Origin: a virus | Taxonomy: Duplodnaviria; Heunggongvirae; Uroviricota; Caudoviricetes | Virus record (IMG/VR): IMGVR_UViG_3300012665_001805 | Length of the DNA stretch: 64,000 nucleotides | Reading direction: 5' to 3' (one strand) | Shown here: piece after piece, positions 1 through 64,000 of the stretch | Numbering within the stretch: position 1 is the stretch's first letter | How the letters are laid out: each line of letters opens with the position of its first letter | Made by a program: the position numbers and the translations under genes | Notes under the pieces: model-generated | Database searches by the model: none | Told to the model about the DNA's origin: nothing | The model's input: only the letters and a program-made list of their open reading frames with translations

Positions 1-54
1 CGACCTGCTTATCTTTAAATACGAGTTTTTCAAGGGTACAGGCCATGTTTTGCT

Positions 55-864
55 CTAGGCAGCCATGAATTCGGCTGCCGTTGCAAACAATTTTTGGTTG
101 ATTTCCATGTCTTGTTTGAAGTTCTTCACTTTACGTGCTTTACGAACTCTTGTTCCAATCATATATGTAAAATCTCCATCAATGATTTTCTCTTGAATCA
201 CATTAAATACTGACCATAAATCGGTACCTTTGTCTTCAGGACGTGTTGGCTCTAACAATTTATCCAAATCGATATTCACAGCCTCAATTTGTTCTTCTGT
301 GAAACGTGTTGCTAATGCTTTTTTAGCTAAATCTTGAGCTTGCTCATCAGTCAATTGGATTTGTTTCATTTTATTCATTGATTCAACTGTCAAAGGTAAT
401 TGCTCAACCATTGCTCGGATTTGTACTTGCAATTCCTCAAATGTGTAACCCATGTGACGCATTTTCACATCATTGAACTGCTCAGTTGAAATAACCAAAC
501 CATTCTCACATACCATTCGGAATAAACCCGCTGTAAATGTAAACGCGTTTTTACCATCGTTTGAATTTGTTAATAAGATTTGTGGAAATACTGTGTCTCC
601 GTCTGCACCATTGATGACTACATCATTGTTACGGAATACAACTAAATGTTTTTGGAATCCTTTTGTTGCATCTTTACGTGCTTTTACCTCTTTGGCATCA
701 ACTACACCCCAACCTAATTGCTCCATATCTTCAATCACTTTGAATGTTGGAATGTGGGTAAATTTGTCTGAAACCGTCGGAGCGGCTGTTTCTGTAAAAA
801 TTGACTTAGCGCGTTGCTTAACTTCATCTAATGTCAAAAAATTGTCTTGGCTTAAATCTAACAT
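55..864 (-). CDS. DUF932-like phage/plasmid protein (paralog A)
   Basis: 269 aa; paralogous to ORF 1684..2430 with shared motif G(L/M)FR(M/Q)VC(E/S)NG(L/M), reminiscent of DUF932-family proteins of phages/plasmids. Confidence 0.45.
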   Translation of the reverse strand: MLDLSQDNFLTLDEVKQRAKSIFTETAAPTVSDKFTHIPTFKVIEDMEQLGWGVVDAKEVKARKDATKGFQKHLVVFRNNDVVINGADGDTVFPQILLTNSNDGKNAFTFTAGLFRMVCENGLVISTEQFNDVKMRHMGYTFEELQVQIRAMVEQLPLTVESMNKMKQIQLTDEQAQDLAKKALATRFTEEQIEAVNIDLDKLLEPTRPEDKGTDLWSVFNVIQEKIIDGDFTYMIGTRVRKARKVKNFKQDMEINQKLFATAAEFMAA

Positions 865-894
865 AACTTTTCTTTTTTTCCTTATTTATACTTT

Positions 895-904
895 AATATA
901 CGAA
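895..904 (-). promoter_or_regulatory. promoter-like motif (minus sense TTCGTATATT)
   Basis: ~30 nt upstream of start of ORF 55..864. Confidence 0.45.
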
Positions 905-925
905 TTCTCTTTTACTTCTCCAAAT

Positions 926-1276
926 TTATTTTACAAAAAGCTGAACTAATAGTATGGCAAGTGCTAATCCTAAACAAATTAATGTTTTTGTTGTTAATGG
1001 TTCATTAAACACAGACCAACTCAATAAACTAAAAACTATTGCACCTATTGAAAATCCAATTAAACGTGACGGCCACATTTGTCCATCAAATGCCATAACC
1101 ATGTTTTTAACTGAGTACATGAATAACATTGAAATAGGTATTCCCATTAATACTGTTAACCAGTAGTGATTTTTAAACCACTCATACTTCATAGGGCCTT
1201 GTAATTGGAAGAATGTTGCTACTTGAGCTAAAAATCCAAAAAACATTCCTACCAATAACGCTCCTACATTTACCAT
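926..1276 (-). CDS. small integral membrane protein
   Basis: 116 aa, 3-4 hydrophobic helices. Confidence 0.35.
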   Translation of the reverse strand: MVNVGALLVGMFFGFLAQVATFFQLQGPMKYEWFKNHYWLTVLMGIPISMLFMYSVKNMVMAFDGQMWPSRLIGFSIGAIVFSLLSWSVFNEPLTTKTLICLGLALAILLVQLFVK

Positions 1277-1623
1277 TACTTATAAAATTTACTATCATCA
1301 ATTTCCAATTCAAACTCAAACGAGTCATCTTTGTAGTAATCATCTTCCTCTTCCTCCTCACTGAAGTCATCAAAGTCATCTTCATCGTCTCGGTACTCAG
1401 GTAACAATCCTAATTTCTCAATTAACCACCATGTTCTGTCTTTGTACAAATCGATTGATACACCTTCAATTTCCTCTACACCATTGTCCGTCAATTGGGC
1501 CAAGTGAGCAATCAAATCGCATGTTAAATTGTCCATCTCATCGATATCATAACCACCTGCTTTGAACTTTGATTTGATGTTTAAGAACTTTGTCTCAATA
1601 ATATTTTTTTCCTTTTTAGCCAT
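1276..1623 (-). CDS. acidic hypothetical protein (poly D/E C-terminal tail)
   Basis: 115 aa; C-terminus DDEDDFDDFSEEEEEDDYY; motif AATATACGAA on plus strand at 1651-1660 just upstream of start. Confidence 0.4.
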   Translation of the reverse strand: MAKKEKNIIETKFLNIKSKFKAGGYDIDEMDNLTCDLIAHLAQLTDNGVEEIEGVSIDLYKDRTWWLIEKLGLLPEYRDDEDDFDDFSEEEEEDDYYKDDSFEFELEIDDSKFYK

Positions 1624-1654
1624 AACTTTTATTTCTTATTTTATACATTTAATA

Positions 1655-1680
1655 TACGAAAGCCCTCTTACGAGGGCTAT
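1655..1680 (-). terminator. hairpin GCCCTC-TTAC-GAGGGC followed (minus sense) by TTTCGTATATT promoter-like motif
   Basis: perfect 6-bp GC stem at 1662-1677 between two minus-strand genes. Confidence 0.4.
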
Positions 1681-1683
1681 TCC

Positions 1684-2430
1684 TTAAGCAAAACTTTCAA
1701 CTAATGAAAACAGTTGTTGATTCAATCTGATATCTTCTTTCATGTTTGTAACATCATGTGTTAGGTTTTCCTGGATGCGATTGAATACAGTCCACAAATC
1801 ATTACTTTCATCTTCAACTCTATTAACTGCGAATAGATCATCAATATTGATTTTATCTAAATTATCATATCTCAAACGAGCTGCTTCAATAGCTAACTTA
1901 CGCATATCTTCAATTGATAATCCTTTATGTTTCATTTCATTTACTTCAGTTAGCAATTTATTTGCTTTACTATTCATTGAAGTAACAAAACGATCTAAAT
2001 CTCTATAGTTAATTTCAGTATGTTTGATTTTTTGTGATTCAGCTTGTTGATCAAATCTAATCATACCATTTGAACATACTTGACGGAACATACCTAAGCT
2101 CATTTGTAATGGTTGAGCTCCGTTACAGCTATTTGATAATGTAATTGAAGTAAACGCTTCGTGTTTACCTTGTTTGTTTTGTATAGCAAAATCAGGATGT
2201 TGTAGCTGAACATAGTTGTTTGATATTTTACGATTGCTACCTCGTTGTTCAGAAACTCCGCTTAATCTCCATCCTTCATCTTGTAGTTTTGTAACTAAAT
2301 CTAGTGTTGGGATATAAAATTCCTTTTGTTTAATACGTTGTACGTTTCGAATGTTATTGTTATCTAACGTGTTAGCAAATGCTATTGCTTTGTTTAAGTC
2401 ATTATCGACTTGAATAAATTTGTTTTTCAT
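1684..2430 (-). CDS. DUF932-like phage/plasmid protein (paralog B)
   Basis: 248 aa; shares GMFRQVCSNGMI core and overall collinearity with ORF 55..864. Confidence 0.45.
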   Translation of the reverse strand: MKNKFIQVDNDLNKAIAFANTLDNNNIRNVQRIKQKEFYIPTLDLVTKLQDEGWRLSGVSEQRGSNRKISNNYVQLQHPDFAIQNKQGKHEAFTSITLSNSCNGAQPLQMSLGMFRQVCSNGMIRFDQQAESQKIKHTEINYRDLDRFVTSMNSKANKLLTEVNEMKHKGLSIEDMRKLAIEAARLRYDNLDKINIDDLFAVNRVEDESNDLWTVFNRIQENLTHDVTNMKEDIRLNQQLFSLVESFA

Positions 2431-2632
2431 AACAGTTTTTATTTTTTATTAGTTGAATAAATAGGTTTAACATTACCTTTACTATCGATTGTATACGATA
2501 TAGGTTGTTTTAAATTGTTCGCTTTGTTGTAGCGACCTTTTGCAGTTGATTTACCTCCTGAACAGCTCATAATTTTATCCTTTTAAATATGATTGAATAT
2601 ACGAAAGGAGGATTGCTCCTCCTATTCATTTA

Positions 2633-3436
2633 TTATTCTTCTTCTTGATTAAAAGCGTAATGAACTCCGTCCTTGTAGATCGAAAAGTAGATTTTAAAAT
2701 CTTTATCGCAATCACGATTCTTTTCGAAATGCATTGATCGCTCTAAACCATCTCTACTACGCTCAACTTTACAAAACGCTTCCATCATGTGTTTCAATCG
2801 GTTTGATCCTGCAAATTCATCTGATTTAGTCATTTGCTGGATATTGATGAATGAAGTATAGTAATTTTGTTTGTTTTTACCTTTTTTAACTTCATCTTGC
2901 AATTTCAAAAACCATGATTCAGCTTGTTTTGATGTACCTCCGTTTTGATCTTTGTACATATCTAAAATCTCTGCGATTGAATCAACTGCGATTACATCAT
3001 ATCCTAAGCTGAATACGTGTTCAACTGTTTCTTTGATACTATCCATATGATCTTTCAAAAACAATGTTTGAACACAACCAAATGCAGGCATTCTTCGACA
3101 GTATTTGTAATGACCGATTTGATCCATTTCGCCTTGTACTAACAAGCATTTCAAACCTTGCATTGTAAACTTAGATAACATATCCATTACTAACGTTGAC
3201 TTACCTGAACCAGGACCACCTGCGATCATCATTGATGTACCTGGCATTAAACCACCATCAGTAGATAAAATCAAATCTACTTCAGTATTTGTTTTTAATG
3301 GTACGAATAATGATTCGTTGAATGATAAATCGTTACCTCTAAATAACTTTACTGATGCAGGGTTGAATGATGTTTCAACTTTTTGTTTTGCAGGACGACC
3401 TCTTTTCACTGTAATTTCTCTTTTTTCAATCTTCAT
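2633..3436 (-). CDS. RecA-superfamily ATPase (DnaB C-terminal/Sak4-like), N-terminal AT-hook-like KRGRPAK
   Basis: Walker A GGPGSGKST, Walker B hhhhD (VIAVDSIAE), 267 aa. Confidence 0.55.
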   Translation of the reverse strand: MKIEKREITVKRGRPAKQKVETSFNPASVKLFRGNDLSFNESLFVPLKTNTEVDLILSTDGGLMPGTSMMIAGGPGSGKSTLVMDMLSKFTMQGLKCLLVQGEMDQIGHYKYCRRMPAFGCVQTLFLKDHMDSIKETVEHVFSLGYDVIAVDSIAEILDMYKDQNGGTSKQAESWFLKLQDEVKKGKNKQNYYTSFINIQQMTKSDEFAGSNRLKHMMEAFCKVERSRDGLERSMHFEKNRDCDKDFKIYFSIYKDGVHYAFNQEEE

Positions 3437-3458
3437 AACTTTCCTTTTTATTTGCTTA

Positions 3459-3468
3459 AATATACGAA
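3459..3468 (-). promoter_or_regulatory. promoter-like motif (minus sense TTCGTATATTTAAGCAAATAAAAAG)
   Basis: 26-nt extended match to copy at 3748-3757; upstream of ORF 2633..3436. Confidence 0.5.
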
Positions 3469-3496
3469 CTTTTTCTTATTAAAACTATTCCTTTAC

Positions 3497-3730
3497 TTAA
3501 TGATTTCTACTCCATGCTTCAGCACCTGTAGTATTATCATGTTGAGGCCAATTGTGGTTAAACATTATGTTTGGATTATGATATGCCCAATAGTAAACGA
3601 TTGACAATATCAACCACAACCAAAACAAAATAAAATATTTACCAAATAAACCTCTTATAAACCATCTGATGAAAGAGATTGCTAGACCAAACAATAATAC
3701 ACCTTCTAATAATCTAAAAAATCCTTTCAT
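3497..3730 (-). CDS. small membrane protein
   Basis: 77 aa, two TM helices, W-rich; promoter-like motif at 3748-3757. Confidence 0.3.
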   Translation of the reverse strand: MKGFFRLLEGVLLFGLAISFIRWFIRGLFGKYFILFWLWLILSIVYYWAYHNPNIMFNHNWPQHDNTTGAEAWSRNH

Positions 3731-3747
3731 CCCTTTTTATTTGCTTA

Positions 3748-3757
3748 AATATACGAA
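3748..3757 (-). promoter_or_regulatory. promoter-like motif (TTCGTATATTTAAGCAAATAAAAAG)
   Basis: upstream of ORF 3497..3730. Confidence 0.5.
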
Positions 3758-3781
3758 ATTAATTTTACTACTCTTGTTCCT

Positions 3782-3991
3782 TTACAAATACTCTATCTCT
3801 AATTTGAATGTAGTTCCTTGTTGAATCATTCTTACTTGCTCTAAATTATTCAGTGGTTTAGCCGAATCAAAGTTATCACTGAAATCAGGGTAACCACCTA
3901 TTAAACCACAAAATACTTGGGCTAACTCATTCAACACTATAAATTCAGGTACTTTGGGTTCGCGTTTTTTCTTATCTACTAAATAACTCAT
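3782..3991 (-). CDS. hypothetical protein
   Basis: 69 aa ORF, minus strand in gene-dense context. Confidence 0.25.
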   Translation of the reverse strand: MSYLVDKKKREPKVPEFIVLNELAQVFCGLIGGYPDFSDNFDSAKPLNNLEQVRMIQQGTTFKLEIEYL

Positions 3992-4011
3992 TTTCTTAAT
4001 TTTGGATGAAC

Positions 4012-4040
4012 ATACAAAAGCCCCCTTGCGGGGGCTATTC
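4012..4040 (-). terminator. intrinsic terminator-like hairpin AGCCCCC-TTGC-GGGGGCT
   Basis: 7-bp GC stem, minus-sense followed by TTTTGTATG. Confidence 0.45.
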
Positions 4041-4063
4041 CTTTAGGCGAAAAGGATATATTT

Positions 4064-4300
4064 TTATTTTAACTCAATCTCTGAAACGTAGTAATCATGG
4101 TCTTCTTCGGAGTTTACTACATCATAAGATAATTCACAATCTAGTCTTACTGTATCTAGAATTAACATCTTTTTATTTGATATTTTATGATAAACTACAT
4201 CTCCTATTTTGAATTTATGTTTACCATGTTTTGTTACATCACAACCACAATCGCAGCTTGTTAGTAAAAATATACTCAGAATAATTACTACTAATTTCAT
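4064..4300 (-). CDS. lipoprotein
   Basis: signal peptide ending LLTSC (lipobox), 78 aa. Confidence 0.4.
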   Translation of the reverse strand: MKLVVIILSIFLLTSCDCGCDVTKHGKHKFKIGDVVYHKISNKKMLILDTVRLDCELSYDVVNSEEDHDYYVSEIELK

Positions 4301-4301
4301 A

Positions 4302-5249
4302 TTACTTTTTATTTAAGTTCAAAAACATTCCACTATTACCAGCAACTGTGGTTGGCAATTTTCCATCCCATGCTTGAGCTTTCAAATACTCAATATACAT
4401 TGGTGTGATTTGGTTTTGTTTAATCTTAATCGCTTGAGCAGCAGCATATGCATTAATGATCAATTCGGCTGAATCGGCACGAGCAACAGCTACTTTACGT
4501 TTACCCTCAGCAATCGCTGTTAAAGCTTGTTGTTCAGATGCTTCAGCTTGTTGAATCGCTTTAGTTTTGGCGATAATCGATTCTTGTAATGCCTCAGGTG
4601 GTGTGATATTAGTACGTAATTGAGACACATTAAACCATTTTGCTAATCGAATATTACACTCAGCAACAATAGATGCTTCAAATGCTTGACGATGTCCAAA
4701 GATACTATCAACTTCCCAAGTATTAGCTACGTCATTCACAGCTCCAATAATGGCATTTTTCAACCAACCTTGTTCAACTTGTTTAACATCTAAACGTAAA
4801 TTCACGAACATATCACCAATATTAGACTCTTTTAATGAGTAGTTGAATGTTGGTTTGATTGTAGCTGGGAATCCACCTTTAGTAATTACTTGTTGATCAT
4901 CGTACTCAATATGTTGTTGAAATGTAGGGAACTCTAACATTTGCTCAGTCCATGTGTTGTATACTACCCAACCTGTTTTGTATTGGTAATTTGTAACACC
5001 ACGTTGAGAACCAACTAAACTTACTTTGATACCTTTATAACCACTATCTACTTTTTCAATAGCAAATGGTTGAATTAATCCACCAATAATCGTTATTAGT
5101 AAGATAGCTACAACCTTTGTCACTAAAGACGAGTTCATCACTTCTCGATCATCACCCCAACGATCTTTTTTTACAACTGTTTTTTCTCCCTTAATGAAGG
5201 TTAAACCGGCAACAATTAAGCCTAATAGAATAATAATTCCTGTAATCAT
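4302..5249 (-). CDS. SPFH/band-7 (prohibitin/stomatin/HflC-like) membrane protein
   Basis: N-terminal TM helix, SPFH core, C-terminal Ala/Glu-rich coiled coil QQAEASEQQALTAIAEGKRKVAVARADSAE typical of HflK/C-flotillin family. Confidence 0.7.
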   Translation of the reverse strand: MITGIIILLGLIVAGLTFIKGEKTVVKKDRWGDDREVMNSSLVTKVVAILLITIIGGLIQPFAIEKVDSGYKGIKVSLVGSQRGVTNYQYKTGWVVYNTWTEQMLEFPTFQQHIEYDDQQVITKGGFPATIKPTFNYSLKESNIGDMFVNLRLDVKQVEQGWLKNAIIGAVNDVANTWEVDSIFGHRQAFEASIVAECNIRLAKWFNVSQLRTNITPPEALQESIIAKTKAIQQAEASEQQALTAIAEGKRKVAVARADSAELIINAYAAAQAIKIKQNQITPMYIEYLKAQAWDGKLPTTVAGNSGMFLNLNKK

Positions 5250-5261
5250 AACTTTTTTAAA

Positions 5262-5450
5262 TTAAATTAATTTATATAACATTTTACCTAACCGCATACT
5301 AACATAAAGCCATAATCCAGTTGCGGCAAGCTGGATATAACCATTTACTTCTCTACTTACTATATATTCGCCTAATAGTCCAGTAAGTATTCCGAATGAA
5401 AGAACAATTCCTGTGGCTTTCATTACTTTGTTTACGTGTTTATTTTTCAT
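5262..5450 (-). CDS. small membrane protein
   Basis: 62 aa, two TM helices; variant promoter motif AATATACAAA at 5459-5468. Confidence 0.3.
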   Translation of the reverse strand: MKNKHVNKVMKATGIVLSFGILTGLLGEYIVSREVNGYIQLAATGLWLYVSMRLGKMLYKLI

Positions 5451-5492
5451 TTCTCTTAATATACAAAACTTTTATTTAAATAACAAGTACTT

Positions 5493-5750
5493 TTAAAATC
5501 TTGCTAATGGATCTGATGGTGGAAGATTAATTGTTAATTCTCCTTTTGAGTTAAGTGCTTTCTCAATTGGTTTTACTTCAACTGATACTCCATTGATTTT
5601 GAATTGTCCACCTTGTTTGAGTAATTTTTTAAATAGGATTTCATGGCTTTCTTTCCATTCTTCACTTGCTTTGATGATAGTCGCTTTGTCGACTTCAACA
5701 CCATCAAATTTGATGATGATTCCTTTTCTGATTGATTGTGGTGATATCAT
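5493..5750 (-). CDS. hypothetical protein
   Basis: 85 aa. Confidence 0.3.
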   Translation of the reverse strand: MISPQSIRKGIIIKFDGVEVDKATIIKASEEWKESHEILFKKLLKQGGQFKINGVSVEVKPIEKALNSKGELTINLPPSDPLARF

Positions 5751-6016
5751 TTGCTTTCTATAACTTTAACTTGCTTAATTGCTCGTGTTGGGATTTGTAC
5801 TCGTTCATTGTTTGTTTTTCGAATATCAACTACACCTGAATCGTAGTATGTAATTCGGTTTGCTTCAAATGTAGTATTGTCTTCAAGAGTAACTACATAT
5901 GTTTCTTCAGATTCTCGTTTTATTATAAAAATAAGGGCGGATGATGTAAATAACATTACAAGCACAATAGATAATGGTTTTAATATTCTCATAATTTTTA
6001 TTTTTAATCCCACCAT
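5747..6016 (-). CDS. membrane-anchored hypothetical protein
   Basis: 89 aa, N-terminal TM. Confidence 0.3.
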   Translation of the reverse strand: MVGLKIKIMRILKPLSIVLVMLFTSSALIFIIKRESEETYVVTLEDNTTFEANRITYYDSGVVDIRKTNNERVQIPTRAIKQVKVIESK

Positions 6017-6543
6017 CCACTAATATTCTCTTCCATTATCTTAAATAGTAATTTACGAGAACGTTCTTGGTTGTTGCGGGCGATTTCTATTGCAATTCGG
6101 TGATTATCTTTATCTGTTTTGTCAATTAATTTATGTTGACGTCTATATTTGTAGAAATAGTCAATTAAATCATCTCGTGTGATGGTTGACTCCATCCTAA
6201 ACCATTTTTCAGTTTCATCAGTTGGAACAAACTCAATATCCTGGTCTAGATATTCCATGAATTCATACATGTATAGATCTTCTTGTTGGATACGAGCTAA
6301 ACGAGCACATAATAACATTTTTTCAGCATCACGTTTTGCTCTAGTATGCCAATCTCTATCACCAATATACTTGGCTTGTTTTTCCAATTTATGGATTAAC
6401 ACCTCATAGATAAATGTTTGATCCCAATCTCTATCTTTCCAAATAGTTGGAAACCAGTTCCATAGGTTTTTGACACCGTTGGCGAAATCTCTGTGGTAAT
6501 ATCTACCTTCAAATTTCCACCATAATTGAATTTTTTCTAACAT
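6004..6543 (-). CDS. hypothetical protein
   Basis: 179 aa, Trp/Tyr-rich. Confidence 0.3.
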   Translation of the reverse strand: MLEKIQLWWKFEGRYYHRDFANGVKNLWNWFPTIWKDRDWDQTFIYEVLIHKLEKQAKYIGDRDWHTRAKRDAEKMLLCARLARIQQEDLYMYEFMEYLDQDIEFVPTDETEKWFRMESTITRDDLIDYFYKYRRQHKLIDKTDKDNHRIAIEIARNNQERSRKLLFKIMEENISGWWD

Positions 6544-6553
6544 AACTATATTT

Positions 6554-7705
6554 TTAGTGACTATCTCCTACGTTGTGTTTTTCTCCGTAAATTAAATAGT
6601 CTGGGTTAATTACTTTAGCTACTTTGTTTCGTTCTCCACTTATATGTTTGATAACAATCCCTTCATGTGGTACTTTAGTTCCTTCAATGAAGTTGTTGAA
6701 TACAAACTTGTCTTGGATTTCTTGTGACCATGATCCTTTATATAGTACTTCTACATATGGTAACTCTATAATGTATTTAATTGTATATTTTGATGATAAT
6801 ACTTCTACATATTTTCCATTTTGTACTAAATCAAATCCAACAAATTCCATATCTTTCAAACCATATTCATAGTTCTTTTGGATACCTGCTCCATAAATTT
6901 CCCCATAAATGATGATACCTGATCCAATATCTTCTGGGTTGGAGTAGTTGGTAACAAAATCCCAAAGTTTTTCTTTGATCTTATATTTCTCAGCAATTGT
7001 TCTCCAAACATCAGTTGAGTAAAAACCTTGTGAGTCAGATCCTTTTTCAACGTTATGTGAACCATAAACATATTCATATTCTGCCCATTCATTACCAAAG
7101 AATCGTCTTACTTTATCCCATAAAGACAATTTACTTTTCTTTACAATACCATAACGAGCATTTGTACCATGGATTTTACGAGTAATCTCAATGTGATCTT
7201 CACTTGTAAACATTCCTGTAACATTTTTCAAGTTAGGGAACTTGTAATACACTCCAAAGTTTTGGTTTTGGTGGTATTTGAATTTACGGCCTGAAGCTAA
7301 TTGGATTTGTACTGTAGGTGGTTCATATTTGAAGATACCTAAAACTTCCATCAAATCTTCCCCTTCTTTCCAGTAATAACCAATGCCTGTAGCATATTGC
7401 TTTTTCATTTGAGGTAAGCTATTAAAAGGAATAATCAAACACTCAGAATAAACACCTCGTAATTTCACTGTTCTTACACGTTGACCTTTACGTAGATAAT
7501 TAGTTACTCCAATTGAATCTGATATTTCTTGAGGGATAACAGCATCTGTTGTTGCTACAACAACATACTCACCTACGGTGTATTCTCCTTTTTTAACAAT
7601 AGCATTCCAACCACCAACAACTGCTAATTCAATATTGTCAGCACCTTCAATTACTTTTACTTCTGTTACGATTCCTACGTAACATACACTATTATTATTT
7701 TCCAT
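6554..7705 (-). CDS. RNA ligase, Rnl2 family, with N-terminal tRNA-binding OB-fold (Trbp111/CsaA-like) domain
   Basis: motif I RKIHGTNARYGIV (T4 Rnl2 EKIHGTNF), motif IYGEIYGAGIQKNYEYG vs Rnl2 VFGEFAGPGIQKNVDYG; first ~110 aa fit the tRNA-binding OB pattern VGxVxEVxxIxGADxIxLxxVxGG...GxYVVVA. Confidence 0.75.
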   Translation of the reverse strand: MENNNSVCYVGIVTEVKVIEGADNIELAVVGGWNAIVKKGEYTVGEYVVVATTDAVIPQEISDSIGVTNYLRKGQRVRTVKLRGVYSECLIIPFNSLPQMKKQYATGIGYYWKEGEDLMEVLGIFKYEPPTVQIQLASGRKFKYHQNQNFGVYYKFPNLKNVTGMFTSEDHIEITRKIHGTNARYGIVKKSKLSLWDKVRRFFGNEWAEYEYVYGSHNVEKGSDSQGFYSTDVWRTIAEKYKIKEKLWDFVTNYSNPEDIGSGIIIYGEIYGAGIQKNYEYGLKDMEFVGFDLVQNGKYVEVLSSKYTIKYIIELPYVEVLYKGSWSQEIQDKFVFNNFIEGTKVPHEGIVIKHISGERNKVAKVINPDYLIYGEKHNVGDSH

Positions 7706-7714
7706 TTCTTACAA

Positions 7715-7912
7715 TTATTTTAAATTATTAAATGCTTCTGTTAATTTTGCATAAATAAAATCTATTTCTTCCTGAGATTCTATGGGGAATGACTCAGTTG
7801 TATCAATCTTTAATTCCATCCATCCTTCTGTGTGGTGTATTTCAATATCAATAAAATCATCACCTTTTTGAATTGAAAAGGCATCCATGTTCATTTTAAT
7901 TCCTGTAGACAT
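7715..7912 (-). CDS. hypothetical protein
   Basis: 65 aa acidic. Confidence 0.25.
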   Translation of the reverse strand: MSTGIKMNMDAFSIQKGDDFIDIEIHHTEGWMELKIDTTESFPIESQEEIDFIYAKLTEAFNNLK

Positions 7913-7915
7913 TTT

Positions 7916-8299
7916 TTATAATTTTATTTCAAATCGGTTTTTCATTTGTTCTAATTTATCTGCTGGTACTCCATGCTGGTTTACCCCCTCATGGCGATTT
8001 TCAACTACAATGGAATGTACTCGATAATCATACTGTTCAGCTAATTTATAATAAGCTTCCATTTCCCATTCTTGAGTGAATGTATTTGATACAACTACGT
8101 TATATCCCCGTTTCATCCAACCCTTAGCTTGAAATTGACACCACTCATGAGCTTGTTTAAGTTTAGTAGGATCAAATTGATAAATTCCATTCACCACAAA
8201 AAACTCATCTGCCTCAACATGTTGATTACATATCAGTTTAGCTAATGTTGATTTACCACTACCTGGTAGCCCGCGAAGTAAGATTAGTTCTTTTTTCAT
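7916..8299 (-). CDS. P-loop polynucleotide 5'-kinase-like protein (T4 Pnk kinase-domain-like)
   Basis: LLRGLPGSGKSTLAKL Walker A at N-terminus as in T4 Pnk (IGCPGSGKST); 127 aa; adjacent to RNA ligase. Confidence 0.55.
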   Translation of the reverse strand: MKKELILLRGLPGSGKSTLAKLICNQHVEADEFFVVNGIYQFDPTKLKQAHEWCQFQAKGWMKRGYNVVVSNTFTQEWEMEAYYKLAEQYDYRVHSIVVENRHEGVNQHGVPADKLEQMKNRFEIKL

Positions 8300-8334
8300 T
8301 TTAAAATAAATCGTTTAAATGTTCAGGTACAGTA

Positions 8335-8571
8335 TCAGCTATGTGCTTCTTCCAAAACCTCTTGATCATCCTCAATAATTTCTGCATCTTGTATAGTTTC
8401 TACAAATAAAAAATGTGTTTCATTTCGCAACACATGATCTACCTTTGGTAAACCATCTCTCCATATTTGTACACCTTCTAAATCAACTTTACCTTCTTTA
8501 TCTGTAAATAAAGAAATAGCGATTGTACGGTGAATTATATAGTATTTGTCGTTGTGTTTATAGAAACTCAT
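8335..8571 (-). CDS. hypothetical protein
   Basis: 78 aa. Confidence 0.25.
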   Translation of the reverse strand: MSFYKHNDKYYIIHRTIAISLFTDKEGKVDLEGVQIWRDGLPKVDHVLRNETHFLFVETIQDAEIIEDDQEVLEEAHS

Positions 8572-8861
8572 TTGATGTCGTATTGTTTTTTAAATGACTC
8601 AATAAACGATTCTCCTAATCCAATATCAACTATCTCAAAGTTAGATGGGATAAGTGGTTTACGTTTGGATGGGTTAATAATAGAATCAACACCATCTTCT
8701 GTTATTAACATATAATGTTTTTTACCTGTTGGTTTTTTATACACAACTACTGTTGGTATTTTCTTTTCAGCTGGTCTACCTTTATTTTCGTGTACATTCA
8801 TAGATTGTGTATGGGGGTAAAATGGTTTGAATTCGGTTATTTGAGTTGAAATAAAATACAC
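8568..8861 (-). CDS. hypothetical protein
   Basis: 97 aa. Confidence 0.25.
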   Translation of the reverse strand: MYFISTQITEFKPFYPHTQSMNVHENKGRPAEKKIPTVVVYKKPTGKKHYMLITEDGVDSIINPSKRKPLIPSNFEIVDIGLGESFIESFKKQYDIK

Positions 8862-9066
8862 TATCGTCTGTTGTTAGATATTCATTTGTGTATGCTATTG
8901 CATCCTGTTTCTCTCCATCAACTAATACTTTCCCTTCAATACGGTATTGGTAAAATTGAGAATATGCATCACAACTTGACTTATTTGGTCTACATGAAAA
9001 TAATAAAAAACCAATTGTAATACCTGCTAATAAATGTAAAATGTAGTAATAGATTTGTTTTTTCAT
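8782..9066 (-). CDS. lipoprotein
   Basis: signal peptide with LLFSC lipobox; promoter motif at 9108-9117. Confidence 0.35.
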   Translation of the reverse strand: MKKQIYYYILHLLAGITIGFLLFSCRPNKSSCDAYSQFYQYRIEGKVLVDGEKQDAIAYTNEYLTTDDSVFYFNSNNRIQTILPPYTIYECTRK

Positions 9067-9428
9067 AGTTTATATAATTCGTAAATACTATTTTCTGTTC
9101 TAAATTTAATATACGAAAGATCATCTGCTAAATCAAGGATTTCAGTAATTACTGTTGTTTGCCAAGTGAAGAAATGGTTAAATGGAGACATAAGTAATGA
9201 ACGACCAATTGCTGGTTCATCATGTTTTGCTTGGAAACGACCTTCATCATTCCATTCAAGCCAAATTATCGCTTTGGATTTTTTGTTTAATCCATCTCCT
9301 TCTCTAACTAATCTCCAATTAAATTCATTGTCAACTAAACCCATCAATTCAGCTTGTTGGGCATCCATTTCAAGTTCCCCGTTTTCATTCAGTGAAACTA
9401 ATGCTTTTGGTTGTACTCCTCCTATCAT
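9063..9428 (-). CDS. hypothetical protein
   Basis: 121 aa. Confidence 0.3.
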   Translation of the reverse strand: MIGGVQPKALVSLNENGELEMDAQQAELMGLVDNEFNWRLVREGDGLNKKSKAIIWLEWNDEGRFQAKHDEPAIGRSLLMSPFNHFFTWQTTVITEILDLADDLSYIKFRTENSIYELYKL

Positions 9429-9679
9429 TGTTCTTCTATATTATATAAACCTAATTCTTGATCTAATCTCATCATTTCGATGAGTGCTTGTTCGCGTTGC
9501 TCTTTTAAAGCGGCATCATAATCCTCTATACACATTGCTACTCTAATACCATCAATAGTACCAATTACTTCTTTATGAAGTCGATACTTGAATTGAAATG
9601 TTTTAAAGTTGATTTCAACTACTTTTTTATATGCATCTTGTCCCAAGACACGAATCATTACTGATTGTTTCATAACCAA
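9425..9679 (-). CDS. hypothetical protein
   Basis: 84 aa. Confidence 0.3.
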   Translation of the reverse strand: MVMKQSVMIRVLGQDAYKKVVEINFKTFQFKYRLHKEVIGTIDGIRVAMCIEDYDAALKEQREQALIEMMRLDQELGLYNIEEQ

Positions 9680-10377
9680 GTTATTTCATTTGTTATTGGA
9701 TCCCATTCAAATGTGAATGGTAAATTTGCATACATGTATCGTTCATTCAATACGGATGCATTAAAGAAATGTGTATGACCGTTGTAATAGTGACCATAAC
9801 CACCATGAACATGTCCAAATACGTGAATTTTTGGTTTAATTTCATCTATTCGATAACGCAACATTTCACATCCAACTCGTATGTTTTGTCCACCTGGGAT
9901 GTCTTGATAGCCAAATGGAGGTCCATGTGTTACTAAAATATCTGTATCAGTTGGGATAGCATCCCATTTTGCTTTTAATTCTTCTCCATTGCGAGGCAAA
10001 TTAAATGCCCAATTGAAAAATTCCGGTTGCCAAGGTGAACCATAGATTTTAGCAGTTTTTACATTTGGATCATGAGGATCACTATCTCCAACTACCATCC
10101 AATCATCCTGTAAATAATCAATTGTTTTATATCCAGTTAAGATACCTTGTGCCTCTTCTGGTTCATCTTCCATCCAACGATCATGGTTACCAGCAATCAG
10201 TACTTTGAAATCATAGGTAGATATTTTATCAAACCAATTGAAAAACTCCATTGCTTCCATTGGATTGTAACCCGAGTTCATAAAGTCACCAGCATGGATT
10301 AACAAATCACCTCCTGGTAAATCACCATTTAGTTGGTTGTGTTTTGTATGTGTATCTGAAATTAATGTAACCTTCAT
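9670..10377 (-). CDS. calcineurin-like metallophosphoesterase
   Basis: motifs D-x-H (ISDTHTKH), GDLLIHAGDF, GNHD, GHVHGG; 235 aa. Confidence 0.8.
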   Translation of the reverse strand: MKVTLISDTHTKHNQLNGDLPGGDLLIHAGDFMNSGYNPMEAMEFFNWFDKISTYDFKVLIAGNHDRWMEDEPEEAQGILTGYKTIDYLQDDWMVVGDSDPHDPNVKTAKIYGSPWQPEFFNWAFNLPRNGEELKAKWDAIPTDTDILVTHGPPFGYQDIPGGQNIRVGCEMLRYRIDEIKPKIHVFGHVHGGYGHYYNGHTHFFNASVLNERYMYANLPFTFEWDPITNEITWL

Positions 10378-10513
10378 TGTTTAATTTTTAGCTGAATATA
10401 AATGCAACTGTGGCTATTAATAGGAACCATCCTATAACAGTTAATGCTATTTTAAGATCATCTTTCATTTTTCCTTATTTTTAAATAAATATACGAAAGA
10501 GATATTGGAAATC

Positions 10514-10714
10514 CTACCCTAAAATTATTTGTTTTGCTAATTCTTTTTGTTTTTCATGTTTGTGCATGTTTTCCATTGTTTTAGAAACCATGTTTAAGTC
10601 ATCATTCATTGACTTAAGAATATCTTCCATATTAGAAATTTTTTCATACAGTTTCATAACTGAGTACATCAAGCCTGCTACAGCTAAACATAGTAATCCG
10701 ACGATAAGCATCAT
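10514..10714 (-). CDS. small membrane protein
   Basis: 66 aa, N-terminal TM. Confidence 0.3.
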   Translation of the reverse strand: MMLIVGLLCLAVAGLMYSVMKLYEKISNMEDILKSMNDDLNMVSKTMENMHKHEKQKELAKQIILG

Positions 10715-10735
10715 ATATTTGATTTTAAATGTAAC

Positions 10736-10790
10736 ATAAAAAACCCCTAGCAGTTTCTATTGATCAGATAGTCTTACTAGGGGGTGTTAG
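10736..10790 (-). terminator. intrinsic terminator closing the tRNA array (minus sense CCCCTAG...CTAGGGG + TTTTTT)
   Basis: 7-bp GC-rich stem with internal palindrome TGATCA, followed on minus strand by T6. Confidence 0.5.
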
Positions 10791-10986
10791 TGGTTATATG
10801 GGTGTTTATAGAGGTAACGCGTTTACACCTATAAATCTTCCCAACTTCCCAATAACGAGAAGACCATCCAAGTGAGCAGATCTAACGGGATGCCCGATGG
10901 TACTGAGCCTACGTTATCTCAACGCAGGGGGGCATTCCATAGCAACCGTATCACTATGGGGTTCCGTTAACATGTAACGGTGGAGG

Positions 10987-11060
10987 TGGCCCATCCTGGA
11001 CTCGAACCAGGGACTTTCACATTATGAGTGTGCTACTCTAACCAACTGAGTTAAAAGGCC
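10987..11060 (-). tRNA. tRNA-Met (anticodon CAT)
   Basis: minus-strand cloverleaf; T-arm CCCTGG-TTCGAGT-CCAGG; anticodon loop CTCATAA. Confidence 0.6.
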
Positions 11061-11191
11061 ATAACATAATACAAGCTCCCACCTACCTTCTTGTATTTTG
11101 AACTCAACTCTGCCAGCAGTTCACCCGGTGCCACGATACTTAACTATCTGCACTCCCTCTGACAATGTTAAGTTGCCGTATGAGCCAGTCG

Positions 11192-11290
11192 TAGTCAGGA
11201 CAGGACTCGAACCTGTATGAGCTACTTCAATTACCTTGTAGGCTCTCCACTACGGTGCTTGTAGCGTCTAACCAATTCCGCCACCTGACT
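11192..11290 (-). tRNA. type-II tRNA-like (Leu-like D-arm TGGCGGAATTGGTTAGACGC), anticodon arm unresolved; 99 nt, possibly interrupted/pseudo
   Basis: perfect 7-bp acceptor AGTCAGG/CCTGACT, T-arm ACAGG-TTCGAGT-CCTGT; GCTAC...GTAGC flank a 35-nt insert-like segment. Confidence 0.4.
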
Positions 11291-11426
11291 ATTTTAAAAA
11301 TTAACTTACTAATTATAACCTATGCACGCTTGAGTTACAATCCCATTTACCCCAGTGAAACATTCGTACCTATTTTCACCCTCCTTATTGCCTATGTTCT
11401 TTTTCAGCTCCTCGGTTAATTGTAGT

Positions 11427-11499
11427 AGCGGGGGCCAGACTCGAACTGGCGGTCTCTGGGTTATGAGCCCAGCGAGTGAAACCATCTCCTCCACCCCGC
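11427..11499 (-). tRNA. tRNA-fMet initiator (CAT)
   Basis: GCGGGGTGGAG...GGGCTCATAACCC...CCCCCGC; near-identical architecture to bacterial initiator tRNA incl. three G-C pairs in the anticodon stem. Confidence 0.75.
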
Positions 11500-11507
11500 T
11501 ATATTTG

Positions 11508-11578
11508 ATTCTCATGAAGGATTCGAACCTTCGTCTGCCCGCTCAACGCGACCCGACTTACCACTTGTCCAATGAGAA
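11508..11578 (-). tRNA. tRNA, anticodon ambiguous (loop CGTTGAG, TTG/Gln-like)
   Basis: acceptor TTCTCAT/ATGAGAA, T-arm GAAGG-TTCGAAT-CCTTC; anticodon stem imperfect. Confidence 0.4.
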
Positions 11579-11676
11579 AACTGTTACACACTTTCATCGG
11601 CAAATTACTAATGCATATCAGACCCTTATAGTATTGGAAGCACTTGCCGGTACTTCACTTTCCTACCCAGGTTTTG

Positions 11677-11748
11677 TATTCGGTACGGGGTTCGAACCCG
11701 TGCCTCTGCCGTGAAAGGGCAGCGTGTTAACCACTTCACTAACCGAAC
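11677..11748 (-). tRNA. tRNA-Glu (TTC)
   Basis: anticodon arm CTGCC-CTTTCAC-GGCAG; T-arm ACGGG-TTCGAAC-CCCGT. Confidence 0.65.
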
Positions 11749-11870
11749 ATAAAAAACATAATACTACTTTAATAACGTTTACCCAATTTTACGACTGCAC
11801 GCTTTACCTTGTTAGACCGTTTTTTGGGTAACGACCCCTAACACATCCTACCTACCCATATTATGTTTTG

Positions 11871-11942
11871 CGGTCCATGCGAGAATCGAACTCGCGGCAC
11901 CACCGTGACAGGGTGGTATGTTAGCCACTACACCAATGGACC
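11871..11942 (-). tRNA. tRNA-Asp (GTC)
   Basis: anticodon arm CCACC-CTGTCAC-GGTGG; acceptor GGTCCAT/ATGGACC. Confidence 0.65.
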
Positions 11943-11948
11943 AGTGTG

Positions 11949-12022
11949 TGGAGGATAACGGATTCGAACCGTTGACCCCTGCAGTGCAAGTGCAGTGCTC
12001 TAGCCAGCTGAGCTAATCCCCC
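11949..12022 (-). tRNA. tRNA-Ala (TGC) with G3-U70
   Basis: GGGGGATTAGCTCAGCTGGCTAGAGCA...CTGCA-CTTGCAC-TGCAG; G3:U70 identity pair present. Confidence 0.7.
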
Positions 12023-12114
12023 ATTTAGTCTTTTCCTTACCTCTTAACAGCTCACATTGCCCGTCCGGTGTTACTGCCGGATGCTTACCTCTATGAGGAG
12101 TAACTGTTACATTG

Positions 12115-12188
12115 AGCAGGCAGTGGGACTCGAACCCACAACCCTCGCCTTGGAAGGGCGACGCTCTAGCCAATTGAGCTATGCCTGC
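12115..12188 (-). tRNA. tRNA-Gly (TCC)
   Basis: acceptor GCAGGCA/TGCCTGC; anticodon arm TCGCC-CTTCCAA-GGCGA. Confidence 0.7.
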
Positions 12189-12194
12189 AATTTG

Positions 12195-12276
12195 TACACA
12201 AGGAGAGACTCGAACTCTCACGCCTTTCGGCACCGGATCCTAAGTCCGGCGTGACTACCAATTCCACCACTCGTGC
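12195..12276 (-). tRNA. tRNA-Leu (TAG), type II
   Basis: D-arm GTGGAATTGGTAGTCAC, anticodon arm CCGGA-CTTAGGA-TCCGG, variable hairpin GCC-GAAA-GGC. Confidence 0.65.
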
Positions 12277-12284
12277 ATTTTAAA

Positions 12285-12304
12285 TTTCCAATATGTCAAT
12301 GAAC
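12285..12304 (-). promoter_or_regulatory. conserved 20-nt element (minus sense GTTCATTGACATATTGGAAA) 8 nt upstream of tRNA-Leu 5' end
   Basis: second copy at 13894-13913, 9 nt upstream of tRNA-Gln; contains TTGACA. Confidence 0.4.
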
Positions 12305-12324
12305 TTTCTTTTCTTATAAATTCA

Positions 12325-12334
12325 ATATACGAAA
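12325..12334 (-). promoter_or_regulatory. promoter-like motif TTCGTATATT upstream of tRNA-Leu(TAG) sub-cluster
   Basis: AATATACGAA on plus strand, ~50 nt upstream of tRNA 5' end. Confidence 0.45.
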
Positions 12335-12361
12335 AATATATTGGAAAGCCAAGTTTTTATG

Positions 12362-12431
12362 AGCTCAAGGTAAGAATCGAACTTACTCTATAGGTTTTGC
12401 AGACCTACCGGCCTCCAAGACCATCCTGAGC
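12362..12431 (-). tRNA. tRNA-Cys (GCA)
   Basis: anticodon arm TAGGT-CTGCAAA-ACCTA; T-arm GTAAG-TTCGATT-CTTAC. Confidence 0.55.
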
Positions 12432-12437
12432 ATTGTG

Positions 12438-12510
12438 TGGACAGAGAGGGGTTCGAACCCCCGACGCTCGGCTCTTCAGGCCGACGCTCTACCAACTGAG
12501 CTACCTGTCC
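12438..12510 (-). tRNA. tRNA-Phe (GAA)
   Basis: D-arm TAGCTCAGTTGGTAGAGC; anticodon arm TCGGC-CTGAAGA-GCCGA. Confidence 0.7.
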
Positions 12511-12569
12511 TGGCCTTTTTTAGGGTTTTTAACTAGAACCCAAGGACGGAACGACCTATAAACTATTTG

Positions 12570-12641
12570 CGCGACCCCAAGGACTCGAACCCTGACCAAC
12601 GGATTTGGAATCCGTTATGCTACCAATTACACCAAAGAAGC
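12570..12641 (-). tRNA. tRNA-Trp (CCA)-like; acceptor stem does not pair as read (possible pseudo/aberrant)
   Basis: anticodon arm ACGGA-TTCCAAA-TCCGT and Trp-like D-arm GTGTAATTGGTAGCAT, T-loop TTCGAGT; 5' GCTTCTT vs 3' GGGTCGC mismatched. Confidence 0.35.
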
Positions 12642-12678
12642 AATTCATCCGACCTAGCTCGGATCACACATCGGATCG

Positions 12679-12751
12679 TACCCCCACAGAGATTCAAACT
12701 CCAATCTTCCCCTTAGAAGGGGGATGTTCTATTCAATTGAACTATAAGGGC
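12679..12751 (-). tRNA. tRNA-Arg (TCT)
   Basis: D-arm GTTC-AATTGAATA-GAAC; anticodon arm TCCCC-CTTCTAA-GGGGA; acceptor with three G-U pairs. Confidence 0.55.
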
Positions 12752-12756
12752 ATTTG

Positions 12757-12829
12757 TACCCTCAAAGTGACTCGAACACCTATCTCTCGGTTCGTAGCCG
12801 AGCGTTCTATCCATTGAACTATGTGGGCA
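12757..12829 (-). tRNA. tRNA-Arg (ACG)
   Basis: anticodon arm CTCGG-CTACGAA-CCGAG; D-arm TAGTTCAATGGATAGAAC. Confidence 0.6.
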
Positions 12830-12833
12830 GTTG

Positions 12834-12917
12834 TACCTCGAGCCGGGATCGAACCGGCACGCCCATACGAGCACAGGATTTTAAGTCCGGCGTGACTACC
12901 AATTCCACCACCGAGGC
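12834..12917 (-). tRNA. tRNA-Leu (TAA), type II
   Basis: Leu-like D-arm GTGGAATTGGTAGTCAC; anticodon loop CTTAAAA; long variable arm; T-arm GCCGG-TTCGATC-CCGGC. Confidence 0.6.
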
Positions 12918-12925
12918 ATTTGTTG

Positions 12926-12999
12926 GGTGTATGGTGAGATTTGAACCCACGACCTCTTGATTCACAATCAAGCACTCTTACCAACTGAGCTACATACAC
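12926..12999 (-). tRNA. tRNA-His (GTG)
   Basis: acceptor GTGTATG/CATACAC; anticodon arm CTTGA-TTGTGAA-TCAAG; T-loop TTCAAAT. Confidence 0.65.
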
Positions 13000-13001
13000 A
13001 G

Positions 13002-13073
13002 TACCGTATGTTGGGTTCGAACCAACCCAAAGCAGGATATGAGCCCACCTCGTCCACCTAGGACCTACGGTAT
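13002..13073 (-). tRNA. tRNA with CAT anticodon (elongator Met or Ile2/lysidine type)
   Basis: anticodon arm GTGGG-CTCATAT-CCTGC; T-arm GTTGG-TTCGAAC-CCAAC; third CAT tRNA in the array. Confidence 0.5.
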
Positions 13074-13077
13074 AAAG

Positions 13078-13162
13078 CGGAAAGCAGTGAACACGATCCA
13101 CATACCTTTCAGTACCACTCGCTTAGCAGGCGGTGACAGCACCCTGACTGCTTTACTTTCCA
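13078..13162 (-). tRNA. tRNA-Ser (GCT)-like, type II, non-canonical T-arm
   Basis: acceptor GGAAAGT/GCTTTCC, anticodon loop CTGCTAA, variable arm TACTGAAAGGTATG shared with tRNA-Ser(TGA); T-loop lacks TTCGA. Confidence 0.4.
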
Positions 13163-13167
13163 ATTGT

Positions 13168-13241
13168 GCGCTTAACTGGACTCGAACCAATAACCTTCCG
13201 CGTATCAGGCGGATGCTCTAACCAATTGAGCTATAAACGCA
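13168..13241 (-). tRNA. tRNA-Ile (GAT)
   Basis: anticodon arm TCCGC-CTGATAC-GCGGA; D-arm TAGCTCAATTGGTTAGAGC. Confidence 0.65.
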
Positions 13242-13247
13242 TTAAGC

Positions 13248-13318
13248 GGACCAGGGAGGGATCGAACCTCCGACCCAGCGATTAACAGTCGCTTGCTCTA
13301 CCTCTGAGCTACTGGTCC
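13248..13318 (-). tRNA. tRNA-Asn (GTT)
   Basis: acceptor GGACCAG/CTGGTCC; anticodon arm AGCGA-CTGTTAA-TCGCT. Confidence 0.7.
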
Positions 13319-13323
13319 AATTG

Positions 13324-13406
13324 TGGGGCTTGGTGGACTCGAACCACTCCCGATTAAGGACAGGATTTACAGTCCCGCTGCCGTATCCGAACGACTTTCA
13401 ATCCCC
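13324..13406 (-). tRNA. tRNA-Tyr (GTA), type II
   Basis: anticodon arm CGGGA-CTGTAAA-TCCTG; long variable arm; T-loop TTCGAGT. Confidence 0.55.
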
Positions 13407-13412
13407 TTTTTG

Positions 13413-13485
13413 TACACCCTCTAGGATTCGAACCTAGGACATTTTGCATGTAAAACAAACGCTCTACCAACTGAGCTAAAGGTGC
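13413..13485 (-). tRNA. tRNA-Val (TAC)
   Basis: D-arm TAGCTCAGTTGGTAGAGC; anticodon arm TTTGT-TTTACAT-GCAAA; T-arm CTAGG-TTCGAAT-CCTAG. Confidence 0.55.
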
Positions 13486-13490
13486 ATTTG

Positions 13491-13565
13491 TGATCCCGGT
13501 GGGGCTCGAACCCACGACTCCCTAATTAAAAGTTAGGTGCTCTAAACCAACTGAGCTACGAGATC
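13491..13565 (-). tRNA. tRNA-Lys (TTT)
   Basis: anticodon arm CCTAA-CTTTTAA-TTAGG; T-arm GTGGG-TTCGAGC-CCCAC. Confidence 0.7.
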
Positions 13566-13635
13566 TTTCTGTTTGCGACTCTTGTCGCTCTTATCACTTT
13601 CCATAATTTCTCGTTTTTTTATGGTGAATAAATAG

Positions 13636-13709
13636 TCTAAGTGGCAGGGCTCGAACCTGCGATCTCGTGGTCCCAAACCACGCGGATTACCAACTTTCCC
13701 ACACCTAGT
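13636..13709 (-). tRNA. tRNA-Pro (TGG)
   Basis: C1-G72 acceptor CTAGGTG/CACTTAG; anticodon arm CGTGG-TTTGGGA-CCACG. Confidence 0.65.
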
Positions 13710-13714
13710 TAAAA

Positions 13715-13800
13715 TGGCGGAAGGCGTAGGACTCGAACCCACAATACCTTTCAGTACTACTGCTTTTCAAGAGCAGCTCCTCATCCAGCCGGATGCCTTC
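13715..13800 (-). tRNA. tRNA-Ser (TGA), type II, CCA encoded
   Basis: acceptor GGAAGGC/GCCTTCC perfect, discriminator G then CCA; anticodon arm CTGCT-CTTGAAA-AGCAG; long variable arm. Confidence 0.65.
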
Positions 13801-13810
13801 CATTTTATTG

Positions 13811-13884
13811 ATCCCCCGGGAGGAGTCGAACCTCCAAACTCCACAGTCAAAGTGTGGTGACTTTGCCAATTCGTCTACAGGGGA
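13811..13884 (-). tRNA. tRNA-Gln (TTG)
   Basis: anticodon arm CCACA-CTTTGAC-TGTGG; T-arm GGAGG-TTCGACT-CCTCC. Confidence 0.55.
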
Positions 13885-13893
13885 ATTTATAGC

Positions 13894-13913
13894 TTTCCAA
13901 TATGTCAAAGAAC
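13894..13913 (-). promoter_or_regulatory. second copy of conserved 20-nt element (minus sense GTTCTTTGACATATTGGAAA) immediately upstream of tRNA-Gln
   Basis: 19/20 identical to 12285-12304. Confidence 0.4.
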
Positions 13914-13924
13914 GTTTTCTTCTG

Positions 13925-13996
13925 AGCTCCGTACCAGATTCGAACTGATTTCTCTTGATTACAAGTCAAGCGCATCGCCAACAATGCTTACAGAGC
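13925..13996 (-). tRNA. tRNA-Thr (TGT)
   Basis: anticodon arm CTTGA-CTTGTAA-TCAAG; T-arm ATCAG-TTCGAAT-CTGGT. Confidence 0.6.
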
Positions 13997-14020
13997 AATA
14001 AAATTTGTGGGATAAAATAA

Positions 14021-14052
14021 AAAAACCCGGATCTTGCGAACCCGGGTTATAT
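14021..14052 (-). terminator. intrinsic terminator upstream (minus sense) of tRNA array: CCCGGG-TTCGCAAGAT-CCGGG + T7
   Basis: plus strand AAAAAAACCCGGATCTTGCGAACCCGGG. Confidence 0.55.
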
Positions 14053-14417
14053 ATTTTGGTTGTTTTTACACAACTAACTTATCCCGGGTTTGAATATGCG
14101 CGGTTGTTTAACGTCAATATTATTATACGCAAAGCCACACACTGTTCCTTCAATCGTACTAAACGATCTAAGGGGCCAATTTGATATGTGTAACATTGTT
14201 TGCATTTGTATATTTTTATATTCGTTAATACGTATGTGTTTTTTCTTTATCTTCACAGAACATACGAAATTTTTTTTATCTCTCCACTCTTTTTTTAATA
14301 TTCTTGTCTTTTCTTTTAGAAACTGCTGTAATCCAGCTTACCCATTCCTTAACTTGCTCTACTCTTTGTTTTGAACTTATCTTACTCATCTTTTTATTTT
14401 TATTAAATTTACTAACT

Positions 14418-14876
14418 CTATTTCACTAATCCAAGCTCTTTTTCAATTTCTTTCATATGCTTGCATTTTTTATCTTTTGCTCTCCATCTACCAGGACAAT
14501 CACAAGTTAATCCTCTTGGGGTCATTTTTACAACATATGTACCACCTCCACTTGATGATTCAAACTTCCATGTTTGTGATGGTGGTTTTACTTCAGGTGA
14601 TTTCTCAACTACCTTTGGTCTATCATCTATTTCAATAATATCATCTAATGTTGTTTTAGGATGACATTCTACATGCGCTGGCATAATGACATATCGTTCT
14701 CCAAGTTTTGCAATTGCAACACATAAATAAGCATGTTTTTTTACTTTATACTTAAATGGTCTGCAATGACAAAATGTAATATTGTCACGTTTAGGATAAA
14801 TTTTAGCTTCATCGTTTGGTACTATACGGGTTTCTTTTCTCCCATCACCATATTCTATAATTAACTCCTTTAACAT
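14418..14876 (-). CDS. SWIM zinc-finger protein
   Basis: C-terminal CxC-x(n)-CxH: LTCDCPGRWRAKDKKCKHM; promoter motif at 14894-14903. Confidence 0.5.
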   Translation of the reverse strand: MLKELIIEYGDGRKETRIVPNDEAKIYPKRDNITFCHCRPFKYKVKKHAYLCVAIAKLGERYVIMPAHVECHPKTTLDDIIEIDDRPKVVEKSPEVKPPSQTWKFESSSGGGTYVVKMTPRGLTCDCPGRWRAKDKKCKHMKEIEKELGLVK

Positions 14877-14923
14877 AACCTTTTATTTGATTGAATATAC
14901 GAACAAAAGATCAGGTAGCCAAA

Positions 14924-15229
14924 TTATTTCTTTTTTGCTTTTAAGAAAGTTATTGCTTTAACTATTTCAGCACATCCCTCATACAACTCGTGTTTTTCAT
15001 ATATTGGTAAGTTATTTTCCAATGTAGTGACAAAATCTTGTCTATCCACGGTTATATCATATATTGTTTGTTCTTGTTCAACTAGGACTGAAAGGGCATG
15101 TAGATGTCTTTTTCTCCCTTTCAAGTTGTTTAAAATTGTTTCTACCAACGCTTTTGTGATTCTTAAATCTCGTTGGGAAACTAACTCTTCAAATTCATCA
15201 CTATCGAATACACTAATTTCTATTGCCAT
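14924..15229 (-). CDS. hypothetical protein
   Basis: 101 aa. Confidence 0.3.
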   Translation of the reverse strand: MAIEISVFDSDEFEELVSQRDLRITKALVETILNNLKGRKRHLHALSVLVEQEQTIYDITVDRQDFVTTLENNLPIYEKHELYEGCAEIVKAITFLKAKKK

Positions 15230-15400
15230 GTCAAAATAAATCTAAAAAGTTTGTATTTATATTCTTCGCCTTCAATTTACTAAATTTTTCGTCATTCTCC
15301 AACATCTTTGTCGCAAGCTTTGAAAGATGTTTCTCTTTTTGCTTGTCGTAATCACGAACTAATTTAGTATGCTTTTTCTTTTTCATTTCAATGATAAATA

Positions 15401-16054
15401 TTATTTCTTCCTTGAAACCAAAGAATATGGATCGTCTTCTACTTTTGTTTCCCACAACCCCAGTTCTTGTAACTTACGTTTTTGATAATCATCCATTTGA
15501 AAATCAACCATTTCAGTCGTTTTATAAACGGTTTGATGACCTTCCAACGACTCCATGTCACGTTCAGTAAACACGTTTCCTAAACGTATAAAATAGCAGT
15601 TATAACACGATAATTGACAATTTCCGTCACGATAGTTGTGTTTGTTACCATCTTTAAAGAACATGATTAAAGGTGTTTTACCATCTGATTCTCTTCGTTC
15701 TTCATAGCTACACCAATAACATTGTTCAATCATATGACCACCTTCAATTAACTTAAATTTAAGTTTTTCTGGGGTAAATGATGAGGCATCTGCTTTTCCA
15801 TTGACGATATCCTCAATTGCGGGGTGTTTTTTACCAAATGGGGCATTGCTCATAAACTTTGGAATACCCTTACCGCTTTGGTTTTTGTGTAAGTCAAATA
15901 ATGATACACCCGTTTCCTCATCCTTGTAGGCTTTCATAAACGGTTTCAAATGTTGGTATGAACAGTTTAAGTAACGAGCGGCCGCATAAATAGAGCGGGT
16001 TTGTTTCATTGCTCGTAGGCAATCCTCTTTTGATATGGGTTTTGGATGCGCCAT
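15401..16054 (-). CDS. HNH-type endonuclease-like protein (Cys-rich, N-terminal HTH-like)
   Basis: CYWCSYEERR...DGNKHNYRDGNCQLSCYNCYF resembles HNH zinc-finger core (CxxC...H-N...CxxC). Confidence 0.45.
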   Translation of the reverse strand: MAHPKPISKEDCLRAMKQTRSIYAAARYLNCSYQHLKPFMKAYKDEETGVSLFDLHKNQSGKGIPKFMSNAPFGKKHPAIEDIVNGKADASSFTPEKLKFKLIEGGHMIEQCYWCSYEERRESDGKTPLIMFFKDGNKHNYRDGNCQLSCYNCYFIRLGNVFTERDMESLEGHQTVYKTTEMVDFQMDDYQKRKLQELGLWETKVEDDPYSLVSRKK

Positions 16055-16057
16055 GTT

Positions 16058-16369
16058 TTATTCTAATCCATCAAGTAATGCATCATTCCATTCATTTCCT
16101 TCATCATCACCATCTGAATTTAATTCGGTTTTGTCTAAAGTATCAAATGATGCTTTTTGTTTGTTTAGTTTTTCAAAGCGATCAAACTCATCCGGTTCCA
16201 TAATTACCATATCTGTCCAAGTATGGTCTTTTTCACCATACATCATTGGTACTCCTCGTTTTGCTCCTGTTGTTGAACATTCAACACAAGTTTTTGCTGT
16301 TGGTAGTGCTTTTAAACGTAGTGGGTTGATTACCTCTCTACATCTTACACATTTTTTTTCTTCAATCAT
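16058..16369 (-). CDS. DksA/TraR-family C4 zinc-finger protein
   Basis: CVRCREVINPLRLKALPTAKTCVEC = CxxC-x17-CxxC. Confidence 0.5.
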   Translation of the reverse strand: MIEEKKCVRCREVINPLRLKALPTAKTCVECSTTGAKRGVPMMYGEKDHTWTDMVIMEPDEFDRFEKLNKQKASFDTLDKTELNSDGDDEGNEWNDALLDGLE

Positions 16370-16736
16370 ATTTTTTTATGAATTTATATAGTTGGGTTGG
16401 TGTTTTGATAACGTGTTTTTTACCATCTTCATCAACCAAAGGATAAACATCCCCATCTGGTGATATACTTTCAAACACCCACCACAAAATTATTTCTGTT
16501 TTCATCTCACCAAACACCTTAAACATTAACATTTTTATTGAAATGTAAAATGGATTTTCATTGGTTGATTTAATGCCTATAGCTTGTAGCATTGCTGCTG
16601 CTGCCTCAATTTGACATAACTGTTCTAGCAAACCCATAAAAAACTCTTCGTCTTTCTTTTTGGCCGATTTTGGACTCTCCTCTATGGTAACTTTAGAGCC
16701 CAACAATTCGTTTATTTTTTTAAATCTCTCTTCCAT
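16362..16736 (-). CDS. hypothetical protein
   Basis: 124 aa. Confidence 0.3.
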   Translation of the reverse strand: MEERFKKINELLGSKVTIEESPKSAKKKDEEFFMGLLEQLCQIEAAAAMLQAIGIKSTNENPFYISIKMLMFKVFGEMKTEIILWWVFESISPDGDVYPLVDEDGKKHVIKTPTQLYKFIKKYD

Positions 16737-16910
16737 TCCTCTACTGTAAATATTTTTAAAAACTCATTAACGGGCATTTGCTTGATATGTGCTGCTATCA
16801 AAATGGCATCCTCTAAATTGATTGCCTCTAGTTTACCGTGCGGTTCCTTGGTTTTGTCATCCGCGTTATAGTATATATATAGTCTCATTGGGTATGGTGT
16901 GTTAGCAAGC

Positions 16911-18083
16911 TTAATTTTTAATAAGCTCTTGTTGATATTCTATTAAACTAATTATCTCTATGGTAAATATGTCTAACTCAAATTTTCCTACCTCTCCACT
17001 TTCTTGTATAATGCTAGGCATTTGCATTAATAATTGGAAATTTTGTTGGGTCAATTGGTTAGCATCAAATTCAATTATAATGTCGTTTTCACTAATTGGG
17101 TCATTGTTATTTAAAGTAAATACTCGTTTTAATAAATTAAATGATGTATTTTCTTGTTCTCGATCTATATAAATATCAACTATATCTTGATTTTCAATAT
17201 AAATGCGATCACACCATGGTTCTAAAGCAGTTAATAATTGACCCGGGCAATTTTTTACCACGTAAGCAATGTTATATTTGGGTGCAACGATAGGTTCCAT
17301 TAAAGCGGTATGATTCACGTTTGAACCCCATTTACGAATAAATTCTAACGTAGATTTATCCATATCTTTTCTCCACTGTTCATGTCTTTCTTTATCACCA
17401 TCAAAACTACCTGCTCCTCTACCTGTTAAATGATATACTAATGAATTCCAAGGTTGAATAAATTCAAAACCATTTAATTTCATTCGATTAAATACATCCG
17501 AATCTTCTCTACACGAGTGCATAATTGGATCATGTCCACCCATTTCTAAGAATTCTTCTTTATACATCATCCAAGGGGCAAAAATACCATTTGTAATTTT
17601 ATCATCATCGGAATGTTCTTCTACATATTGATCAAATTCATCTTTTTTAAATTCTTCAGGATACATTCCAAAATCAATTAAGATTTTTTCTCCATTATTT
17701 GGGTGTAAAGGTGGTTCGATACGAGTAGCACATATTACTCTTTTTGATTTTAGATGATTATATGCTTTCCAATCTGCATTTTTACCTAACATCATATCAG
17801 CATGGAATATCATGAATACATCTGTTGTTGAATGTTCAATACAGTAATCATATGCTTTTCCAATTCCAAATAAACTTTCACCTAAATTTGGATTAACAAA
17901 ATATTTTAAATTATACTCATCTTTTACTTGCTCTAACCATTCAACTGTTCCATCTTCATCTGAATCAACGAAAACTATAATTTCATGGTCTTTTCTATAT
18001 GCATTTTCTCTAATAGAGGGGATACAAGTTTTAAGGTATCTTAAATTTGATTTACTGGGGATACAGAATGTTATTTGTTTCAT
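16911..18083 (-). CDS. family-2 (GT-A fold) glycosyltransferase
   Basis: N-terminal FCIPSKSNLRYLKTCIPSI...EIIVFVDSDEDGT typical GT2 signature; 390 aa. Confidence 0.6.
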   Translation of the reverse strand: MKQITFCIPSKSNLRYLKTCIPSIRENAYRKDHEIIVFVDSDEDGTVEWLEQVKDEYNLKYFVNPNLGESLFGIGKAYDYCIEHSTTDVFMIFHADMMLGKNADWKAYNHLKSKRVICATRIEPPLHPNNGEKILIDFGMYPEEFKKDEFDQYVEEHSDDDKITNGIFAPWMMYKEEFLEMGGHDPIMHSCREDSDVFNRMKLNGFEFIQPWNSLVYHLTGRGAGSFDGDKERHEQWRKDMDKSTLEFIRKWGSNVNHTALMEPIVAPKYNIAYVVKNCPGQLLTALEPWCDRIYIENQDIVDIYIDREQENTSFNLLKRVFTLNNNDPISENDIIIEFDANQLTQQNFQLLMQMPSIIQESGEVGKFELDIFTIEIISLIEYQQELIKN

Positions 18084-18757
18084 ATTTGAGAATAAGTTAT
18101 TTCTTGTTTAATAATGTTATATTTGTAAAGTAATTCTACCATTTCATCCCAAGGTTGTCTTGGAAAATGTGAATAATCTTGTCCTACTGGTTTAGTGTGG
18201 GTCATGATTATATCATCTATAATGGCGATTTTATCTTGAGGATAACCAAGTAAATGGGCCCATAAATAATCAAATCCCCAACTTGAATAATTTTCATCAA
18301 ATGTTTCGTATACTTTTAATAATGTATCCAAATTAAACATAGGTGCTAATACCTCTACAAAATTAGTATATCGTAATAAACTATTTTTAACAGGTTTAGT
18401 TATTTCATGAGACACATATCCATCCATTGATGGTTGACATATACTTAAATTTCTTTCTTTAGCAAAATCAAACAATCGATTTATTTCACTCGTAGATATT
18501 TTTACGTCATCATCAGGAAGCCAAATATGAGAATATTGTGAGATAAATTCTAAATTATCTTGAATGAATGCTTTAATAAGGGAAAATTTAGTTCCTTTAG
18601 CTGAGTATACGTGTGGGGTATATTTAAGATATGATATAGGAGTGTTAATGTCGTCTCCATAGTATAAGAATACTATATCAAAATTTGGTTCTTGTTGGAG
18701 CCATGTTTCACAAATAGATTTATCTCCTAAGGGTGATATGATTAAATATTTATCCAT
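18080..18757 (-). CDS. hypothetical protein in glycosylation island
   Basis: 225 aa, translationally coupled to flanking genes. Confidence 0.3.
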   Translation of the reverse strand: MDKYLIISPLGDKSICETWLQQEPNFDIVFLYYGDDINTPISYLKYTPHVYSAKGTKFSLIKAFIQDNLEFISQYSHIWLPDDDVKISTSEINRLFDFAKERNLSICQPSMDGYVSHEITKPVKNSLLRYTNFVEVLAPMFNLDTLLKVYETFDENYSSWGFDYLWAHLLGYPQDKIAIIDDIIMTHTKPVGQDYSHFPRQPWDEMVELLYKYNIIKQEITYSQI

Positions 18758-18759
18758 TC

Positions 18760-19551
18760 TTAAATTTCTATGATTTGACTTTCAGGGTATGGAAAATGAC
18801 ATATTCCTTCAATCATTATGTTTTTATGACTACAGTCATGTATAACGTTATCCTTTATAACTTGAAGAAGTATACGATATTTTTCTAATGGAATCAAGTG
18901 TAATTTTGATAAATCATTTCTTTCTACACAATTTTTTAATAAATCCTCACATGACCATCCTTTAATATACTCCCATATTCTTCCATTATAATCAGGAATG
19001 GTTTGAATATATTCATAGGTTTCATCTAAAAATGTTTTATCATTAAGAAAATCTGTTTTAGATACATTAATGAAATAAAAATTTGTTTGTGGATAAAATG
19101 CTTCCTCAATAATTCGTTCAAAATCAAAATCAAAAGGAACCATACCACCATATCCAACTCCATTCATATAATAAAAATCAGCATCACCAACTTCTTTTTC
19201 TAAAATAGAATCTTGAAAAACAACATCATTTGCTCCTTTACAAAGCCATTCTTCATTGTTTTCTTTACACCAATCAAAAATCAAATTATCTAGATCAGTA
19301 TAACCATGGTTATGACCTCGATTTAATTCTGAGTCTATTATGATGCAATCAGGAAAATATTTTTTCCATAATTTAGAATTTTCATTTTGAAATGGTAAAC
19401 CATAATTAGTAGCTACAGCAATTTGTTTAAATTCCTTTAAAACAGGTAAATTATAGAGAATATATGATTCTAACAAATCAATATCATCTTGAGATTTAAT
19501 GTACCCTATTGTACCATAAACCGATTTATTTATTAATTCCTTTAAGAGCAT
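18760..19551 (-). CDS. hypothetical protein in glycosylation island
   Basis: 263 aa. Confidence 0.3.
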   Translation of the reverse strand: MLLKELINKSVYGTIGYIKSQDDIDLLESYILYNLPVLKEFKQIAVATNYGLPFQNENSKLWKKYFPDCIIIDSELNRGHNHGYTDLDNLIFDWCKENNEEWLCKGANDVVFQDSILEKEVGDADFYYMNGVGYGGMVPFDFDFERIIEEAFYPQTNFYFINVSKTDFLNDKTFLDETYEYIQTIPDYNGRIWEYIKGWSCEDLLKNCVERNDLSKLHLIPLEKYRILLQVIKDNVIHDCSHKNIMIEGICHFPYPESQIIEI

Positions 19552-20272
19552 CGTTTAATTTATTTACATTCATTGTTGTATTTCCAGGGGTTTCTGGTGT
19601 TCTAAATGCTACCTCTACTGGAGTGGTTTGGGAAGCTAATTCAAATATGGTTTTTGGTTTAGTCCCTATATTGAATAGTCCAGTATTATTATTTTTTACT
19701 AATTGGATAATAAAATTAGACATAACATCTACATAATCAAAATTACCTGTTTGATCAATCCAAGCTTTATTATATGGGAATGGATTTGGTTTATGTGTTC
19801 CTCTACAAATTAGGTAATTATTTGATTTTAATTCAATATACGCATCACCTAATAATTTAGTATATGAATACCAGTTATTACCATGGATTGGAATATCATT
19901 TTCTGATGCTTCATTTATTGAATTGGTGTAAACATAATCTGTGGATACATGAACTAACTTAATATTCCATAGGTTACAAAAATCAGTTAAATCAGCTATA
20001 CCTTTATAATTTACATTCCAATGTTCTTCTTTACTATTTGAGTAAGTATTTGTATTAGCTATACAATTTAGTATAACATTATATTTAAAAGAAACAGCTA
20101 CTCCATCAAATACATCCATAAAATAATGGAAAAACTTATCGGGTTGGGTTATATCAAATCCATTTTCTTTCCTTGATATAATATCCCAACCCGTTTGTTT
20201 TTGGATTTCTGTTCCTAATAACCCGTTTCCTAAAATTACTACATTCATCCTTCCGAAAATACTTCTATACAA
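19526..20272 (-). CDS. NAD(P)-dependent sugar-nucleotide reductase/epimerase (RmlD-like)
   Basis: N-terminal Rossmann VVILGNGLLG; catalytic YxxxK (YSYTKLLGD). Confidence 0.5.
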   Translation of the reverse strand: MYRSIFGRMNVVILGNGLLGTEIQKQTGWDIISRKENGFDITQPDKFFHYFMDVFDGVAVSFKYNVILNCIANTNTYSNSKEEHWNVNYKGIADLTDFCNLWNIKLVHVSTDYVYTNSINEASENDIPIHGNNWYSYTKLLGDAYIELKSNNYLICRGTHKPNPFPYNKAWIDQTGNFDYVDVMSNFIIQLVKNNNTGLFNIGTKPKTIFELASQTTPVEVAFRTPETPGNTTMNVNKLNDALKGINK

Positions 20273-20446
20273 AGTACATTTTTATCATTTATTAAAATCA
20301 TTCTACCATCTTCAGTAGTTAACTTAGTAAATTGACCTTGTTTGATATACTCAGATCTAATATTTTCAAAGGTTCGTTTTTCACCACCTACAAAGTGGAT
20401 TATTTGAGTTACTACTTTACCTTGTTTTTTAATACTAGATTGTAAA

Positions 20447-21739
20447 TCAGTCATTTTTAAAGTTTTTAATAACAGATTCAATATAATCAAATACCTCTTG
20501 TGTATAGTGAGGAGCAGCTCCAATAAAGAATACTTTATCCAATACTTTATTTGCTTCAGGGTATTTTGATGAATCATCTAAGAAACTATATCCTGGGTGT
20601 AATAAGATGTTACCTGCAAAATAATTTCTTGTTTGGATTTTATTGTCTTCTAGGAATTGAACTAATTTATGTTTTAATCCTTCTTCCTCACAGATGAATG
20701 GTGTTCCAAACCAACATGGATCAGCTTTATCCAATGTTTTAGGTACTCTAAGTCCTGGGATATTGTATGTGAATATTTTTTCTAATGTTTCTTTAGATGT
20801 TTTACGATTAGCTTCAATTTCATCTAATTTTTTCAATTGTTCTATTCCAATAGCACCTTGTAAATCTAATGGTTTTAAGTTATAACCCATCTCAGAGAAA
20901 ACATATTTGTGATCAATGATACCGTCATATGAATCTAACCATTTATCAAATCGTTTACCACAGGTACCACATGATAATAAGTTAGCAGCACCTACACAGT
21001 AACAATCTCTACCCCACCAAGAAATACTAACCATTAATTTCTTTAATGCTTCATCATTGGTACAAACCATTCCTCCTTCACCTGTTGAAATGTGGTGAGC
21101 TGGGTAGAATGAATTGGAGAATGCTACATAATATTCGTTTAAATATTTACCATCCCATTTAGAACCTAAACTATCACAGTTATCTCCTACTAACAAGATG
21201 TTATATTTTTCAGCAATAGCTAATAAACGATCAAAATCCGGTGGATTACCTAATACAGGTGAAACAAAAATTGCTTTAGTTTTTGGTGTGATTTTTTGTT
21301 CAAGTAAATCTAAATCAAAATTTAACGTTTCCCATTCAATATCAATGAATACAGGCTTAAGTCTATGTTGGTGGATTACTGAAATTGTAGTTGCAAATCC
21401 TACAGGAGATACAATGATCTCATCATCATCTTCCCAATTAAATCGGCGTTTTAAGGCGGCTATAAGCACTAAATTGGCTGATGAACCGGAATTTACCATG
21501 TGAGAATATTTGGTATTGAATCGTTTTCCGAATTGTCTTTCAAATTTAAATACGCTTTCTCCAGTTGTAATCCATCTACCATTCAAGAATGAATCCATTG
21601 CGGCTTCAGTTTCTTTATTGTCCCAATAAGGACCAGAATAATAAATAGGGGTTTCACCCGGTTTAAATGTTTTGGCATTGTAAATGTATGGGGATACATG
21701 ATTGCCTACTAATGATTGGATGTTTTCTTTTGAAATCAT
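20447..21739 (-). CDS. DegT/DnrJ/EryC1-family PLP-dependent sugar aminotransferase or 3-dehydratase (RfbH/E1-like)
   Basis: 430 aa; MVNSGSSANLVLIAA, PLP-lysine region, length typical of CDP-6-deoxy-hexulose 3-dehydrase. Confidence 0.75.
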   Translation of the reverse strand: MISKENIQSLVGNHVSPYIYNAKTFKPGETPIYYSGPYWDNKETEAAMDSFLNGRWITTGESVFKFERQFGKRFNTKYSHMVNSGSSANLVLIAALKRRFNWEDDDEIIVSPVGFATTISVIHQHRLKPVFIDIEWETLNFDLDLLEQKITPKTKAIFVSPVLGNPPDFDRLLAIAEKYNILLVGDNCDSLGSKWDGKYLNEYYVAFSNSFYPAHHISTGEGGMVCTNDEALKKLMVSISWWGRDCYCVGAANLLSCGTCGKRFDKWLDSYDGIIDHKYVFSEMGYNLKPLDLQGAIGIEQLKKLDEIEANRKTSKETLEKIFTYNIPGLRVPKTLDKADPCWFGTPFICEEEGLKHKLVQFLEDNKIQTRNYFAGNILLHPGYSFLDDSSKYPEANKVLDKVFFIGAAPHYTQEVFDYIESVIKNFKND

Positions 21740-22605
21740 ATTTTAGATAATATATAGTTTGCTAAATTTTTAGTTGTTAAATTGTTTTTAGTATAATCAA
21801 ATAACTCATTTAATATAATAAAATATTTTTGCTCATCAAAGTTCCCTGCTAAATCTTTAGCTTCTAATAATAATTCCTTAGGCAAATTAGCTAATGTATT
21901 TTTAGGGCAATCTTCTAAACCAACGAAATAAGGAATACAATAATTTCCTAAAATTTCATAGTGTCTCATACAGTCCCACCCTGCTTTTTTCATAGTAACT
22001 CCATAATAAGATTTTTGGTAATCTTCAAAATATGGTTGTTCAGATTTAAAGACATAAGTTTCAGGTTGTCCAGGGATGCATGTAGCGTAGTCTTGTGTTT
22101 TGTTTAAATTAGGGATAGCTAATTTATCAGTTGGGATACCGAATGTGATAGGTAATAAATTTTTATGATCTTCTATTAACTCACGTTTAAAATATAAATG
22201 TTTGTGGTATAAAGGATCTAAATCGGATTCATCATTACCATCAATTAGTATAACTTTATTTGCGGGGTAATGTTTGGAAACTAGATCATAATAGTTTTTA
22301 CAACGTTTAATAGCACCATAAATGATTAAATCATAGTATTGGTCTTTGATTTTTTCTTCAATGTTAGTTCTATCAATATTATTATCTCCAATTAACCAAA
22401 ATGCAGTCATTCCACCCCATAAATTTTGTGTAGGTATTTTACCTTCATATTCTTTATAAAGTGAAACTATTGGAGTACTATCTACTACATCATCACCAAA
22501 TAATTCTCTCAATCCATAAAATACAAGATCGTTTTGATAATCGTTAATAAATCCACCACTAGCTCTAGCTATATCAATGTGATTTGTTATATATAATATT
22601 TTCAT
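21736..22605 (-). CDS. hypothetical protein in glycosylation island
   Basis: 289 aa. Confidence 0.3.
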   Translation of the reverse strand: MKILYITNHIDIARASGGFINDYQNDLVFYGLRELFGDDVVDSTPIVSLYKEYEGKIPTQNLWGGMTAFWLIGDNNIDRTNIEEKIKDQYYDLIIYGAIKRCKNYYDLVSKHYPANKVILIDGNDESDLDPLYHKHLYFKRELIEDHKNLLPITFGIPTDKLAIPNLNKTQDYATCIPGQPETYVFKSEQPYFEDYQKSYYGVTMKKAGWDCMRHYEILGNYCIPYFVGLEDCPKNTLANLPKELLLEAKDLAGNFDEQKYFIILNELFDYTKNNLTTKNLANYILSKI

Positions 22606-22606
22606 A

Positions 22607-23827
22607 TTAAGCTAATTTGAACTTTGGGAATGTTTTAAGATATTCATTTAATACCTTGTCTTCTAATTCTTGATCAATATATGGATTATGATTTTCACTA
22701 GTATAAAGCATTTCTAAAACTGATTTTAGTCTATACTGGATCATTTCTTCTTCATCAATATTTGGGTTGATGTCCATTTGGGTGATTCGTTCTTTCCAAA
22801 ATAGAGGAATTTCATCTAAAGTAAATTTATAATCTGCTCCTAATACATTTGAAGCATAATAATATTCACTTTTTGGATTAATGTTAACCCATCCTTCTTT
22901 TCTGTCATCATATCCATATCTTATTTGAATATTTTTTTCAAAGAATCCTTTTGGAATATCTAATGAAGGGGCTTGATCATTAGTTATACCATGATAAAAA
23001 TATCCATCATAATGTCTAGCTATTTCTCTATAAGGTATAACAATTTTTTGTTGTGGGGTAGGAATATTTAACAATTTATTTCTAATGAAATTTAAATCGG
23101 TAATACCCACTCCATCGATTCTAGGAAGTTCAATATGTCCTGTTTTAAATAAATTAGGAGGATAAAATTTTAAAGCATCATCCCAATTTCCTGTGCAAAA
23201 CCAATCTTCATATAGTTTTTTAGAAATAATATGAATACTATCATAACAATACCCCTCATAAGATACATAATTTTCTTCTAGTTTATAATTTATATTATAA
23301 AACATAGGAGCAACATCTCTATGTGTGTTTGTTGGACCTGCTTTTGCATTTCTCATAAACTCAGACCAATGACTTAAGGATAAAGTTACATAATCATGGG
23401 AATTATCTTCTTTTAATGATGTTAATATACGCTCAAGATATTCTGTTGAATAATCCATCAATACATGATCATGACTACAATAACAATGAACATAATCATC
23501 ATTAATTAATTCATATGTTTCGATCCAGTCTTGTTGAGTAACATTTCGGATATGAGAAAAATATAGGTCAAAATCTTTAAATTCTTCTCTTACATATTTT
23601 TCAAATTCTTCTTTAATTTCTTCAGAAGTATATTCGTCATCCAATTGAGCTTTAATAATAACGCGTTTCCAAGGATATGCTTTAGCAAAACTAGATAAAG
23701 TGTATTTTAATATATCAAGTTTATTATCCTGGATTAGATTACCTCTATCTTGGCTTACTCCATTTGCTTCCCAAGAACCTCCAGTAGCTGATTTATTAGT
23801 TATAAAAGTGTTTACTAAGAGAATCAT
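22607..23827 (-). CDS. hypothetical protein in glycosylation island
   Basis: 406 aa. Confidence 0.3.
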   Translation of the reverse strand: MILLVNTFITNKSATGGSWEANGVSQDRGNLIQDNKLDILKYTLSSFAKAYPWKRVIIKAQLDDEYTSEEIKEEFEKYVREEFKDFDLYFSHIRNVTQQDWIETYELINDDYVHCYCSHDHVLMDYSTEYLERILTSLKEDNSHDYVTLSLSHWSEFMRNAKAGPTNTHRDVAPMFYNINYKLEENYVSYEGYCYDSIHIISKKLYEDWFCTGNWDDALKFYPPNLFKTGHIELPRIDGVGITDLNFIRNKLLNIPTPQQKIVIPYREIARHYDGYFYHGITNDQAPSLDIPKGFFEKNIQIRYGYDDRKEGWVNINPKSEYYYASNVLGADYKFTLDEIPLFWKERITQMDINPNIDEEEMIQYRLKSVLEMLYTSENHNPYIDQELEDKVLNEYLKTFPKFKLA

Positions 23828-23828
23828 T

Positions 23829-24188
23829 TTAAATGTTTATATTTTTTATACCTGTATTTCTTTCTAAATTTATAGCGAATGCTGTTTCTTTTCCATCTGG
23901 TTTAAGATCATTAACTAAATAACGAGCTCCTCCACCTACACCCATGATTAATTGGTCATAGAATATCCCAGCATGTCTTAATTGTTTTTCAGTAACTTTC
24001 CTCATAGATTCTTTTCTTCCAGTAAGAAGAATAATATTATAACCTTTTCGTTCCCATTCAGATAATTTTGAAATAGTACAATCTAATAAAGTCATTTTAT
24101 GGGACGGCAATGTTGCTATTGGTGGTGGGGTATGGGTAACTAAAGTTCCATCAATATCACAAATAATTGTTTTAGGTCTCGTATCCAT
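23829..24188 (-). CDS. HAD-superfamily phosphatase (small, GmhB-like)
   Basis: motif I IICDIDGTLV; 119 aa. Confidence 0.55.
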   Translation of the reverse strand: MDTRPKTIICDIDGTLVTHTPPPIATLPSHKMTLLDCTISKLSEWERKGYNIILLTGRKESMRKVTEKQLRHAGIFYDQLIMGVGGGARYLVNDLKPDGKETAFAINLERNTGIKNINI

Positions 24189-25324
24189 TAAATAAATGTT
24201 ATGTTTGGATTAATATTATTTAAAATATCTTGTTTAATTTCTTCATTATATACTCCTGCTCTTAAAATTACTAATGCTTTTGGAACATCTTTTAAGATTT
24301 TAGGTGATTGAGAAATTAATCTAGTACCATAAAGGCGTTTATTTTCTTTTTTAGAATCATTATCTAATAAACACACTACATTAGAAATATCTAAACCGAA
24401 TGAAATTAAATATTGAGTAAAAACATGAGCCCCAAATACATAAATTGGCATAGATGAATTAGAAATTATATTATTTAAATTATTAACATCGGCAACATGA
24501 GAGTTAATGTAATCTGTAAAGATAGTCTTATTTAGGTCGTATAAATGTTCAGGTAATTCAACTGTTTTAGATTTAGTTGTTTTTTTAGCACAATAAAAGA
24601 TACTATGATCATTTTTAAAATATGATTTTTCTACTAATTCAAAACCGTACTTAGCCAACATATATTCAATATAAGGTTCAGTAAAATATATAGTATGCTC
24701 AAAATTAATACAATTAGTATATTTATTTTTTAACATAACTTCCATATTAGGAACCGAAAATATCAAATTATTCCCTTTCTTCATAAATGAAGATTTATGA
24801 CTTATAAATTCATCCGGGTTATAAACGTGTTCTAAAACGTGAGAGTGGATAACAGTATCAAATTTTTCTTTAGAAGTAAAATTATTATCAAAGAAACCTT
24901 GAATTACATTAACTGGGATATTTTCAGGGATAATAGGATTTGGTTCTATGATGGTCCATTTTAGGTTTGGATTTGTTTGGAGACATTTTTGGGCTAAAAT
25001 ACCATGTAATCCTCCAATTTCTAAAATATTAGTTCCATCAAATTTATTTACAAAATCAGCAAATGCTTGATGGTGTTCGTCCCAAGCTTTTCCTACTGTA
25101 CCCGATCCATGTTCTGAATTATATACTACATCTAATGGTAATAAGGGATTAAGTTGGATAGCTCCTGAGTTTTTACTAATTTTCCAACTCATATCAAATA
25201 GGATATCATCTTTGGGAGCAGAATCAACACATCCCATGAATACTGGGAAATTTGGGAATGTATGTAAATCTTCTAAATCGTTATTATCTAAAATAACATC
25301 ATTATTTCTATTTATAGAGTTCAT
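24188..25324 (-). CDS. class I SAM-dependent methyltransferase (sugar C/O-methyltransferase-like)
   Basis: motif I ILEIGGLHGILAQ; 378 aa with extra C-terminal domain as in NDP-hexose C-methyltransferases. Confidence 0.45.
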   Translation of the reverse strand: MNSINRNNDVILDNNDLEDLHTFPNFPVFMGCVDSAPKDDILFDMSWKISKNSGAIQLNPLLPLDVVYNSEHGSGTVGKAWDEHHQAFADFVNKFDGTNILEIGGLHGILAQKCLQTNPNLKWTIIEPNPIIPENIPVNVIQGFFDNNFTSKEKFDTVIHSHVLEHVYNPDEFISHKSSFMKKGNNLIFSVPNMEVMLKNKYTNCINFEHTIYFTEPYIEYMLAKYGFELVEKSYFKNDHSIFYCAKKTTKSKTVELPEHLYDLNKTIFTDYINSHVADVNNLNNIISNSSMPIYVFGAHVFTQYLISFGLDISNVVCLLDNDSKKENKRLYGTRLISQSPKILKDVPKALVILRAGVYNEEIKQDILNNINPNITFI

Positions 25325-26282
25325 TTAATTTATTTTTTATATTATTTTTAATTTTGTAATCTATTCCTAAAAAATTCATTTTAATATGCTCTATAAAATC
25401 AGGATGAGATAAAACATAATGACCACAGATTTTTATTAAATCTATCTTTTGAGTGAATGGATCAAAATCAGCATTTACCCATTTTTCCCATTTTTTAGAT
25501 TCATAACATATATTAAAAAATGTCTCTAACATTTCAGGATCCTTGATTTCATCCAAATATGTTTGGGTTTCTATTAATCCAAATTCAGGGGCAATATTAA
25601 TAGCATCTAATCCTAAATCAAATTTTTCTTTAATAACGGATACAGGAATATAATCACCATTGTGTTCTTTAGATAATAAGTTATGTTTTTTAGCAACATT
25701 TACCATATCGATTAAACGCTGGCTATCATAATGACCTGTTTGGTTAGTTCCTTTTAATGAAGTACCTGATTGGATTACTAGGAATTTAATTTTGGAGAAT
25801 AATTCTTCTCCTAATTTATCTTTTAAATCATTAACTAAATTATCTAATTCTTCAACCTCAAAACGACGAATTGCTTCTTCTGTACCAACTTCATACAATA
25901 AATCACTATTAAGAGCATCACAATGTTTAATCATGTTAATAGTATATTCTAATCCATCTTCATACTTAGGATATTTTTTCCATGGGTCTATATGAATCAA
26001 ATCTAGATATTTACTATCTACACTTAGAGAATTATAACCATCATCTTCTACTTTTCCTTGTCCTGGACCTGAGTGGTCTCTTTGTAGGGGGATATTTTTG
26101 GATTTGGATTTAACATATTCTGAAAATTCAGAAGTGGACCAATTATGAACATATCCTCGAGTTGATTCTACTTGTCTCCGAGATGGAATCAAGCCTATAC
26201 TATTATTGGTTTCATTACAGAACTCTATAATAGTATCTACAACATTTTTAGACATGGGACCTATAAAAATTTTTGGTGTCAT
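25308..26282 (-). CDS. GatZ/KbaZ-like (tagatose-bisphosphate aldolase accessory-family) protein, tentative
   Basis: N-terminal pattern IFIGPMSKNVVDTIIEF...LIPSRRQVES similar to GatZ N-terminus; weak. Confidence 0.3.
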   Translation of the reverse strand: MTPKIFIGPMSKNVVDTIIEFCNETNNSIGLIPSRRQVESTRGYVHNWSTSEFSEYVKSKSKNIPLQRDHSGPGQGKVEDDGYNSLSVDSKYLDLIHIDPWKKYPKYEDGLEYTINMIKHCDALNSDLLYEVGTEEAIRRFEVEELDNLVNDLKDKLGEELFSKIKFLVIQSGTSLKGTNQTGHYDSQRLIDMVNVAKKHNLLSKEHNGDYIPVSVIKEKFDLGLDAINIAPEFGLIETQTYLDEIKDPEMLETFFNICYESKKWEKWVNADFDPFTQKIDLIKICGHYVLSHPDFIEHIKMNFLGIDYKIKNNIKNKLNELYK

Positions 26283-27820
26283 GATTTTAAGTTTTTGTAT
26301 AAATTATATTTACCGAAATTAAATAAAAATGTACTAAATGGATATTCATGAAGTGGAGCCATATTTATCCAAACTATAGAAGTAAGAACTTTTACTTTTC
26401 TCAAATCAAAATTATTATTCTCTATGAAGGAATGTAAAACTCCTCTACATTCATTTAATTTACTATTTATTAGAATATAACAATCCTCTTTTGAGGATCC
26501 AAATAAGTTTTTATTTACTATATCATGATTGATAGTTAAATTGTGATTTAATTTAGCTAAATCATAGTATAAATCTCCAACTTCTAAATCATTAGCAAAA
26601 TCTTGTCTCCAATCTATAAGTTTAAATCCATCTTGGGTTTCAATAACGTTATCTAAAATAAAATCACCGTGGAATTGGGATGGAATACCATCACATAACC
26701 AATCAATATTTATCTGATCAATTAAATCATATATTGAAGGGATTAATTCACCATTAATGTATTCTGGTTTATCATTATCTGAATTAAGGTATTGATGGAT
26801 TCGTTTTTTGGTTTTAGAGATATAGAAATCATAACATTTGGTTTGAAAATCTACATCCTCTTTTTTAACCCATAAATTATCAGATGACCAATTTAAAAAT
26901 GTTATAAATTTACTTCTATTAACAGATTTAGAAAATAAATTTCCTTCTGCTTTTTTATATTTGTAAAAATTTTCAGTTGAACCTATCATATCAGGTACTA
27001 AACCTTTTAACTTATTAGCTCGAGTTACTCTATTGTTATTAATTGTTGAATTAGAGAAAAATTTAATTACAAAATCATCAAAGAAAAATATAGATTCATC
27101 TACTTTATCTAAAACTTCAATACTAGAATGAAATGCTTTTCTGGTTTTACTTAGTTCGGATGTGTTTCCGATATCAAACCAATTAGATCCATTTGTTTTT
27201 CTATTAGTAAATTTAACTTCAGACAACATATTATTTATAGCATGTACATCTGAGGTGTCTTCATGTCCACTATAAATAAGTTTTTCAAGTTGATAGAAGA
27301 ATAATTCAAAATCTTTTATTCCGGCTATTCCAACATATGAAAAATCAAAATTTAATTCACCTTTTTCATTTATCTTGATTAACTTATCAGCATCTAAATG
27401 TAATGTTCTGTATTGGGCTGAATCTTCTTTATGTGAACTCACAACATAATTGTAAGATGGATATTCAGGATGATAATTAGTCATTATCGTATCTGAAGCA
27501 TGGAACATAAATGGGGAGTTTATATAGTGTTTGCATTGTAGGAGAGAATATCCTAAACTACTACCTTCACCTTTATATTTATCTATTTCAACAAATGTAA
27601 AATTTCTATCAGGGTAAGCTAATTCAATAAATTGTTTAACATGAGATCCAAAATGTCCTAAAGTTATAATAAATTGAGTATTAACGGGGTAAGACTCAAT
27701 AATATAGGATATTGCGGGTTTGTCTGTTACTCTGATTAAGCATTTATTAGTATAATCTGTTAGTTGCCCTAATCTGCTACCTAAACCACTTGTTGTGATT
27801 AATACTTTATACTCTTCCAT
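26279..27820 (-). CDS. bifunctional sugar-phosphate nucleotidyltransferase / kinase (LicC-LicA-like)
   Basis: N-terminal TSGLGSRLG (GxGxRL NTP-transferase motif); C-terminal HGDFILDNVI..DW (APH/choline-kinase Brenner motif). Confidence 0.7.
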   Translation of the reverse strand: MEEYKVLITTSGLGSRLGQLTDYTNKCLIRVTDKPAISYIIESYPVNTQFIITLGHFGSHVKQFIELAYPDRNFTFVEIDKYKGEGSSLGYSLLQCKHYINSPFMFHASDTIMTNYHPEYPSYNYVVSSHKEDSAQYRTLHLDADKLIKINEKGELNFDFSYVGIAGIKDFELFFYQLEKLIYSGHEDTSDVHAINNMLSEVKFTNRKTNGSNWFDIGNTSELSKTRKAFHSSIEVLDKVDESIFFFDDFVIKFFSNSTINNNRVTRANKLKGLVPDMIGSTENFYKYKKAEGNLFSKSVNRSKFITFLNWSSDNLWVKKEDVDFQTKCYDFYISKTKKRIHQYLNSDNDKPEYINGELIPSIYDLIDQINIDWLCDGIPSQFHGDFILDNVIETQDGFKLIDWRQDFANDLEVGDLYYDLAKLNHNLTINHDIVNKNLFGSSKEDCYILINSKLNECRGVLHSFIENNNFDLRKVKVLTSIVWINMAPLHEYPFSTFLFNFGKYNLYKNLKS

Positions 27821-28151
27821 AGTTATCTTCTAATCGTACAATATCATCTTCTCCAAAATACTCACCTAATTGAACTTCAATAAAGATTAAATCTTCAATT
27901 CCTGTATTTTTGATTTGGTGTTTAGCTTTTAAAGGGATATTTATGATTGATCCTAAAGAAATTGGAAATATTTCATCATCCAATTTAAGTTCTCCACTAC
28001 CTTGGATTATAACCCAAACTTCTTTCCTTTTAAAATGATATTGATAACTAGGAGCTTGACCTGGTTTAATAATAATTTGTTTGACTTTACATAATGGGCT
28101 ATCTAATAAATTTTCAAATTCGCCCCAAGGTCTTTGTTCTTTATAATTCAT
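27807..28151 (-). CDS. cupin-fold protein (sugar isomerase/epimerase-like)
   Basis: 114 aa small barrel, G-x5-H-x-H-like pattern (YQYHFKRKEVWVIIQGSG). Confidence 0.45.
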   Translation of the reverse strand: MNYKEQRPWGEFENLLDSPLCKVKQIIIKPGQAPSYQYHFKRKEVWVIIQGSGELKLDDEIFPISLGSIINIPLKAKHQIKNTGIEDLIFIEVQLGEYFGEDDIVRLEDNYGRV

Positions 28152-28771
28152 AACGTATTGTAATAACTGTTTTGTTTTTCTTGTTTGTCTATTGTTTTTG
28201 GATGATATAAAGCAAAATATTCTACATCTGGTAACATAGTATATGTTTTAAATCCATCTAATCGCTCATGTACTTTATTTACCCATTTGATTTCGGGTAC
28301 ATTTCTCCAAATACGCCATTGAAAATCAGGCCAATTAACCCATCCAGTATCGGTTACATTCCATCCCCATTTTGCGATATGTTCGGGAGTTAAACCTTCA
28401 ACTGTATTTACTCGAGGAACTAGATAAATGTCCATTTCAGGATTAAGTTCTATAATTTCGGGTAATGCTTGAATTAAATCTTCTGATGGGTATTCATCAG
28501 CATCGATTTGAAAGATATAATCCCCATTGCACAGACTGGTTAATTTATTTTTCCAGTCTGCGAAATGTTTCTCAAATTTTCCTTTATGCCATACAAATTC
28601 TCCATTTGTAGAATGTGAACGAAGGAAGGCCTCGATTTCAGGATCACCATTTGCTTCATCATATAAAATCACTATATTGTCTTGTATACGTTTGTGATTA
28701 AGCAAAAAATGCACTAAACGTTGAATTTCTTTAAATTCATTACAGACTGTGATGGCATAACTTATTTTCAT
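28148..28771 (-). CDS. family-2-like glycosyltransferase
   Basis: ITVCNE...ILYDEANGD and DxD (QIDADEY). Confidence 0.5.
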   Translation of the reverse strand: MKISYAITVCNEFKEIQRLVHFLLNHKRIQDNIVILYDEANGDPEIEAFLRSHSTNGEFVWHKGKFEKHFADWKNKLTSLCNGDYIFQIDADEYPSEDLIQALPEIIELNPEMDIYLVPRVNTVEGLTPEHIAKWGWNVTDTGWVNWPDFQWRIWRNVPEIKWVNKVHERLDGFKTYTMLPDVEYFALYHPKTIDKQEKQNSYYNTL

Positions 28772-28776
28772 ATATC

Positions 28777-29241
28777 TTATTCAGGTAATATCCCAATATA
28801 TGAAAGAGCATCCATATAATCACGTTCTTCAAACGTTTTCATATTCTTCATATCCATTTTATATTTCATGAATTCTCCAGGTTTGCCGGGGATTGGATGT
28901 TTTTTCTGGTCTTTTTTAGGGATTTCGATTGCTCTAACAGCAGCCCATCTCCAATTTAAAGCATTTGTACCGTTAGCAAATACCATACCTTTATCTTCAA
29001 CATTAATAGTATTTGGTAACCAAATCAATCCTGTTTTAGTATCAGTCCAAGCTAAATCTTTATACAACTCAGGTAATGTTTCCATTTGTTGTTTATAGAA
29101 TTCATGGTCTTCAGTCATAAATGAGTTAGTCCAGAATCCACATGAAATACTCATGTAAGTGTAAATTTCAGGGGCAACTTGTACTTTATAGCACAAGTCA
29201 CCTCCAGATTTAGGGCAATTTATAATTTCTTCGTGTTGCAT
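28777..29241 (-). CDS. hypothetical protein
   Basis: 154 aa. Confidence 0.3.
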   Translation of the reverse strand: MQHEEIINCPKSGGDLCYKVQVAPEIYTYMSISCGFWTNSFMTEDHEFYKQQMETLPELYKDLAWTDTKTGLIWLPNTINVEDKGMVFANGTNALNWRWAAVRAIEIPKKDQKKHPIPGKPGEFMKYKMDMKNMKTFEERDYMDALSYIGILPE

Positions 29242-30530
29242 TATTCTACTGGTTTTAGTTTTGGTAGTTCAATTTTTTTCAATTTAGGTAATTGCAATTG
29301 AACTTGTTTTGGAAATTCAGGAATTTTATTTGTAAATACTTCATCCAATTTAGCTTTCATAGCTTCAAATGAGAATTTAGTTCTACTTTGGAAACCTTGA
29401 CGCTTTGCATTGTCAGTATAGTTTTTATAATTTTCAAATACATCTTTTAAGTAATGACCTACATTTCCATGATCTACACTAAACCATTCTGCATCTGCTA
29501 ATAACATATTATTTGCAGCTGATGGGTGTACTTTAGTCAGTATACCTGGTAGAAGTGTTACAAATTCTGGGTTTAAGTAATCTGTATGACCACTCCAATT
29601 TGTTGTAATTAGTGGTTTGTTTGTTAATGAGAACTCAAGTAATGGTCGACCAAATCCTTCTCCTTTAGTTAAGTTAATCATTGCTTTAACCTTAGAGTGA
29701 TTATAAATCTCATTCATCTCAGCATCAGTAAATTCACCATGTAACAAATATACATTTGGTAAGTTGTTTGAATTAACTGTATCTTTAATCATTTGGATAC
29801 GTCTAATCAATTCATCTCTATCCATATAAGACGAACCTACTTGTGATGTTTTTAGGATTAATGCTGGTTTTTTGCTTTTATTTTTAAACGTTTCATAAAA
29901 CGCTTTTACCAACAAACCTACATTTTTTCTATCTTCACCTAATTGTCCTTGCATCCAGTGACCTACAAACAAATAAGCAAATTCTTCTTTTACATTAGAT
30001 AAATCAAATGTTGATTTTACTGGTTTATATACATCCGTATTAGCACCTTCAAAAATAACTTCACCATCACCTTTCCATTCAATATATCCTACTGTTTGGT
30101 TTGTTTGTTGATCACGTTTTTCAAATTTACTATCTTTTAATACTTTAATAGTATGTTCAGATGAACCTAAAATCAAATTCATACGTTCACAACCTTCAAC
30201 CCATTCTGCAGGGGCAATTGTTGTTTCAATACCTGCGGTACATCCAATGTTATATTTTCCAATTGGTTGGAATTCATTTGGAACTGTAATCTGCATCCAA
30301 ATTTCTGGTTGGGATGGTAATTGTGGGGAACTTAATAAATGTTTTACTAAAAATTCCCATTCAGGATTATCTTTAATAAATCCTTTAGGAGTAGCACCCC
30401 ATCGTTGAGGTAAAACTTTTACTTCATATTTATCTAATTCAATAATCGCTTTAACGATATCGCGAGAACGTGCTCCATAACCTGAATAGGTATCAATGGG
30501 GCAGCTTATTACAAAAGTTGGTTTACTCAT
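29241..30530 (-). CDS. GT-B fold glycosyltransferase (GT4-like)
   Basis: C-terminal TKGEGFGRPLLEFSLTNKPLITTNWSG = E-x7-E GT4 motif. Confidence 0.7.
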   Translation of the reverse strand: MSKPTFVISCPIDTYSGYGARSRDIVKAIIELDKYEVKVLPQRWGATPKGFIKDNPEWEFLVKHLLSSPQLPSQPEIWMQITVPNEFQPIGKYNIGCTAGIETTIAPAEWVEGCERMNLILGSSEHTIKVLKDSKFEKRDQQTNQTVGYIEWKGDGEVIFEGANTDVYKPVKSTFDLSNVKEEFAYLFVGHWMQGQLGEDRKNVGLLVKAFYETFKNKSKKPALILKTSQVGSSYMDRDELIRRIQMIKDTVNSNNLPNVYLLHGEFTDAEMNEIYNHSKVKAMINLTKGEGFGRPLLEFSLTNKPLITTNWSGHTDYLNPEFVTLLPGILTKVHPSAANNMLLADAEWFSVDHGNVGHYLKDVFENYKNYTDNAKRQGFQSRTKFSFEAMKAKLDEVFTNKIPEFPKQVQLQLPKLKKIELPKLKPVE

Positions 30531-30539
30531 AACTATTTT

Positions 30540-31979
30540 TTAATATACAAATTTGTGATTAATTGTTGGTTCTTTAACGTCATTAACGTTGATTAACTCA
30601 TATTTTTCTCGCGGAATCCACGTGTTAAATAATTGATCTATCGCCATAATTGCTTTAATTCCCATATCTTCTGCTGTAAAACCTACGTCATTAATAGCCC
30701 AATGTCTACCTGTTTGACCAAGTTCTTTACGTTCTGCTCTATCCAAAGCATATACTTTACCAATTTGAACAGCTGCATCTTCTGCATTACATCTATCGTC
30801 CCAAATATATGGAGTTTTAGGAGAACCTTGCATTGAACGGTTAGTTGGGAATACTGGGAATGCCCATACACCATGATTTTTATATCGTCCTGTATGGTTT
30901 GAAGGGATTTCTGGAGTTGGTGTGTACCAATTTCCAAATTCATCTTCAAATCCCATTTGATCTTGCATACCACCTGTTACGTTAGCGATAATAACAGTTC
31001 CTGCTAAAATTGCTTCTGTTAATGATAGACCCCATCCTTCATTTGATGTTAATAAGATTTGAGCATCTGCAATATTATACAATTGATTCAATTGTTTAGT
31101 ATCTAATTTATTTTGAGAGAAATAAATAGCATTTGGGTAATCAGGGAATAATACTTTACGTACTGCTTCTAAATCAGTTCCATGTTCACTTACTATCTCA
31201 GTATGCATAATCATAGCACATTTAGCTGCTTTTTCTTTAGGTAATGTATCTAAGAAAATTTTAAAGGCAAGCATTGTATCAGGAATTTGTTTACGTCTGA
31301 TGTTTCTTGAATTGAAAAATACAACAAAATCTTTTTCTTTACCTCCAAATAAAGTAGATTTGAATTGCTCAAGTTCTTTCAATTCATCTTCTTTTTCAAT
31401 TGGGTAATACATTTCATGATTTAAACCATGGGGAACGTATTCAATGATTTTTTTACCTCGTTTTTCATCCAAAACCAATTCATTGATTAATCGTGTTTGT
31501 TTTGAAATTGCTAACAATGCATCACATGACTCATAAAATGCTTTGTTATACAATGGAGCTGGGTAGTCATCCCAAATATTTAAATAAATAATTGGTGTTG
31601 TTTTTCTAATTTCATTTTCAATCATGAATAACCACTCAAAGTATCTTGGATCTGTAATCAACATGATTGCATCTGGTTTTTCCAATTCAATCAATTGTCT
31701 AATTAAATCAGCATCACCATATCCATCTACTGGGTATAAAAATACAGATGAATCTTCTAATCCTGTATTAGTGTTGGTATCTCCACTTAAATCAAAACGT
31801 TTACCTTTCTCAGGGTGATTTATTGCTCCAGCAACGTTTACCCAATTAAAATGTTGGGCTGTGTTTAAAACTAATTCGCGTGCTACAGTCGCTACACCTG
31901 AGTGTACTCGAATATCATCACAAATTAATAGGATTTTTTTCCTCTCATTCTGAGGTAGGTACTTAAAACTTGAATTCAT
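30540..31979 (-). CDS. GT-B fold glycosyltransferase (GT4-like)
   Basis: TSNEGWGLSLTEAILAGTVIIANVTGG. Confidence 0.65.
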   Translation of the reverse strand: MNSSFKYLPQNERKKILLICDDIRVHSGVATVARELVLNTAQHFNWVNVAGAINHPEKGKRFDLSGDTNTNTGLEDSSVFLYPVDGYGDADLIRQLIELEKPDAIMLITDPRYFEWLFMIENEIRKTTPIIYLNIWDDYPAPLYNKAFYESCDALLAISKQTRLINELVLDEKRGKKIIEYVPHGLNHEMYYPIEKEDELKELEQFKSTLFGGKEKDFVVFFNSRNIRRKQIPDTMLAFKIFLDTLPKEKAAKCAMIMHTEIVSEHGTDLEAVRKVLFPDYPNAIYFSQNKLDTKQLNQLYNIADAQILLTSNEGWGLSLTEAILAGTVIIANVTGGMQDQMGFEDEFGNWYTPTPEIPSNHTGRYKNHGVWAFPVFPTNRSMQGSPKTPYIWDDRCNAEDAAVQIGKVYALDRAERKELGQTGRHWAINDVGFTAEDMGIKAIMAIDQLFNTWIPREKYELINVNDVKEPTINHKFVY

Positions 31980-32012
31980 ATAACTATTTTAATTTTTAAT
32001 TAATGTAAGAAA

Positions 32013-32210
32013 TTAATCTTCGGTTTCCAAACTTAAATCACTGTGGTTGTGAACTTGTTTTCTAAAATCTTCGTTTGTTAAATAAAGGTGAACTGCTCGT
32101 TCAGATAATTTTTGGAAGCTAAATTTACGTTTTATGCATTCCACTTTAAACTGCTCAAATAGATCTTTATCTAATTTAACAGATGTTAATTGTTGGTTTT
32201 TTTCACTCAT
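32013..32210 (-). CDS. hypothetical protein
   Basis: 65 aa. Confidence 0.25.
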   Translation of the reverse strand: MSEKNQQLTSVKLDKDLFEQFKVECIKRKFSFQKLSERAVHLYLTNEDFRKQVHNHSDLSLETED

Positions 32211-32253
32211 GGTATATATTTATATTATTATCGGATATACATATATGAGGATC

Positions 32254-33189
32254 TTAATAAGTCGCAGAACATAAATGAGTTTTGTGAAAAGGACACCATT
32301 TGCATTTATCTGATGGGGTTGGTTGGTGGTCAACGTTTTTATGGCCATTTCTATCAAACGCATTTTCTACAAACTCTTCTATTGATTTGGATACTTTATT
32401 CAATTTTACTTTACCTGATGCAGGTTTGTATAATTGGATGCGTCTAATCACAAAATCTTCACTTTCGTATAGTTTACGTTTTACAATCATAAACTCAATT
32501 TCTATATTGTCTATTGGGTGATTGTATATTTCAGAGAAATATTTTTTGTATAGGACAAGTTGGAATTGTTTTTGTTCATCCGATTTTTCTCGTTTAGTCC
32601 AACCTGATTTACTTGTTTTGATGTCTATAATCTTGATTGTGTTAGTTGGTTCATGATACATTACTATATCAAGGTATCCTTGAAATAACACATTATATAA
32701 TTTAGGATGAGGGTGTAAAGATAGAGGCAACTCAACTCCAACTAAATGCCAACCGCGTTTAGAAAAGTACTTCCCTCTATCTTTAGCTAACTCTCGAATG
32801 ATAGAAACTCCATCTTCATAAAAGTCACTTAATTCCTCTGGTTTTACAAAGTGTTGTTTATTATTTGCTTTGTATTGTTTTTTATATTCCTCACGTAATG
32901 CCTCTTGAAGCATTTCTGAAGTGTTTAGTCTATCAGCTTCAGCTCCACTTTTTTCATACATTGTGGTTAGGTAGGTTTGGATTACCTCATGTAATGCGGT
33001 TCCAAAAACAGTATGAATGGATGAGGTAAATTGTTTATGTCCCTCTCTGTATTGAAGTGACCATTTTTTAGGACACTCATTGAACATAGATAACTGTGAG
33101 TATGACACAAGTTTTTGAGATGCGAAATCAATTTGAGGTAATTGTTTGCTTTTGATTTCCTTCAATAAGGGAGGTAACTTCTTTTTCAT
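32254..33189 (-). CDS. PD-(D/E)xK nuclease with Cas4/RecB-like cysteine cluster
   Basis: GYLDIVMY...IIDIKTSK (D...D/E-x-K) and CPKKW ... CKWCPFHKTHLC four-Cys arrangement. Confidence 0.6.
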   Translation of the reverse strand: MKKKLPPLLKEIKSKQLPQIDFASQKLVSYSQLSMFNECPKKWSLQYREGHKQFTSSIHTVFGTALHEVIQTYLTTMYEKSGAEADRLNTSEMLQEALREEYKKQYKANNKQHFVKPEELSDFYEDGVSIIRELAKDRGKYFSKRGWHLVGVELPLSLHPHPKLYNVLFQGYLDIVMYHEPTNTIKIIDIKTSKSGWTKREKSDEQKQFQLVLYKKYFSEIYNHPIDNIEIEFMIVKRKLYESEDFVIRRIQLYKPASGKVKLNKVSKSIEEFVENAFDRNGHKNVDHQPTPSDKCKWCPFHKTHLCSATY

Positions 33190-33221
33190 TGTCTAAATGT
33201 ACAAAACTTTTTTTAATTTTC

Positions 33222-33290
33222 CAAGGAAAAAGAAACCCCCACGATAGCGACGTTGGGGGTTTCGCCGTTACAGTTTTGTAACGGTCCTAA
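33222..33290 (-). terminator. tandem-hairpin intrinsic terminator
   Basis: minus sense CCGTTACA-AAAC-TGTAACGG then GAAACCCCCA...TGGGGGTTTC followed by TTTTT. Confidence 0.6.
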
Positions 33291-33293
33291 ATA

Positions 33294-33527
33294 TTATTTA
33301 ATGATACCTGCTCTTACTTGCATCATTCGAATTTCATCAATGTTTTCTTGAGACCCAATAATTGAATCATAATCATCCATTGTTAATGTTTTACCTGAAG
33401 AAGCTAATGAAATAATGTTTTCTGCTACATCATGTAAATCCATGTCTGTTTGAGCATCTTCTCTAGCATATTCGAGTAAACGAATAAACAAAGGAACATC
33501 TACTGAAATTATATCTTTTGGGTTCAT
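33294..33527 (-). CDS. hypothetical protein
   Basis: 77 aa. Confidence 0.3.
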   Translation of the reverse strand: MNPKDIISVDVPLFIRLLEYAREDAQTDMDLHDVAENIISLASSGKTLTMDDYDSIIGSQENIDEIRMMQVRAGIIK

Positions 33528-33528
33528 A

Positions 33529-33870
33529 TTAGTAGTTGTTTGATTCTTCTACATCTTCACCTTCTTCAACTTCTTCACCTTCTTTGATTTCCTCTTCTTC
33601 TTCCTCGTTGATATCTTTAATGTCGTCTCTTTCTCGGTTAGGTTTTACTTCGTAACGCTCACCTAAGAAATGCTCAAATGCCATTTCGTAATCTGTTTTA
33701 TCACGTGGTGGGATTTGGTTGATAGCTCCAATTCCAACAATTCCTCCGATCATTGATTCATTTAAAGATGCTTTATCTGCTTCTTCAATTTCTTTATTGA
33801 TAACAGCTTGATATTCACTTTCAGTGATTACACCTGCTAACATTTGCATACGTAATTGTTCTTTTGTCAT
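33529..33870 (-). CDS. acidic hypothetical protein
   Basis: 113 aa, C-terminal EEEEEEIKEGEEVEEGEDVEE. Confidence 0.35.
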   Translation of the reverse strand: MTKEQLRMQMLAGVITESEYQAVINKEIEEADKASLNESMIGGIVGIGAINQIPPRDKTDYEMAFEHFLGERYEVKPNRERDDIKDINEEEEEEIKEGEEVEEGEDVEESNNY

Positions 33871-33892
33871 TTTGAGTATTTTATTATAAATA

Positions 33893-34153
33893 TTATAAAC
33901 CTTTTGTTTCTACGGTTTTTTTCAGTTTTTCCAAATACAATATGGCATCCATATGTTCTTGTTTAGCATGTTCAATCCATTCTAAAATAGATAAATCTTC
34001 ACGATCTAAATCTGTGTTGTATTTTTGTTTTCCAAATGCTGCTCTATCAACAAATTGGTCTATAATAGAATCTACAATAGAATCGGTTCTTTTAATTGTT
34101 CGAGTAAGTAGTGATTCAAATTTTGGTCTTCCGACATCTGTGTTTCTGGTCAT
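33893..34153 (-). CDS. hypothetical protein
   Basis: 86 aa. Confidence 0.3.
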   Translation of the reverse strand: MTRNTDVGRPKFESLLTRTIKRTDSIVDSIIDQFVDRAAFGKQKYNTDLDREDLSILEWIEHAKQEHMDAILYLEKLKKTVETKGL

Positions 34154-34581
34154 TGTTTTAATAGCTTTTCGGTTTCTTTCTCATCGACACCCATTTTCCA
34201 AAGAATATCCCTTAAACCGTATATTCTTAAAATGTCAATATATTCTTCGGCTTCGCCTAAACCGCATTCAAAATATTTTGCTACGTACTCTACTAACGTT
34301 GCAGGCTGTTTCTTGTTTCTTGACTTGATGTATTTCAAGAAAACCTTAGTTTTTGGGATCATTTCTCTATAAATTGTATATGTTTGTTGTTTGTTCTCGT
34401 AAGGTAGAGTTTGAACAAAATTAGCTAATTCAACATAATTTATATTCATAGATACATATCGATGTATCATGTAAGAATTCCATTTATCCCAAGAATCCTC
34501 TGAAATGTTTTCAATAGGTGTTTTATAGAGGGTGATCTCATTCAACCACCCCCAAATATCTTTTATCTGTTTCTTAGACAT
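34150..34581 (-). CDS. hypothetical protein
   Basis: 143 aa. Confidence 0.3.
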   Translation of the reverse strand: MSKKQIKDIWGWLNEITLYKTPIENISEDSWDKWNSYMIHRYVSMNINYVELANFVQTLPYENKQQTYTIYREMIPKTKVFLKYIKSRNKKQPATLVEYVAKYFECGLGEAEEYIDILRIYGLRDILWKMGVDEKETEKLLKQ

Positions 34582-34819
34582 CTAAAGTAATATCTTTATA
34601 TTCATCACGAATATCCTTCGGAAGTGAATCTACTAAGATTTTTTTAGATTCCAAATCATAGAATACAGGAATAGGCATAAGCATATCTTCATCTGATCCC
34701 ATTAAAAATTTAGATACTTTACGGATCACTACTGCTTGTCCGAATAATTTACCTCCATCATGTCCTTCTACTGATGTAGTGTTTTTGAAATCAATGTTCA
34801 ATTGTGGTTGTTCTTGCAT
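34574..34819 (-). CDS. hypothetical protein
   Basis: 81 aa. Confidence 0.3.
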   Translation of the reverse strand: MQEQPQLNIDFKNTTSVEGHDGGKLFGQAVVIRKVSKFLMGSDEDMLMPIPVFYDLESKKILVDSLPKDIRDEYKDITLDV

Positions 34820-35028
34820 TTGTTTTATTTATTTGTTTAACTTATCTTTTCTATATTCATAAAAGTCGTGAATGAATCCTGCTGCTACAATTAAATTCAT
34901 TCCCATAGACATTATTACTTCATGTATATCAGCATAAATGGTTGTCATTAAGTGGATATGTCCTATTGTCCAAAAAGGTACGGCTAAATTTTGTGATACC
35001 CACGAGAGACTGTATTTGAAGAAATATT

Positions 35029-35937
35029 TCATAGTACTTCTAATATTTTAGCAATTGCACTCATCACATTAATTTCTTTATCAATTCGGAAATTTGCTTG
35101 ATACAAATGCTCGTTTAAAATAATTGCGATTGATCCTTCCTTACCAGGAGCGTATTTGGGAGCGTATTCAAATAAGTTACGGTATAGTTCCTCAAAATCC
35201 TTAACGTTTGAATCTGCTATAATCTGTCTAATAGTAAGCCATTTTTTACCACCTGCTAGCTCTTTCAATACATCTTTGATGTAGTTGTTTGAGGTCAAAA
35301 CTGTTCCATCAAGTACAACAGCATCATCCTTTACAGACATTTGAATTACATTCAACATCTTTCTCATGTCAGGGTAATACTGTAGAATCAATGATTTGAT
35401 GTCTTCTTGTTCGTATGACAAATCTAATTGATCAGCTAAAATCCAAGTTAAATGGTTGTACACATCCATTTTTGTTGGTGGTACAATCTTAAGTACCTGA
35501 CAACGTGATTGGAGTGGATCAATAATTCGCTCAATAAAGTTACAAGTTAAGATAAATCGAGTTGAGCGAGAAAAGGTTTCAATTACATTTCGAAGAGCGG
35601 CTTGTCCCTGAATTGTGATGAAATCTGCTTCATCTAGGATTACTACTTTAACACCTTTCCAAGATGCAGCACTAGCGAATCCCTTTACTTTCTCTCGAAT
35701 AGTATCGATTCCATTTTCATCAGATGCGTTTATATAAAGATAATCGCAGTCTAGATTTTTAACGATAATTTTTGCTAGGGTAGTTTTACCTGTACCTGCA
35801 GGACCATAAAAGATAAAGTTTTGGATATCACCTTGGTCTAGGTACTTTTGTATTGTCTCTTTAATGTTTTCGTTACCAACATAGTATTGTAGTTCGGTAG
35901 GACGAAAACGTTCTACATATAACGTATTTTCTTTCAT
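35029..35937 (-). CDS. clamp-loader AAA+ ATPase (RFC small-subunit/T4 gp44-like)
   Basis: Walker A YGPAGTGKTT, Walker B ILDEAD, SRC-like SRSTRFILTCN...LQSRC; start probably at internal Met (MKENTLY) because a terminator hairpin overlaps the upstream Met. Confidence 0.8.
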   Translation of the reverse strand: MKENTLYVERFRPTELQYYVGNENIKETIQKYLDQGDIQNFIFYGPAGTGKTTLAKIIVKNLDCDYLYINASDENGIDTIREKVKGFASAASWKGVKVVILDEADFITIQGQAALRNVIETFSRSTRFILTCNFIERIIDPLQSRCQVLKIVPPTKMDVYNHLTWILADQLDLSYEQEDIKSLILQYYPDMRKMLNVIQMSVKDDAVVLDGTVLTSNNYIKDVLKELAGGKKWLTIRQIIADSNVKDFEELYRNLFEYAPKYAPGKEGSIAIILNEHLYQANFRIDKEINVMSAIAKILEVL

Positions 35938-35949
35938 AACCTTAATATA

Positions 35950-35975
35950 CAAAAAAAGCTTGCACTAGGCAAGCT
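35950..35975 (-). terminator. hairpin AGCTTGC-ACTAG-GCAAGCT + T7 (minus sense), followed by TATATTAAGG promoter-like motif
   Basis: perfect 7-bp stem then T-run on minus strand. Confidence 0.5.
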
Positions 35976-35981
35976 CTTTAT

Positions 35982-36335
35982 TTAAATATTTTTTGCTCTA
36001 TAATAAGCTTTTTCTAGGGGATTTGAATTTCTACCTGCATCACCTACTGCAACTTGATACATCGGGTCATTCATTAATTCATCCATCATTGCTTTTACTT
36101 TAGCTAGATAAGCAGGGTATGCTTCTGAAATTTTAATCAATTCTGCTTTTTCTTCTGGGGTGTCAAAGAAACGGGATAAATTTCCTCTACCTTCTGCTTC
36201 TAACTCGTCTGCAAGTTCTTGGGTAAATAAACCAACTTGAGAGATCATTTGTCCTGCTGTATCATAAAGTACATATCCTGCAGCTTCGTTTAGCTTGTTT
36301 TCAGCTAAGTATTTTTTTAAATCGAAATTATCCAT
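35982..36335 (-). CDS. hypothetical protein
   Basis: 117 aa. Confidence 0.3.
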   Translation of the reverse strand: MDNFDLKKYLAENKLNEAAGYVLYDTAGQMISQVGLFTQELADELEAEGRGNLSRFFDTPEEKAELIKISEAYPAYLAKVKAMMDELMNDPMYQVAVGDAGRNSNPLEKAYYRAKNI

Positions 36336-37294
36336 TATAGTCCTGCTAATTTTTTCATTCTATATAAATCAAAGTCAAAATCCATTTCTTCTTTTAATGT
36401 TGCTTTTTTTACTAGAAGTTTTTGCCTTTGGTCTTTTGAAATACCTGTTACTACTAATTTATATTGAATTCCATCTTCTGTTTTAGATGATTCAGTTTCG
36501 TATTTTGCTGTTGGAACATCTCCAATTTCTTTTTGGAATGTTTTACGGATTTTATCAATTTTATCTAAACTATCAGCTGTTACAGACAATGGTGGTACTG
36601 TTTCTGCTTTTGGTTTTTCTACTGTTTTTGGTGCTTCACCTCCATCTTGTTCAACATCTACTAAAGTATATTCAACTTTAGCATTATCCATAATTGTTTT
36701 CAATACTTTAGACAAATATGGTTTTGTTTTGTATGGATTTTCAAGTGTTGAAGGGAAAATGATTTTACCATCTTTTACTACATAGTGAATATCTTGCTCC
36801 AATTTACCACCGTATTTTTTCAAATTATCTGGGGTTTTCATTGGGTAGTAATTTTTTCCGTATGTACCAACTAAACTTTTTGGAAGTGATTTACCTGAAA
36901 GTGTGAATAAATAGTCATTTAAGCTACCATCATTTCCTTCTGCTTGCCATCTTTCAAATCCAGATTCTGCTTCTTTTTCAGTTGCAGCCCATGCTTCAGG
37001 TACTCTATTTTTAATATCAATTATCTTGAATGCTTTTTCGTCTTCTGAACGAGAATCCCAATCTTTCCAAGCAGCTCCAGCTTTTTGAGCAGGAATTGAT
37101 GGTCCAAATGCTTTTACAATTGCTTTAGGGTCACGCATATTCTGCGCGTAAATACCGTAATTAGCGGTATTGTTCAAAGCATCAAGTGCCGCGTTTACAT
37201 CGGTTGGTTGAACAGCAAGATCGTAATTGACCTTCATTTGCTTCATTCCATCTTCGTCACCTTCGATTTCGCGTAATATATCTGTTAATTTCAT
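36335..37294 (-). CDS. hypothetical protein (replication-module)
   Basis: 319 aa, Lys/Glu-rich. Confidence 0.3.
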   Translation of the reverse strand: MKLTDILREIEGDEDGMKQMKVNYDLAVQPTDVNAALDALNNTANYGIYAQNMRDPKAIVKAFGPSIPAQKAGAAWKDWDSRSEDEKAFKIIDIKNRVPEAWAATEKEAESGFERWQAEGNDGSLNDYLFTLSGKSLPKSLVGTYGKNYYPMKTPDNLKKYGGKLEQDIHYVVKDGKIIFPSTLENPYKTKPYLSKVLKTIMDNAKVEYTLVDVEQDGGEAPKTVEKPKAETVPPLSVTADSLDKIDKIRKTFQKEIGDVPTAKYETESSKTEDGIQYKLVVTGISKDQRQKLLVKKATLKEEMDFDFDLYRMKKLAGL

Positions 37295-37316
37295 TTAAAG
37301 TACTTTATTATACATA

Positions 37317-37565
37317 TTAGTAATCTCCGTAGATGTTGTATCGCTTAGGTGGTTCCGGTTTTTTATTTTCGGTTCGTATAACATATACTTTACTATCTAA
37401 AGGAGCTAAACGGAATTCTGCTTTTTCTTGGTTTTTTTCAAACCATGCCTCTAAAACACTAGTAAGTGAATTATATACTGTTTTGGTATCATCACCAACA
37501 AGCACCCAGTTATCACCAGGTGCTTGTCTATTAGCGATTAATTCATTGTATTCTACTTGTTCCAT
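37317..37565 (-). CDS. hypothetical protein
   Basis: 82 aa. Confidence 0.3.
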   Translation of the reverse strand: MEQVEYNELIANRQAPGDNWVLVGDDTKTVYNSLTSVLEAWFEKNQEKAEFRLAPLDSKVYVIRTENKKPEPPKRYNIYGDY

Positions 37566-37566
37566 A

Positions 37567-39204
37567 TTACATCATTCCAGCCATCATAGAAGGATCAAAT
37601 CCACCTTCTTTTTTGTCTTCTGGAGTATCAACAATGGTACATTCTGTTAATAGAATTGTTCCTGCAATTGAAGCAGCATTCATAAGTGCATTTTTAGTTA
37701 CTTTATGTGGATCGATAATACCTGCTTCTTTCATATTAACGATAGATTCTGTTTTGATATTATAACCACTCCATGTTCCATCGGTTTTACCAATTTCCAT
37801 ATTGATTGGATACATATCACGCTCATCATATCCTGCGTTATGTAAAATTGTTTCAAATGGTTTACCACATGCTTTGTAAACTAATTTTTTACCATATTTG
37901 AAATCATCTGATTCAGATTTTGAATAAGTAATTCCTTCACGTGCATATAATAAAGCTGAACCCCCACCTGGTACAATACCATCTTCTAAGGCACATTGTG
38001 TAGCATGTAAAGCATCGTCTACACGGTCTTTTTTCTCTTTCATTTCAGTTTCAGTGTTTCCACCTACATGAACTAAAGCAACTCCACCCGCAAATTTAGA
38101 TAAACGTTCTTGCAATTTTTCTGATTCAAATGGAGTAGCAGCTTTCTCAATTTGTGAAGTAAGTTCTTCAGCACGTTTTGAAATTGATTCTTCACTACCA
38201 TTACCATCAACAATTGTTGTTTGTTCTTTAGTAACTGTTACTGTTCGAGCTTCACCAAACCATTCCCAATTGAATTTATCCAATTTCATAGCTTTGTCTT
38301 TATCAAACACAGTACCACCAGTTAAGATAGCAATATCTTCAAGAATCAATTTTCTACGCTCACCAAAGTCAGGTGCTTTAACAGCACATACTTTTAATGT
38401 ACCTCGCATTTTATTTACAATAAGTGTTGCTAATGCTTCACCATCGATATCTTCTGCAATGATTAATAAGGATTTACCTTTTTGAGATACACCTTCTAAG
38501 ATAGGTAATAATTCTTTTACTTGTGTAAAACGGTGATCAGCAATTAAGATGTAAGCATCCGTTAACAATGTTGACATATTGTTATTATTTGTAACAAAGT
38601 ATGGAGATTTATAACCTCTGTCAAATTGCATACCTTCTACAACTTCTAAATATGTTTCGTCTGTTTTAGATTCTTCAATATAAACTACACCTTCACGTCC
38701 TACTTTTTCCATAGCACGAGAGATCAATTTACCTACTTCAGGATCATTATTTGCTGAGATAGTAGCAATTTGTTCTAGTTGTTCTTCGGATGAAATTTTT
38801 TCTGAATTGTCTTTAAGTACTTTAAGTACTTCTTTTACTCCAGCATCAATTCCACGTTTGATTTCAACTGCATTCGCTCCTTCATTTAATTTGGTTAAAC
38901 CACCTTTAACTAATTCACGAGCTAATAAAGTAGATGTTGTTGTACCATCTCCAGCATGATCAGCTGTTTTAATAGCGGCTTGTTTTACCATTTGAGCACC
39001 TAAATCCTCAATTGGATCTTCCAATGAAGCAATTTGTTTTGCTACAGATACACCGTCTTTTGTTGAAACAACCATTCCATTCTCAATATACACAACATTA
39101 CGTCCGTTTGGACCTAAAGTTGCTACTACCGCGTCTGCTAAAGTATCAATACCTTTAACTAATTTTTTTCGAGCTTCTGCTCCAAATTCAATTCTCTTAC
39201 TCAT
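37567..39204 (-). CDS. groEL: chaperonin GroEL (Cpn60)
   Basis: 545 aa; canonical GroEL motifs incl. ATP site DGTTT, LEDGIVPGGG, C-terminal GGM-like tail (MMAGMM). Confidence 0.95.
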   Translation of the reverse strand: MSKRIEFGAEARKKLVKGIDTLADAVVATLGPNGRNVVYIENGMVVSTKDGVSVAKQIASLEDPIEDLGAQMVKQAAIKTADHAGDGTTTSTLLARELVKGGLTKLNEGANAVEIKRGIDAGVKEVLKVLKDNSEKISSEEQLEQIATISANNDPEVGKLISRAMEKVGREGVVYIEESKTDETYLEVVEGMQFDRGYKSPYFVTNNNNMSTLLTDAYILIADHRFTQVKELLPILEGVSQKGKSLLIIAEDIDGEALATLIVNKMRGTLKVCAVKAPDFGERRKLILEDIAILTGGTVFDKDKAMKLDKFNWEWFGEARTVTVTKEQTTIVDGNGSEESISKRAEELTSQIEKAATPFESEKLQERLSKFAGGVALVHVGGNTETEMKEKKDRVDDALHATQCALEDGIVPGGGSALLYAREGITYSKSESDDFKYGKKLVYKACGKPFETILHNAGYDERDMYPINMEIGKTDGTWSGYNIKTESIVNMKEAGIIDPHKVTKNALMNAASIAGTILLTECTIVDTPEDKKEGGFDPSMMAGMM

Positions 39205-39502
39205 TCTCGTCTGTTGTTATAGTTGCTAAAATTTGTTGTTCAGATCCAACATAAAATTCATCTCCATTAAATTGTAATTTAGTGAATCCCATTGTAGGTA
39301 ATACTACGATATCTCCTACTTTTGTTTCTGTTGGGATAAATTCTCCTGTTACAGTATGTTTACCTGGGCCTACTGAAACCACTTCTCCTTGTTCATTTCT
39401 GTCTTTACCTGCATCAGGTACTACAATTGACCCGTACATTGTTTCTTCAGTCTCTAAAGGTTTAACAATAACCGCGTCAAATTTTGCATTTAACTTTCTC
39501 AT
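39197..39502 (-). CDS. groES: co-chaperonin GroES (Cpn10)
   Basis: 101 aa immediately upstream of and overlapping groEL; mobile-loop-like segment, beta-barrel pattern. Confidence 0.8.
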   Translation of the reverse strand: MRKLNAKFDAVIVKPLETEETMYGSIVVPDAGKDRNEQGEVVSVGPGKHTVTGEFIPTETKVGDIVVLPTMGFTKLQFNGDEFYVGSEQQILATITTDENE

Positions 39503-39855
39503 AATTCTACTTTATTTAACATTGTTTCTAATCCGTCTTTAACAGTATTCCAAGTACCAATATAATCCTGAATGGATTCATATTCTGCTTGGTTTTGATA
39601 AAATTTTTCTTTGGCTACACGATTTAACGCGTTTTTGAATGAGGTATAATAACCTACTACTTTTTCAGTTTCTTTACCTGTTGCTTTCTTACCAGCAAAT
39701 CCTCTAGTGGATGTTGATCTTTCTACAACGGTAAAATTAGATGAATCTTTGACAATATAAAATGGTTCCATAGATGGATCCTTAATTGTACATAAATTGG
39801 ATTGTGTGTCATTCTCGTCTCTAGCGGGACGACCGCGTCGTTTGGTTTCTTCCAT
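39499..39855 (-). CDS. hypothetical protein
   Basis: 118 aa; promoter motif at 39890-39899. Confidence 0.3.
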   Translation of the reverse strand: MEETKRRGRPARDENDTQSNLCTIKDPSMEPFYIVKDSSNFTVVERSTSTRGFAGKKATGKETEKVVGYYTSFKNALNRVAKEKFYQNQAEYESIQDYIGTWNTVKDGLETMLNKVEL

Positions 39856-39889
39856 AACTAATTTTAAATTTATAACTATAATATACGAA

Positions 39890-39899
39890 AACTTATTTG
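39890..39899 (-). promoter_or_regulatory. promoter-like motif TTCGTATATT
   Basis: 35 nt upstream of ORF 39499..39855 (upstream of groES-groEL). Confidence 0.45.
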
Positions 39900-39923
39900 A
39901 ATTTCCTAATTCTATTATACATA

Positions 39924-40658
39924 CTAGAAAGCACTTTCTTCTTTACGAACCATGTAATATTCGCTTGTAGTATCTTCTGATTTGAATTCAAGTTTCATTA
40001 GGCCTTGGTAACTTAAGTATAGGGTACCACTTTCTAGATCTTTATTTGCTTGAAATATATTTTTAAATATATCTGAATTAAATGGGATTTCGGCTTTCTC
40101 TGGTTTAATTTTACCATACATTTGGTAGGTAATCTTGTTGTTGTGGCCTTGCTCATCTCCAAATGTGAATACACACATATCATCATCGTTCAAATCTTTA
40201 TCAACAGATACTGTTAATAGACCAACTCCTGCTAAAGCGGATTTTGCTTTAACTAGATTGTCGACATTTTCTTTCTCAAGTGGAAGTACAGCATCCCATT
40301 CAGGTTCACTTACAGCACCTACTTTACCAATTAGTAAAGGATCAGCTAATGCATAAGTTAAGTTGAATGAGGCATCAGCAAATTTCATTTTGGTATAAAC
40401 CGATTTACCTTTCTCTAACTCAAACATTAATTCACCTTGAGTGATACCTAATAGGTTCAATAGTTTTTTGGTATCGAAAATAGCTAATTCACTATCCTCA
40501 ATATCAATATTGTTGTGAGTGATTTTACCTATTACCTCTTTTGAAATTGACATAAAGTCAATTGTAAGGGTTTTGTCTTTGATTTTCCACTTGACGGACT
40601 CGTTTTCGCCCAAGTAGTATTTGTTTATAACGCTTTGTAGAACTAATTTATTTACCAT
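39924..40658 (-). CDS. putative DNA polymerase sliding clamp (gp45-like)
   Basis: 244 aa acidic protein between DNA polymerase and clamp loader; weak collinearity with T4 gp45. Confidence 0.4.
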   Translation of the reverse strand: MVNKLVLQSVINKYYLGENESVKWKIKDKTLTIDFMSISKEVIGKITHNNIDIEDSELAIFDTKKLLNLLGITQGELMFELEKGKSVYTKMKFADASFNLTYALADPLLIGKVGAVSEPEWDAVLPLEKENVDNLVKAKSALAGVGLLTVSVDKDLNDDDMCVFTFGDEQGHNNKITYQMYGKIKPEKAEIPFNSDIFKNIFQANKDLESGTLYLSYQGLMKLEFKSEDTTSEYYMVRKEESAF

Positions 40659-40690
40659 ATTATAAATGTATGAAATATTTTTTAATTATC

Positions 40691-43420
40691 CTAGTTGAAT
40701 GTAAAGAACTTTGCTTTAAACGGGTTCAAATTGAAATCCCAACCAATATCATTGTATACGGTTTCTAATTTGTTTCGCATTACACTATCAAATAAACCAT
40801 CTCTATCAATATATTTGTTGATTAATTCAGTAATGTCATCTGGATCATTGTAGCCGTTGTATCCTATAGCATCAATCTGGTATGGGTTTGGTTTTAGATT
40901 GGCTATATACATTTTGTCTCCAATTGTAAATTCAGGGTATTTGACATTAAGTTTCTTGTATCTCAAGAAATCATTGTATCTAATAGCTGCTTTAGTGTTT
41001 ACTGGGCATTTCAATTTTAGTTTAGTAAACAATTCACCTGCCATAGGTCTACGTTCAATATATTCACCCATTTTTTTCAATCCAGTTGGTTTCAATAGCT
41101 TAATCCATTCAATTTCACCTACCATTTGTTTGAATTCCATTACGTCTTTATCTATTTCGGTTTTGGGTTTACCAAATAGGATATTTTTGATCAGGTTTTC
41201 TCCAAAGTTTCTAAATAGAGGTGGGAAGTTGGATTTCATAATATCTAATCCCTTCATCTCTAATTCCTCGATTTCAACACCTTCTTTATTTACAATATAC
41301 ATTGCATAACGGCGTTTACCAGACCAATACGCTTTTTCAGCGATTACCTCTTGTTTGAGTACAAAGTGGTGTGCTTCGGTCATATTAAACAGATCTTGCG
41401 ATATATTGTTTAGATTATCGTTTGCTACTTGTTGTAGTTCCTCAGTCAAGACAAGCAATCGTTTAATTTTCTCTTCACGATCATCATATTTTAAATCTGG
41501 GTTTCTGTGTTTTAACAAGTCCGTTAGTTCCATATAAAGTGAATCGGTATCAGAGGCGATTACAAATGTTCTAGGGTCAATATCTAATTGTTCTGAAATG
41601 TAGTCGTTTACAAATGCAATAGATTCTTTAGTAAGTCTCTGTCCGCTATTGGTAATGGCTGCAGAGCATATTTTGAATCCATCTGTAAAACGCCATGAAT
41701 TAATTGCATACGTACCATATAATGCGTTTTGAAGGATTTTGAATGCCATTTGATACAAGTCATACAATTTGTAGTTTACCCAATCCTCTGATTTACCTGC
41801 TGTTTTCTTAAGTGCTCTATAGTGCTCTCGTTTATCGAACCAATCCTCTAGTACCTCACAAGCTATACTCTTTTGATCCGTTCTATAAAATGCTCCACTG
41901 GCTGAGATAGTCCAATTATTATCTTCAATTAATTTGATTAAAGCACCTACAGCTATTTTAGCATCTTTTAGAGCATAAGTAGATTTGACTAGTTTTTGTA
42001 TATGTAGTTTTTCCTCGGGGTCAAGTTTCTTTAACTGCTCGAGTGAATTATATTGCTCGTAATTGTTTTTTGTAACAATTCTACCTACTAGTGTTTCAAC
42101 ACCCAAATTCAATGATTTGATAATTGAAGGATATAGTGAGGTAAAGTCAAGGTCACTTACATCTGAATATAAGCCAGGGATAGGATCAAGTAAATAACCA
42201 CCTGCGTAACTATCTTTTTTACGGATTGTTTTAGGGTAACGATTTAGATATTTTCCGGACATTGTTTTTACTACAATATTGTCTTTCTCAAAGCTATATA
42301 CAGTACCTTCAATTGTTGGAGTACCTCGTTGATGTATAACGTGATCACCGAGTTCAAGCTCTCTAATGGATGGATTCGTTGTAGTTGGCTTGTTTGGTGC
42401 AATAATATTCTTACGTTTTAAATACGTTAAAATCGCTCCCTCATTCAATGCTGTATTGTAATAGATGGATTCATATGGTGTATGACATAAATGGGAAATC
42501 AAAATAGTCAATTCAATGAACTTTAATTTCTCCTCTAATACCTCAATGATCTCAACATCTCGAATGTTATAGTCAATAAACTTAATTGGGTCTTCTTTAA
42601 ATAAAGTGTCTAAGCTACCATTATACTCAATTTTACCTAACTTAGCATATTTCAAACCAATATCACCTAATTTATATGATGGTTCTTCCTTAGCAATATA
42701 TTTTTTTAACAGCAACATATAATCCAAACTGTTAACAAGTCCAATTCTAATTGGATCGTTTGGTTGAGATAATGTTTCTGTAATTTTACCTACTGGGGAT
42801 AAGCGGTATACTTCATCTCCTAAACGTTTTTGGATTCTATAATACAAATATGGGATATCGAAGAAATCACTATTATAACCTGCAACGATTGTAGGATCCA
42901 TTTGTTCCCATTTGCTTAAGAACTTACGTAATAAAGTGTTTTCATCAGGACAAGATACAATGACTTTACCATCTTGATTCATATCCTCAATCGCACCTGC
43001 TTTATCTAAGATAAAACATATTTTTTCCTTAGTGGAAACATCAATTAAAGCAATAGCTGTAACCTCAGCATTTGCTTCTCTAATTGTTTGTGGTGTAAGG
43101 GCTCCTAGGATTTCGATCTCAATATCCAGATAAACTGTATTGTGATATGAAGGCATATCATCTGATTGGTAATATAGATCTCTTAAGATTACTAGTTCAC
43201 GATCAATATCCTTTTCATAAATTGTAGGATCTTTTCTATCATATTTGCCTTGGAATGGAGAACATCTATCACCAAATAGTGTTTCAAATTCTCCATCCTC
43301 ATCGAGCTTATATAGGGTAGGCCAATATTGGAATTTGTGTATTCCTTTTTTATCGTCCCGTAGATAGTAATGGTACTGATCTTCACCTGGTAACCTGTTA
43401 TAGAAAACAGATTGGTACAT
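40691..43420 (-). CDS. family B DNA polymerase with 3'-5' exonuclease domain
   Basis: Exo I YLDIEIE, motif A DFTSLYPSII, motif C IASDTDSLY; 909 aa. Confidence 0.95.
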   Translation of the reverse strand: MYQSVFYNRLPGEDQYHYYLRDDKKGIHKFQYWPTLYKLDEDGEFETLFGDRCSPFQGKYDRKDPTIYEKDIDRELVILRDLYYQSDDMPSYHNTVYLDIEIEILGALTPQTIREANAEVTAIALIDVSTKEKICFILDKAGAIEDMNQDGKVIVSCPDENTLLRKFLSKWEQMDPTIVAGYNSDFFDIPYLYYRIQKRLGDEVYRLSPVGKITETLSQPNDPIRIGLVNSLDYMLLLKKYIAKEEPSYKLGDIGLKYAKLGKIEYNGSLDTLFKEDPIKFIDYNIRDVEIIEVLEEKLKFIELTILISHLCHTPYESIYYNTALNEGAILTYLKRKNIIAPNKPTTTNPSIRELELGDHVIHQRGTPTIEGTVYSFEKDNIVVKTMSGKYLNRYPKTIRKKDSYAGGYLLDPIPGLYSDVSDLDFTSLYPSIIKSLNLGVETLVGRIVTKNNYEQYNSLEQLKKLDPEEKLHIQKLVKSTYALKDAKIAVGALIKLIEDNNWTISASGAFYRTDQKSIACEVLEDWFDKREHYRALKKTAGKSEDWVNYKLYDLYQMAFKILQNALYGTYAINSWRFTDGFKICSAAITNSGQRLTKESIAFVNDYISEQLDIDPRTFVIASDTDSLYMELTDLLKHRNPDLKYDDREEKIKRLLVLTEELQQVANDNLNNISQDLFNMTEAHHFVLKQEVIAEKAYWSGKRRYAMYIVNKEGVEIEELEMKGLDIMKSNFPPLFRNFGENLIKNILFGKPKTEIDKDVMEFKQMVGEIEWIKLLKPTGLKKMGEYIERRPMAGELFTKLKLKCPVNTKAAIRYNDFLRYKKLNVKYPEFTIGDKMYIANLKPNPYQIDAIGYNGYNDPDDITELINKYIDRDGLFDSVMRNKLETVYNDIGWDFNLNPFKAKFFTFN

Positions 43421-43435
43421 AACTTTTATTTTAAA

Positions 43436-43711
43436 TTATTTTTTACGTGTTGTAGTCTTTTTAGGGATAACTACTTCCTCTACAGTTGGTTCTTCAACTA
43501 CTACTTCTTCTACTACCTCTACAGTTGGTTCTTCAATAATTACTTCTTCTACTACCTCTACAGTTGGTTCTTCAACTACTACTTCTTCAGTAGGAAATAA
43601 AGATGCTTCTAATTCATTAAGTAAATTCATAGTTTCAGTATACTTAATATTTGGTTGGGACCAATAAGTAGCATGTTTTAAACTAGCTATAATTTCTTGT
43701 GGTGTTCTCAT
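43436..43711 (-). CDS. acidic repeat protein (EEPTVEVVEEV repeats)
   Basis: three tandem 16-aa repeats encoded by ~48-bp DNA repeats. Confidence 0.45.
   Translation of the reverse strand: MRTPQEIIASLKHATYWSQPNIKYTETMNLLNELEASLFPTEEVVVEEPTVEVVEEVIIEEPTVEVVEEVVVEEPTVEEVVIPKKTTTRKK
43455..43600. repeat. tandem direct repeat, ~48-bp unit x3
   Basis: ctacagttggttcttcaa(c/t)(t/a)a(c/t)tacttcttctactacct repeated. Confidence 0.7.
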
Positions 43712-43713
43712 AA

Positions 43714-44394
43714 TTATTTATTTAAAAATTGTGTTAGATTTGGTCTAAAGTAATTAATGTTTTTCATTACCTTTCTGTCACGCGTTCTATAGACGATATA
43801 ATATCTACCAACCTTCTCATAGTGACATGCTTCCTCTTGCTCGGAAGAACGTACTCTAACGGTTTCTTGTGCCTCTTCTTCGCTTGTACAAGCTTTGCTA
43901 AGATTGGACGCTTGTACTTCTTGATACGCGGGCCATACTTTATTCTTAAGACCATGTAGCATAGCACCGTTACCCAATGAAACATAGGTAATGTCACATA
44001 GAGCATCAAGAACTTCAACAATGTTTCCCGTTTCACAAGCGTGTTTGTATTCTTCAAGTTCTTCCAAAATAAAATTATAGACAAACATCCACTCCTTCTC
44101 ATCGGGAATGACCGGGGTATAATTATTTGGTTTCCCCATAATTGCATTAAATTCTTCAACTTCTGATACAAATGGAACATAGGCGTCTTTCATTTGGGAG
44201 ATTTCTTGATTTAATCGAGACCATTCTTTAGTTACATCATTTCCAAGTTCAATTTTAGACATCATAGAAAGATCTACTACTTGACTTGTTAATAAATTAA
44301 TTAACTCTGTTTGTTTTTGTTCTAGGGTCATAGGGATTGCTTTTTTAGCTAGGAATGGAAGTATTTTATTTTTATATGCTTTAAAAGTTCTCAT
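43714..44394 (-). CDS. MazG-like nucleoside triphosphate pyrophosphohydrolase (all-alpha NTP-PPase)
   Basis: EELEEYKHA ... EVLDALCDI E-x2-E ... D metal-binding pattern. Confidence 0.5.
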   Translation of the reverse strand: MRTFKAYKNKILPFLAKKAIPMTLEQKQTELINLLTSQVVDLSMMSKIELGNDVTKEWSRLNQEISQMKDAYVPFVSEVEEFNAIMGKPNNYTPVIPDEKEWMFVYNFILEELEEYKHACETGNIVEVLDALCDITYVSLGNGAMLHGLKNKVWPAYQEVQASNLSKACTSEEEAQETVRVRSSEQEEACHYEKVGRYYIVYRTRDRKVMKNINYFRPNLTQFLNK

Positions 44395-45089
44395 ATCTGA
44401 TGTCCTCCATTATTAATTTTTAATGAATCAAAGAATTCTTTACGTGCTTGATTATTATTTTCCATAAACACACCTGATGCTTTAGTTGTAACCATTGAAG
44501 CACCTTGGTGTTTAACACCTCTACAAGATACACAATTGTGGGTTGCTACTACTGTAACAATTACACCTCTGTTTTTCTCACAAATTTTATCTACTGCTTG
44601 GTGAATAGCTGCTGTTAATTGTTCTTGGATAGCACCTCTACGACCAAAATGTTCTACAATTCGGTTCAATTTAGATAATCCAATTACTCGACCTTCATCT
44701 CCAACGATATAACCAATATGAACTACTCCTCCAATTGTTTGGTGGTGGTGAGAACACATTGAAGTTAATGGGATGTTTCTCTCAATTACGATACCATTAT
44801 ATCCGTCTGAAGGAAATGAAGTAATATCTGACATTGCTGTATATCTACCTGAAAATAAATCGAATACATAAGCTTTAGCTACACGTCTAGGTGTATTATC
44901 GGAGTTTGGATCGTTTTCCCAATCAACACCTAATGCTGTAAGGAATTCACCATACGCTTTTTCAGCTTTATCAACCATTTCCCATTTTTGTTCTTCGGTA
45001 AGGGGGAACCCAGGTGCAACTCCATTCGCGAAACCTGTTTTAACACACTCTAAATCAGTGTGGTTTTTTCTACGTTTGTTTTCTGACAT
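44391..45089 (-). CDS. folE: GTP cyclohydrolase I (FolE)
   Basis: SMCSHHHQ (cf. SMCEHHL), VIGLSKLNRIVE, HQAV...RGV motifs. Confidence 0.9.
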   Translation of the reverse strand: MSENKRRKNHTDLECVKTGFANGVAPGFPLTEEQKWEMVDKAEKAYGEFLTALGVDWENDPNSDNTPRRVAKAYVFDLFSGRYTAMSDITSFPSDGYNGIVIERNIPLTSMCSHHHQTIGGVVHIGYIVGDEGRVIGLSKLNRIVEHFGRRGAIQEQLTAAIHQAVDKICEKNRGVIVTVVATHNCVSCRGVKHQGASMVTTKASGVFMENNNQARKEFFDSLKINNGGHQI

Positions 45090-45345
45090 ATAACTTAATT
45101 AATTTATGTATTTAATGTATGAAGGATATTTGGGGTATCCAAGTTAAAATGAGGGGAGCGAATCAAAATCAATAATCTAGTCCGGGTTCAAAGAGATTTA
45201 AATTTATTGAAATGCGCGAGGATTGATGTTTTGAGTTTTTGAATTTTGATTGGGCGTACCTTATCATCATCACTTATCCGCTATGTGGCTCATAGTTGAA
45301 TTGTAAGAACATCGAAAATCAATTTCTCATCACTCCCTACTCAAA

Positions 45346-45774
45346 TTAAATTTGTGTTGTTGCGTTATGAACGTCCAACTCAGCTTGAATTTCTTCAATT
45401 CTTGCTTCTAATGTTTGCACCATCGTATCAAGTTGGGCAATATTAATTTCTACTTCTTTTACAGATACTACTGAGCTGTATCGTGCTTCAGATTTTCCTT
45501 CTTCCGTTGGAATTTTTCTTAATTCCTTGATACGGTTTTTTAACTCAGCCATACGGAAAATCTTATCGTATACCGGAGCGTTTGCTAGATGGATTTTAGT
45601 TTTTAACTCTGTTAACTCTAAAGTTAACTCAACTGCTTTATCCAATGCTGCTTGCACCGAATAACGTCTAATATTCCCTTCTTCTTGGGAATTAAATTTT
45701 TGTGCAATTTGGTATTGCTTTTTTAGTTCAATAACTAATTTGTTTTTTTGCTTTAATGCTTGAGATACATTCAT
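45346..45774 (-). CDS. coiled-coil hypothetical protein
   Basis: 142 aa heptad-rich. Confidence 0.3.
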   Translation of the reverse strand: MNVSQALKQKNKLVIELKKQYQIAQKFNSQEEGNIRRYSVQAALDKAVELTLELTELKTKIHLANAPVYDKIFRMAELKNRIKELRKIPTEEGKSEARYSSVVSVKEVEINIAQLDTMVQTLEARIEEIQAELDVHNATTQI

Positions 45775-45822
45775 GACTTTTATTTTTGTTATAATATACT
45801 AAATTTATTTACATTATCCAAG

Positions 45823-46317
45823 TTAGAGTGCGTAAATATAATCTAAATTACGCTCTTTTTTATTGTTATCCATCCCATAACCTACTACCCATTCATCTTG
45901 AATTATGAAACCATAATGTAAAGGATAATCAGGTATTGGAGAGATATCTCTAGTTAATAAAGTAACTACTTCTATTGTCTTAGGGTTGAAACTAGATAAA
46001 TGATTTACAATAGAATCTAAAGTAGTTCCAGAATCATAAAAATCATCTACTACATATACCGTTTTTCCTTCAATATCTGCTTCAATATCTTTTGTAATGT
46101 GAACTACACCTTGATCTTGACCATTATATGATTTAGCTCTCATAAAATCAAATTCAACATCTGTTGACATGTTTCTTACTAAATCACTAAAGAACATAAC
46201 TCCACCATTTAATACACAAATCATTACAACATCATCATTTTCAGTGTGTTTAAAATCAATGGTGTGAGCCATTTCTGTTACTTTATCTTGGATTTGTTTA
46301 GATGTAAATAAAATCAT
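45823..46317 (-). CDS. hypoxanthine/guanine phosphoribosyltransferase-like PRTase
   Basis: PRPP motif VYVVDDFYDSGTTL; C-terminal WVVGYGMD...RNLDYIY (cf. Hpt FVVGYGLDYAERYRNLPYI). Confidence 0.8.
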   Translation of the reverse strand: MILFTSKQIQDKVTEMAHTIDFKHTENDDVVMICVLNGGVMFFSDLVRNMSTDVEFDFMRAKSYNGQDQGVVHITKDIEADIEGKTVYVVDDFYDSGTTLDSIVNHLSSFNPKTIEVVTLLTRDISPIPDYPLHYGFIIQDEWVVGYGMDNNKKERNLDYIYAL

Positions 46318-47099
46318 TATACTCCTCTTTTTGTATCAAATGCAATAATATGATCTCTACCTGTCATATTGTATCCTTTTTCAGCACACATATCAAATAC
46401 AAGTGGATACATTTTAATTAATTCCTCTCTAGTATCTCCTGCTGGCATGATATAGGTTTTATCTTTAGGGATCTCTAGAAATTGTCTAATATCTTCAATT
46501 TCATTTAGATTTTCCTCTGTACCATCCCATACTGGTTTAAAGTGGTAATCTGTGTGAAAGTCGATCATCGCAGCCATTGCACTCAAGTTCATTCTCAACT
46601 TGTTGTGTTGGTTGACCATCTTTTGATCCGTGATTGCACCCGATGGTGTAGGAGTACCCACAACGGGTACACTATTACTAAACTTAGGACTAAGAGATAT
46701 AAGCCCAATAGGATAGTCAGTGTCAAGAAAATGCGACCCTTCAGTTTCAATAGTGATAAGAATACCTCTTTCATGAGCAAAATGTGTCAATTCGTTAACC
46801 AATTTTGGATGCATTGTAGGTGAACCTCCAGTTAACATCATTTCTTTGATGTGTGGATTTTCATCATAAATTTTGATGATATCATTAAAGGTAAACGTAC
46901 CTTTTTCTGGGTGGATACTTGTGTACCAAGAATCACACCATCCGCCTTCACCAAAGAAGCAACGGTGAGTACAACCTGTTGTGCGAACTGCAATCGTTGG
47001 ACGTCCAAAACGAGATCCCTCACTTTGAACGCAACGATATAGTTCTATAATAGGTAAAACTTTGTTATAATCTTCTATTCTTCCTAAAGTAGATTCCAT
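46317..47099 (-). CDS. queE: 7-carboxy-7-deazaguanine synthase (QueE, radical SAM)
   Basis: PIIELYRCVQSEGSRFGRPTIAVRTTGCTHRC...WCDS aligns with B. subtilis QueE N-terminus; unusual Cx3Cx7C spacing. Confidence 0.7.
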   Translation of the reverse strand: MESTLGRIEDYNKVLPIIELYRCVQSEGSRFGRPTIAVRTTGCTHRCFFGEGGWCDSWYTSIHPEKGTFTFNDIIKIYDENPHIKEMMLTGGSPTMHPKLVNELTHFAHERGILITIETEGSHFLDTDYPIGLISLSPKFSNSVPVVGTPTPSGAITDQKMVNQHNKLRMNLSAMAAMIDFHTDYHFKPVWDGTEENLNEIEDIRQFLEIPKDKTYIMPAGDTREELIKMYPLVFDMCAEKGYNMTGRDHIIAFDTKRGV

Positions 47100-47332
47100 T
47101 TTTCTTTTACTTGTGCTTCTGTTAAAACTCCGATTGACTTGTCTGCTTCTTGTCCGTCTTTCAAGAAAACTAACATTGGTACGCTTCGTACGCTATATTG
47201 AGCAGATAATGTTGGATTTTCATCCACGTTGATGAAACGTACAGGCATTGAATTACTTACGCGTTCCATAATAGGTTTGAAATTTCTGCATGGTCCACAC
47301 CATGGGGCACTAAAATAAAGAATTTCTTTCAT
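47084..47332 (-). CDS. thioredoxin
   Basis: WCGPC active site, 82 aa. Confidence 0.85.
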   Translation of the reverse strand: MKEILYFSAPWCGPCRNFKPIMERVSNSMPVRFINVDENPTLSAQYSVRSVPMLVFLKDGQEADKSIGVLTEAQVKEKWNLL

Positions 47333-47389
47333 TTTGTTAAAATATATGTAAATTTAATATCACCAAATGTAGTGGTGGAAATATAATAA

Positions 47390-47866
47390 TTATCCTTCAT
47401 AAATACTAGAGTTATTGTCGTTTTCGAAACATTCTACTTTGATTACTCGGCAACGTCCCGCGTCTGTTTTAGATAGTACTTCATTAAAATGATCAAATAC
47501 TAACTTAGCACATGATTCTGCGCCCATTTTGTCCATTACTCGAAGTGCACATAAACCTTCCATTGCTGCTGATTCGAAAAAGTCTAAGTATGGATCATCC
47601 TTCTCGATCAACAATGTGTGATCCCACATATAGTTCATCCAAGATTTCAAACCATTACCTTTAGGTGCATCTTTGAACCCACCGTAATCAACGATCCAGT
47701 TCATGTCATCTAATTGATTTTCCTCTAGTGGTTCGTTTGAAGCAAACCATACTTTGAATTTCAAAGCATAACCATGTAACAATTCACAATGTGAGTGAGA
47801 TGCTCTCCATTGTCTAAGTGCTACTGAATAATTTTCAAATAATTTTGTACTAATATATCTACCCAT
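47390..47866 (-). CDS. queD: 6-carboxy-5,6,7,8-tetrahydropterin synthase (QueD)
   Basis: SHSHCELLHGY (cf. E. coli HKCGRLHGH), WDHTLL (cf. LDHHYL). Confidence 0.7.
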   Translation of the reverse strand: MGRYISTKLFENYSVALRQWRASHSHCELLHGYALKFKVWFASNEPLEENQLDDMNWIVDYGGFKDAPKGNGLKSWMNYMWDHTLLIEKDDPYLDFFESAAMEGLCALRVMDKMGAESCAKLVFDHFNEVLSKTDAGRCRVIKVECFENDNNSSIYEG

Positions 47867-47867
47867 T

Positions 47868-48128
47868 TTAATTTATTTTATCGTAAGTTAATTCAAAGAT
47901 ATCAGGTTTACACGGATAAAATTCTCCTTTAACACCTTTAATAACATAATCGTTCCAAGAAAGTTCCATATCTCCTTCTAAAGTTCTTATAAAGTGGTAT
48001 AATGCTTCACCATCAGCTGAAGGGGTTACTATTAGGTTATTACCTAACATTTCATATACTTTTTCAATGTTATCAGATACGAATTGGATCGCTTCAATTT
48101 CAACTGGTTTTTTTCTGTATCTACCCAT
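47868..48128 (-). CDS. hypothetical protein
   Basis: 86 aa. Confidence 0.3.
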   Translation of the reverse strand: MGRYRKKPVEIEAIQFVSDNIEKVYEMLGNNLIVTPSADGEALYHFIRTLEGDMELSWNDYVIKGVKGEFYPCKPDIFELTYDKIN

Positions 48129-48299
48129 TTTTCTTTGTTGTTTTAGGTTTTTTAATTTCTGTATCTATATCGGTTAATTCGATAGTTACGTACTCGGGGA
48201 AGAACATATTTAATCCTACCCCGGTACAAATTTTAATGGTTCTTTTCTTTGCCATAACTTTTTGGTGTAATTCCCAGTTTATAATGCTTTTATCTTGCA

Positions 48300-48653
48300 T
48301 TATAGAGTAACTGTAAAAATTTGTTTGATAACAATTTCATTTGCTTCATATTTGTTATCTAATTTTTTAGCTACAGCAAAATCAATTGATACTCCTGGTT
48401 TATCTTCAATCCACATTTCTGTGATAAATTCGGAAGATTTAATTCCGTTGTGTTTATTGCGTGTTACTTTGAATACTGCTACTTTTACTTGTTGATTCAT
48501 GCTTGTTCCGTTATTATTTAATGTTAAACCTCCGTAAATGGTTGTTCCTGTTGTTAATGTTGTTCCTGATGTGTAATCGCCATTGAACATTCCGTTAAAT
48601 GATGTCGATGGGGTTGCACCTAGTGCTGTGTGTGTTGTTGGTGTGTTAAACAT
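48300..48653 (-). CDS. hypothetical protein, Thr/Gly-rich N-terminus
   Basis: 117 aa; no Cys, so not QueF. Confidence 0.3.
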   Translation of the reverse strand: MFNTPTTHTALGATPSTSFNGMFNGDYTSGTTLTTGTTIYGGLTLNNNGTSMNQQVKVAVFKVTRNKHNGIKSSEFITEMWIEDKPGVSIDFAVAKKLDNKYEANEIVIKQIFTVTL

Positions 48654-48656
48654 ATT

Positions 48657-49556
48657 TTAATTATTATGAGTTTCTAATACTTTTGTTACTTCTTCTACTA
48701 CATGTTCCCATGTTACGGGGCCATTCTCGTTTGCATACTTTGCAGGATCAGGACGACCTAATTTAATAAAGGCCTCTACACGCTCCACGGAACTTGCTGA
48801 TTTGTAATCAGAATACCATTCACCGAATTTAGTTCTAAGTGTTTCTTCTACTCGAGATGAAGCAGGTGCATATTCAATATAAATTGGTTTGTAAGATGTA
48901 TTTGTACGTGAATATACTTCCTCGAATTTAAGACCTAATTTATTACATAATCCTTCTCCATCTTGTAAGATAGTAAATTTATCACCTTCAAGATATGGTG
49001 TAAAGTAACCTACTTTTTCAGAACCCCAATTTCCAATTCTGAATGCTGCATCATCGGCATCACGGAATTCTTGTCTGCAATCTGGATAAATAGCATGATC
49101 ACCAGCGTGAATACCCATTGCAATATCACATTGTTCACCTGTTTTATCAGCGATTGAAAGTGCAACTGCTTGAGTAATTGAAGCAAAGATTTTGTTACGA
49201 TTAGGAACAACTGTTGCTTTCATATTTTCTTCAGCATAATGTCCTTCAGGTACTTCATCTCCACCTGTTACTAGTGCTGAATTAAGCAGATCTACTAGTC
49301 CATTTAATTGGATTTGGCGGTAGTTAACATGAGGGTATACTTCAATAAACCCATCAGGAAGTTTATTATGCGCATACATTCGTGTAGGATTATCATTTAA
49401 ATAATCTACTAATGATTGAGCGCGTTCAAGCTCAACTCTATGTTTTTGACCATAGTCAAAACTCAATGCTGTTACTGTATCGTACTCTTTCAAGCAACGA
49501 AGTAACAATGTAGAGGAGTCCATCCCTCCGCTAAGACTAACTACTACGTGTTTCAT
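48657..49556 (-). CDS. queC: 7-cyano-7-deazaguanine synthase-like PP-loop ATPase (QueC-like, extended C-terminus)
   Basis: N-terminal VVSLSGGMDSST PP-loop; 299 aa vs ~230 typical, lacks obvious C-terminal Zn Cys cluster. Confidence 0.7.
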   Translation of the reverse strand: MKHVVVSLSGGMDSSTLLLRCLKEYDTVTALSFDYGQKHRVELERAQSLVDYLNDNPTRMYAHNKLPDGFIEVYPHVNYRQIQLNGLVDLLNSALVTGGDEVPEGHYAEENMKATVVPNRNKIFASITQAVALSIADKTGEQCDIAMGIHAGDHAIYPDCRQEFRDADDAAFRIGNWGSEKVGYFTPYLEGDKFTILQDGEGLCNKLGLKFEEVYSRTNTSYKPIYIEYAPASSRVEETLRTKFGEWYSDYKSASSVERVEAFIKLGRPDPAKYANENGPVTWEHVVEEVTKVLETHNN

Positions 49557-49565
49557 ATTTTTTTA

Positions 49566-49817
49566 TTAAAATGGTAAATCATCATCTTCTAGTACTTTTG
49601 TACTCCAGTCAATTTCACCAGGTAAATCATCTGCTGGTCTAAAATAGAAATCCAAGAAATCTTTAGGGTATAAATGTACTGTACCTGTATATTTTGGATT
49701 TGAAATTTCTCTGTTTTGTGGTTTGATACCACCTTTATAAGCTGCCTGTGCAACTTCACCACCTAGTTCTTTACCTGCTGGTTTTCCTAGATAATCATAT
49801 AAACTTAAATATTCCAT
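49566..49817 (-). CDS. hypothetical protein
   Basis: 83 aa. Confidence 0.3.
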   Translation of the reverse strand: MEYLSLYDYLGKPAGKELGGEVAQAAYKGGIKPQNREISNPKYTGTVHLYPKDFLDFYFRPADDLPGEIDWSTKVLEDDDLPF

Positions 49818-49864
49818 AACTTTTTATTTGTATAAATATAATAAAAGAAAATATGGACTCCAAA

Positions 49865-50662
49865 TTAGAGCCCATTTATTTCACGAAACATACTAACATT
49901 CCAATCAATAAGATCTTCATTAATGAAATCAATACTTACATCTTGGTATTTATTCATATTTGCAATTGGTTTCATATGTAATCCCATTTTTGTATAAGGC
50001 ATTTCACCAATTGCAGCCATAATTGGATTTGATGTATCAATTGATTCAATACAAGGAATATTTTTATACATTCCAAATTCAATAGGTGATGCAGTTCCAA
50101 GCAAATGTACTCGATCATGTTGAGTTAACATTTTATCTTTATATAAACCACTCAAAACCATGTAACGACCAATTGCTTTACCCAAATCTACATTTGGATG
50201 CGGGCACATTTCACTATGGTAGTATTCAGCACCATATGAAAATGCAATTTTCTTGTATCCAAAATCACGATATGCTTGAACACATAAAAGTGCTTCATGT
50301 GATGATTTTGCTTGCACTACAGCTACTTTAATGGTATTGGATGGCATTTCAACACCTGCCCATTGTTTTGCATTTCTAACTGAAGAGGCATAATCTTCCC
50401 ATACATCTGGTACGATGAATTCGTTTGGTTTGATTTCATTTACCCAATGCATTAGGCGTTCTGAATTATAGGCTTCACCTAGTTCATGTAATGAATTATC
50501 CATTACAATATATCGTCCCATTTTCTTTGATTCATAGAAGAAATTACGGTATTCTTCATTTTCATCCATTAAGTGAGGTAAACAATAATCATAATCATTG
50601 AAAGCTCTACTCTGTTCTAAGAGGCAAAATGGTACCTCGTGGCTAATTTTTACTTTTTTCAT
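49865..50662 (-). CDS. tRNA-guanine-transglycosylase-superfamily protein, DpdA-like (candidate DNA 7-deazaguanine transglycosylase)
   Basis: 265 aa; VMDNSLHEL and RVHLLGTASP resemble TGT DSGG and HLxGxG motifs; heads the deazaguanine cluster. Confidence 0.5.
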   Translation of the reverse strand: MKKVKISHEVPFCLLEQSRAFNDYDYCLPHLMDENEEYRNFFYESKKMGRYIVMDNSLHELGEAYNSERLMHWVNEIKPNEFIVPDVWEDYASSVRNAKQWAGVEMPSNTIKVAVVQAKSSHEALLCVQAYRDFGYKKIAFSYGAEYYHSEMCPHPNVDLGKAIGRYMVLSGLYKDKMLTQHDRVHLLGTASPIEFGMYKNIPCIESIDTSNPIMAAIGEMPYTKMGLHMKPIANMNKYQDVSIDFINEDLIDWNVSMFREINGL

Positions 50663-50949
50663 GCTTCTGCGTATGCGTGTTCTTTTACTTCTGTCATTAA
50701 TGTTTCAGGATCTGCAAATCGTTGGGCATCATATCCAATCCAACGCATTCCCATTTTAGTGGTACCTTCATTTACGATACCTCTAATAATATAAACTCGT
50801 TGATCTAACGCATTTATATATTCCGATTCAACTTCATATTCTTTTCCTTTGATAACCTTAGCACCTTCAGGTAACCTACTATCATTTATACAAACAACTA
50901 CTTTCATATCAATCTGGGTTATAGTTATAAACTTTGTTAGCATATCCAT
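50659..50949 (-). CDS. hypothetical protein
   Basis: 96 aa. Confidence 0.3.
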   Translation of the reverse strand: MDMLTKFITITQIDMKVVVCINDSRLPEGAKVIKGKEYEVESEYINALDQRVYIIRGIVNEGTTKMGMRWIGYDAQRFADPETLMTEVKEHAYAEA

Positions 50950-51424
50950 TTACACAAGGACGTCCTGTATTGTATTCTCCAAATACTAATTTCCAATTAC
51001 CTCGCAAATTGTATAATCTTCTAAGTAATTTCATTGAAGTATACACATTATATTTAATGTCTGTACGTAATTTTTCCTTAGATACCATATCTTTGTTGAT
51101 ATAACGTGCAGTGGAAACCATTACTTGCATTGGTCCTACAGCTCCTGCACAAGATGTTTGAGCATGATTGTATTTCCAGTGGAAAGGACCTTTATATCCT
51201 GTTTCTGTATTTGCAATACCCAATGCATATCTCAACGGAATATTAAATGTATCAGCGTATGCTTTAATGTACTTATACATTTGCAATGATGGTGGTGATC
51301 CTTGATCGATACTATCCGGAATGCGCACTTCTTGAGTTGCTTCAACTTCCGGTTTAGTAACGGTGAAAGTGGTAACAGCAACCGCTCCTACCACAATCCC
51401 GACTTTAATACTATTTACCAGCAT
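50909..51424 (-). CDS. lytic transglycosylase (SLT domain), membrane-anchored
   Basis: N-terminal TM; ETGYKG...SCAGAVGPMQV matches SLT E-S-...AGA-G-MQ motif. Confidence 0.6.
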   Translation of the reverse strand: MLVNSIKVGIVVGAVAVTTFTVTKPEVEATQEVRIPDSIDQGSPPSLQMYKYIKAYADTFNIPLRYALGIANTETGYKGPFHWKYNHAQTSCAGAVGPMQVMVSTARYINKDMVSKEKLRTDIKYNVYTSMKLLRRLYNLRGNWKLVFGEYNTGRPCVNGYANKVYNYNPD

Positions 51425-51731
51425 TTGCTACTTCTTGGTGAATACGATTTGCATACATTCCAAAAATGGTTTGACCAATTTGATCTGAGTATACAATATA
51501 TTTTCCTGTTGCACGCTCAATCATGATCAATTCATTTGATTCATTGACAGCAATTGAAATTTCCTCAGGTGAAAATGCATGTGCATATGGGTTTTCTACT
51601 TTAGTATCTTCTTTTTGAGATGCTTGATACATTCCTCCTAACTTAAACATTGATGTTCCTACAGCAACTACAATAATTACATTCATTGCTGGCTTAAGTG
51701 TTTTAGCGATTGCTTCTTTTGTGATTTTCAT
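51411..51731 (-). CDS. membrane hypothetical protein
   Basis: 106 aa. Confidence 0.3.
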   Translation of the reverse strand: MKITKEAIAKTLKPAMNVIIVVAVGTSMFKLGGMYQASQKEDTKVENPYAHAFSPEEISIAVNESNELIMIERATGKYIVYSDQIGQTIFGMYANRIHQEVANAGK

Positions 51732-51750
51732 AACTTTTATTTTTAGGGAT

Positions 51751-51990
51751 TTATTTATTTTTCTTTACTGATTTTTTGATCTCATTATAGATATGCAACT
51801 CTGATTCAAATGTATTACCTTCGAATAGTGGTTGTTCAGTTAGTCTACCATGTTCAGTAGATGTACCATCGGGATTGATAGTTTTAGAAATTCGAATTCG
51901 TTTAGATGGTTCAGTAGGTTTTTTACAAAGCAAACCTAAACGTCTCAAAAATGACTTAAATTTTGTTTTTGTTTTTTTTCTAAATGTCAT
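51751..51990 (-). CDS. hypothetical basic protein
   Basis: 79 aa; promoter motif at 52011-52020. Confidence 0.3.
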   Translation of the reverse strand: MTFRKKTKTKFKSFLRRLGLLCKKPTEPSKRIRISKTINPDGTSTEHGRLTEQPLFEGNTFESELHIYNEIKKSVKKNK

Positions 51991-52010
51991 AACTCTTATT
52001 TTATAAGTGA

Positions 52011-52020
52011 AATATACGAA
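52011..52020 (-). promoter_or_regulatory. promoter-like motif TTCGTATATT
   Basis: ~20 nt upstream of ORF 51751..51990. Confidence 0.45.
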
Positions 52021-52028
52021 TAAAAATA

Positions 52029-52466
52029 TTATTTTCCAAGTTCTCCTTTAGTTTTTTCTAATAAAAGATTACGGATTCGTTCTTTTGCTTTCTCTCCTAA
52101 TGGTATTGAATTTCCACCTTCATCAATTTGAACAAAGGTAATATTTGTTTTCAGTACAAGATCTTGCTTACCTGTATAAACATTATGTGCTCTTGCCTCC
52201 ATATAAAGAGTCATAGAAGTATTACCTACTTTTACGGGATATCCATAAATTTTTAATAGTTGGGATTCTTTAGCAGGACGCTCAAAATTACATTGATCAA
52301 TTGATACTGTTACCATTCTTGGTGTATCACATAATTGCATTGAATAACCTGCAGCTGAAGCATCTATCCAGCTTAGTAGTTTACCGCCAAATAAGTTACC
52401 ATGAAAACCTAAATCGCTTTTTTTAATTGGGTGTGTGTTTAATAATTCCATTCTGTTTTTATCCAT
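52029..52466 (-). CDS. hotdog-fold acyl-CoA thioesterase (YbgC/4HBT-like)
   Basis: 145 aa; HGNLFGGKLLSWIDASAA pattern. Confidence 0.55.
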   Translation of the reverse strand: MDKNRMELLNTHPIKKSDLGFHGNLFGGKLLSWIDASAAGYSMQLCDTPRMVTVSIDQCNFERPAKESQLLKIYGYPVKVGNTSMTLYMEARAHNVYTGKQDLVLKTNITFVQIDEGGNSIPLGEKAKERIRNLLLEKTKGELGK

Positions 52467-52834
52467 TTATTGTCGTAATTATATTTAAAGCTTCCTATAT
52501 ATTGTTTATTCCATTCATTTGGGTTAATTAAAGATAAAAAAACTTTATCATCATTCCCACAGTAAAGGTGATAAATTTCACCAATTACCGGTTCGAAACT
52601 AAATTTTGATTGATAAACCAAATCGTTCCAATTATATTCATCAATTAGTTTTTGATATTCTGCTTTTAATTCATCAAATTTTGATTGAAATTGTTTATTA
52701 ACTTTGTTAACTCTAATTTGTTTCCAAGCATCAATATTATCAACAATAATTGATGGAGCACCTACATTTGATCCATAAGGTAATATGTTGGGGTTATCAG
52801 CAACATTATCTGGTTTTTTATCAGTCATACTCAA
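52439..52834 (-). CDS. hypothetical protein
   Basis: 131 aa. Confidence 0.3.
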   Translation of the reverse strand: MSMTDKKPDNVADNPNILPYGSNVGAPSIIVDNIDAWKQIRVNKVNKQFQSKFDELKAEYQKLIDEYNWNDLVYQSKFSFEPVIGEIYHLYCGNDDKVFLSLINPNEWNKQYIGSFKYNYDNKWIKTEWNY

Positions 52835-53931
52835 TTGGATAGTGGTGCTTTAATATGTGGGTGTGATTCGTAATTGTTCATTGTAAAAAAGTCGGGTCTA
52901 AACTTTTCTATTTTTTCATCAAATGGAATAGGACCAACTAATTCTTCATCCATTAAGTAATGATATTCATCTAAACACCAAAGTTCAGGTAATTTCATTG
53001 GCTCTCTTGTGATTTGTTCTTTAGCTTGTTCAATATGATTTGAATATAAATGAACATCACCTAAATTTCCAATTAATTCATCAGGTATCATATTGACTTC
53101 TTTTGCTAAGATTGTAAGTAATAATCCATAAGAAGCAATGTTGAATGGTAAACCTAAGAATGTATCTACACTTCGTTGGTTCCACATTAGAGAGATTGCT
53201 CGTTTAGGAGTTGACTCTTTCCATATTTCCTCTAAAAAATAATTTTGTTTCAATTTAGTATACTCATCAGTATTTTTTTTAACCCAATTTATTCGTTCTT
53301 CCCAAGTCAATTCTCTTGTATAAACTTGAAATCCATAATGACAAGGTGGGAGAGTCATTTGGTCTAACTCACCTACATTCCAAGCATTGACCATCAATCG
53401 TCTTGAGTCTGGGTTGGTTTTAAGGTCGTTGATTATGTTTTGGATTTGGTCTATGCCGGCCAATCCTTCAAATTCTCTTTCTGAACTATTCCAATCTCTC
53501 CATTGCTTACCATAAATTGGACCTAAATCACCAAACTCTTTTTCATGCCACTTATCTAAACAAATTGCCTTAGCTAACTCCTCCTGTGTAAGCTTTCTAG
53601 GTACCTCAAATGGTGTAGTTTTACTCATATGCTCATACCACTTTTCAAACGCTTTATAAGCATCACCATCCCAAATATGGCAATTATTTTCAACTAAATA
53701 CTTAATATTTGTATCGCCACGCAAGAACCAAATCAATTCGGTTGCAATTGTTTTAAATGGCATTTTTTTGGTTGTTAGTAAAGGAAACCCCTCAGACATC
53801 TTGTGTCTAATTTGTCTCCCAAATACTGAGATAGTACCTGTTCCAGTTCTATCTTGTTTTTGGACTCCATTGTCTAGGATATCCTTTAGAAGTCTAAGGT
53901 AATCATGTTCTATATTGTTTACAAGTCCCAT
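52831..53931 (-). CDS. thyA: thymidylate synthase ThyA homolog with two ~45-aa insertions
   Basis: DRTGTGT, ELIWFLRGDTN, PPCHYGFQVY (catalytic Cys), DTFLGLPFNIASY (Asn retained), GDVHLYSNH; 366 aa vs 264. Confidence 0.85.
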   Translation of the reverse strand: MGLVNNIEHDYLRLLKDILDNGVQKQDRTGTGTISVFGRQIRHKMSEGFPLLTTKKMPFKTIATELIWFLRGDTNIKYLVENNCHIWDGDAYKAFEKWYEHMSKTTPFEVPRKLTQEELAKAICLDKWHEKEFGDLGPIYGKQWRDWNSSEREFEGLAGIDQIQNIINDLKTNPDSRRLMVNAWNVGELDQMTLPPCHYGFQVYTRELTWEERINWVKKNTDEYTKLKQNYFLEEIWKESTPKRAISLMWNQRSVDTFLGLPFNIASYGLLLTILAKEVNMIPDELIGNLGDVHLYSNHIEQAKEQITREPMKLPELWCLDEYHYLMDEELVGPIPFDEKIEKFRPDFFTMNNYESHPHIKAPLSN

Positions 53932-54101
53932 ATACTTTTTCTTTTATGTTTAAATCTTTTTAATATCAACCCCAACATCAAGAATATCTTCTGTAGTTTC
54001 CTCTTCATCACTTAATTCTTTTTTGAATTGGTACCAAGAGGGATTAGGTAAACCACTATAATGGTCCCACAATTCCTCCTCTATTAAATCAACTTTACTC
54101 A

Positions 54102-54326
54102 TTAATTAATTTTTTCAAAACGATAAATTGGGTATCCTGATGTTTTTGCTTCTCCAACTTGTTCATGCCATTCATTATACGGACGAGCATGAAAACCTCC
54201 AAATGACATTGATTTATATATTACAAGTATTTCATTTGTATCAGTGTGATTACACATTGCTACAATTTCGTATTGACCACCTTTATAGTGTTGCCATTTT
54301 TCTCCGGGTTTTGGGTATTGATTCAT
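54102..54326 (-). CDS. hypothetical protein
   Basis: 74 aa. Confidence 0.3.
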   Translation of the reverse strand: MNQYPKPGEKWQHYKGGQYEIVAMCNHTDTNEILVIYKSMSFGGFHARPYNEWHEQVGEAKTSGYPIYRFEKIN

Positions 54327-54754
54327 TTTAAACTATCTGCTATTAATTGTTTATATTTTGTTGTTGACCAACCGTGATCTCTGTTGAGATATTTGATTGG
54401 AAGTTTTAGATCATCGCCTGTAAATGATTTTCCAATGTAATCATCTCCTAAGAATCTAATAACTTCGGCATTATTACCTTCATATAGATGTGTTGTTTCA
54501 AAGTGTTTTAGAAAATTATACAACTCTTTTTCATACGTGTATGTTAGGATATGATCAATTTGATTTAGGGAACCTAAAATATCTAAACGATCTTCTACAC
54601 TTAATACGGGTTTACATTTTTCAGGTCTTTCAATTGTGGGATCAGACTGTAAAAAGACTGATATTTCATCACATTGATCCATCATTTCATCAAACATTTT
54701 AATATATCCTGGGTGGATACAATCAAAACTTCCGGCTATAAGTCCTATTTTCAT
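54323..54754 (-). CDS. cytidylyltransferase-family nucleotidyltransferase (TagD/RfaE-II-like)
   Basis: GSFDCIHPGYIKMF = G-x-FD-x2-H-x-GH motif. Confidence 0.6.
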   Translation of the reverse strand: MKIGLIAGSFDCIHPGYIKMFDEMMDQCDEISVFLQSDPTIERPEKCKPVLSVEDRLDILGSLNQIDHILTYTYEKELYNFLKHFETTHLYEGNNAEVIRFLGDDYIGKSFTGDDLKLPIKYLNRDHGWSTTKYKQLIADSLK

Positions 54755-55335
54755 TTGTTCTTTTTTGGTCTACCACGTTTTACTTGTAAAACTCTAGGTA
54801 GAGGTTGGTTTAATACTTTTTTAGGGCGTCCACGCATGTCTTTACGGTTTGAAGCAGGAGTTTTGTGAAAAAATTCTTCTGCATAATAGTAAAAACTTAA
54901 AATATCGCCTGACCATCTAAGAAATGCTTCTTCGAGTTCTTCTTTGGTAATATTGTATTCAGATATAAACGCATCATATAAAGCAGATATACGATTATTT
55001 TCTTCCTTCTCAAAGTCTTCCATTAATTTTTTGTGACGCATGAAATCAACACCAGCAATTTCTAATTGGTAACGAGTTTCGTGTTTGGTAAAATCAAGTT
55101 TGTCTTTAGCAACATAAAGTGCATATTGTGCTTGCCAAAAATATGAAGATGGGTTGAAATCACCATTTAGGATACGGTCTTTGAGCAAAGCACGTTTACC
55201 TAATGGAACAACTTTGTCTGTGTGAGTTCTCCACCACATGAATCTATTGTAGTTGAGGGGTTGGAGCTTTTTGATATGCTCCATAACTGTTTCTCTACTG
55301 TGGCGAATGCAATTTTCTTTGATAAATGCGTACAT
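54751..55335 (-). CDS. hypothetical protein with C-terminal AT-hook-like GRPKK repeats
   Basis: GRPKKVL...RGRPKKNK. Confidence 0.35.
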   Translation of the reverse strand: MYAFIKENCIRHSRETVMEHIKKLQPLNYNRFMWWRTHTDKVVPLGKRALLKDRILNGDFNPSSYFWQAQYALYVAKDKLDFTKHETRYQLEIAGVDFMRHKKLMEDFEKEENNRISALYDAFISEYNITKEELEEAFLRWSGDILSFYYYAEEFFHKTPASNRKDMRGRPKKVLNQPLPRVLQVKRGRPKKNK

Positions 55336-55362
55336 AACCTTTATTTTCCGTAAATATAAAAA

Positions 55363-55379
55363 GGCTCCCTTAGGGAGCC
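55363..55379. terminator. bidirectional hairpin GGCTCCC-TTA-GGGAGCC with T-runs on both sides
   Basis: plus-strand T7 after stem and minus-sense T5. Confidence 0.5.
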
Positions 55380-55407
55380 TAGTTTTTTTGGAAAAGTTTG
55401 TTTTTTA

Positions 55408-55740
55408 TTAACCAATATTGTAAGTACAATCTGGTTGTTTAACTTCTAAATCAGATTTTACATATTGATCTAAAGAATCGATCAATGCTGAGTATGGGTT
55501 TTCCATTGATGATGTTGGAAGGATATTTAAATCAATATTATTGTAATAGATATTATCTACTTGATAATATTCTTGATTTGATGGAACTGGGTACGGGAGA
55601 CTACCTGAAATAGGGAGAACTACTTGTGCTTGAAGGTTTAAAATATTAGCATATGGTAAAGTTGGAATCATTAAGATTTCTGGGTTAATAGCATATGTAC
55701 CATTTGTAAGTTTGAAAGACCCTGTTACTTGTAAAGACAT
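55408..55740 (-). CDS. hypothetical protein
   Basis: 110 aa. Confidence 0.3.
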   Translation of the reverse strand: MSLQVTGSFKLTNGTYAINPEILMIPTLPYANILNLQAQVVLPISGSLPYPVPSNQEYYQVDNIYYNNIDLNILPTSSMENPYSALIDSLDQYVKSDLEVKQPDCTYNIG

Positions 55741-55779
55741 AATTTTATTTGTTAATTAATATTTGATGACATATATAAA

Positions 55780-55796
55780 GGCCCCTTTAAGGGGCC
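55780..55796. terminator. bidirectional hairpin GGCCCCTT-TAA-GGGGCC flanked by T-runs
   Basis: plus-strand T8 follows. Confidence 0.5.
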
Positions 55797-55819
55797 TAGT
55801 TTTTTTTATAAGAAATTAA

Positions 55820-56410
55820 TTACTTAATATCAGTTGATTCAATCAATGTGTAAGTAAATGATTTACCATGAATAGCTGCTGCTTTACGAGCGATAACCAT
55901 GAATGCTTCAAAATCAGATGCTTTTTTAAATACTTGGCATCCTTCAGACCAGTTTTCTACATAAGTAGAATCGGCACCTGCTTTATGAATGTTAATTCCA
56001 AATACACCTTCAGCAATTTTAGTTTCATCGTAAGTCATATCACGATTTGCATCACGATAAACTTTAACTGGCTTAGCTTGTTTTAAAGCTTCATATTTTC
56101 CTTGGTGTAAACCTAGGGTATGTGAACCTCTATATTGACCTTCAACTAAACGAGCAACACCTGCTGCGTTATGATATTCTTTAACCCCTTTTTTACCTGG
56201 GTCTGTTGTACAAGGCCATTGAGCGAATTTCTTTTCACCACCTTCTTTGTAAGAAACAGTTATTGTATCATCAAATACATTTGTTACTGTTTGTCCTGTT
56301 GCAGAGTTTCTAACTCCTACGATATTAACATCGAAGTCTTTTTCGCCATCAAACCAAGCGTATCCTTTAGCTTTTACAGCTGTTTCAATTTGTTCTCTTG
56401 TATATGCCAT
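55820..56410 (-). CDS. hypothetical protein (possible cell-wall peptidase; weak)
   Basis: 196 aa; IHKAGAD loosely resembles M15 SxHxxGxAxD. Confidence 0.25.
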   Translation of the reverse strand: MAYTREQIETAVKAKGYAWFDGEKDFDVNIVGVRNSATGQTVTNVFDDTITVSYKEGGEKKFAQWPCTTDPGKKGVKEYHNAAGVARLVEGQYRGSHTLGLHQGKYEALKQAKPVKVYRDANRDMTYDETKIAEGVFGINIHKAGADSTYVENWSEGCQVFKKASDFEAFMVIARKAAAIHGKSFTYTLIESTDIK

Positions 56411-56415
56411 TTTAT

Positions 56416-57174
56416 TTATATGTTATCATATGGAATTCCTTCTCCATCATCTATAGTAATATTAGGATACATTTTAGTTAAAATATCCATAATGTTATTA
56501 ATTGTTGTTAAACGTTGTTGTTCTATTGTTAATCCTGTTTGTTTTGTGTATTCAATTGCAGGGTTTAAAGTACCTTTTTGAAATTCTAAAATACGTGTAA
56601 TTATTTTTCTAAATGTATCGGGTTCATAGGATTGTCCTTTTTCTACAGTAATATCTAAATTACTTTTAATATCCGCTTCATATTGAGCTTTTGTTTCTAA
56701 AAACTTAAGTTCTTGTTCTTTATATTTAGAGATTAATGTTTTTAAATCGGTTGGTTTATCCGCAATATATTGTGGGGTAAATGATCCATTTTTAGATAAG
56801 TAATCATATCCTCTAAATGAAAATTTTTCTGGCCATTCTAATTTATCTAAATTTACTGTGGTTATATAGGAAGCATGTGGGTCTAAAGCTAAAGAATTAA
56901 GTATTAATCTAAGACCTACGGTATAATTTTTACCATATTTTTCTTTAAATAAATAAATTAATTTCTGGTTTGCTTCAAATAATTTAGATAAATCAACTAA
57001 TATCTGTCCATTACCATCAGTTGTATATTTAACATCTCCTATTACATCGGATGTAAAATTAAGGGTTCCTTCAGAAAATGCAGCAAAACTAACAGATATA
57101 ATAACTGGTAGGTTTTCGATTGGATCAGATGAATTATTATCTATATATTCAAAAAGGATTGTGTTATTATCCAT
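56416..57174 (-). CDS. hypothetical protein
   Basis: 252 aa. Confidence 0.3.
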   Translation of the reverse strand: MDNNTILFEYIDNNSSDPIENLPVIISVSFAAFSEGTLNFTSDVIGDVKYTTDGNGQILVDLSKLFEANQKLIYLFKEKYGKNYTVGLRLILNSLALDPHASYITTVNLDKLEWPEKFSFRGYDYLSKNGSFTPQYIADKPTDLKTLISKYKEQELKFLETKAQYEADIKSNLDITVEKGQSYEPDTFRKIITRILEFQKGTLNPAIEYTKQTGLTIEQQRLTTINNIMDILTKMYPNITIDDGEGIPYDNI

Positions 57175-57178
57175 AGTT

Positions 57179-57790
57179 TTATTTTACGTATTCGTAATAT
57201 TTTTTAGTTTTTGAATTGCGATCTTCTAAACCGTGAGTACCTCCGTTGATACGTTTTGTCAATTCTAGAATAGCAGCATCATTGATTCCTTTATCACAAA
57301 TAGCCCACAATTTATTTCTTTCAAAGAAGAACATTGCTGATTCAAAGGCGTATTTTGTAGCTACTAGATCAGGATTAGTAACAACTTCATCTGTACCTAA
57401 ATACTTTGCAAATGCTTCGTAATTAGCTTTACCAGTTAATTGTAATGCACCACGACCTCTATATTTCCAACCATCACCCGAAGCTTCGTTTCCGTTACCC
57501 ATACGATCTGCATAAACACGATTAGCAATTTTTTCAGGTTGACGAGCATAAGATTCTTCTAGGGTTCCCGGGAAATATTTTCCAAAGATACCTTGCAAAC
57601 CTTGTGCTGAATAGTTTAGGTTTTCACTAAATGCTTTAAAACCACCTGTTTCATGTGATGTTTGTGCAAAGAAGTGTGCTGCACGTACAGGTGTTAATTT
57701 CAATAACGCCATTCCGGCTTTCATTGTACCTGGTCCAAAAGCGCCGTCCGCGGCTACTCCTGCTCTTTCTTGTAAACTTTTTAAACTCAT
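57179..57790 (-). CDS. endolysin, glycoside hydrolase family 19 (chitinase-like lysozyme)
   Basis: FFAQTSHETGG and YRGRGALQLTG..NY GH19 signatures. Confidence 0.85.
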   Translation of the reverse strand: MSLKSLQERAGVAADGAFGPGTMKAGMALLKLTPVRAAHFFAQTSHETGGFKAFSENLNYSAQGLQGIFGKYFPGTLEESYARQPEKIANRVYADRMGNGNEASGDGWKYRGRGALQLTGKANYEAFAKYLGTDEVVTNPDLVATKYAFESAMFFFERNKLWAICDKGINDAAILELTKRINGGTHGLEDRNSKTKKYYEYVK

Positions 57791-58102
57791 TTATTCCTCC
57801 TCGTTTTTATCATTTTTTTTATTAATCCATTTATCAACAGAAGCAATTCCAAATGAACCTAAAACAACTACCATAAAACCATCAAAGATAAATTTGTTGA
57901 TTAATAATGGTTTACCATAAGCTCCAGTAATTAGATCTACTGCCAAAGCAATCACTAGCATAAAGAATGCAATAAAACCAACTACTGATTTTTCGTTGAT
58001 TGTGTTGTTGTCATCAAACAACTGTCTAAAAAATTTTCTCATAATGTTTCTTTTATTATAAATATTAATGATTCGAATAAAATTCGATTTGTTTGGTTGC
58101 AT
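57791..58102 (-). CDS. holin candidate (small membrane protein adjacent to endolysin)
   Basis: 103 aa, two TM helices, charged C-terminus. Confidence 0.4.
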   Translation of the reverse strand: MQPNKSNFIRIINIYNKRNIMRKFFRQLFDDNNTINEKSVVGFIAFFMLVIALAVDLITGAYGKPLLINKFIFDGFMVVVLGSFGIASVDKWINKKNDKNEEE

Positions 58103-58514
58103 GGTTTACCAGCCAAGGTTCTATATTAGGAATTTTTAATAACATTTCTAATTCATAAGTGTAACATACTACCTCTTCATAACTTTCAGGCATTAGTAAC
58201 TTATTTTTTAAAATATATAAATGTAGAGATTCATGTACTAAAGTAGCAGCTAAATCATTTATATTTCCCGCTATCATTTCTTTTTGAGAAATTAATATTG
58301 TAGTTCCGTTTTCAGTAGTTGAAAATGGTAAAAGTGAATAACTGATATGTTCACAGTTTTCAATTAGTAAGGTATATTTTTCTGGGTCGTATTGTTTTAC
58401 AACTTCTATTGCTTGTTCAATTTTATTTTTCCATCCATCACCTACATCATCTATTTTGATTTGGGTGAATGAAAAAAATGGTATAAAACTAAGGCATACG
58501 ATTAATAGCTTCAT
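58065..58514 (-). CDS. secreted protein with HExxH (putative metallopeptidase)
   Basis: signal peptide; VHESLHLY. Confidence 0.35.
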   Translation of the reverse strand: MKLLIVCLSFIPFFSFTQIKIDDVGDGWKNKIEQAIEVVKQYDPEKYTLLIENCEHISYSLLPFSTTENGTTILISQKEMIAGNINDLAATLVHESLHLYILKNKLLMPESYEEVVCYTYELEMLLKIPNIEPWLVNHATKQIEFYSNH

Positions 58515-58938
58515 TTATGGCTTTTTTTAGAGAGTTAGATACTGTCATTTTTTCAAATGGAATAGTACCTTCTTTTACTTCAATCATTACTGCTGTAATT
58601 TCTGTTTCAGATTCACCTATACCTTCATATTTGGCTCCTTTGTAATGTAAGCGAACTCCAACTTGAGTAATTACATTTGATTTTTCTATACCTGCTATTC
58701 GTAATGTGTTTTTTGGAATACCAAAATAGTATATTTCAATTTTAATAGGTTCACCAGTTTCATCTAAACAATATTTTTCAGATAATATATCTTCAGCAAT
58801 TTGTTTAATACCAAAGCGAATATCTCGTGTACCTAGTTCTCTAAGTTTTGCGGTTACAAACACAGTATCTACATAAACACATTGTTGTGCAGCTAATGTA
58901 AGTGGGAATAAAAATAACGCAAGTAATAGTTTTTTCAT
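58489..58938 (-). CDS. secreted/lipo-protein
   Basis: signal peptide MKKLLLALFLFPLTLAAQQC. Confidence 0.35.
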   Translation of the reverse strand: MKKLLLALFLFPLTLAAQQCVYVDTVFVTAKLRELGTRDIRFGIKQIAEDILSEKYCLDETGEPIKIEIYYFGIPKNTLRIAGIEKSNVITQVGVRLHYKGAKYEGIGESETEITAVMIEVKEGTIPFEKMTVSNSLKKAINEAINRMP

Positions 58939-58941
58939 AAT

Positions 58942-59748
58942 TTAAAATTTAAGTGTTGATCCAATTAATATATTGTGCATAAGACCCCATTTTGGAGTAG
59001 TGTTCATATTACCTCTATAGGTTAAATTTAATTTAAAACGTTTTGATAATTTAATTCCTACACAATTTCCAACTACTGCATTGAAAGTAGATGATGAACT
59101 GAAGAAGTTCATTCCTATATCATAATAAGGAGAACACATTGTAATATAAGCTTCAGGGCGTATGTCAATTCTATTTGAAAGTTTAAATTCCTTTTGTGTC
59201 AACAATACTAAATATGGTACAGCTACGAAATAAGCATCTTTATCTGTACTTTTTCCATTAGCAACAATCCCAACGCCAATCTGAGCACCTAAGGTAAACT
59301 CTTTAATTTTTTTAGGTTCCCATACTCTAGTAACAGACATTCCAGTATTAAGTGCCATAGCCATTCTACCAAAATTTATATGATAGTACCATTTTTCTCG
59401 TCTATAATAAAAGGAATATGATTGTTGTGATAAATCAAAAGTTAATACTGCATTAGCACCAAAACCTTTACCAAAAGTAATACTACTCCAGTTTAAACTA
59501 GTACCTGGTCTAAATGTAAATGTTTCATAAGTAGGACTTCCTACTAAAGCAAAATCTGCTGAGTTTAGGATTTGGTTTGGTTTAATAATAGATCCACCTC
59601 CAAATGATCTAGATTGGGCCCCCATAATACTGTTTTGGGTTGTACCAAAATCTTCTTGAGCAGTAGGTGGTGATGGGGCAGGTGGTGGGGGAGCAGTTTG
59701 TCCAAATAACATGATTGGGAAAAACAAAATTAAAAATAAATTTTTCAT
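58942..59748 (-). CDS. secreted protein, Pro-rich N-terminus, beta-rich (outer-membrane-like)
   Basis: signal peptide, PPPPAPSPP, alternating hydrophobic pattern, C-terminal F. Confidence 0.35.
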   Translation of the reverse strand: MKNLFLILFFPIMLFGQTAPPPPAPSPPTAQEDFGTTQNSIMGAQSRSFGGGSIIKPNQILNSADFALVGSPTYETFTFRPGTSLNWSSITFGKGFGANAVLTFDLSQQSYSFYYRREKWYYHINFGRMAMALNTGMSVTRVWEPKKIKEFTLGAQIGVGIVANGKSTDKDAYFVAVPYLVLLTQKEFKLSNRIDIRPEAYITMCSPYYDIGMNFFSSSSTFNAVVGNCVGIKLSKRFKLNLTYRGNMNTTPKWGLMHNILIGSTLKF

Positions 59749-59749
59749 A

Positions 59750-60787
59750 TCAATAAGTTACTTGCCCCTTATACCCAGGAGCGATTAAATAATAGTTTCC
59801 TGTTGTGGTACCACTTACAGGTGTGTTAATTGTAATTGAACTTACACCAGGTATAGTTGAACGTAAGTCGGTTGTACCTGTTGTTAAAGAGGTATACTGT
59901 GTTGGAGTAAATATTCTAGATGAGTAAGGGTATGTTGCTAATCCATTTTGTTTTAAATTAATAAAAATAGCATCAGATACACTTATTCTTCCATCATTGT
60001 TTGTATCATATTGTATCCAATGTATGCTTTTTCTTATTGTATTACCTAATACGTTATCTGTTACACCTCTAAGATCTGTTATAGTATGGGATGTTATTGG
60101 GGTAGGAGCATCTATTTGAATGTACCATTCAGTAGCGGGGTTAGTTGATTGAGAAAATGAATAATATCCTAATGAATTTGTATAAACAGTTTGGTGTAGG
60201 ACCCATGGTGTAAAAGTTACTATATAATTAAACTCGATGACATAGGGTAATGATTGATTGTTTGGTAAGTCATTCCATTTACCCCCACCAACAAATTGAA
60301 TATAATCCTCATTACCTGCATTATTTGGTTCACCTGGGTTCCATGAACTATAGGAGTAAGTCTCTCCAGTTACCCAACGCCAAACACCTTCAGTAACTTC
60401 ATCTGTTAAACCAATCCATCCACTTGGCCATAAGCTATATATAAAATTATTTTCGGCAGCAGAAGTTACAGTTACTAAATAACCCCCCATGTTTGAACAA
60501 GCAGTTCTTGCATCTGTCCAAAAAGCACTTCCCGTTGAGCGATAATATGAGTGTCCGTTATAATTTTGTTGGGATGTAAATCCGGTTAATGTTGGAGTAG
60601 TACGTTTATACAATTTAACAGGTACATTTACAGCACCTGTACCATCAGCATTTCGAATATATCCAGAATATGTAAATGTTTGAGCAAACAAGTTACATGA
60701 AGATAATATAAAAAATATTATTGCCCAACCATTAATCTTGTTCCACATGTTACTGTATAATTTAGGGTTGAGTTGCCTAAAGACCAA
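59750..60787 (-). CDS. secreted C-type lectin domain protein with dockerin/EF-hand-like Ca-binding motif
   Basis: signal/anchor; WTDARTACSNMGGYLVTVTSAAENNF...WIGLTD...GVWRWVTG...WNPGEPNN...WNDLPN = canonical CTLD; DTNNDGRISVSDAIFI dockerin-like. Confidence 0.6.
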   Translation of the reverse strand: MVFRQLNPKLYSNMWNKINGWAIIFFILSSCNLFAQTFTYSGYIRNADGTGAVNVPVKLYKRTTPTLTGFTSQQNYNGHSYYRSTGSAFWTDARTACSNMGGYLVTVTSAAENNFIYSLWPSGWIGLTDEVTEGVWRWVTGETYSYSSWNPGEPNNAGNEDYIQFVGGGKWNDLPNNQSLPYVIEFNYIVTFTPWVLHQTVYTNSLGYYSFSQSTNPATEWYIQIDAPTPITSHTITDLRGVTDNVLGNTIRKSIHWIQYDTNNDGRISVSDAIFINLKQNGLATYPYSSRIFTPTQYTSLTTGTTDLRSTIPGVSSITINTPVSGTTTGNYYLIAPGYKGQVTY

Positions 60788-62268
60788 GCACCACCCGCGT
60801 TTATGTTAAATTTAAATTTCTTAGTTATCCCTATATTAACTCCAATACTAGGAATCATTACATATGGGGATTGCATTACTATATCATTATAATAACTTAC
60901 GTAAGGTGAATAAACCATCAAATCCGTAAATTTGATATCTAATCGTTTACCTACTTTTAAATCATACATACCTCCTGCTATTACAGCAGTACCTAAAAAC
61001 TGTGTTCTAAAAACAGCACCATATGATACTGTTGCCATATAAATGACTTTAAGATTTTTTACTTTTTGGAATGAAAACATTTGACCACCTGAAATGGTTC
61101 CATAAAGAGAACCAGTCCCTTCAAATCCAACAGTTGCTGTTGCTGAAAGTATAGTGACTGCTTTGGGTTTCATCCAGGCATAGAATCCTGTAATGTTTGG
61201 GCCTTTTAATGCGGAAGTATAGTCACCTAATACACCCCAACTGCGTTTACCATCCCAGCGTAAAGAAGTATAACCACCAGTTACTTTTAAACCAGTAGTT
61301 ACCTCAGAGTCTTTGAAATTAAATCCAACAAAGTCACTTGATGCTACAACAGATGGTTTTCCGCCTTCTTTACTTTTTGAGCTACCGGATGTTGTTGTAG
61401 ATCCTCTAATAGTATTTGTACTACCTCCAGTTATATTTGTTTTGCCGCTTTCTTCTTGCGGGGTCTGTACTTCTTGCGTTTCGGTTTGACTACCTTCTCC
61501 GCCACTACCGTTTCCTGAAGTACCACCTTGGGTGCTGCTTCCTTCTGTGCTGCTGCTTGTTCCAGTGCTAGTACTTCCTTCTGTAGTTGGTTCTGTAGTT
61601 GTGCTACTAGAAGAGCCGCTTGTGGGTTCGGTGCTTGAACTACTTGTTCCTGTTTCTGTTCCAGTGCTTGACGTAGTTCCTCCATTTTCTCCGCTTCCGG
61701 TACCTGTGGTTGTTTGACCTCCTGTTGTTGTTTGTGGTGACGTTTGTACGTTCGTAGGTGTACTGCTTGTTCCGTTAGATTCCACCCCGCTATTGCCGCT
61801 AGTGCTATTATTACTATTAGTGCTATTATTGTTCCCATTTTTTTCGTTTTTATTATTTGTATTATTATTTGTACTTCCTGCTACAGTTGTAGTTGCTCCT
61901 CCTAAAATATTTGTTGAACCAGCTAAATCAGCTATTGCTGAAAGTGAGTTTAGTATACCAATTGTGTTTAATACGGTTGATTGGCTTACATTCACTGCAG
62001 TTGATACACCAACTATTTGAGCACAAGGTGAAATATTTTGGTATTGAGCTAATACTTGGTTGGCCCAGTTTTCAAATGTTCCATTTTGGAAATCAATTCC
62101 TGTAAATGAAGATGTCTCTCCATAATATGAAACTGCTATACTTCCATTTACGGGGACACTTAATGATTTCAATACCCCTGTGCAAGGATCTGTATAACTA
62201 TAAATATATGATTGAGCACTCAATGTGAGTCCCAAAAAACATGTCAATATAAGTACTACTAGTTTCAA
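60718..62268 (-). CDS. secreted protein with long Ser/Thr/Gly-rich linker and C-terminal beta-rich domain
   Basis: signal peptide MKLVVLILTCFLGLTLSAQS; ~170-aa S/T/G/N low-complexity region; alternating beta pattern at C-terminus. Confidence 0.5.
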   Translation of the reverse strand: MKLVVLILTCFLGLTLSAQSYIYSYTDPCTGVLKSLSVPVNGSIAVSYYGETSSFTGIDFQNGTFENWANQVLAQYQNISPCAQIVGVSTAVNVSQSTVLNTIGILNSLSAIADLAGSTNILGGATTTVAGSTNNNTNNKNEKNGNNNSTNSNNSTSGNSGVESNGTSSTPTNVQTSPQTTTGGQTTTGTGSGENGGTTSSTGTETGTSSSSTEPTSGSSSSTTTEPTTEGSTSTGTSSSTEGSSTQGGTSGNGSGGEGSQTETQEVQTPQEESGKTNITGGSTNTIRGSTTTSGSSKSKEGGKPSVVASSDFVGFNFKDSEVTTGLKVTGGYTSLRWDGKRSWGVLGDYTSALKGPNITGFYAWMKPKAVTILSATATVGFEGTGSLYGTISGGQMFSFQKVKNLKVIYMATVSYGAVFRTQFLGTAVIAGGMYDLKVGKRLDIKFTDLMVYSPYVSYYNDIVMQSPYVMIPSIGVNIGITKKFKFNINAGGAWSLGNSTLNYTVTCGTRLMVGQ

Positions 62269-63002
62269 CTTTTGAATACACCTTTAGAGATTAGTCTTGA
62301 GACAACCCTAGAAGATGCAGTTTCTAATGCTTTTTTAGTAGTAATACCTATAGTGGATTGGTTAAATTTAACTTCTTCAGCCATATCATCTAAAATAGAT
62401 GACATTTTAACTGTATTAGCTTCACCTAAACCTGATCCAACGATAATTTGTCCTGTTTCGGCGTCTACAAATTTAATTTGTAATCCTAAACGTGTGGTCT
62501 GTGTTACCGTGGTTTTACCGTCTAATTTAACTATTTCGTCCTCTGAAACTGAAAAATCATAAATTTCAATATACACGAAATATTTTGCTAAGACAACGTT
62601 TCCTTTAACTTCTATTTTATTTGATGAAATTCCCTTATCAGATGCTTTATCTTGGGCAATCATCCTTTGTTTAATATCTTCTTTTTCTTCAGTAAATGTA
62701 AATCTTCCAGTATATTCAAGATATTCAATTACTATATTCGTTACACCTAAACCAACTCGTTTGTCTTTTAGCTCAGGATACATTTCGTACAATTCAGCGT
62801 TTATACCAATTTTAAGTAATTGAATTGGCACTTGAATTGTATCGGTATAATTGGATACTACTTCCAATGATTGTTTTTTCTCAAAGTCTGCTTGATATTG
62901 TTCTGTTTTAACAGTCCCAATACCTCCTTGAGGAGGTTGAGCTTGGGCCGTTTTACAAGAAAACAGCCCTAACATCAATAATATGCATAAAAATCTTACC
63001 AT
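62265..63002 (-). CDS. lipoprotein
   Basis: signal peptide with LFSC lipobox. Confidence 0.4.
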   Translation of the reverse strand: MVRFLCILLMLGLFSCKTAQAQPPQGGIGTVKTEQYQADFEKKQSLEVVSNYTDTIQVPIQLLKIGINAELYEMYPELKDKRVGLGVTNIVIEYLEYTGRFTFTEEKEDIKQRMIAQDKASDKGISSNKIEVKGNVVLAKYFVYIEIYDFSVSEDEIVKLDGKTTVTQTTRLGLQIKFVDAETGQIIVGSGLGEANTVKMSSILDDMAEEVKFNQSTIGITTKKALETASSRVVSRLISKGVFKS

Positions 63003-63316
63003 GATTCTTCTTGTGGTTTTTGAACCGGTGCAGCTGGTTGGGATGGTTTTTCAATTACTCGTTCGCGAATTACTGTTCCTCCTCCATTTTCAACTTTTTG
63101 TTTGTTTTCTTGGTTTTGTTGAACATTAACAATTACAGGAGCTGCAGAAGCTGCAGGTTGTTCTGTTTTTGTTTCTTCTTTAGGTTCTTCAGCATGACCT
63201 CCAAATAAAATTGTTGATAACCATACACCACCACCTGTAATAACTGTAGTAAGTGTTCCGATAATTGTTTTTTTCATTCCTGACCAAGTACCGTCGTTGT
63301 GTGTTTCTTCTGACAT
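62996..63316 (-). CDS. membrane protein with Pro/Gln-rich tail
   Basis: 106 aa, TM helices. Confidence 0.3.
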   Translation of the reverse strand: MSEETHNDGTWSGMKKTIIGTLTTVITGGGVWLSTILFGGHAEEPKEETKTEQPAASAAPVIVNVQQNQENKQKVENGGGTVIRERVIEKPSQPAAPVQKPQEESW

Positions 63317-63319
63317 AGA

Positions 63320-64000
63320 TTATTGTTTAATTAATTTATTATAAATAGTAGTTTCGTTATCTAAAGATAAATTTACTACATACATTCCCGGAGCTAATTT
63401 ACCTAAATCTTTTACATATGTAAATTGTCCTGATGGTAGTTCACCTTCTAGGATTGTAATTATTTTTCTACCTTGTAAATCATAAATTGCTAAATGTGCT
63501 TTTGTATCAATATTTACATTAAAAGTAATAGCAACATCATCTAATACTGGATTGGGGTTAACTTCAATTGTATTTGGAGCAATCAATTTACCATTTACTG
63601 ATTTTAATACTTGTAATATTCCGTTTGTTGGAGTAATTTCAAGATCTTTTGCGTAAGTATCTCCTGCAAATTTATCAGTTGTATAAAGTGGACTTTCAGC
63701 CCAATCGTTTTGTGGTTGTTTAGCTAAAAATTGTAATGTAATTACCTCACTACCATCTTGTAATAAATTGTTATTTGTTGGATCATATCCACCCCATTTA
63801 ATTTCGTCGTTGTTTGGGTTGATATATGTTAACCACTTCATTACGTTCGAAGTAGAATATGCACTTTTAAATTCAAGTACTGTTGGATCATATTTTAATC
63901 CAAATTGTAATGAATTTAATGTTTTTCCATTTGTAAATACTTTTACAGGAATATTAACTAAATTTCCAGCATCTACAGCTAAACGAGGTACGTTTACTTC
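63320..64000 (-). CDS. T9SS (Por) C-terminal sorting domain protein, 5'-partial (continues beyond window)
   Basis: C-terminal ~80 aa NPNPVLDDVAITFNV...AIYDLQGRKIITIL...GMYVVNLSLDNETTIYNKLIKQ fits T9SS CTD; reading frame stays open upstream of the annotated Met to the window edge. Confidence 0.6.
   Translation of the reverse strand, partial: EVNVPRLAVDAGNLVNIPVKVFTNGKTLNSLQFGLKYDPTVLEFKSAYSTSNVMKWLTYINPNNDEIKWGGYDPTNNNLLQDGSEVITLQFLAKQPQNDWAESPLYTTDKFAGDTYAKDLEITPTNGILQVLKSVNGKLIAPNTIEVNPNPVLDDVAITFNVNIDTKAHLAIYDLQGRKIITILEGELPSGQFTYVKDLGKLAPGMYVVNLSLDNETTIYNKLIKQ

Follow-up and report, generated by a model that had tools for sequence, protein, structure and literature searches.

Glycosylation of the virus particle has been described in mycobacteriophages and giant viruses, and it is an analogue of the coat proposed below. 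In the mycobacteriophages of Freeman 2023, the glycosyltransferase genes reportedly adjoin the capsid genes. Islands similar to the one analyzed here are found in pelagimyophages, where the published readings favor modification of the host O-chain (PMC7029224). The sugar-making genes of our phage also resemble bacterial serotype loci in the way they are swapped from strain to strain.

The DNA analyzed (here, the window) is a 64,000-nucleotide stretch of a Caudoviricetes genome (IMG/VR record IMGVR_UViG_3300012665_001805). A first-pass annotation had proposed a nucleotide-sugar and glycosyltransferase island inside a phage replication and metabolism region, and this description holds. According to the ORF listing, the island (16911-31979) consists of 17 co-oriented genes in a minus-strand array unbroken from 31979 down to 16911, whose neighbors, from the first gene (GT4a) to the last (GT2b), either overlap by 1 to 28 nt or lie no more than 9 nt apart, and it sits among genes of replication and nucleotide metabolism. 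Profile or structure tests back nearly all of the domain calls. The cytidylyltransferase noted further downstream (54323-54754) also matched a CTP_transf_like nucleotidyltransferase profile (TIGR00125, 37 bits, cut-off 27.7).

The possibility that the segment was a host LPS locus joined by a chimeric assembly found no support. The island is phage DNA. Gene order in its flanks and among its outer transferases is shared with Flavobacterium phage immuto and over 250 viral contigs (IMG/VR gave 255 matching stretches); the borders and outer genes are likewise syntenic in Microcystis phage Mel-JY01. Synteny with immuto runs from a nuclease to an HNH gene, with 39 to 60% identity among the frame proteins (see below), and in Mel-JY01 the frame lies at the same position, beside PolB, clamp loader and nuclease genes. 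The proximal border (32013-33189, minus strand), made up of a PD-(D/E)XK nuclease (32254-33189; Pfam PDDEXK_1, 86.6 bits) and a 65-aa protein (32013-32210), keeps its gene order in immuto, Mel-JY01, L085 (loci of relatives carry L numbers) and all 80 IMG/VR loci. The distal border (15401-16888, minus strand) encodes proteins of 58, 124 and 103 aa and an HNH endonuclease homolog, and its homologs follow the variable region in the same order in immuto, L034/36, L041, L046, L054, L057, L066/67 and L091. The exact nucleotidyltransferase-kinase of the island was found on a 171,535-bp contig, and the window belongs to an immuto-like phage genome of ca. 171 kb, whose host is probably a freshwater member of the Bacteroidota. 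Among 185,579 bacterial species genomes, only six loci had homologs of this enzyme, five of them at 43 to 45% identity over the full length.

The main structural point, absent from the first-pass annotation, is that a conserved frame brackets a hypervariable, swappable cassette of ca. 11 kb. The frame, inherited with the phage backbone, comprises four proximal genes and a distal one, all on the minus strand. GT4a (30540-31979, 479 aa) is a GT-B (GT4-type) glycosyltransferase (Pfam Glycos_transf_1, 33.6 bits, cut-off 26.4) with an E-x7-E motif at residues 314-322; it is 55.6% identical to immuto gp181 and 70 to 94% identical to its homologs in 80 IMG/VR loci. GT4b (29241-30530, 429 aa) had also been called GT4-like; it scored under the Pfam cut-off (GT1 families, 22.5 to 24.8 bits), but PHROG 2170 “glycosyltransferase” (1.2e-18, residues 6-401) and an E-x7-E motif (residues 291-299) support a second GT-B-type enzyme; its identity is 56% with immuto gp180 and 43% with the Mel-JY01 counterpart. 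The small protein hyp154 (28777-29241), without matches in Pfam, PHROG and PDB, has a Zn-ribbon-like N terminus; it was found in ca. 50 loci with invariant C9, C17, C34, W74, P76, W97 and W99, and is 39% identical to immuto gp179. Both GT2-like calls were confirmed by Pfam Glycos_transf_2 (cut-off 23.3). GT2a (28148-28771, 207 aa; 32.1 bits; DAD at residues 90-92; 60% identity to immuto gp178) is the final frame gene ahead of the cassette, and GT2b (16911-18083, 390 aa; 46.5 bits) forms the semiconserved island end, with 47% identity to immuto gp169, 78% to L041 and 40 to 47% to L057, L058 and L064; at its position other loci hold a different GT2.

Between the frame genes, the cassette is replaced wholesale among close relatives and can be common to distant ones. 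Comparing the 10 kb downstream of GT4a, we found wholly different cassettes even where the frame is 85 to 94% identical. Of 28 loci with at least five cassette families, none shares more than 13% of families with the window, at GT4a identities of up to 94%. Among 406 locus pairs, cassettes had a mean Jaccard index of ca. 0.03 where GT4a was 70 to 99% identical, and of 0.875 where it was at least 99% identical; 246 cassette ORFs fell into 127 families. Conversely, L089 has the same cassette genes as the window, in unchanged order and at 68 to 89% identity, beside a frame only 43 to 60% identical. GC content is 28.3% in the cassette, 32.4% in the frame and 33.0% in the remainder. Cassettes of other loci encode Gmd, RmlD-type SDRs, DegT, NeuB, hexapeptide acyltransferases, FkbM methyltransferases and GT2 and GT11 transferases.

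The proximal part of the cassette (minus strand, as are all its genes) is a mutase-free module that is unstudied. It starts with a cupin (27807-28151, 114 aa), an aldose/ketose-phosphate isomerase resembling type II phosphomannose isomerases, with matches to Pfam MannoseP_isomer (96.7 bits) and to the C-terminal region of NCBIfam GMP_PMI (103 bits). The cupin is 79 to 81% identical in L085, L089, L090 and L092 and in each case directly upstream of the nucleotidyltransferase-kinase. The latter (26279-27820, 513 aa) gave nothing above threshold in Pfam. Its N-terminal half matches a sugar-phosphate nucleotidyltransferase (NCBIfam Arch_glmU, 47.8 bits, residues 6-234; PDB LicC, E 8.5e-5; GLGSRL at 12-17) and its C-terminal half an APH/ChoK-fold kinase (Pfam APH, E 0.012, residues 383-424; kinase motif HGDFILDN at 384-391 and a later D). 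These kinase residues are invariant in 20 homologs, and 2,904 metagenomic homologs were found. The LicC/LicA architecture proposed before was right as a fold, but the surroundings of the gene point to a sugar rather than choline as substrate: an isomerase, an epimerase-fold protein and a phosphatase are encoded alongside it here, and a SIS isomerase and a ribulose-phosphate 3-epimerase in bacteria. TIM324 (25308-26282, 324 aa), without a Pfam match, was modeled by AlphaFold2 (pLDDT 85.3); the best Foldseek hit was 3txv of the GatZ/KbaZ family (TMq 0.72), with class II FBP/TBP aldolases and UxaE/tagatose 4-epimerases next in rank, and there was a profile match to KbaY (E 0.0012). It has 4,269 homologs. 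GatZ and KbaZ are C4 epimerases converting F6P to T6P (PMC11907403), and TIM324 is a candidate ketose-phosphate C4 epimerase, although it could act as an aldolase. Next come MT378 (24188-25324, 378 aa), a SAM-dependent methyltransferase (Pfam Methyltransf_23, 57.6 bits) whose C-terminal domain is like that of sugar C-methyltransferases (Methyltransf_14, E 0.0092; 29 bits against a cut-off of 23.5 in its 44% identical homolog of bacterial locus L093), and a small HAD-superfamily phosphatase (23829-24188, 119 aa; Pfam HAD_PNKP, 31 bits, and Acid_phosphat_B, 30.5 bits; NCBIfam HAD-IIIA/IIB under cut-off; DxD nucleophile motif DID at 11-13). The module is followed by u406 (22607-23827, 406 aa), a divergent GT-A-fold protein. 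These six genes also occur together as a unit in four further phage loci. In bacteria, the nucleotidyltransferase-kinase is flanked by the SIS isomerase and 3-epimerase on one side and by a HAD and the MT378 homolog on the other, an isomerase, epimerase, kinase/nucleotidyltransferase and phosphatase set built from different folds.

From these folds and neighborhoods we infer a possible route. A central ketose phosphate, e.g., fructose-6-P, would be epimerized or rearranged by TIM324 and then isomerized by the cupin to an aldose phosphate. The kinase would phosphorylate C1, the HAD enzyme would strip the distal phosphate, and the nucleotidyltransferase half would activate the product to an NDP-sugar with no phosphomutase, the same logic as GmhA-HldE-GmhB heptose activation. 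MT378 would methylate the sugar at some step, or could act on the glycan instead, and the adjoining u406 is the candidate transferase for the NDP-sugar.

A second branch centers on the PLP enzyme (20447-21739, 430 aa) previously called DegT/RfbH-like, an E1/RfbH-type, PMP-dependent NDP-4-keto-6-deoxyhexose 3-dehydratase. It matches Pfam DegT (235.6 bits) and PDB 3bcx, an E1 dehydrase (267 bits), as well as NCBIfam RfbH (368.4 bits, under the cut-off of 423). Of the diagnostic residues, it keeps the His that replaces the Schiff-base Lys (SFYPAHHI, 210-217) and has Cys246, Cys248, Cys257 and Cys260 aligned with the E1 cysteine region. It is adjoined by sm69 (20245-20454, 69 aa, correcting a 110-aa ORF at 20245-20577), 62.7% identical to immuto gp176 over 67 aa (66.7% over 57 aa), matching PHROG 17175 (E 5e-4) and beside a DegT-family gene in five of five loci. 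The RmlD-like short SDR (19526-20272, 248 aa; start at TTG 20272 or at an ATG eight codons downstream) is a candidate NDP-4-ketohexose reductase (Pfam RmlD_sub_bind, 57.4 bits; NCBIfam rmlD, 50.2 bits, far under the cut-off of 224; GNGLLG at 15-20, YSYTK at 135-139). The earlier reductase, methyltransferase, phosphatase and cupin calls all found Pfam matches. Neither a 4,6-dehydratase nor an E3-type reductase was found among the scanned ORFs of the window, where this branch is incomplete, so that the view of the genes as enough to build a modified sugar holds for the kinase/nucleotidyltransferase branch only. The host would supply the NDP-4-keto-6-deoxyhexose, a host flavodoxin or ferredoxin reductase would substitute for E3 in removal of the 3-OH, and the SDR would reduce C4 to give a 3,6-dideoxyhexose.

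Two genes formerly listed as unknowns are additional GT-A-type candidates: u406, by fold, and a 225-aa protein (18080-18757), by Pfam DUF707 (45.9 bits, cut-off 24.1), a family that we take to belong to the GT-A clan. The DUF707 protein, GT2b, u263 and u289 are candidates for the remaining sugar transfers. The u263 protein (18760-19551; no match in Pfam, NCBIfam, PHROG or PDB) recurs at 59 to 72% identity in several otherwise different cassettes (L055, L057, L064, L065, L066/67 and L083), and u289 (21736-22605, 289 aa; no match in Pfam, NCBIfam or PHROGs) recurs in L089 (88%) and L055 (64%).

All the island proteins are soluble, with no hydrophobic segment in any of them. The window encodes no multi-pass membrane protein. 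Flippases, polymerases and priming transferases are absent from the island, from the window and from the cassettes of 35 relatives, where only one of 247 ORFs has two or more hydrophobic segments. In contrast, a Wzx-type flippase adjoins the same module in bacterial locus L093. We give about even chances to the reading that this phage locus, with its fixed frame and exchangeable cassette, builds a glycan entirely in the cytoplasm and that the acceptor is probably a virion protein. The most likely acceptor is one or more phage proteins, probably on the virion surface; the frame transferases would recognize it and lay down a constant core, to which the cassette would add strain-specific outer sugars, giving a strain-variable glycan coat. 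The best PDB matches of the frame transferases, chlorovirus B736L (top match of GT4a, E 9.6e-6), the SRRP O-GlcNAc transferase Gtf1 and the flagellin O-GlcNAc transferase GmaR (GT2a, E 0.0034, with SunS at 0.0056), hint at protein acceptors, but they are weak (E 1e-5 to 1e-2), and the type of acceptor cannot be read from a GT-A or GT-B fold. Retention of the frame in phages whose hosts span different phyla, and the place of a distant GT4a homolog of S-CBS4 between portal and head-protease/capsid genes, lend weak and indirect support. Against a virion acceptor, the island lies among replication genes and not beside capsid genes, unlike the S-CBS4 homolog and, reportedly, the mycobacteriophage transferases, and a literature search found no published report of a glycoprotein in this phage lineage.

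Remodeling of the host surface is a serious rival, in line with the O-chain readings of the pelagimyophage islands. The absence of membrane proteins is compatible with it, because soluble transferases can work on undecaprenyl-linked intermediates at the inner membrane face and could be served by host flippases. Glycosylated or otherwise hypermodified DNA bases, the third target once proposed, are unlikely, because immuto, a cultured relative with a homologous frame, has only dA, dC, dT and fdPreQ1 in its DNA (PMC10516641), and the ThyA homolog carries canonical thymidylate-synthase motifs.

The glycosylation island (16911-31979) consists of 17 genes that either overlap by 1 to 28 nt or lie no more than 9 nt apart, on the minus strand that carries all long ORFs of the window. 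Its outer genes recur in the cultured Flavobacterium phage vB_FspM_immuto (immuto), in which a PD-(D/E)XK nuclease and a small ORF are followed by two GT4 glycosyltransferases, a small protein and a GT2, then by seven unrelated sugar genes, and finally by another GT2, small ORFs and an HNH gene. The outer genes are shared with the window at 39 to 60% identity and the interior is different. We call the shared part (GT4a, GT4b, the Zn-ribbon protein hyp154, GT2a and the distal GT2b) the frame, and the ca. 11 kb that it encloses the cassette. A scan of IMG/VR with GT4a gave 255 matching stretches, and 80 loci with GT4a identities of 70 to 94% were kept for comparison. The nuclease, a 65-aa protein and GT4a were present in all 80, and GT4b, hyp154 and GT2a in every locus whose contig reaches far enough; the genes of the window's cassette were almost completely missing from these loci. 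Taking the 10 kb downstream of GT4a as the comparison span, the 246 cassette ORFs of 35 loci grouped at 30% identity into 127 families, of which 79 had a single member. Over 406 locus pairs, the mean Jaccard index of cassette families was ca. 0.03 at GT4a identities of 70 to 99% and rose to 0.875 only at identities of ≥99%. One contig, L089, has the window's cassette in the same order, from the cupin through u263 (a 263-aa protein), at 68 to 89% identity, with a frame that is only 43 to 60% identical, which indicates that cassettes move between backbones. The variable span measures ca. 3 to 11 kb in different phages, and the GC content is 28.3% in the cassette, 32.4% in the frame and 33.0% elsewhere.

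Pfam searches with 149 representatives of the cassette proteins recovered SDR epimerases/dehydratases (including Gmd), RmlD-type reductases, DegT aminotransferases, PseB/CapD-type enzymes, NeuB, hexapeptide acyltransferases, FkbM and other methyltransferases, GT2, GT11 and PhyH dioxygenases, a predicted repertoire that is classic rare-sugar chemistry. Some small elements recur within this variable content. The protein u263 is 59 to 72% identical in seven otherwise different cassettes (L055, L057, L064-L067 and L083), usually second after GT2a; its invariant residues include an NRGHN.G and an SHKN stretch, and it has no relatives in Pfam, PHROG or PDB. The ORF at 20245-20577 was shortened to 20245-20454 (69 aa, sm69), and this part is 63 to 67% identical to gp176 of immuto, which likewise adjoins a DegT-family gene. 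Across L001, L007, L058, L082 and L089, sm69 is 63 to 90% identical and lies directly beside a DegT-family gene in all five, even where the DegT genes are only 26 to 29% identical and of the aminotransferase type, not the dehydratase type. It could serve as a partner protein, or as a fixed landmark amid the variable content. The distal border is marked by an HNH endonuclease homolog (15401-16054) here and in immuto, L041, L057, L066/67 and L091; placed at the margin of a recombination hot spot, such an enzyme could favor the exchange of cassettes.

Protein comparison places the window next to immuto (Immutovirus, 160 kb), whose proteins are matched by dozens of window ORFs at 30 to 80% identity, among them GroEL/GroES, an endolysin, thymidylate synthase and the 7-deazaguanine genes FolE, QueD, QueE, QueC and DpdA. 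DNA-level searches with the window gave almost no matches, and by megablast the island had none among 50,697 phage records; the relatedness is visible at the protein level only. The replication module, with a family B polymerase (40691-43420), a clamp-loader-like AAA ATPase (35029-35952) and a 244-aa protein, is syntenic with that of Microcystis phage Mel-JY01, and the polymerase of immuto, unlike the one in the window, belongs to family A (PolA). Mel-JY01-like replication combined with immuto-like genes points to a backbone that is a mosaic between Bacteroidota phage and cyanophage. GroEL (545 aa, 59% identical to that of immuto) and GroES lie next to the replication genes (37567-39502). A homolog search found a protein identical to the NT-kinase (the 513-aa nucleotidyltransferase-kinase of the cassette) on a JGI contig of 171,535 bp, so that the source is a phage genome of ca. 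171 kb. No integrase was found in the window, and the phage looks like a large virulent myophage. The GC content of the window is ca. 33%, except for an array of 25 tRNA genes (10985-13996, minus strand; local GC ca. 0.47) that serves most amino acids, Asp, Asn, His and Tyr among them, with three tRNA-Met-type genes. A tRNA repair set is hinted at by an RNA ligase (6554-7705), a P-loop kinase-like protein (7916-8299) and a metallophosphoesterase (9670-10377) that directly adjoin the array. A 7-deazaguanine DNA-modification gene set occupies 43714-50662, with FolE (44391-45089), a phosphoribosyltransferase (45823-46317), QueE (46317-47099), QueD (47390-47866), QueC (48657-49556) and a DpdA-like protein (49865-50662) that is only 34% identical to DpdA3 of immuto. 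Homologs of the immuto QueF or DpdN formyltransferase were not found in the window, so its DNA may carry a preQ0-level base and not the fdPreQ1 of immuto. The thymidylate synthase homolog (52831-53931) has an insertion of ca. 100 residues relative to the Pfam model (366 aa versus 266 positions), and its immuto ortholog is longer still, with 423 aa.

Profile searches (Pfam and NCBIfam) recovered the DegT-family enzyme, RmlD-like SDR, SAM methyltransferase, HAD phosphatase (a small one) and cupin (of the PMI type) named in the first-pass annotation, and confirmed a DUF707 protein among the island genes. The two GT2 proteins it had proposed also held, with 46.5 bits for GT2b and 32.1 bits for GT2a (Pfam Glycos_transf_2, cut-off 23.3); DxD motifs are found in both (DAD at 90-92 in GT2a, several in GT2b). 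The claim of two GT4 enzymes stood firmly for GT4a, which scores 33.6 bits against the Glycos_transf_1 cut-off of 26.4 in its C-terminal Rossmann domain. GT4b stays just below it, at 22.5 to 24.8 bits, and is a probable member of the family judging from a nearly full-length match to PHROG 2170 “glycosyltransferase” (1.2e-18) and from its E-x7-E motif, not a confirmed one. An E-x7-E in the C-terminal domain is diagnostic for GT4-type GT-B transferases, and it is present as EGWGLSLTE at 314-322 in GT4a and as EGFGRPLLE at 291-299 in GT4b. A pair of the GtfA/GtfB type, with GT4b as the inactive partner of GT4a, is unsupported since the motif is kept in both. Profile searches with u406 (a GT-A-fold protein), u263 and hyp154 against PDB sequences gave no matches. 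A scan for sigma-70 promoters and terminators found fewer sites than in shuffled controls, Bacteroidota promoters being outside the models. Farther away, the gene at 54323-54754, initially read as a cytidylyltransferase, encodes a nucleotidyltransferase of the CTP_transf_like type (TIGR00125, 37 bits); its match to RfaE domain II (42 bits) is far below the cut-off. It has no homolog in the first 70 kb (1-70 kb) of immuto; in L085, a protein of this family sits inside the glycosylation island. A link to the island is possible.

Within the cassette, six genes make up what we call branch 1, i.e., the cupin, the NT-kinase, TIM324 (324 aa), the methyltransferase MT378, the HAD phosphatase and u406. 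They form one block in four further phage loci (L085/86, L089, L090 and L092), and the metagenomic homologs of NT-kinase (2904) and TIM324 (4269) are often on contigs of 160 to 190 kb. No Pfam family matched the NT-kinase above threshold. Its N-terminal half resembles sugar-1-phosphate nucleotidyltransferases (Arch_glmU, 47.8 bits), and the C-terminal half contains the Brenner-type motif HGDFILDN, invariant in 20 homologs, with a Pfam APH match of only E 0.012. As to the LicC/LicA architecture initially proposed for this protein, LicC is its best PDB match (E 8.5e-5, 24.8 bits, below the Arch_glmU score), and JGI names for its homologs alternate between “choline kinase” and “NDP-sugar pyrophosphorylase.” There is no match to a LicD-type phosphocholine transferase in the island, and choline activation was set aside because the gene neighborhood consists of a sugar-phosphate isomerase, an aldolase/epimerase-fold protein and a phosphatase in the phages, and includes a SIS isomerase and a ribulose-phosphate 3-epimerase in bacteria. 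The aldolase/epimerase fold is that of TIM324, for which Pfam and NCBIfam gave zero matches at E values up to 10 and the KbaY profile only 21 bits. With its AlphaFold2 model (pLDDT 85), the best Foldseek match was 3txv of the GatZ/KbaZ family (E 8e-11, TMq 0.72), followed by class II aldolases and ketose 4-epimerases (UxaE); the model is that of a GatZ-like fold and not of a member of the GatZ/KbaZ family. In Escherichia coli, GatZ/KbaZ are C4 epimerases converting fructose-6-P to tagatose-6-P (PMC11907403).

Among 185,579 bacterial species genomes, only six loci, all in MAGs, had NT-kinase relatives, five of which were 43 to 45% identical over the full length. The two inspected (L093 and L095) are genuine bacterial loci, in which the NT-kinase gene is flanked by a HAD hydrolase and, at its other end, by a SIS-domain sugar-phosphate isomerase and a ribulose-phosphate 3-epimerase; a MT378 homolog, transferases and a Wzx-type flippase come after the HAD gene in L093. 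Comparison of phage and bacterial neighborhoods indicates one shared set of functions, whose first two steps are carried by different folds: a ketose-phosphate epimerase, an aldose/ketose isomerase, a kinase/nucleotidyltransferase, a phosphatase and a methyltransferase. From this recurrence we infer a phosphomutase-independent route by which a central ketose phosphate would be turned into a methylated rare sugar in NDP-activated form. Nucleotide-heptose activation proceeds through the GmhA isomerase, the HldE/HddA kinase, the GmhB phosphatase and the HldE/HddC nucleotidyltransferase, and Fkp is a bifunctional salvage enzyme. Branch 1 resembles GmhA-HldE-GmhB in its logic, with an isomerase, an anomeric kinase, a HAD phosphatase and a nucleotidyltransferase, and has kinase and nucleotidyltransferase fused in one protein, like Fkp. 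However, all four folds differ or are only distantly related (a cupin for SIS, an APH fold for the ribokinase/GHMP kinase), and a GatZ-like enzyme and a methyltransferase are added.

The second branch is composed of the DegT-family enzyme (430 aa) and the RmlD-like short SDR of 4-ketoreductase type that comes after it. The former aligns end to end with E1, the CDP-6-deoxy-L-threo-D-glycero-4-hexulose 3-dehydrase, at 267 bits. The initial reading had left open an aminotransferase or an RfbH-like 3-dehydratase, and the residues favor the latter: a His replaces the Schiff-base Lys, SFYPAHHIS aligning with SFYPAHHIT of wild-type E1 (3bcx), and 3bb8, an engineered aminotransferase-like variant of E1, has a K at this position. 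In the region of the candidate [2Fe-2S] cluster ligands, the DCYC stretch is conserved, and Cys 257 and 260 follow with a four-residue insertion relative to E1. A ColD-type, Fe-S-free dehydratase was rejected given the lower score (187 bits) and the presence of the cysteines. The RfbH equivalog model NF011936 (NCBIfam) gave 368.4 bits against a cut-off of 423, and by these scores the enzyme is a close relative of RfbH and not a certified ortholog. Its own close relatives are found in a huge uncultured phage (68%) and several Synechococcus phages (57%), and in L007 the trio RfbH, sm69 and RmlD comes directly after GT2a. Compared with the CDP-3,6-dideoxyhexose pathway (RfbF/G/H/I; E1/E3 of Yersinia and Salmonella), the E1-type enzyme and the 4-ketoreductase-type SDR are in common, but a glucose-1-P cytidylyltransferase was not found here, nor was there a 4,6-dehydratase, an E3-type (ferredoxin-NADP-reductase-type) reductase or a Fer2 domain among the window ORFs scanned. 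Branch 2 would thus draw both the NDP-4-keto-6-deoxyhexose and the reducing power from the host, and its product would be a 3,6-dideoxyhexose.

No island protein has a hydrophobic segment in a crude hydropathy test (19-residue Kyte-Doolittle mean ≥1.6), the 64-kb window has no multi-pass membrane protein (none exceeds three such segments), and 1 of 247 cassette ORFs in the 35 relatives has two or more. The bacterial locus L093, unlike the phage loci, has a flippase beside the same module. The missing membrane segments point to a cytoplasmic machinery without priming and export functions. We give a virion or other phage protein an about even chance of being the acceptor, on indirect evidence. 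The frame keeps its position, with 34 to 43% identity, in cyanophage Mel-JY01 (the first 163 residues of GT4a also reach 50%), even though the envelopes of the hosts differ at the level of phyla. Among solved structures, the best matches of the frame enzymes, all weak, are chlorovirus B736L, the SRR-adhesin O-GlcNAc transferase Gtf1 and the flagellin O-GlcNAc transferase GmaR. In cyanophage S-CBS4, a distant GT4a homolog is located between the portal and the head-protease/capsid genes, together with a galactosyltransferase and a methyltransferase. The turnover of cassettes at the strain level suggests an exposed structure. On the other side, the locus lies among replication genes, flanked by a nuclease/replication block and by small ORFs and tRNAs with no structural genes adjacent, and soluble transferases could use lipid-linked host intermediates.

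Mycobacteriophages provide the most likely mechanism, in which phage transferases would act in the cytoplasm on structural proteins, as described for capsid and tail tube proteins (Freeman et al. 2023, as cited in PMC12619734 and PMC11256854). Those systems are reported to be small, with a few transferases and with or without a methyltransferase, located by structural genes of actinobacteriophages. Here, there are at least 5 to 7 transferase candidates and two sugar-nucleotide branches, at a replication-region locus of a Bacteroidota phage. Among giant viruses, chlorovirus capsids have N-glycans with a conserved core, and Megavirinae have clade-specific clusters of 6 to 33 genes (PMC9614988). 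The likeness extends to rare bacteria-like sugars, soluble transferases independent of host export and a conserved core with lineage-variable parts (PMC9614988), and the best solved relative of GT4a comes from this group. However, their hosts are eukaryotic, they vary between clades and not between near-identical strains, and there is no sequence relationship past a GT-B match of 27.6 bits. As for immuto itself, its cassette contains WecE-type aminotransferases, a methyltransferase, a mannosyltransferase, an acetyltransferase-like “pilin glycosylation protein” and an epimerase, unlike that of the window with its NT-kinase module and RfbH/RmlD pair; its glycosylation block is known from annotation, and we found no functional study in the literature.

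A wider reading, tentative as a whole, would join the virion acceptor to the rest. In a lineage of abundant large freshwater and marine phages of Bacteroidota, with a cyanophage relative, a vertically inherited GT4-GT4-GT2 frame would lay down a glycan core on the particles, and exchange of cassettes would switch the outer sugars, creating true phage “serotypes” that parallel O-antigen variation in bacteria. Part of these sugars would come from the widespread, so far undescribed module of cupin, GatZ-like epimerase, APH-fold anomeric kinase-nucleotidyltransferase and HAD phosphatase as an NDP-activated methylated rare hexose. Such a glycan coat might shield the particles, or bait the glycan-binding uptake systems of polysaccharide-foraging hosts.

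Alternatively, the soluble transferases could decorate undecaprenyl-linked precursors of the host O-antigen, capsule or envelope, exported by host flippases, so that the altered surface would block superinfecting phages or the re-adsorption of progeny to lysed cells. We consider this less likely than a phage-protein acceptor, though a serious alternative. The gene content is of the O-antigen/capsule type, bacterial homologs of the NT-kinase module are part of real polysaccharide loci with Wzx and GT4, and competition between phages could equally drive the diversification of cassettes. Bacterial serotype loci (Wzx/Wzy or ABC) likewise have conserved flanks and a replaceable center of lower GC, exchanged by recombination, and share RfbH, RmlD, Gmd, DegT, NeuB and GT2/GT4. 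However, the present locus is virus-borne and has no chain-length regulator, and neither the island and the 64-kb window nor the cassettes of the 35 relatives yielded a priming phosphoglycosyltransferase, flippase, polymerase, ligase or ABC exporter. Besides, the three frame transferases are kept in position in the Microcystis phage (34 to 43%), where envelope acceptors should be unrelated. Known seroconversion systems (GtrABC and Oac) are made up of one to three genes of temperate phages, membrane proteins included, which contrasts with the virulent appearance and lack of an integrase here; neither a membrane-embedded protein (by hydropathy) nor a Pfam family matching such modules was detected in the island. 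A precedent for envelope remodeling is offered by pelagimyophages and cyanomyophages, large aquatic myophages whose similar hypervariable islands, rich in glycosyltransferase and sugar genes and also of putative function, were interpreted by their authors in this way, as modifying the host O-chain in pelagimyophages (PMC7029224). Their genes are part of the tail-fiber “host recognition cluster” within the structural module, and GT8 is dominant (PMC7029224), while the present locus stands apart in the replication region as an operon-like array whose conserved frame is defined.

Some other cytoplasmic acceptor, such as a host protein, a small molecule or lipid, or queuosine-family tRNA bases, seems improbable. 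Every enzyme is soluble, which suits such a target, and the phage has tRNAs for Asp, Asn, His and Tyr among its 25, along with 7-deazaguanine genes; eukaryotic queuosine glycosyltransferases belong to GT4 and GT2. Yet hypervariable rare-sugar cassettes imply an exposed glycan under diversifying selection and are hard to fit to an intracellular tRNA or metabolite, making glycosylation of queuosine tRNAs unlikely. Moreover, genes for the cyclopentenediol moiety of queuosine were not seen, and the island has neither carrier nor biosynthetic genes for a small-molecule aglycone.

Hypermodified DNA, another target suggested by the first-pass annotation, has very little left in its favor. The transferases would glycosylate 5-hydroxymethyl pyrimidines or 7-deazaguanines to evade restriction; the island does lie among replication and nucleotide-metabolism genes, beside a nuclease, with a ThyA homolog and a DpdA/preQ0 pathway encoded in the window, and phage DNA glycosyltransferases with diverse glycans are known (Pyle 2024, as cited in PMC12619734). 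But in immuto, with its homologous frame, LC-UV-MS found canonical dA, dC and dT, fdPreQ1 (324 Da) in place of all dG, and no glycosylated nucleoside (PMC10516641). The ThyA homolog, 55% identical to that of immuto, keeps the canonical thymidylate synthase motifs RTGTGT, PPCH and LGLPFNIASY, and no hydroxymethylase-specific feature was found. PreQ0 and preQ1 have no hydroxyl to glycosylate, and a variable rare-sugar cassette with multiple transferases is far more elaborate than the DNA glycosylation systems familiar to us. Finally, a bacterial polysaccharide locus misjoined to phage DNA, the chimera against which the first reading had cautioned, is effectively refuted despite the fall in GC from 33% to 28% inside the cassette and a gene content resembling bacterial loci, because immuto, cultured and completely sequenced, and dozens of independent contigs share synteny with both borders and with five island genes, strand and tight packing run across the borders, the cassette order is the same in the independent contig L089, and the nearest bacterial NT-kinase homologs are only 43 to 45% identical.

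Viral glycosylation genes as such are already known from mycobacteriophages, chloroviruses, Megavirinae and, as LPS-type genes, cyanomyophages and pelagimyophages. In the literature searched, what appears to be new is the frame-plus-cassette architecture, with near-total turnover among close relatives and sharing among distant ones, the complete lack of membrane components throughout many cassettes, and the module of NT-kinase, GatZ-like protein, cupin, HAD phosphatase and methyltransferase, which is very common in metagenomes. Glycosyltransferase and “LPS” genes of phages are usually listed as auxiliary metabolic genes and their function guessed. Here, the acceptor-side transferases are fixed across hundreds of environmental phages, while sugar cassettes turn over completely at the strain level, the signature of a surface structure under diversifying selection. 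The question of virion, host surface or DNA is directly testable in the cultured relative immuto. Should the virion be the acceptor, mycobacteriophages and giant viruses, as makers of their own glycan coats, would be joined by tailed phages of Gram-negative aquatic bacteria, and serotype-like switching would bear on adsorption, particle stability, grazing and the reading of “islands” in viral metagenomes. The NT-kinase/GatZ-like module, with thousands of metagenomic homologs and no characterized member, is a candidate for a new route to a rare activated sugar.

A much larger island, with the NT-kinase module included, is found at 5452-21560 of L085, a relative of 170.5 kb. It also codes for a full TylC3-type sugar C-methyltransferase (Methyltransf_13/23/14), an epimerase/dehydratase, an RmlC-like isomerase, a DJ-1 family protein and TPP-dependent E1 and transketolase-like subunits, a content that suggests the synthesis of a branched-chain sugar. 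Lastly, the window encodes a 345-aa protein with a C-type lectin domain (59750-60787; Pfam Lectin_C, 63 bits), 55% identical to gp013 of immuto, which is worth a look as a candidate receptor-binding or glycan-binding component of a glycan-making phage.

Follow-up and report, generated by a model that had tools for sequence, protein, structure and literature searches.

The window analysed here, a 64-kb stretch of viral DNA that covers ~37% of a roughly 170-kb genome, contains a minus-strand operon in which genes for 7-deazaguanine biosynthesis accompany a gene for a DpdA3-family transglycosylase (Table 1). The ORF list reproduced exactly the coordinates and the minus-strand orientation that an earlier, sequence-only reading had assigned to the genes it named. 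FolE, QueD, QueE and QueC are encoded on the same strand within 6 kb of one another, and likewise in the 80 related viral loci of our comparison set. The phage also encodes 25 tRNAs of its own.

Table 1. Features of the operon and its immediate surroundings
Feature	Coordinates	Strand	Basis
DpdA3-family guanine/7-deazaguanine transglycosylase of 265 aa; minimal TIM barrel of the TGT fold, lacking a Zn site	49865..50662	-	DpdA3 homology and structure
Candidate terminator-like hairpin, 10 pairs and T-run, overlapping the DpdA3 stop codon	49853..49875	-	Consensus match alone
p83, small acidic protein, SSB-tip-like C-terminus (…EDDDLPF)	49566..49817	-	Clade-specific neighbour of DpdA3
QueC (preQ0 synthase), Zn-less variant with insertions and C-terminal tail	48657..49556	-	PF06508 7e-35
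Three variable inserted ORFs (p86, p59, p117), outside the conserved module	47868..48653	-	In 2/80, 5/80 and 1/80 loci
QueD (CPH4 synthase), C-x3-HGY subtype	47390..47866	-	PF01242 1e-10; phrog_2389 3e-30
Thioredoxin (WCGPC), kept within the operon	47084..47332	-	PF00085 3e-17
QueE (CDG synthase, radical SAM)	46317..47099	-	phrog_2076 6e-49; TIGR03365 7e-15
HGPRT-type 6-oxopurine phosphoribosyltransferase, proposed guanine recycler	45823..46317	-	TIGR01203 1e-43; PDB HGPRT/HGXPRT 8e-31
Variable inserted ORF p142, outside the conserved module	45346..45774	-	In 1/80 related loci; no family match
FolE (GTP cyclohydrolase I)	44391..45089	-	PF01227 3e-44; phrog_2197 2e-58
MazG/HisE-like all-alpha NTP pyrophosphohydrolase	43714..44394	-	PF01503 1e-8; phrog_671 9e-26
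Family-B DNA polymerase (PolB), directly downstream of the operon (context)	40691..43420	-	ORF list and locus comparison

Profile searches detected all four families of the preQ0 pathway, and bore out the earlier calls of a thioredoxin, an HPRT and a MazG-like protein as well. FolE, QueD, QueE and QueC score below the NCBIfam equivalog cut-offs, which is common for divergent phage proteins. The QueD subtype is common to the window and the phages immuto and phiST, and QueC is 77% identical over its full length to that of immuto. The extended C-terminus that had been remarked on in QueC is real: it comprises two variable insertions and a conserved tail, and the four cysteines that would bind Zn are lost. 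In the window, the window clade and immuto, NTSYKP…SDYKSASSVE stands in place of the C-terminal Zn-binding motif (C…CxxCxxC); this motif is missing also from a Stenotrophomonas phage QueC, and present in the QueC of Vibrio phage VpKK5. Neither QueF nor a glutamine-amidotransferase fusion was found among the scanned window ORFs, as the sequence-only reading had held, and the window encodes no DpdN, DpdM, DpdL, ArcS or Gat-QueC.

The ORF that heads the operon had been placed in the TGT superfamily, an assignment that simple profile searching does not recover. ORF 49865-50662 gave no Pfam TGT (PF01702), NCBIfam or PADLOC DpdA match at E<=0.01, the sole profile match being to DUF6610 (DpdA4 family, E=0.005), and an hhalign comparison with a thin TGT/DpdA profile was unsuccessful. 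Such a profile failure had been named beforehand, together with virion DNA containing only canonical dG, as grounds for abandoning a DNA-modification role; formally the profile failure is what we found, but structure and DpdA3 homology outweigh it. The first detection of DpdA3 likewise required HHpred (Hutinet 2023, PMC10516641). By tblastn, the protein is 34.4% identical to its immuto counterpart (E 2e-41), 34-35% identical to those of the CP220 group (E about 1e-35) and 22% identical to that of phiST (E 2e-5), and it matches phrog_19058 (4e-39). The structure model has a TGT-type TIM-barrel fold, with the DNA enzyme DpdA as top structural match. Residue D209 aligns with residue 276 of the 7ui4 construct, which corresponds to Asp256 after a 20-residue tag offset that also puts Leu236 and Phe265 correctly. 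The nucleophilic Asp of the strand that follows the H/Y-L-x-G motif is retained as D209, and is conserved in 82 of 83 DpdA3 sequences, the single exception being an alignment gap. Three further residues (D55, D86 and Q117), candidates for the general acid/base Asp and for the base-recognition Asp and Gln/His, are unchanged in 83/83 sequences, and the model puts them at the C-terminal tips of consecutive beta strands. The structural Zn site (CxCxxC…H) is absent from the window enzyme, in which C127 is the only conserved Cys, no Cys cluster occurs and the sequence stops at residue 265. Homology and modelling confirm the ORF as a minimal TGT/DpdA-fold enzyme of the DpdA3 family, with the Asp nucleophile, further putative catalytic aspartates and a predicted activity. 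The family spans about 3,600 clusters at 50% identity, and no GenBank phage relative of the window clade exceeds 35% DpdA3 identity. Activity in vitro or in E. coli has yet to be demonstrated for any DpdA3 protein (Hutinet 2023, PMC10516641).

The phosphoribosyltransferase (PRTase) scores 148.6 bits against TIGR01203 (cut-off 150) and matches PDB HGPRT over its full length. Its PRPP loop (VVDDFYDSGTT) keeps the Asp, and Arg (TLLTR) stands where we would place the 6-oxo-binding Lys by reference to the E. coli and human enzymes. This HGPRT resembles a standard 6-oxopurine enzyme, which favours guanine recycling over the variant chemistry that had been offered earlier as an option beside nucleotide-level salvage. 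Among the loci with both QueE and FolE, the PRTase is of the HGPRT type in 21/32 and of a small XGPRT-like type in 11/32, which shows that a 6-oxopurine PRTase is an obligatory, constant operon part for which two unrelated types are interchangeable. Queuovirinae-type phages have a third form, fused to FolE. Neither of the two key papers on the system mentions a PRTase as an operon component.

The thioredoxin (PF00085, 62.9 bits) occurs in 48 of the 52 loci holding QueD and QueE, with CxPC in nearly all clade homologues; candidate roles are redox upkeep of Zn/Cys or Fe-S enzymes, or of ribonucleotide reductase. The MazG-like protein (PF01503, 36 bits; cut-off 21.3) has an invariant EExxE…ExxD metal motif (E111, E112, E115, E127 and D130) and no sequence match in the PDB. 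Its gene is present in 21/21 loci holding FolE and PolB, and (d)GTP pool control and house-cleaning are candidate roles. The sequence-only reading had set the thioredoxin, HPRT and extended QueC apart as non-canonical; these three and MazG are conserved in the operon clade-wide, and PRTase, MazG and the QueC form are also found in immuto, although the co-conservation of PRTase, thioredoxin and MazG inside one clade partly reflects shared descent. A p83 homologue is present in 42/80 related loci, with the tail [DE][DE]DLPF kept in about 30 of these 42, and p83 has no PHROG or PADLOC family match.

We consider it likely that this phage operon serves to replace genomic guanine with a 7-deazaguanine, most probably preQ0. 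This core of the sequence-only reading is supported by the DpdA3 homology to phages with complete replacement, the fold, the catalytic Asp and the lack of QueF and tailoring genes. By homology, FolE, QueD, QueE and QueC make preQ0 as a free base from GTP, with H2NTP, CPH4 and CDG as intermediates. DpdA3 would then exchange guanine for preQ0 at the glycosidic bond of phage DNA, by double displacement as in TGT/DpdA. All three DpdA3 phages analysed by mass spectrometry show 100% G replacement, compared with 30% or less for DpdA1, DpdA2 and DpdA4 (Hutinet 2023, PMC10516641). Exchange in the window phage would probably be near-complete as well, and may block host restriction at G-containing sites. 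Judging by its enzyme class, HGPRT would use PRPP to return the guanine expelled at each exchange to GMP, and hence GTP, a loop in which guanine from DNA or the pool becomes preQ0 and the host purine pool is undrained. Restriction-site (palindrome) statistics of the window were uninformative on G replacement.

The absence of QueF, DpdN, DpdM, DpdL, ArcS and Gat-QueC from the window leads us to predict dPreQ0 as the end product. We think it less probable that the same system makes a different final base. Arrest of the Zn-less QueC at the amide stage, or a hydratase working on the DNA, would give dADG, and QueF and tailoring genes beyond the window, which shows about 37% of the genome, would give a preQ1 derivative. 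The characterized DpdA3 phages carry dADG (CP220), dDG (phiST) and fdPreQ1 (immuto), and none has dPreQ0 (Hutinet 2023, PMC10516641). The loss of the canonical Zn site from QueC also speaks for another base. Against this, the closely similar immuto QueC must yield the nitrile for QueF, and QueF or DpdN was found within 10 kb in 0/80 clade loci. Furthermore, none of eight clade contigs of 122-174 kb is among the 80 IMG/VR contigs listed with an immuto-like QueF, in a scan that picks up close relatives of immuto QueF only.

Immuto is similar to the window in FolE (60% identity), QueE (68%), QueD (41%) and the MazG-like hydrolase (gp208, 76%), in carrying a purine PRTase gene between those for QueE and FolE, and in the wider gene order ThyA, thioesterase, cluster, polymerase, GroES/EL. 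Unlike immuto, the window lacks QueF, the DpdN formyltransferase and an AAA_28 kinase-like gene, has thioredoxin and p83, carries HGPRT instead of the small XGPRT-like PRT and PolB instead of PolA, has DpdA3 at the head of the operon, and is predicted to make dPreQ0 rather than fdPreQ1. The DpdA3 proteins of CP220 (a Campylobacter phage, Firehammervirus; 35% identity) and phiST (a Cellulophaga phage) share the invariant active-site residues. PhiST also has a MazG-like gene in its cluster and a small PRT elsewhere in its genome; in contrast to the window, it encodes the DpdL decarboxylase, the genes of CP220 are scattered, and in both phages a P-loop kinase-like gene adjoins DpdA3. In Queuovirinae-type clusters, such as that of VpKK5 (QueE-QueC-QueD-[XGPRT-like domain fused to FolE]-DpdA-clamp-PolA), a preQ0 pathway and DNA transglycosylase again lie beside a polymerase and a 6-oxopurine PRT is physically linked to FolE. 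These differ in their DpdA subfamily (about 306 aa, annotated queuine tRNA-ribosyltransferase), their fused PRT and their lack of thioredoxin and MazG in the cluster, and VpKK5 in its canonical Zn-binding QueC. The bacterial DpdA of the Salmonella Montevideo Dpd restriction-modification system (PDB 7ui4; PMC10164549) is 17% identical to the window enzyme and longer (413 versus 265 aa), and modifies <0.1% of G (Hutinet 2023, PMC10516641). No DpdB ATPase, DpdC or DpdD-K restriction gene was found, and no PADLOC Dpd model matches any cluster ORF. In contrast to bacterial DpdA, the window enzyme has no Zn site, and carries an invariant Gln at the position of DpdA His181, as in TGT.

Complete replacement could also arise before replication, with DpdA3 acting on mononucleotides rather than DNA. 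Here the MazG-like enzyme would make dGMP and remove dGTP, and DpdA3 would exchange the base (dGMP + preQ0 -> dPreQ0-MP + guanine), with the PRTase recycling guanine; alternatively, the PRTase would make a preQ0 ribonucleotide from PRPP, like ToyH/TubE (toyocamycin, tubercidin), for reduction by a thioredoxin-dependent RNR. Kinases would then supply dPreQ0-TP to the adjacent PolB, building a G-free genome with 100% replacement by construction. We regard both this scheme and such a role for DpdA3 as unlikely, but several observations are consistent with it: the contrast in replacement levels between DpdA3 and other DpdA phages, the obligatory PRTase, the lack in DpdA3 of the Zn subdomain of TGT and DpdA, and the constant NTP pyrophosphatase neighbour (in the 21/21 clade loci, immuto and phiST), whose slot is occupied by a dUTPase-family gene in loci L005-L007. 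An HD-domain protein adjoins DpdA3 in CP220, and a small P-loop kinase-like gene does so in immuto, CP220 and phiST and in 67/68 immuto-clade loci. Cap10 provides a precedent for a TGT-fold enzyme with a non-nucleic-acid acceptor, and a report cited in Hutinet 2023 (PMC10516641) describes the ADG nucleoside from the cytoplasm of CP220-infected cells. On the other side, all characterized nucleic-acid-modifying TGT/DpdA enzymes act on polynucleotides, no kinase is found in the operon of the window clade or anywhere in the 64-kb window, and HGPRT retains the Asp contacting purine N7, which is missing from 7-deazapurines. The small XGPRT-like PRT domain also occurs as a FolE fusion in Queuovirinae-type phages that encode DpdA, a group whose published model is post-replicative, so a PRTase is not specific to complete replacement; the DpdA proteins of these phages are likewise small and acidic, which makes size and charge uninformative here. 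MazG genes are, moreover, common in marine phages without a 7-deazaguanine pathway. Known pre-replicative systems are T4 hmC (dCTPase, dCMP hydroxymethylase and dNMP kinase) and the Z-genome (MazZ, PurZ and DatZ). The window recalls these, as a resemblance only, in its pyrophosphatase beside a polymerase, its nucleotide-salvage enzymes and the complete replacement in its relatives, but we know of no window enzyme that acts on a mononucleotide, and the transglycosylase fold is otherwise polynucleotide-acting.

It is highly improbable that the operon instead supplies preQ0 for Q- or archaeosine-like modification of host or phage tRNAs, in which case DpdA3 would be a tRNA-guanine transglycosylase, or that it is an auxiliary metabolic module that stimulates host Q or folate/pterin metabolism. 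The nearest characterized homologues belong to phages whose DNA carries 7-deazaguanine at 100% by mass spectrometry, the top structural match is a DNA enzyme, and the operon is tied to a DNA polymerase gene across the clade. DpdA3 lacks the Zn subdomain and extra domains of TGT/ArcTGT, which serve tRNA binding, and there is no QueF in the window or within 10 kb in the clade loci to make preQ1, the substrate of bacterial TGT.

Replacement of guanine by 7-deazaguanines in phage DNA via DpdA3 was already described in 2023, and the window adds a member from a new, uncultured lineage. It represents a large clade of phages with genomes of roughly 160-175 kb, whose hosts are probably Bacteroidota. 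This clade would be the first DpdA3 lineage with dPreQ0 as its predicted end product. The obligatory PRTase suggests a purine-economy loop, in which expelled guanine is returned through GMP and GTP to preQ0. The recurring pyrophosphatase, kinase-like and PRTase neighbours sharpen the question of how complete (100%) replacement is reached in DpdA3 phages, and are concrete candidates for enzyme assays.

The minus-strand operon of the window is very probably a DpdA3-type 7-deazaguanine DNA-modification system, a kind already known, and its presence is therefore no surprise to a specialist. The sequence-only reading had placed the 265-aa DpdA3 protein in the TGT superfamily, and had named failure to match TGT/DpdA profiles, together with virion DNA containing canonical dG alone, as what would reduce the cluster to a supply module for Q precursors or tRNA modification. 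No such match was found with the Pfam TGT, NCBIfam and PADLOC Dpd models, DUF6610 (E=0.005) being the sole hit. Against the PDB, the sequence gave no significant match and its profile reached 7ui4, a bacterial DpdA from Salmonella Montevideo, at only E=1.3. Comparison with a three-sequence TGT/DpdA alignment in hhalign (probability 0.2%) was uninformative, because the template profile is thin and badly aligned. The profile failure is nevertheless overridden by stronger evidence from homology, the fold and the active site. DpdA3 is 34–35% identical, over 97–98% of its length, to a Campylobacter CP220-group protein and to gp206 of Flavobacterium phage vB_FspM_immuto (immuto), which is annotated as 'DNA guanine transglycosylase', and 22% identical to CGPG_00065 of Cellulophaga phage phiST. 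The name DpdA3 was given to exactly these proteins by Hutinet et al. 2023 (PMC10516641), with complete replacement of G in all three phages: by dADG in CP220, dDG in phiST and fdPreQ1 in immuto.

The DpdA3 profile segment HLLG…IDTSNP aligned to VHLLG…IDSTTP of 7ui4, in which Leu236, Asp256 and Phe265 fit the published numbering (PMC10164549) once a 20-residue tag offset is allowed for. By this alignment, D209 of the window protein corresponds to the nucleophile Asp256 and L188 to the stacking Leu236. Across 83 DpdA3 sequences, including those of immuto, CP220 and phiST, D55, N56, D86, Q117, R166 and H186 are strictly invariant, as are L188, G189, E195 and D209 save for one alignment gap. We take this pattern to mirror D102, D156, Q203, G230 and D280 of Zymomonas TGT, the mapping being putative for residues other than D209 and L188. 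The fold of DpdA3, its catalytic Asp and the enzyme families of the operon are established; we infer its nucleic-acid substrate, the completeness of replacement and the identity of the base. Compared with DpdA and TGT, it lacks the Zn site, has one conserved Cys and is only ~265 aa long. The family comprises 3582 clusters (50% identity, E≤1e-3), nearly all standalone. Its rare fusions have a formyltransferase partner, as in the natural DpdN-type fusions P0415 and P0444 (447 aa), or carry homing-endonuclease motifs, and no kinase or PRT fusion was seen in the domain-fusion survey of the family. Net charge and pI, tried as a proxy for DNA binding, were uninformative because they equal those of bona fide DpdA and Tgt, and restriction-site (palindrome) avoidance, a proxy for modification, gave no clear signal.

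All of the ORFs named from sequence alone were recovered on the minus strand at exactly the coordinates assigned to them. The genes lie close together, with overlaps between the stop of FolE and the start of MazG, between the stop of QueE and the start of HPRT and, over 16 nt, between Trx and QueE. Profile searches confirmed FolE (PF01227, 3e-44), QueE (phrog_2076, 6e-49; TIGR03365, 7e-15), QueD (PF01242, 1e-10; phrog_2389, 3e-30), QueC (PF06508, 7e-35) and a thioredoxin with the active site WCGPC (PF00085, 3e-17). The HPRT-like call was borne out by TIGR01203 (1e-43; 148.6 bits against a cut-off of 150) and by full-length matches to HGPRT/HGXPRT chains in the PDB (8e-31), and the MazG-like call by PF01503 (1e-8) and phrog_671 (9e-26), which identify a MazG/HisE-like NTP pyrophosphohydrolase. 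The window as a whole is a dense minus-strand run of phage genes of ~32% GC. Its other features are included in the table below; the acidic-repeat ORF between MazG and PolB had no counterpart in related loci.

Coordinates of features in the window and in related loci (L numbers), with identity to immuto
Feature	Sequence	Coordinates (strand)	Identity to immuto	Remarks
DUF932 paralogues (two)	Window	55-864, 1684-2430 (-)		
SPFH/Band-7 protein	Window	4302-5249		
RNA-repair-like set	Window	6554-10377 (-)		Beside tRNA array
RNA ligase	Window	6554-7705 (-)		
AAA_33 P-loop kinase-like protein	Window	7916-8299 (-)		
Calcineurin-like phosphoesterase	Window	9670-10377 (-)		
25-tRNA array	Window	10985-13996 (-)		Most amino acids; three tRNA-Met(CAU), two tRNA-Gln
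Glycan/sugar-nucleotide island	Window	16911-31979 (-)		GC 27-30%; GT2, DUF707, RmlD-like reductase, DegT aminotransferase, HAD phosphatase-like, methyltransferase, GT2, two GT1
GroES/GroEL pair	Window	37567-39502 (-)	59% and 45% (GroEL 59%)	
PolB	Window	40691-43420 (-)		
91-aa ORF	Window	43436-43711 (-)		Tandem acidic repeats EEPTVEVVEEV, three copies
MazG-like	Window	43714-44394 (-)	76%	
FolE	Window	44391-45089 (-)	60%	
PRTase (HGPRT)	Window	45823-46317 (-)		
QueE	Window	46317-47099 (-)	68%	
Thioredoxin (Trx)	Window	47084-47332 (-)		
QueD	Window	47390-47866 (-)		
QueC	Window	48657-49556 (-)	77%	
p83	Window	49566-49817 (-)		Directly downstream of DpdA3
DpdA3	Window	49865-50662 (-)		
ThyA	Window	52831-53931 (-)	55%	366 aa, internal insertions
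Thioesterase	Window		63%	
T9SS C-terminal sorting-domain protein (Por_Secre_tail)	Window	63320-63841 (-)		
Kinase-like gene adjoining DpdA3	L001	13478-14002		
Kinase-like gene adjoining DpdA3	L002	12813-13355		
Kinase-like gene adjoining DpdA3	L008	7472-7951		
Kinase-like gene adjoining DpdA3	L092-L171			
Trimeric-dUTPase-family gene	L005	9386-9823		Between FolE and DpdA3
Trimeric-dUTPase-family gene	L006	6289-6729		Between FolE and DpdA3
Trimeric-dUTPase-family gene	L007	2569-3009		Between FolE and DpdA3
PRT-FolE fusion	L009	5754-6647		Stenotrophomonas phage
PRT-FolE fusion	L010	5998-6900		Vibrio phage VpKK5 gp32

Of the known systems, that of Immutovirus is the closest, and gene order in the window and immuto is broadly alike. 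However, Immutovirus has QueF, DpdN and a kinase-like gene, which the window lacks, whereas the window has Trx, p83 and HGPRT, which Immutovirus lacks. The polymerase family also differs: the window enzyme belongs to family B and is 26–32% identical to cyanophage gp43-type polymerases, while immuto has PolA. The immuto ThyA is, like that of the window, enlarged (423 aa). By megablast, the 7-kb region had no DNA-level match among GenBank phages; an identical DpdA3 is also recorded on a 171 535-bp JGI contig. The T9SS sorting-domain protein points to a host among the Bacteroidota, a prediction from gene content. The operon does not belong to the bacterial Dpd system, since no DpdB–K models match.

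The extended QueC proposed earlier is real: besides a conserved tail at the C-terminus, it has two insertions that vary. All four of its Zn-ligand cysteines are lost, the canonical HTCYNG…GCGECPAC being replaced by NTSYKP…SDYKSASSVE. The same form occurs in immuto, a phage that has QueF as well and whose base derives from preQ1, so the Zn-less enzyme should still yield the nitrile preQ0. QueD has the motif C-x3-HGY in place of C-x3-HGH, as in immuto and phiST; it groups with the QueD of these phages and is unrelated to phiST DpdL, and its candidacy as a DpdL-like decarboxylase was rejected. Among the 80 clade loci, nine carry a QueD at least 70% identical to that of the window and 48 one at ~40%, two allele classes that indicate cassette swapping inside the operon. 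The claim that QueF is absent held for the window ORFs, and neither the 64-kb window nor the 80 clade loci contain homologues of QueF, DpdN (formyltransferase) or AAA_28 (kinase-like). Similarly, none of eight clade contigs (122–174 kb) is among 80 listed IMG/VR contigs with an immuto-like QueF, a test that sees close relatives only. On this evidence dPreQ0 is the most likely product, given DNA modification, and with ~37% of the genome visible we hold it to be somewhat better than an even prospect. No characterized DpdA3 phage ends at dPreQ0.

Thioredoxin, HPRT and the extended QueC had been set apart as non-canonical. We scored every cluster gene in 80 IMG/VR loci with a DpdA3 56–86% identical to that of the window, and Trx, PRTase and MazG proved to be core operon parts, not peculiarities of the window. 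The consensus, on one strand, is DpdA3 > (p83) > QueC > Trx/QueD > QueE > PRTase > FolE > MazG > PolB. Trx is present in 48 of the 52 loci with QueD and QueE, at a position that varies (ahead of QueD, behind QueE or between the two), and MazG in all 21 with FolE and PolB. The ORFs p142, p86, p59 and p117 are sporadic inserts, each in at most 5 of 80 loci. No protein of the module is more conserved than MazG, with 87–93% identity across most of the 120 best of 6534 homologues; it had no match among PDB sequences, and its AF2 model reached a pLDDT of 47.6 (shallow alignment, 84–94% identity). The C-terminus of p83 (…EDDDLPF) ends in a tail, [DE][DE]DLPF, kept in ~30 of 42 homologues; immuto, CP220 and phiST have no p83. 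This tail is similar to the tip at the C-terminus of SSB in bacteria (DDDIPF in the E. coli protein), and p83 may act as an adaptor or decoy in the replisome or SSB interactome.

Exactly one PRTase was found in each of the 32 clade loci with both QueE and FolE: 21 have the HGPRT type of the window, 11 the small type of immuto gp211, and none has both or neither. The two types share nothing but the PRPP loop, although each has matches in the PDB among 6-oxopurine salvage enzymes: HGPRT/HGXPRT for the former, and Sulfolobus purine PRT GpT-1 and GpT-2 and E. coli XGPRT for the latter. The window-type enzyme retains the loop Asp that contacts purine N7 in the human and E. coli enzymes, which suits guanine more than it does a 7-deaza base. 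The small PRT is also found in phiST-group phages, and weaker signs of it are seen in phages of Stenotrophomonas and Pseudomonas. In Vibrio phages of the VpKK5 type, a ~300-aa 'GTP cyclohydrolase' adjoining DpdA has this PRT as its N-terminal ~115 residues (XPRT, 7e-5). Pfam detects only the FolE part of such fusions, and the XGPRT-like match of the Stenotrophomonas phage fusion is weaker than that of VpKK5. Non-orthologous displacement of the PRTase in one operon, together with fusion to FolE in another lineage, argues for a functional link between guanine/xanthine PRTase activity and the 7-deazaguanine pathway. Hutinet 2019 and Hutinet 2023 (PMC10516641) make no mention of phosphoribosyl, salvage or thioredoxin, and our literature search on a PRTase–7-deazaguanine link or on a route acting before replication gave no relevant result.

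In the mechanism that we favour, FolE, QueD, QueE and QueC would convert GTP to preQ0, which DpdA3 would exchange for G in phage DNA by double displacement with an Asp nucleophile, as established for TGT and DpdA (PMC10164549). The PRTase would convert the expelled guanine back to GMP and GTP, supplying FolE, a recycling role that we infer. The most interesting alternative is that DpdA3 acts on a nucleotide, before replication. Complete (100%) replacement is confined to DpdA3 phages, and an NTP pyrophosphatase always accompanies DpdA3, whether MazG-like (window clade, immuto, phiST), a dUTPase-family gene in the MazG slot (L005–L007) or an HD-domain protein (CP220). A P-loop kinase-like gene also flanks DpdA3 in immuto, CP220, phiST and 67 of 68 immuto-clade loci. 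However, no kinase of this sort occurs in the window clade, the PRT–FolE fusion is carried by Queuovirinae-type phages with DpdA, whose published model is post-replicative, and no mononucleotide-acting TGT-fold enzyme is known; we consider the pre-replicative route less probable than the favoured one. BLAST and HMM searches with AAA_28 proteins found no kinase of the DpdA3-adjacent type in the window. Elsewhere, these neighbours belong to AAA_28 or AAA_18 and are annotated 'thymidylate kinase'; the canonical free-base pathway offers them no phosphorylation step. The L005–L007 contigs belong to the immuto clade, and their dUTPase-family gene may be a case of one dNTP pyrophosphatase having displaced another.

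A preQ0 cluster could instead serve tRNA, and the window does encode 25 tRNAs, including all four GUN species (Asp-GUC, Asn-GUU, His-GUG and Tyr-GUA). Such a role is unlikely given the DNA phenotypes of phages carrying DpdA3 homologues, a structural ranking that puts DpdA first, the absence of QueF and the linkage of the operon to a polymerase gene. The tRNA array accounts for the GC bump at 10–14 kb. The small P-loop protein nearby was rejected as a DpdA3 kinase and read as RNA repair because an RNA ligase, a phosphoesterase and the array adjoin it; the set may be a tRNA-repair module against host anticodon nucleases.

With DNA modification by DpdA3 as the preferred reading, the comparison newly shows that a PRTase is obligatory and that pyrophosphatase and kinase-like genes recur beside DpdA3, observations that open the question of complete replacement to experiment.

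Follow-up and report, generated by a model that had tools for sequence, protein, structure and literature searches.

Purine phosphoribosyltransferases (PRTases) are a frequent component of phage deazaguanine clusters, recruited repeatedly from two families and, in addition, as one domain of a FolE fusion protein. The enzyme on which we focused is an Hpt-family 6-oxopurine PRTase (HPRT) of 164 aa, encoded on the minus strand at 45823..46317 of a 64,000-nt stretch of DNA from a large uncultured phage (IMG/VR record IMGVR_UViG_3300012665_001805); we refer to this whole stretch as the window. With a probability that we put at roughly 55%, it would be an active PRTase that serves as an accessory module of a DpdA3-type cluster and recaptures displaced guanine. 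Both the substrate of the enzyme (guanine or hypoxanthine, not deazaguanine) and its physiological role we infer from sequence comparisons. Phage 7-deazaguanine DNA modification is currently described in terms of FolE, QueD, QueE and QueC plus a DpdA transglycosylase; we found no PRTase among the components of the published phage 7-deazaguanine gene sets that we read and, in the literature, no mention of an association between PRTases and phage deazaguanine clusters. The finding offers a concrete and testable idea of how these systems deal with guanine once it is displaced and with their high demand for GTP, and it bears on how DpdA3 phages attain 100% replacement.

The HPRT gene and its product

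The HPRT ORF begins with ATG, and its stop codon is counted within the end coordinate. By direct reading, a Shine–Dalgarno sequence GAGGAG (46322..46327, minus strand) lies within the 3' end of QueE, 4 nt ahead of the ATG, and the TAA stop codon of QueE (46319-46317) overlaps the HPRT ATG (46317-46315) by 1 nt, the common A, so that both are read as TAATG. This bears out the coupling to QueE that the first-pass annotation had claimed. Sigma-70 promoter-like sites showed no enrichment (30 found versus 37 expected). A megablast search of GenBank phages with the 7-kb cluster gave no match, and the phage is known from metagenomes only.

The assignment to the HPRT family is far above chance. The window protein matches PF00156 with an E-value of 2.4e-27 (95.6 bits, cut-off 26.3), and its top NCBIfam match is the HGPRTase equivalog TIGR01203 with 148.6 bits, which is 1.4 bits short of the curated cut-off of 150. 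Among solved structures, bacterial and protozoan HPRTs match best (E 1e-30). Using the AlphaFold (AF2) model (pLDDT 95.9, pTM 0.90) as the Foldseek query we obtained a TM of 0.93 to 4rqb, 2geb and 5knu, and the top 50 matches were HPRT/HGPRT chains throughout (TMq 0.85-0.93). Motifs were located with alignments to 4qri, 3o7m and 1hgx and with an 18-member alignment of the window's phage HPRT subfamily. The PRPP-binding loop VYVVDDFYDSGTTL (residues 87-100; 46018..46059, minus strand) fits the PRPP pattern of a hydrophobic run and two acidic residues followed by xxD-[ST]-G-x-T. It contains the acidic pair D91-D92 plus Asp95, the equivalent of human Asp137, which is the base acting on the purine N7. 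In the subfamily D91, D95 and G97 are invariant, as is the flexible-loop Ser63-Tyr64, while D92 and T99 are nearly so. The purine-binding C-terminal part (residues 123-162; 45832..45951, minus strand) comprises VVGYGMD (residues 144-150, 45868-45888) and RNLDYIY (residues 156-162, 45832-45852), with V144-G146-Y147-G148, Asp150 and Arg156. By its modelled fold and its conserved catalytic residues the ORF is a canonical HPRT, for which catalysis is predicted, and the original identification as an Hpt-like purine PRTase from its PRPP motif and Hpt C-terminal signature holds.

At two purine-contacting sites the window protein lacks the canonical Lys (6-oxo) and Phe/Tyr (stacking). Arg123 occupies the position of human Lys165 and T. 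foetus Lys134, the Lys that binds the 6-oxo group, and Trp143 occupies the purine-stacking position of Phe186 (human) or Tyr156. Both residues are invariant across the 18-member subfamily; among the 150 nearest representatives the Lys and Phe combination is present in 93 and the Arg and Trp combination in 29. The exchanges of Lys for Arg and of Phe for Trp read as conservative swaps and are found in other HPRT-like proteins too. Two cluster-resident homologues in the QueE-HPRT-FolE slot carry the canonical Lys/Phe (P0139) or Arg/Phe (P0138), and the Arg123/Trp143 signature is not required, because these proteins fill the slot without both residues. We had considered the signature as a decisive sign of a new function on 7-substituted bases; this idea was dropped in view of the two homologues and of Arg in long HPRT fusions, which are presumably cellular.

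Compared with bacterial Hpt enzymes (S. aureus 4RQB, T. tengcongensis 2GEB/1R3U, B. anthracis Hpt-2 3O7M, E. coli 5KNU), the window enzyme has the type I PRT fold in common (TM ~0.9, 34-38% identity), together with the PRPP loop, the Ser-Tyr flexible loop, the catalytic Asp, the GYG-x-D purine loop and the C-terminal Arg. However, at 164 aa it is shorter and has no N-terminal extension, and besides Arg for the O6-binding Lys and Trp for the stacking Phe, its PRPP loop has Asp-Asp for Glu-Asp and Phe-Tyr for Ile-Ile. Bacterial Hpt is a housekeeping salvage gene, whereas the window enzyme is phage-encoded and part of a DNA-modification cluster.

The deazaguanine cluster of the window

That the HPRT gene sits inside a DpdA deazaguanine cluster, as had been proposed, was confirmed: FolE, QueE, QueD, QueC and DpdA3 all lie around it on the minus strand, as do the further features described here, in the order DpdA3-QueC-QueD-Trx-QueE-HPRT-FolE-MazG-PolB. 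The DpdA3 family and the DpdA3-type phage DNA-modification cluster were defined in PMC10516641, and in the window we observed both a DpdA3 homologue and phage-encoded FolE, QueD and QueE, plus QueC. The DpdA3-type DNA guanine transglycosylase homologue (49865..50662) matches phrog_19058 (E 4e-39), and by tblastn it is 34% identical to the 'DNA guanine transglycosylase' of Flavobacterium phage immuto 2-6A and to CP220 gp056, and 22% identical to phiST gp042. It is followed by a QueC-like protein of 299 aa, longer than usual (48657..49556; PF06508, E 7e-35), by QueD (6-carboxytetrahydropterin synthase; 47390..47866; PF01242, E 1e-10; phrog_2389, E 3e-30) and by a thioredoxin that overlaps the QueE start and is conserved in relatives (47084..47332; PF00085, E 3e-17). 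QueE (46317..47099; phrog_2076, E 6e-49) is 68% identical to QueE of immuto 2-6A. On the other side of HPRT lies FolE (GTP cyclohydrolase I), the first enzyme of the pathway (44391..45089; PF01227, E 3e-44). A MazG/PRA-PH-like nucleoside-triphosphate pyrophosphohydrolase gene (43714..44394; PF01503, E 1e-8; phrog_671, E 9e-26) overlaps FolE by 4 nt and is kept beside FolE or the PRTase in most related loci. Directly downstream of the cluster we found a family B DNA polymerase (40691..43420), assigned by synteny and by Pfam DNA_pol_B on its orthologues; in relatives it is 86-98% identical and the synteny is kept. From these cluster genes, replacement of G by 7-deazaguanine is predicted for the window phage.

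Between HPRT and FolE lies an ORF of 142 aa (45346..45774) for which searches of Pfam and PHROG gave no family match. Among the relatives it occurs only in L013/L043, L024, L032, L098 and L099, and since so few carry it, it is not core to the cluster. In L013 and L024 it is 97-100% identical, and the adjoining HPRT there is 59-71% identical. Neither among the small cluster ORFs nor in the window did we find a phage NMP kinase or another nucleotide enzyme, and the window has no homologue of the P-loop 'kinase' that adjoins DpdA3 in immuto and CP220.

Purine PRTases in phage que clusters

The first-pass annotation had proposed to look for co-occurrence of HPRT with DpdA in related phages, and we observed an association that is stronger than expected. 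For the Hpt type (80 best IMG/VR relatives, 42-82% identity), que genes were found within 8 kb in 77, the three exceptions being truncated loci, and FolE lies at most 150 bp from the PRTase in 55 of the 67 loci having FolE. A second, Gpt-type family behaves in the same way: 75 of its 80 best viral relatives are in que clusters, and FolE is within 150 bp of the PRTase in 59 of 70 loci. Pooling both families, we found que genes within 8 kb at 152 of 160 viral loci; the remaining 8 are truncated. In a wider protein collection, eight of nine related protein clusters (41-50% identical to the window protein) are situated in a phage que/radical-SAM cluster, with FolE directly downstream in seven of these eight (the exception is P0125/L086). 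In PA5oct and Brevundimonas MaInes the PRTase is again beside QueE or FolE, and in four relatives (L080, L082, L084 and L087) RNR lies upstream. Hundreds of related phages have their own purine PRTase in such clusters, and purine PRTases are repeatedly and strongly tied to FolE and que genes in phages. HPRT tblastn matches in 'phage' records of Staphylococcus, Listeria, Enterococcus and Salmonella were set aside; with 29-37% identity in mostly short unannotated records they are probably host DNA.

In sister phages, whose PolB proteins are 82-91% identical, a Gpt/XGPRT-like PRTase of 131-140 aa is found beside FolE in place of the Hpt type. It occupies the same slot as the window HPRT (QueE ... 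PRTase ... FolE-MazG) in DpdA3 clusters and is interchangeable with it among close relatives. However, it is nearest to Sulfolobus GpT-1/2, P. horikoshii 1VDM and E. coli XGPRT, and its alignment with the window protein is limited to the PRPP loop. Both PRTase types occur in both architectures, the window-like one and an immuto-like one with DpdN and QueF. We read the swap from Hpt to Gpt among sister phages as non-orthologous displacement. The free swapping of two unrelated 6-oxopurine PRTases suggests that their ordinary shared activity is what the clusters need.

FolE bears a Gpt-like domain fused to its N-terminus in 34 phage records of GenBank, and the RGG, VDDIIDSGxT, KP and WVVFPWE motifs of this domain are intact. 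The hosts of these phages are Vibrio, Pseudomonas, Stenotrophomonas, Xanthomonas, Variovorax and Sphingomonas. In three gene maps (VpKK5, a Stenotrophomonas phage and Sphingomonas MMDA13) a queuine/queuosine tRNA-ribosyltransferase gene directly follows FolE, and in MMDA13 it carries the label DpdA. The fusions (Vibrio VpKK5-like, Pseudomonas PaMx25/NP1-like and others) thus resemble the window in tying a purine-PRTase module to FolE in a phage DpdA/que cluster, but the module is a Gpt-like N-terminal domain of ~115 aa, whereas the window has a stand-alone Hpt-type gene. Only FolE is detected in these proteins by current annotations and by Pfam at its gathering threshold, and for many phage proteins annotated as 'GTP cyclohydrolase I' the annotation of the N-terminal domain should be revised. 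Taken together, the constant partner of the PRTase is the GTP-consuming FolE, rather than QueC or DpdA.

The PRTase is dispensable. Within ~10 kb of DpdA3, 16 of 36 sister clusters have no PRTase, a class in which the enzyme may be encoded elsewhere, as it is in phiST, where it lies 18 kb off the cluster beside RNase H and near RNR. GenBank searches of Campylobacter phage records gave no match to either PRTase, and the DNA of CP220 is reported to be completely modified (PMC10516641). Dispensability is in keeping with a booster whose part can be taken by host Hpt or Gpt.

Proposed guanine recapture and competing explanations

In the mechanism that we propose, FolE, QueD, QueE and QueC would convert GTP to a free 7-deazaguanine base (preQ0 or ADG), and DpdA3 would put this base in the place of guanine, releasing one free guanine per exchange. 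The PRTase would combine the released guanine with PRPP to form GMP, which host kinases would convert to GTP, the substrate of the FolE encoded by the neighbouring gene. The removal of guanine would also take away the one base able to compete with deazaguanine for the transglycosylase and to re-enter DNA. Since the PRTase would close the guanine loop, each exchange would cost one PRPP and would not drain the guanine-nucleotide pool. The remark in the first-pass annotation that DpdA systems have 'no obvious need for a PRTase' needs to be revised: each exchange would free one guanine and use one GTP, and there is therefore a clear place for a guanine PRTase. As a point against recapture, GMP is two kinase steps away from the FolE substrate, so that the fusion to FolE would not strictly join consecutive steps.

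Two functions had originally been offered, conversion of 7-deazaguanine bases into nucleotides and guanine salvage, of which the comparative evidence favours salvage and leaves the first less favoured. The points that speak for recapture over a ToyH/TubE-like activation of 7-deazaguanine bases are the retained N7-directed Asp, the canonical Lys/Phe variants in the slot, the interchangeable families, the independence of the end product and the partnership with FolE. Asp95, which is N7-directed in HGPRTs, is invariant in the phage subfamily, and the N7 atom is absent from 7-deazapurines. PRTases are seen with different final bases, such as formyl-preQ1 in immuto, and also in phiST (modifications according to PMC10516641); the window has a QueC-only pathway. 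Guanine and GTP are what PRTase-bearing systems with differing end products have in common. Against recapture, Arg and Trp at the purine-contacting sites could reflect adaptation to a bulkier 7-substituted base, and the MazG-like gene and DNA polymerase adjoining the cluster, with RNR upstream in relatives, give an arrangement that resembles nucleotide-level phage pathways. DpdA3 activity has never been demonstrated in vitro or in E. coli (PMC10516641); a guanine-scavenging PRTase together with PRPP may be the missing ingredient in the failed reconstitutions.

A possible but rather unlikely alternative is that the PRTase joins phage-made preQ0, ADG or CDG to PRPP, as in ToyH/TubE, after which kinases and RNR would yield 7-deaza-dGTP, the MazG-like enzyme would lower dGTP and PolB would incorporate the analogue. 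If true, this would be a replicative route to 7-deazaguanine genomes, and it would account for complete G replacement in DpdA3 phages, where replacement is 100% and DpdA3 activity was not reconstituted (PMC10516641). The same paper describes ADG nucleoside in the cytoplasm of CP220-infected cells (PMC10516641), and there is precedent in TubE, a CDG-specific PRTase, and ToyH (ACF06639.1), a proposed preQ0 PRTase (PMC6112128). The invariant Arg123 and Trp143 of the window subfamily, the MazG-like and PolB genes kept beside the PRTase and the upstream RNR of the four relatives would also suit this route. However, the cluster keeps a TGT-family transglycosylase that needs the free base, for which a base-consuming PRTase would compete, and the catalytic Asp directed at N7 is invariant. 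A new specificity would be needed in two unrelated PRTase families that are exchanged between near-identical clusters, and the canonical Lys/Phe homologues in the slot and the PRTase subfamilies unchanged across clusters with differing end products argue against it. An essential step should not be absent as often as it is in the 16 of 36 sister clusters and in the Campylobacter phage records; in addition, the window cluster yielded no phage NMP kinase, and the fusion partner is FolE, not QueC.

To our knowledge, the ToyH/TubE clusters (the toyocamycin/sangivamycin and tubercidin clusters of Streptomyces) are the sole case of a PRTase that is a genuine part of a 7-deazaguanine pathway. Like the window, they encode a type I PRTase beside FolE, QueD and QueE homologues. 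In contrast to the window, which has DpdA3 and no tailoring genes, ToyH/TubE-type clusters have no transglycosylase and carry GMP-reductase, PurA/PurB-like, phosphatase and HAD or Nudix tailoring genes (bioRxiv 10.64898/2026.04.15.718813). The window was compared with ToyH/TubE by description and context; the authors of TubE aligned it with Sulfolobus GpT-2 (4Z1O), whose family gives the best PDB match of the Gpt-type phage enzyme, and not with the Hpt type. We searched 185,579 genomes for the tubE cloning primer ATGAGCGCGGAACAGGTCG and obtained 43 chance matches, none of them a PRTase.

In phage pathways that act at the nucleotide level, among them PurZ/MazZ/DatZ of the Z-genome phages, the genes for a MazG-family pyrophosphohydrolase and for an enzyme of purine nucleotides are grouped with that of the phage DNA polymerase. 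The window likewise has a MazG-like gene and a purine enzyme by the polymerase, but it also has a base-exchange enzyme, DpdA3. We regard as doubtful a broader version of this idea, in which a PRTase of either family opens a nucleotide-level route to 7-deaza-GMP and G is replaced at replication time via MazG-like enzyme, RNR and PolB, or in which DpdA3 exchanges the base on (d)GMP made by MazG and the PRTase recycles guanine. If true, it would overthrow the present view, in which every phage 7-deazaguanine modification is made after replication.

Less probable still, the HPRT may be a generic auxiliary metabolic gene that only salvages purines from degraded host nucleic acid, its position reflecting the grouping of nucleotide genes. 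The dispensability of the PRTase, the remote phiST gene and an HPRT (P0134) in a phage-like contig of 193 kb, without que genes within 6 kb of it, are consistent with such a role. However, the que genes near 152 of the 160 viral loci, with the other 8 truncated, the direct adjacency to FolE in most loci, the 34 records of fusion to FolE and the neighbourhoods in PA5oct and Brevundimonas MaInes form a pattern not to be expected from random placement among replication genes. Finally, PRT folds have been reused as regulators and the protein gives weak matches to PyrR/PurR models (E 1e-5 to 6e-3), but a non-catalytic PyrR- or PurR-like sensor that controls the pathway by binding PRPP, guanine or GMP is highly improbable, as the protein has no extension for DNA or RNA binding, every catalytic motif of an active HPRT is intact and conserved, and the HGPRTase equivalog scores 148.6 bits versus ~25 bits for PyrR.

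The PRTase gene and its surroundings

The ORF at 45823-46317 (-) is a genuine gene that starts with ATG and codes for 164 aa, and both motifs quoted in the first-pass annotation of this Hpt-family purine phosphoribosyltransferase (PRTase; HPRT) were found, VYVVDDFYDSGTTL at residues 87-100 and VVGYGMD...RNLDYIY at residues 144-162. The claimed coupling to QueE holds as well: the TAA of QueE (46319-46317) and the ATG of the HPRT gene (46317-46315) have one base in common, and a GAGGAG ribosome-binding site can be read in the sequence 4 nt 5' of this ATG. The protein matches Pfam PF00156 (E 2.4e-27), and among NCBIfam models it scores best with TIGR01203 (HGPRTase equivalog), at 148.6 bits slightly below the cut-off of 150 bits. 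Among solved structures, HPRTs of bacteria and protozoa are nearest (E about 1e-30), and an AlphaFold model based on an input alignment of 100 sequences has a pLDDT of 95.9 and a TM of 0.93 to solved HPRTs at 34-38% identity. By sequence comparison all HPRT catalytic features are retained, including the N7-directed Asp. In the subfamily of the window protein Arg123 stands in place of the 6-oxo-binding Lys and Trp143 in place of the stacking Phe, and both are invariant. The protein is a divergent Hpt-family member within a phage-borne subfamily, and its enzyme type is ordinary.

The gene is indeed embedded in a deazaguanine cluster, flanked by QueE, FolE and further genes of this kind, with all neighbours on the minus strand. 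Read in the direction of transcription, the cluster comprises a DpdA3-type transglycosylase (49865-50662; phrog_19058, E 4e-39; 34% identity to the annotated DpdA of Flavobacterium phage immuto 2-6A as well as to gp056 of Campylobacter phage CP220), a conserved 83-aa ORF, QueC (48657-49556), three small ORFs, QueD (47390-47866), a thioredoxin (47084-47332), QueE (46317-47099), the HPRT, a 142-aa ORF that matches no family (45346-45774), FolE (44391-45089), a MazG/PRA-PH-like pyrophosphohydrolase (43714-44394) and a family B DNA polymerase (PolB, 40691-43420). The DpdA3 subfamily was defined by Cui et al. and tied to complete G replacement (PMC10516641). The source is a large uncultured phage. 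Other genes of the window include 25 for tRNAs and those for GroEL, a clamp loader and glycosyltransferases. Contigs of relatives measure 112-182 kb, and none of the GenBank phages is close to the window cluster at the DNA level.

Association of PRTases with deazaguanine clusters and FolE

The association of the PRTase with a deazaguanine cluster, at first noted for the window alone, holds in relatives at every evolutionary distance examined. In 12 of 12 close IMG/VR relatives (69-82% identity) the HPRT gene directly precedes FolE or the sporadically present 142-aa ORF, and QueE is found upstream of it wherever the contig extends that far. Among 1.84 billion representative proteins the nearest relatives were metagenomic (41-50% identity). 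Eight of the nine distant clusters whose contigs were examined are from large phage contigs with the HPRT inside a que/radical-SAM cluster, and FolE follows directly downstream in seven of these eight, the exception (P0125, locus L086) being a locus without FolE. The ninth, P0134, comes from a phage-like contig without que genes nearby (none within 6 kb of the HPRT gene), which indicates that some phage HPRTs stand apart from deazaguanine clusters. This canonical K/F HPRT (L252, 193-kb contig) is located beside a lysozyme, an MmeI-type methyltransferase, a Dam methylase and RuvC. A profile-guided scan of IMG/VR revealed at least 364 Hpt-type relatives; for the best 80 of them, que genes occur within 8 kb in 77, the other three being truncated loci, and FolE lies at most 150 bp from the PRTase in 55 of the 67 loci containing FolE.

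In immuto 2-6A, QueE and FolE flank a 131-aa 'phosphoribosyl transferase' that has the PRPP loop alone in common with the window HPRT and whose best structural relatives are of Gpt/XGPRT type (Sulfolobus GpT-1/2, 1VDM and E. coli XGPRT). From a DpdA3-anchored set of 65 IMG/VR loci we analyzed the 36 clusters spanning QueE to MazG/PolB and found the slot occupied by an Hpt-type enzyme in 7, by a Gpt-type enzyme in 13 and by neither in 16. Sister phages of the window (PolB 82-91% identical) carry an Hpt-type PRTase, a Gpt-type PRTase or neither in the cluster, and each type occurs both in window-like architectures and in immuto-like ones (DpdN, P-loop kinase and QueF). Considering the best 80 of at least 373 viral Gpt-type relatives, 75 are located in a que cluster and the other five are cut at the contig end, while FolE is at most 150 bp away in 59 of 70. 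A Gpt-like gene lies directly upstream of a QueE-like gene in PA5oct, FolE and XPRT stand side by side in Brevundimonas phage MaInes, and the Gpt-type PRTase of phiST is 18 kb away from the que cluster. Searches of GenBank phages gave no match to either PRTase in Campylobacter phage records, including CP220.

The Gpt-type query also matched inside GenBank phage genes annotated as 'GTP cyclohydrolase I'. These encode fusion proteins of roughly 300 aa, in which a normal FolE domain is preceded by an N-terminal Gpt-like domain (about 115 aa) that shows every Gpt hallmark (RGG, VDDIIDSGxT, KP and WVVFPWE); Pfam at gathering threshold reports FolE alone. The fusion was present in 34 GenBank phage records, carried by Pseudomonas PaMx25/NP1-like phages and by Vibrio, Stenotrophomonas, Xanthomonas, Variovorax and Sphingomonas phages. 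In all three gene maps examined (Vibrio phage VpKK5 gp32, L088:4998-5900; Stenotrophomonas phage ply2008005c gp47, L089:4971-5864; Sphingomonas phage MMDA13 gp31, L090:4989-5876) it adjoins QueD, QueE and QueC together with a gene whose annotation reads queuine/queuosine tRNA-ribosyltransferase; the MMDA13 record labels this gene DpdA. The pattern is that of a PRTase module which is widespread in the deazaguanine systems of phages, has been recruited repeatedly and is linked to FolE, and it extends to PRTase-FolE fusions that lack annotation as such. In the literature searched we found no paper that connects the 7-deazaguanine clusters of phages with a purine PRTase, and the main text of the DpdA3-defining paper (PMC10516641) does not mention a PRTase; within the literature found, the pattern is new. 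It is directly testable and relevant to the mechanism of complete G replacement.

Putative role of the PRTase

Two roles had been offered initially, and the comparative evidence favours salvage of displaced guanine over conversion of a 7-deazaguanine base into a nucleotide. Judged from sequence, we assign guanine recapture a probability of roughly 0.55. Each event of TGT-family base exchange would free one guanine and use one GTP-derived base; a 6-oxopurine PRTase could convert the freed guanine into GMP, which would both remove a competitor for re-insertion and refill the pool feeding FolE. Several observations argue for such a role: the HPRT catalytic set is intact, including the Asp acting on N7, an atom absent from 7-deazapurines; two unrelated 6-oxopurine PRTase families swap between near-identical clusters; the same PRTase subfamilies occur in clusters with different end products; and the constant partner, by adjacency and fusion, is FolE, not QueC or DpdA. 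Furthermore, a PRTase acting on the free deazaguanine would be in competition with the DpdA encoded alongside it. The frequent absence of a PRTase from the cluster (16 of 36; no CP220-type match) indicates that it is not an obligatory pathway step.

It is doubtful, though conceivable by analogy, that the PRTase activates a deazaguanine base in a nucleotide route, as do ToyH and TubE, the 7-deazapurine PRTases of the Streptomyces toyocamycin and tubercidin clusters (TubE: PMC6112128). These are the nearest functional precedent and are set apart by gene context, as their clusters contain nucleotide-tailoring genes and no transglycosylase, unlike the window cluster. Consistent with a nucleotide route, TubE was aligned with the Gpt-2 family by its own authors, MazG-like and PolB genes (and RNR in relatives) are conserved close to the PRTase, DpdA3 activity is so far unreconstituted and the ADG nucleoside was detected in infected cells (both PMC10516641). 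The invariant Arg123 and Trp143 point the same way, but this argument is weakened by same-slot cluster homologues with canonical Lys/Phe or with Arg/Phe. Generic purine salvage with no specific deazaguanine link, to be weighed between the solitary P0134 gene and the co-occurrence with que genes, appears improbable, and a role as regulator hardly comes into consideration.

Further features of the cluster and the phage

The 142-aa ORF is carried by few relatives and is 97-100% identical there, compared to 59-71% for the flanking HPRT; this near-identity despite a divergent HPRT suggests an insert that spread recently and may be mobile. The window QueC has 299 aa (about 220-230 in bacteria), its Pfam match is interrupted by an insertion, and it has a C-terminal extension. 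No homologues of QueF, DpdN or DpdM were found within the window, so that the final base could be preQ0 or ADG. The FolE gene shares 4 nt (ATGA) with the gene of the MazG-like protein, which has 76% identity to immuto gp208 and in most related clusters is kept beside either FolE or the PRTase. Among the loci L017-L079, otherwise very similar phages carry one of two QueD forms, which share 91-98% and about 40% identity, respectively, with that of the window (L018 versus L021 and L024 versus L032, among others), and the thioredoxin gene lies before or after QueE. This variation indicates a mosaic cluster in which cassettes are exchangeable at places other than the PRTase slot too.

In immuto-like clusters DpdA3 is adjoined by a P-loop protein annotated as 'thymidylate kinase' (Pfam AAA_28; immuto gp203, L001:12900-13424). 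It is clearly homologous (E about 1e-60) to CP220 gp057 (L015:8813-9355) and gp006 (L016:418-951), one of which adjoins the CP220 DpdA3, and in phiST an AAA_18 protein is next to DpdA3; window-type clusters contain no gp203 homologue.

The 25 tRNA genes form an array at 10985-13996 (-) with a local GC of 0.37-0.41 (about 0.32 otherwise), including four GUN-anticodon tRNAs (Asp, Asn, His and Tyr), which are the bacterial queuosine substrates. A thymidylate-synthase-family protein of 366 aa (52831-53931, -), about 100 aa beyond the Pfam profile length, adjoins a 4HBT thioesterase and a DUF2452 protein (52029-52466 and 52439-52834) and may serve a second modification directed at pyrimidines or be similar to a hydroxymethylase. 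Relatives, too, carry ThyA-like genes (291-423 aa) near their que clusters. Finally, a sugar-metabolism block at 18080-31979 (-) encodes a DegT-type aminotransferase, an RmlD-like reductase, a methyltransferase, one GT2 and two GT1 glycosyltransferases and a DUF707 protein.
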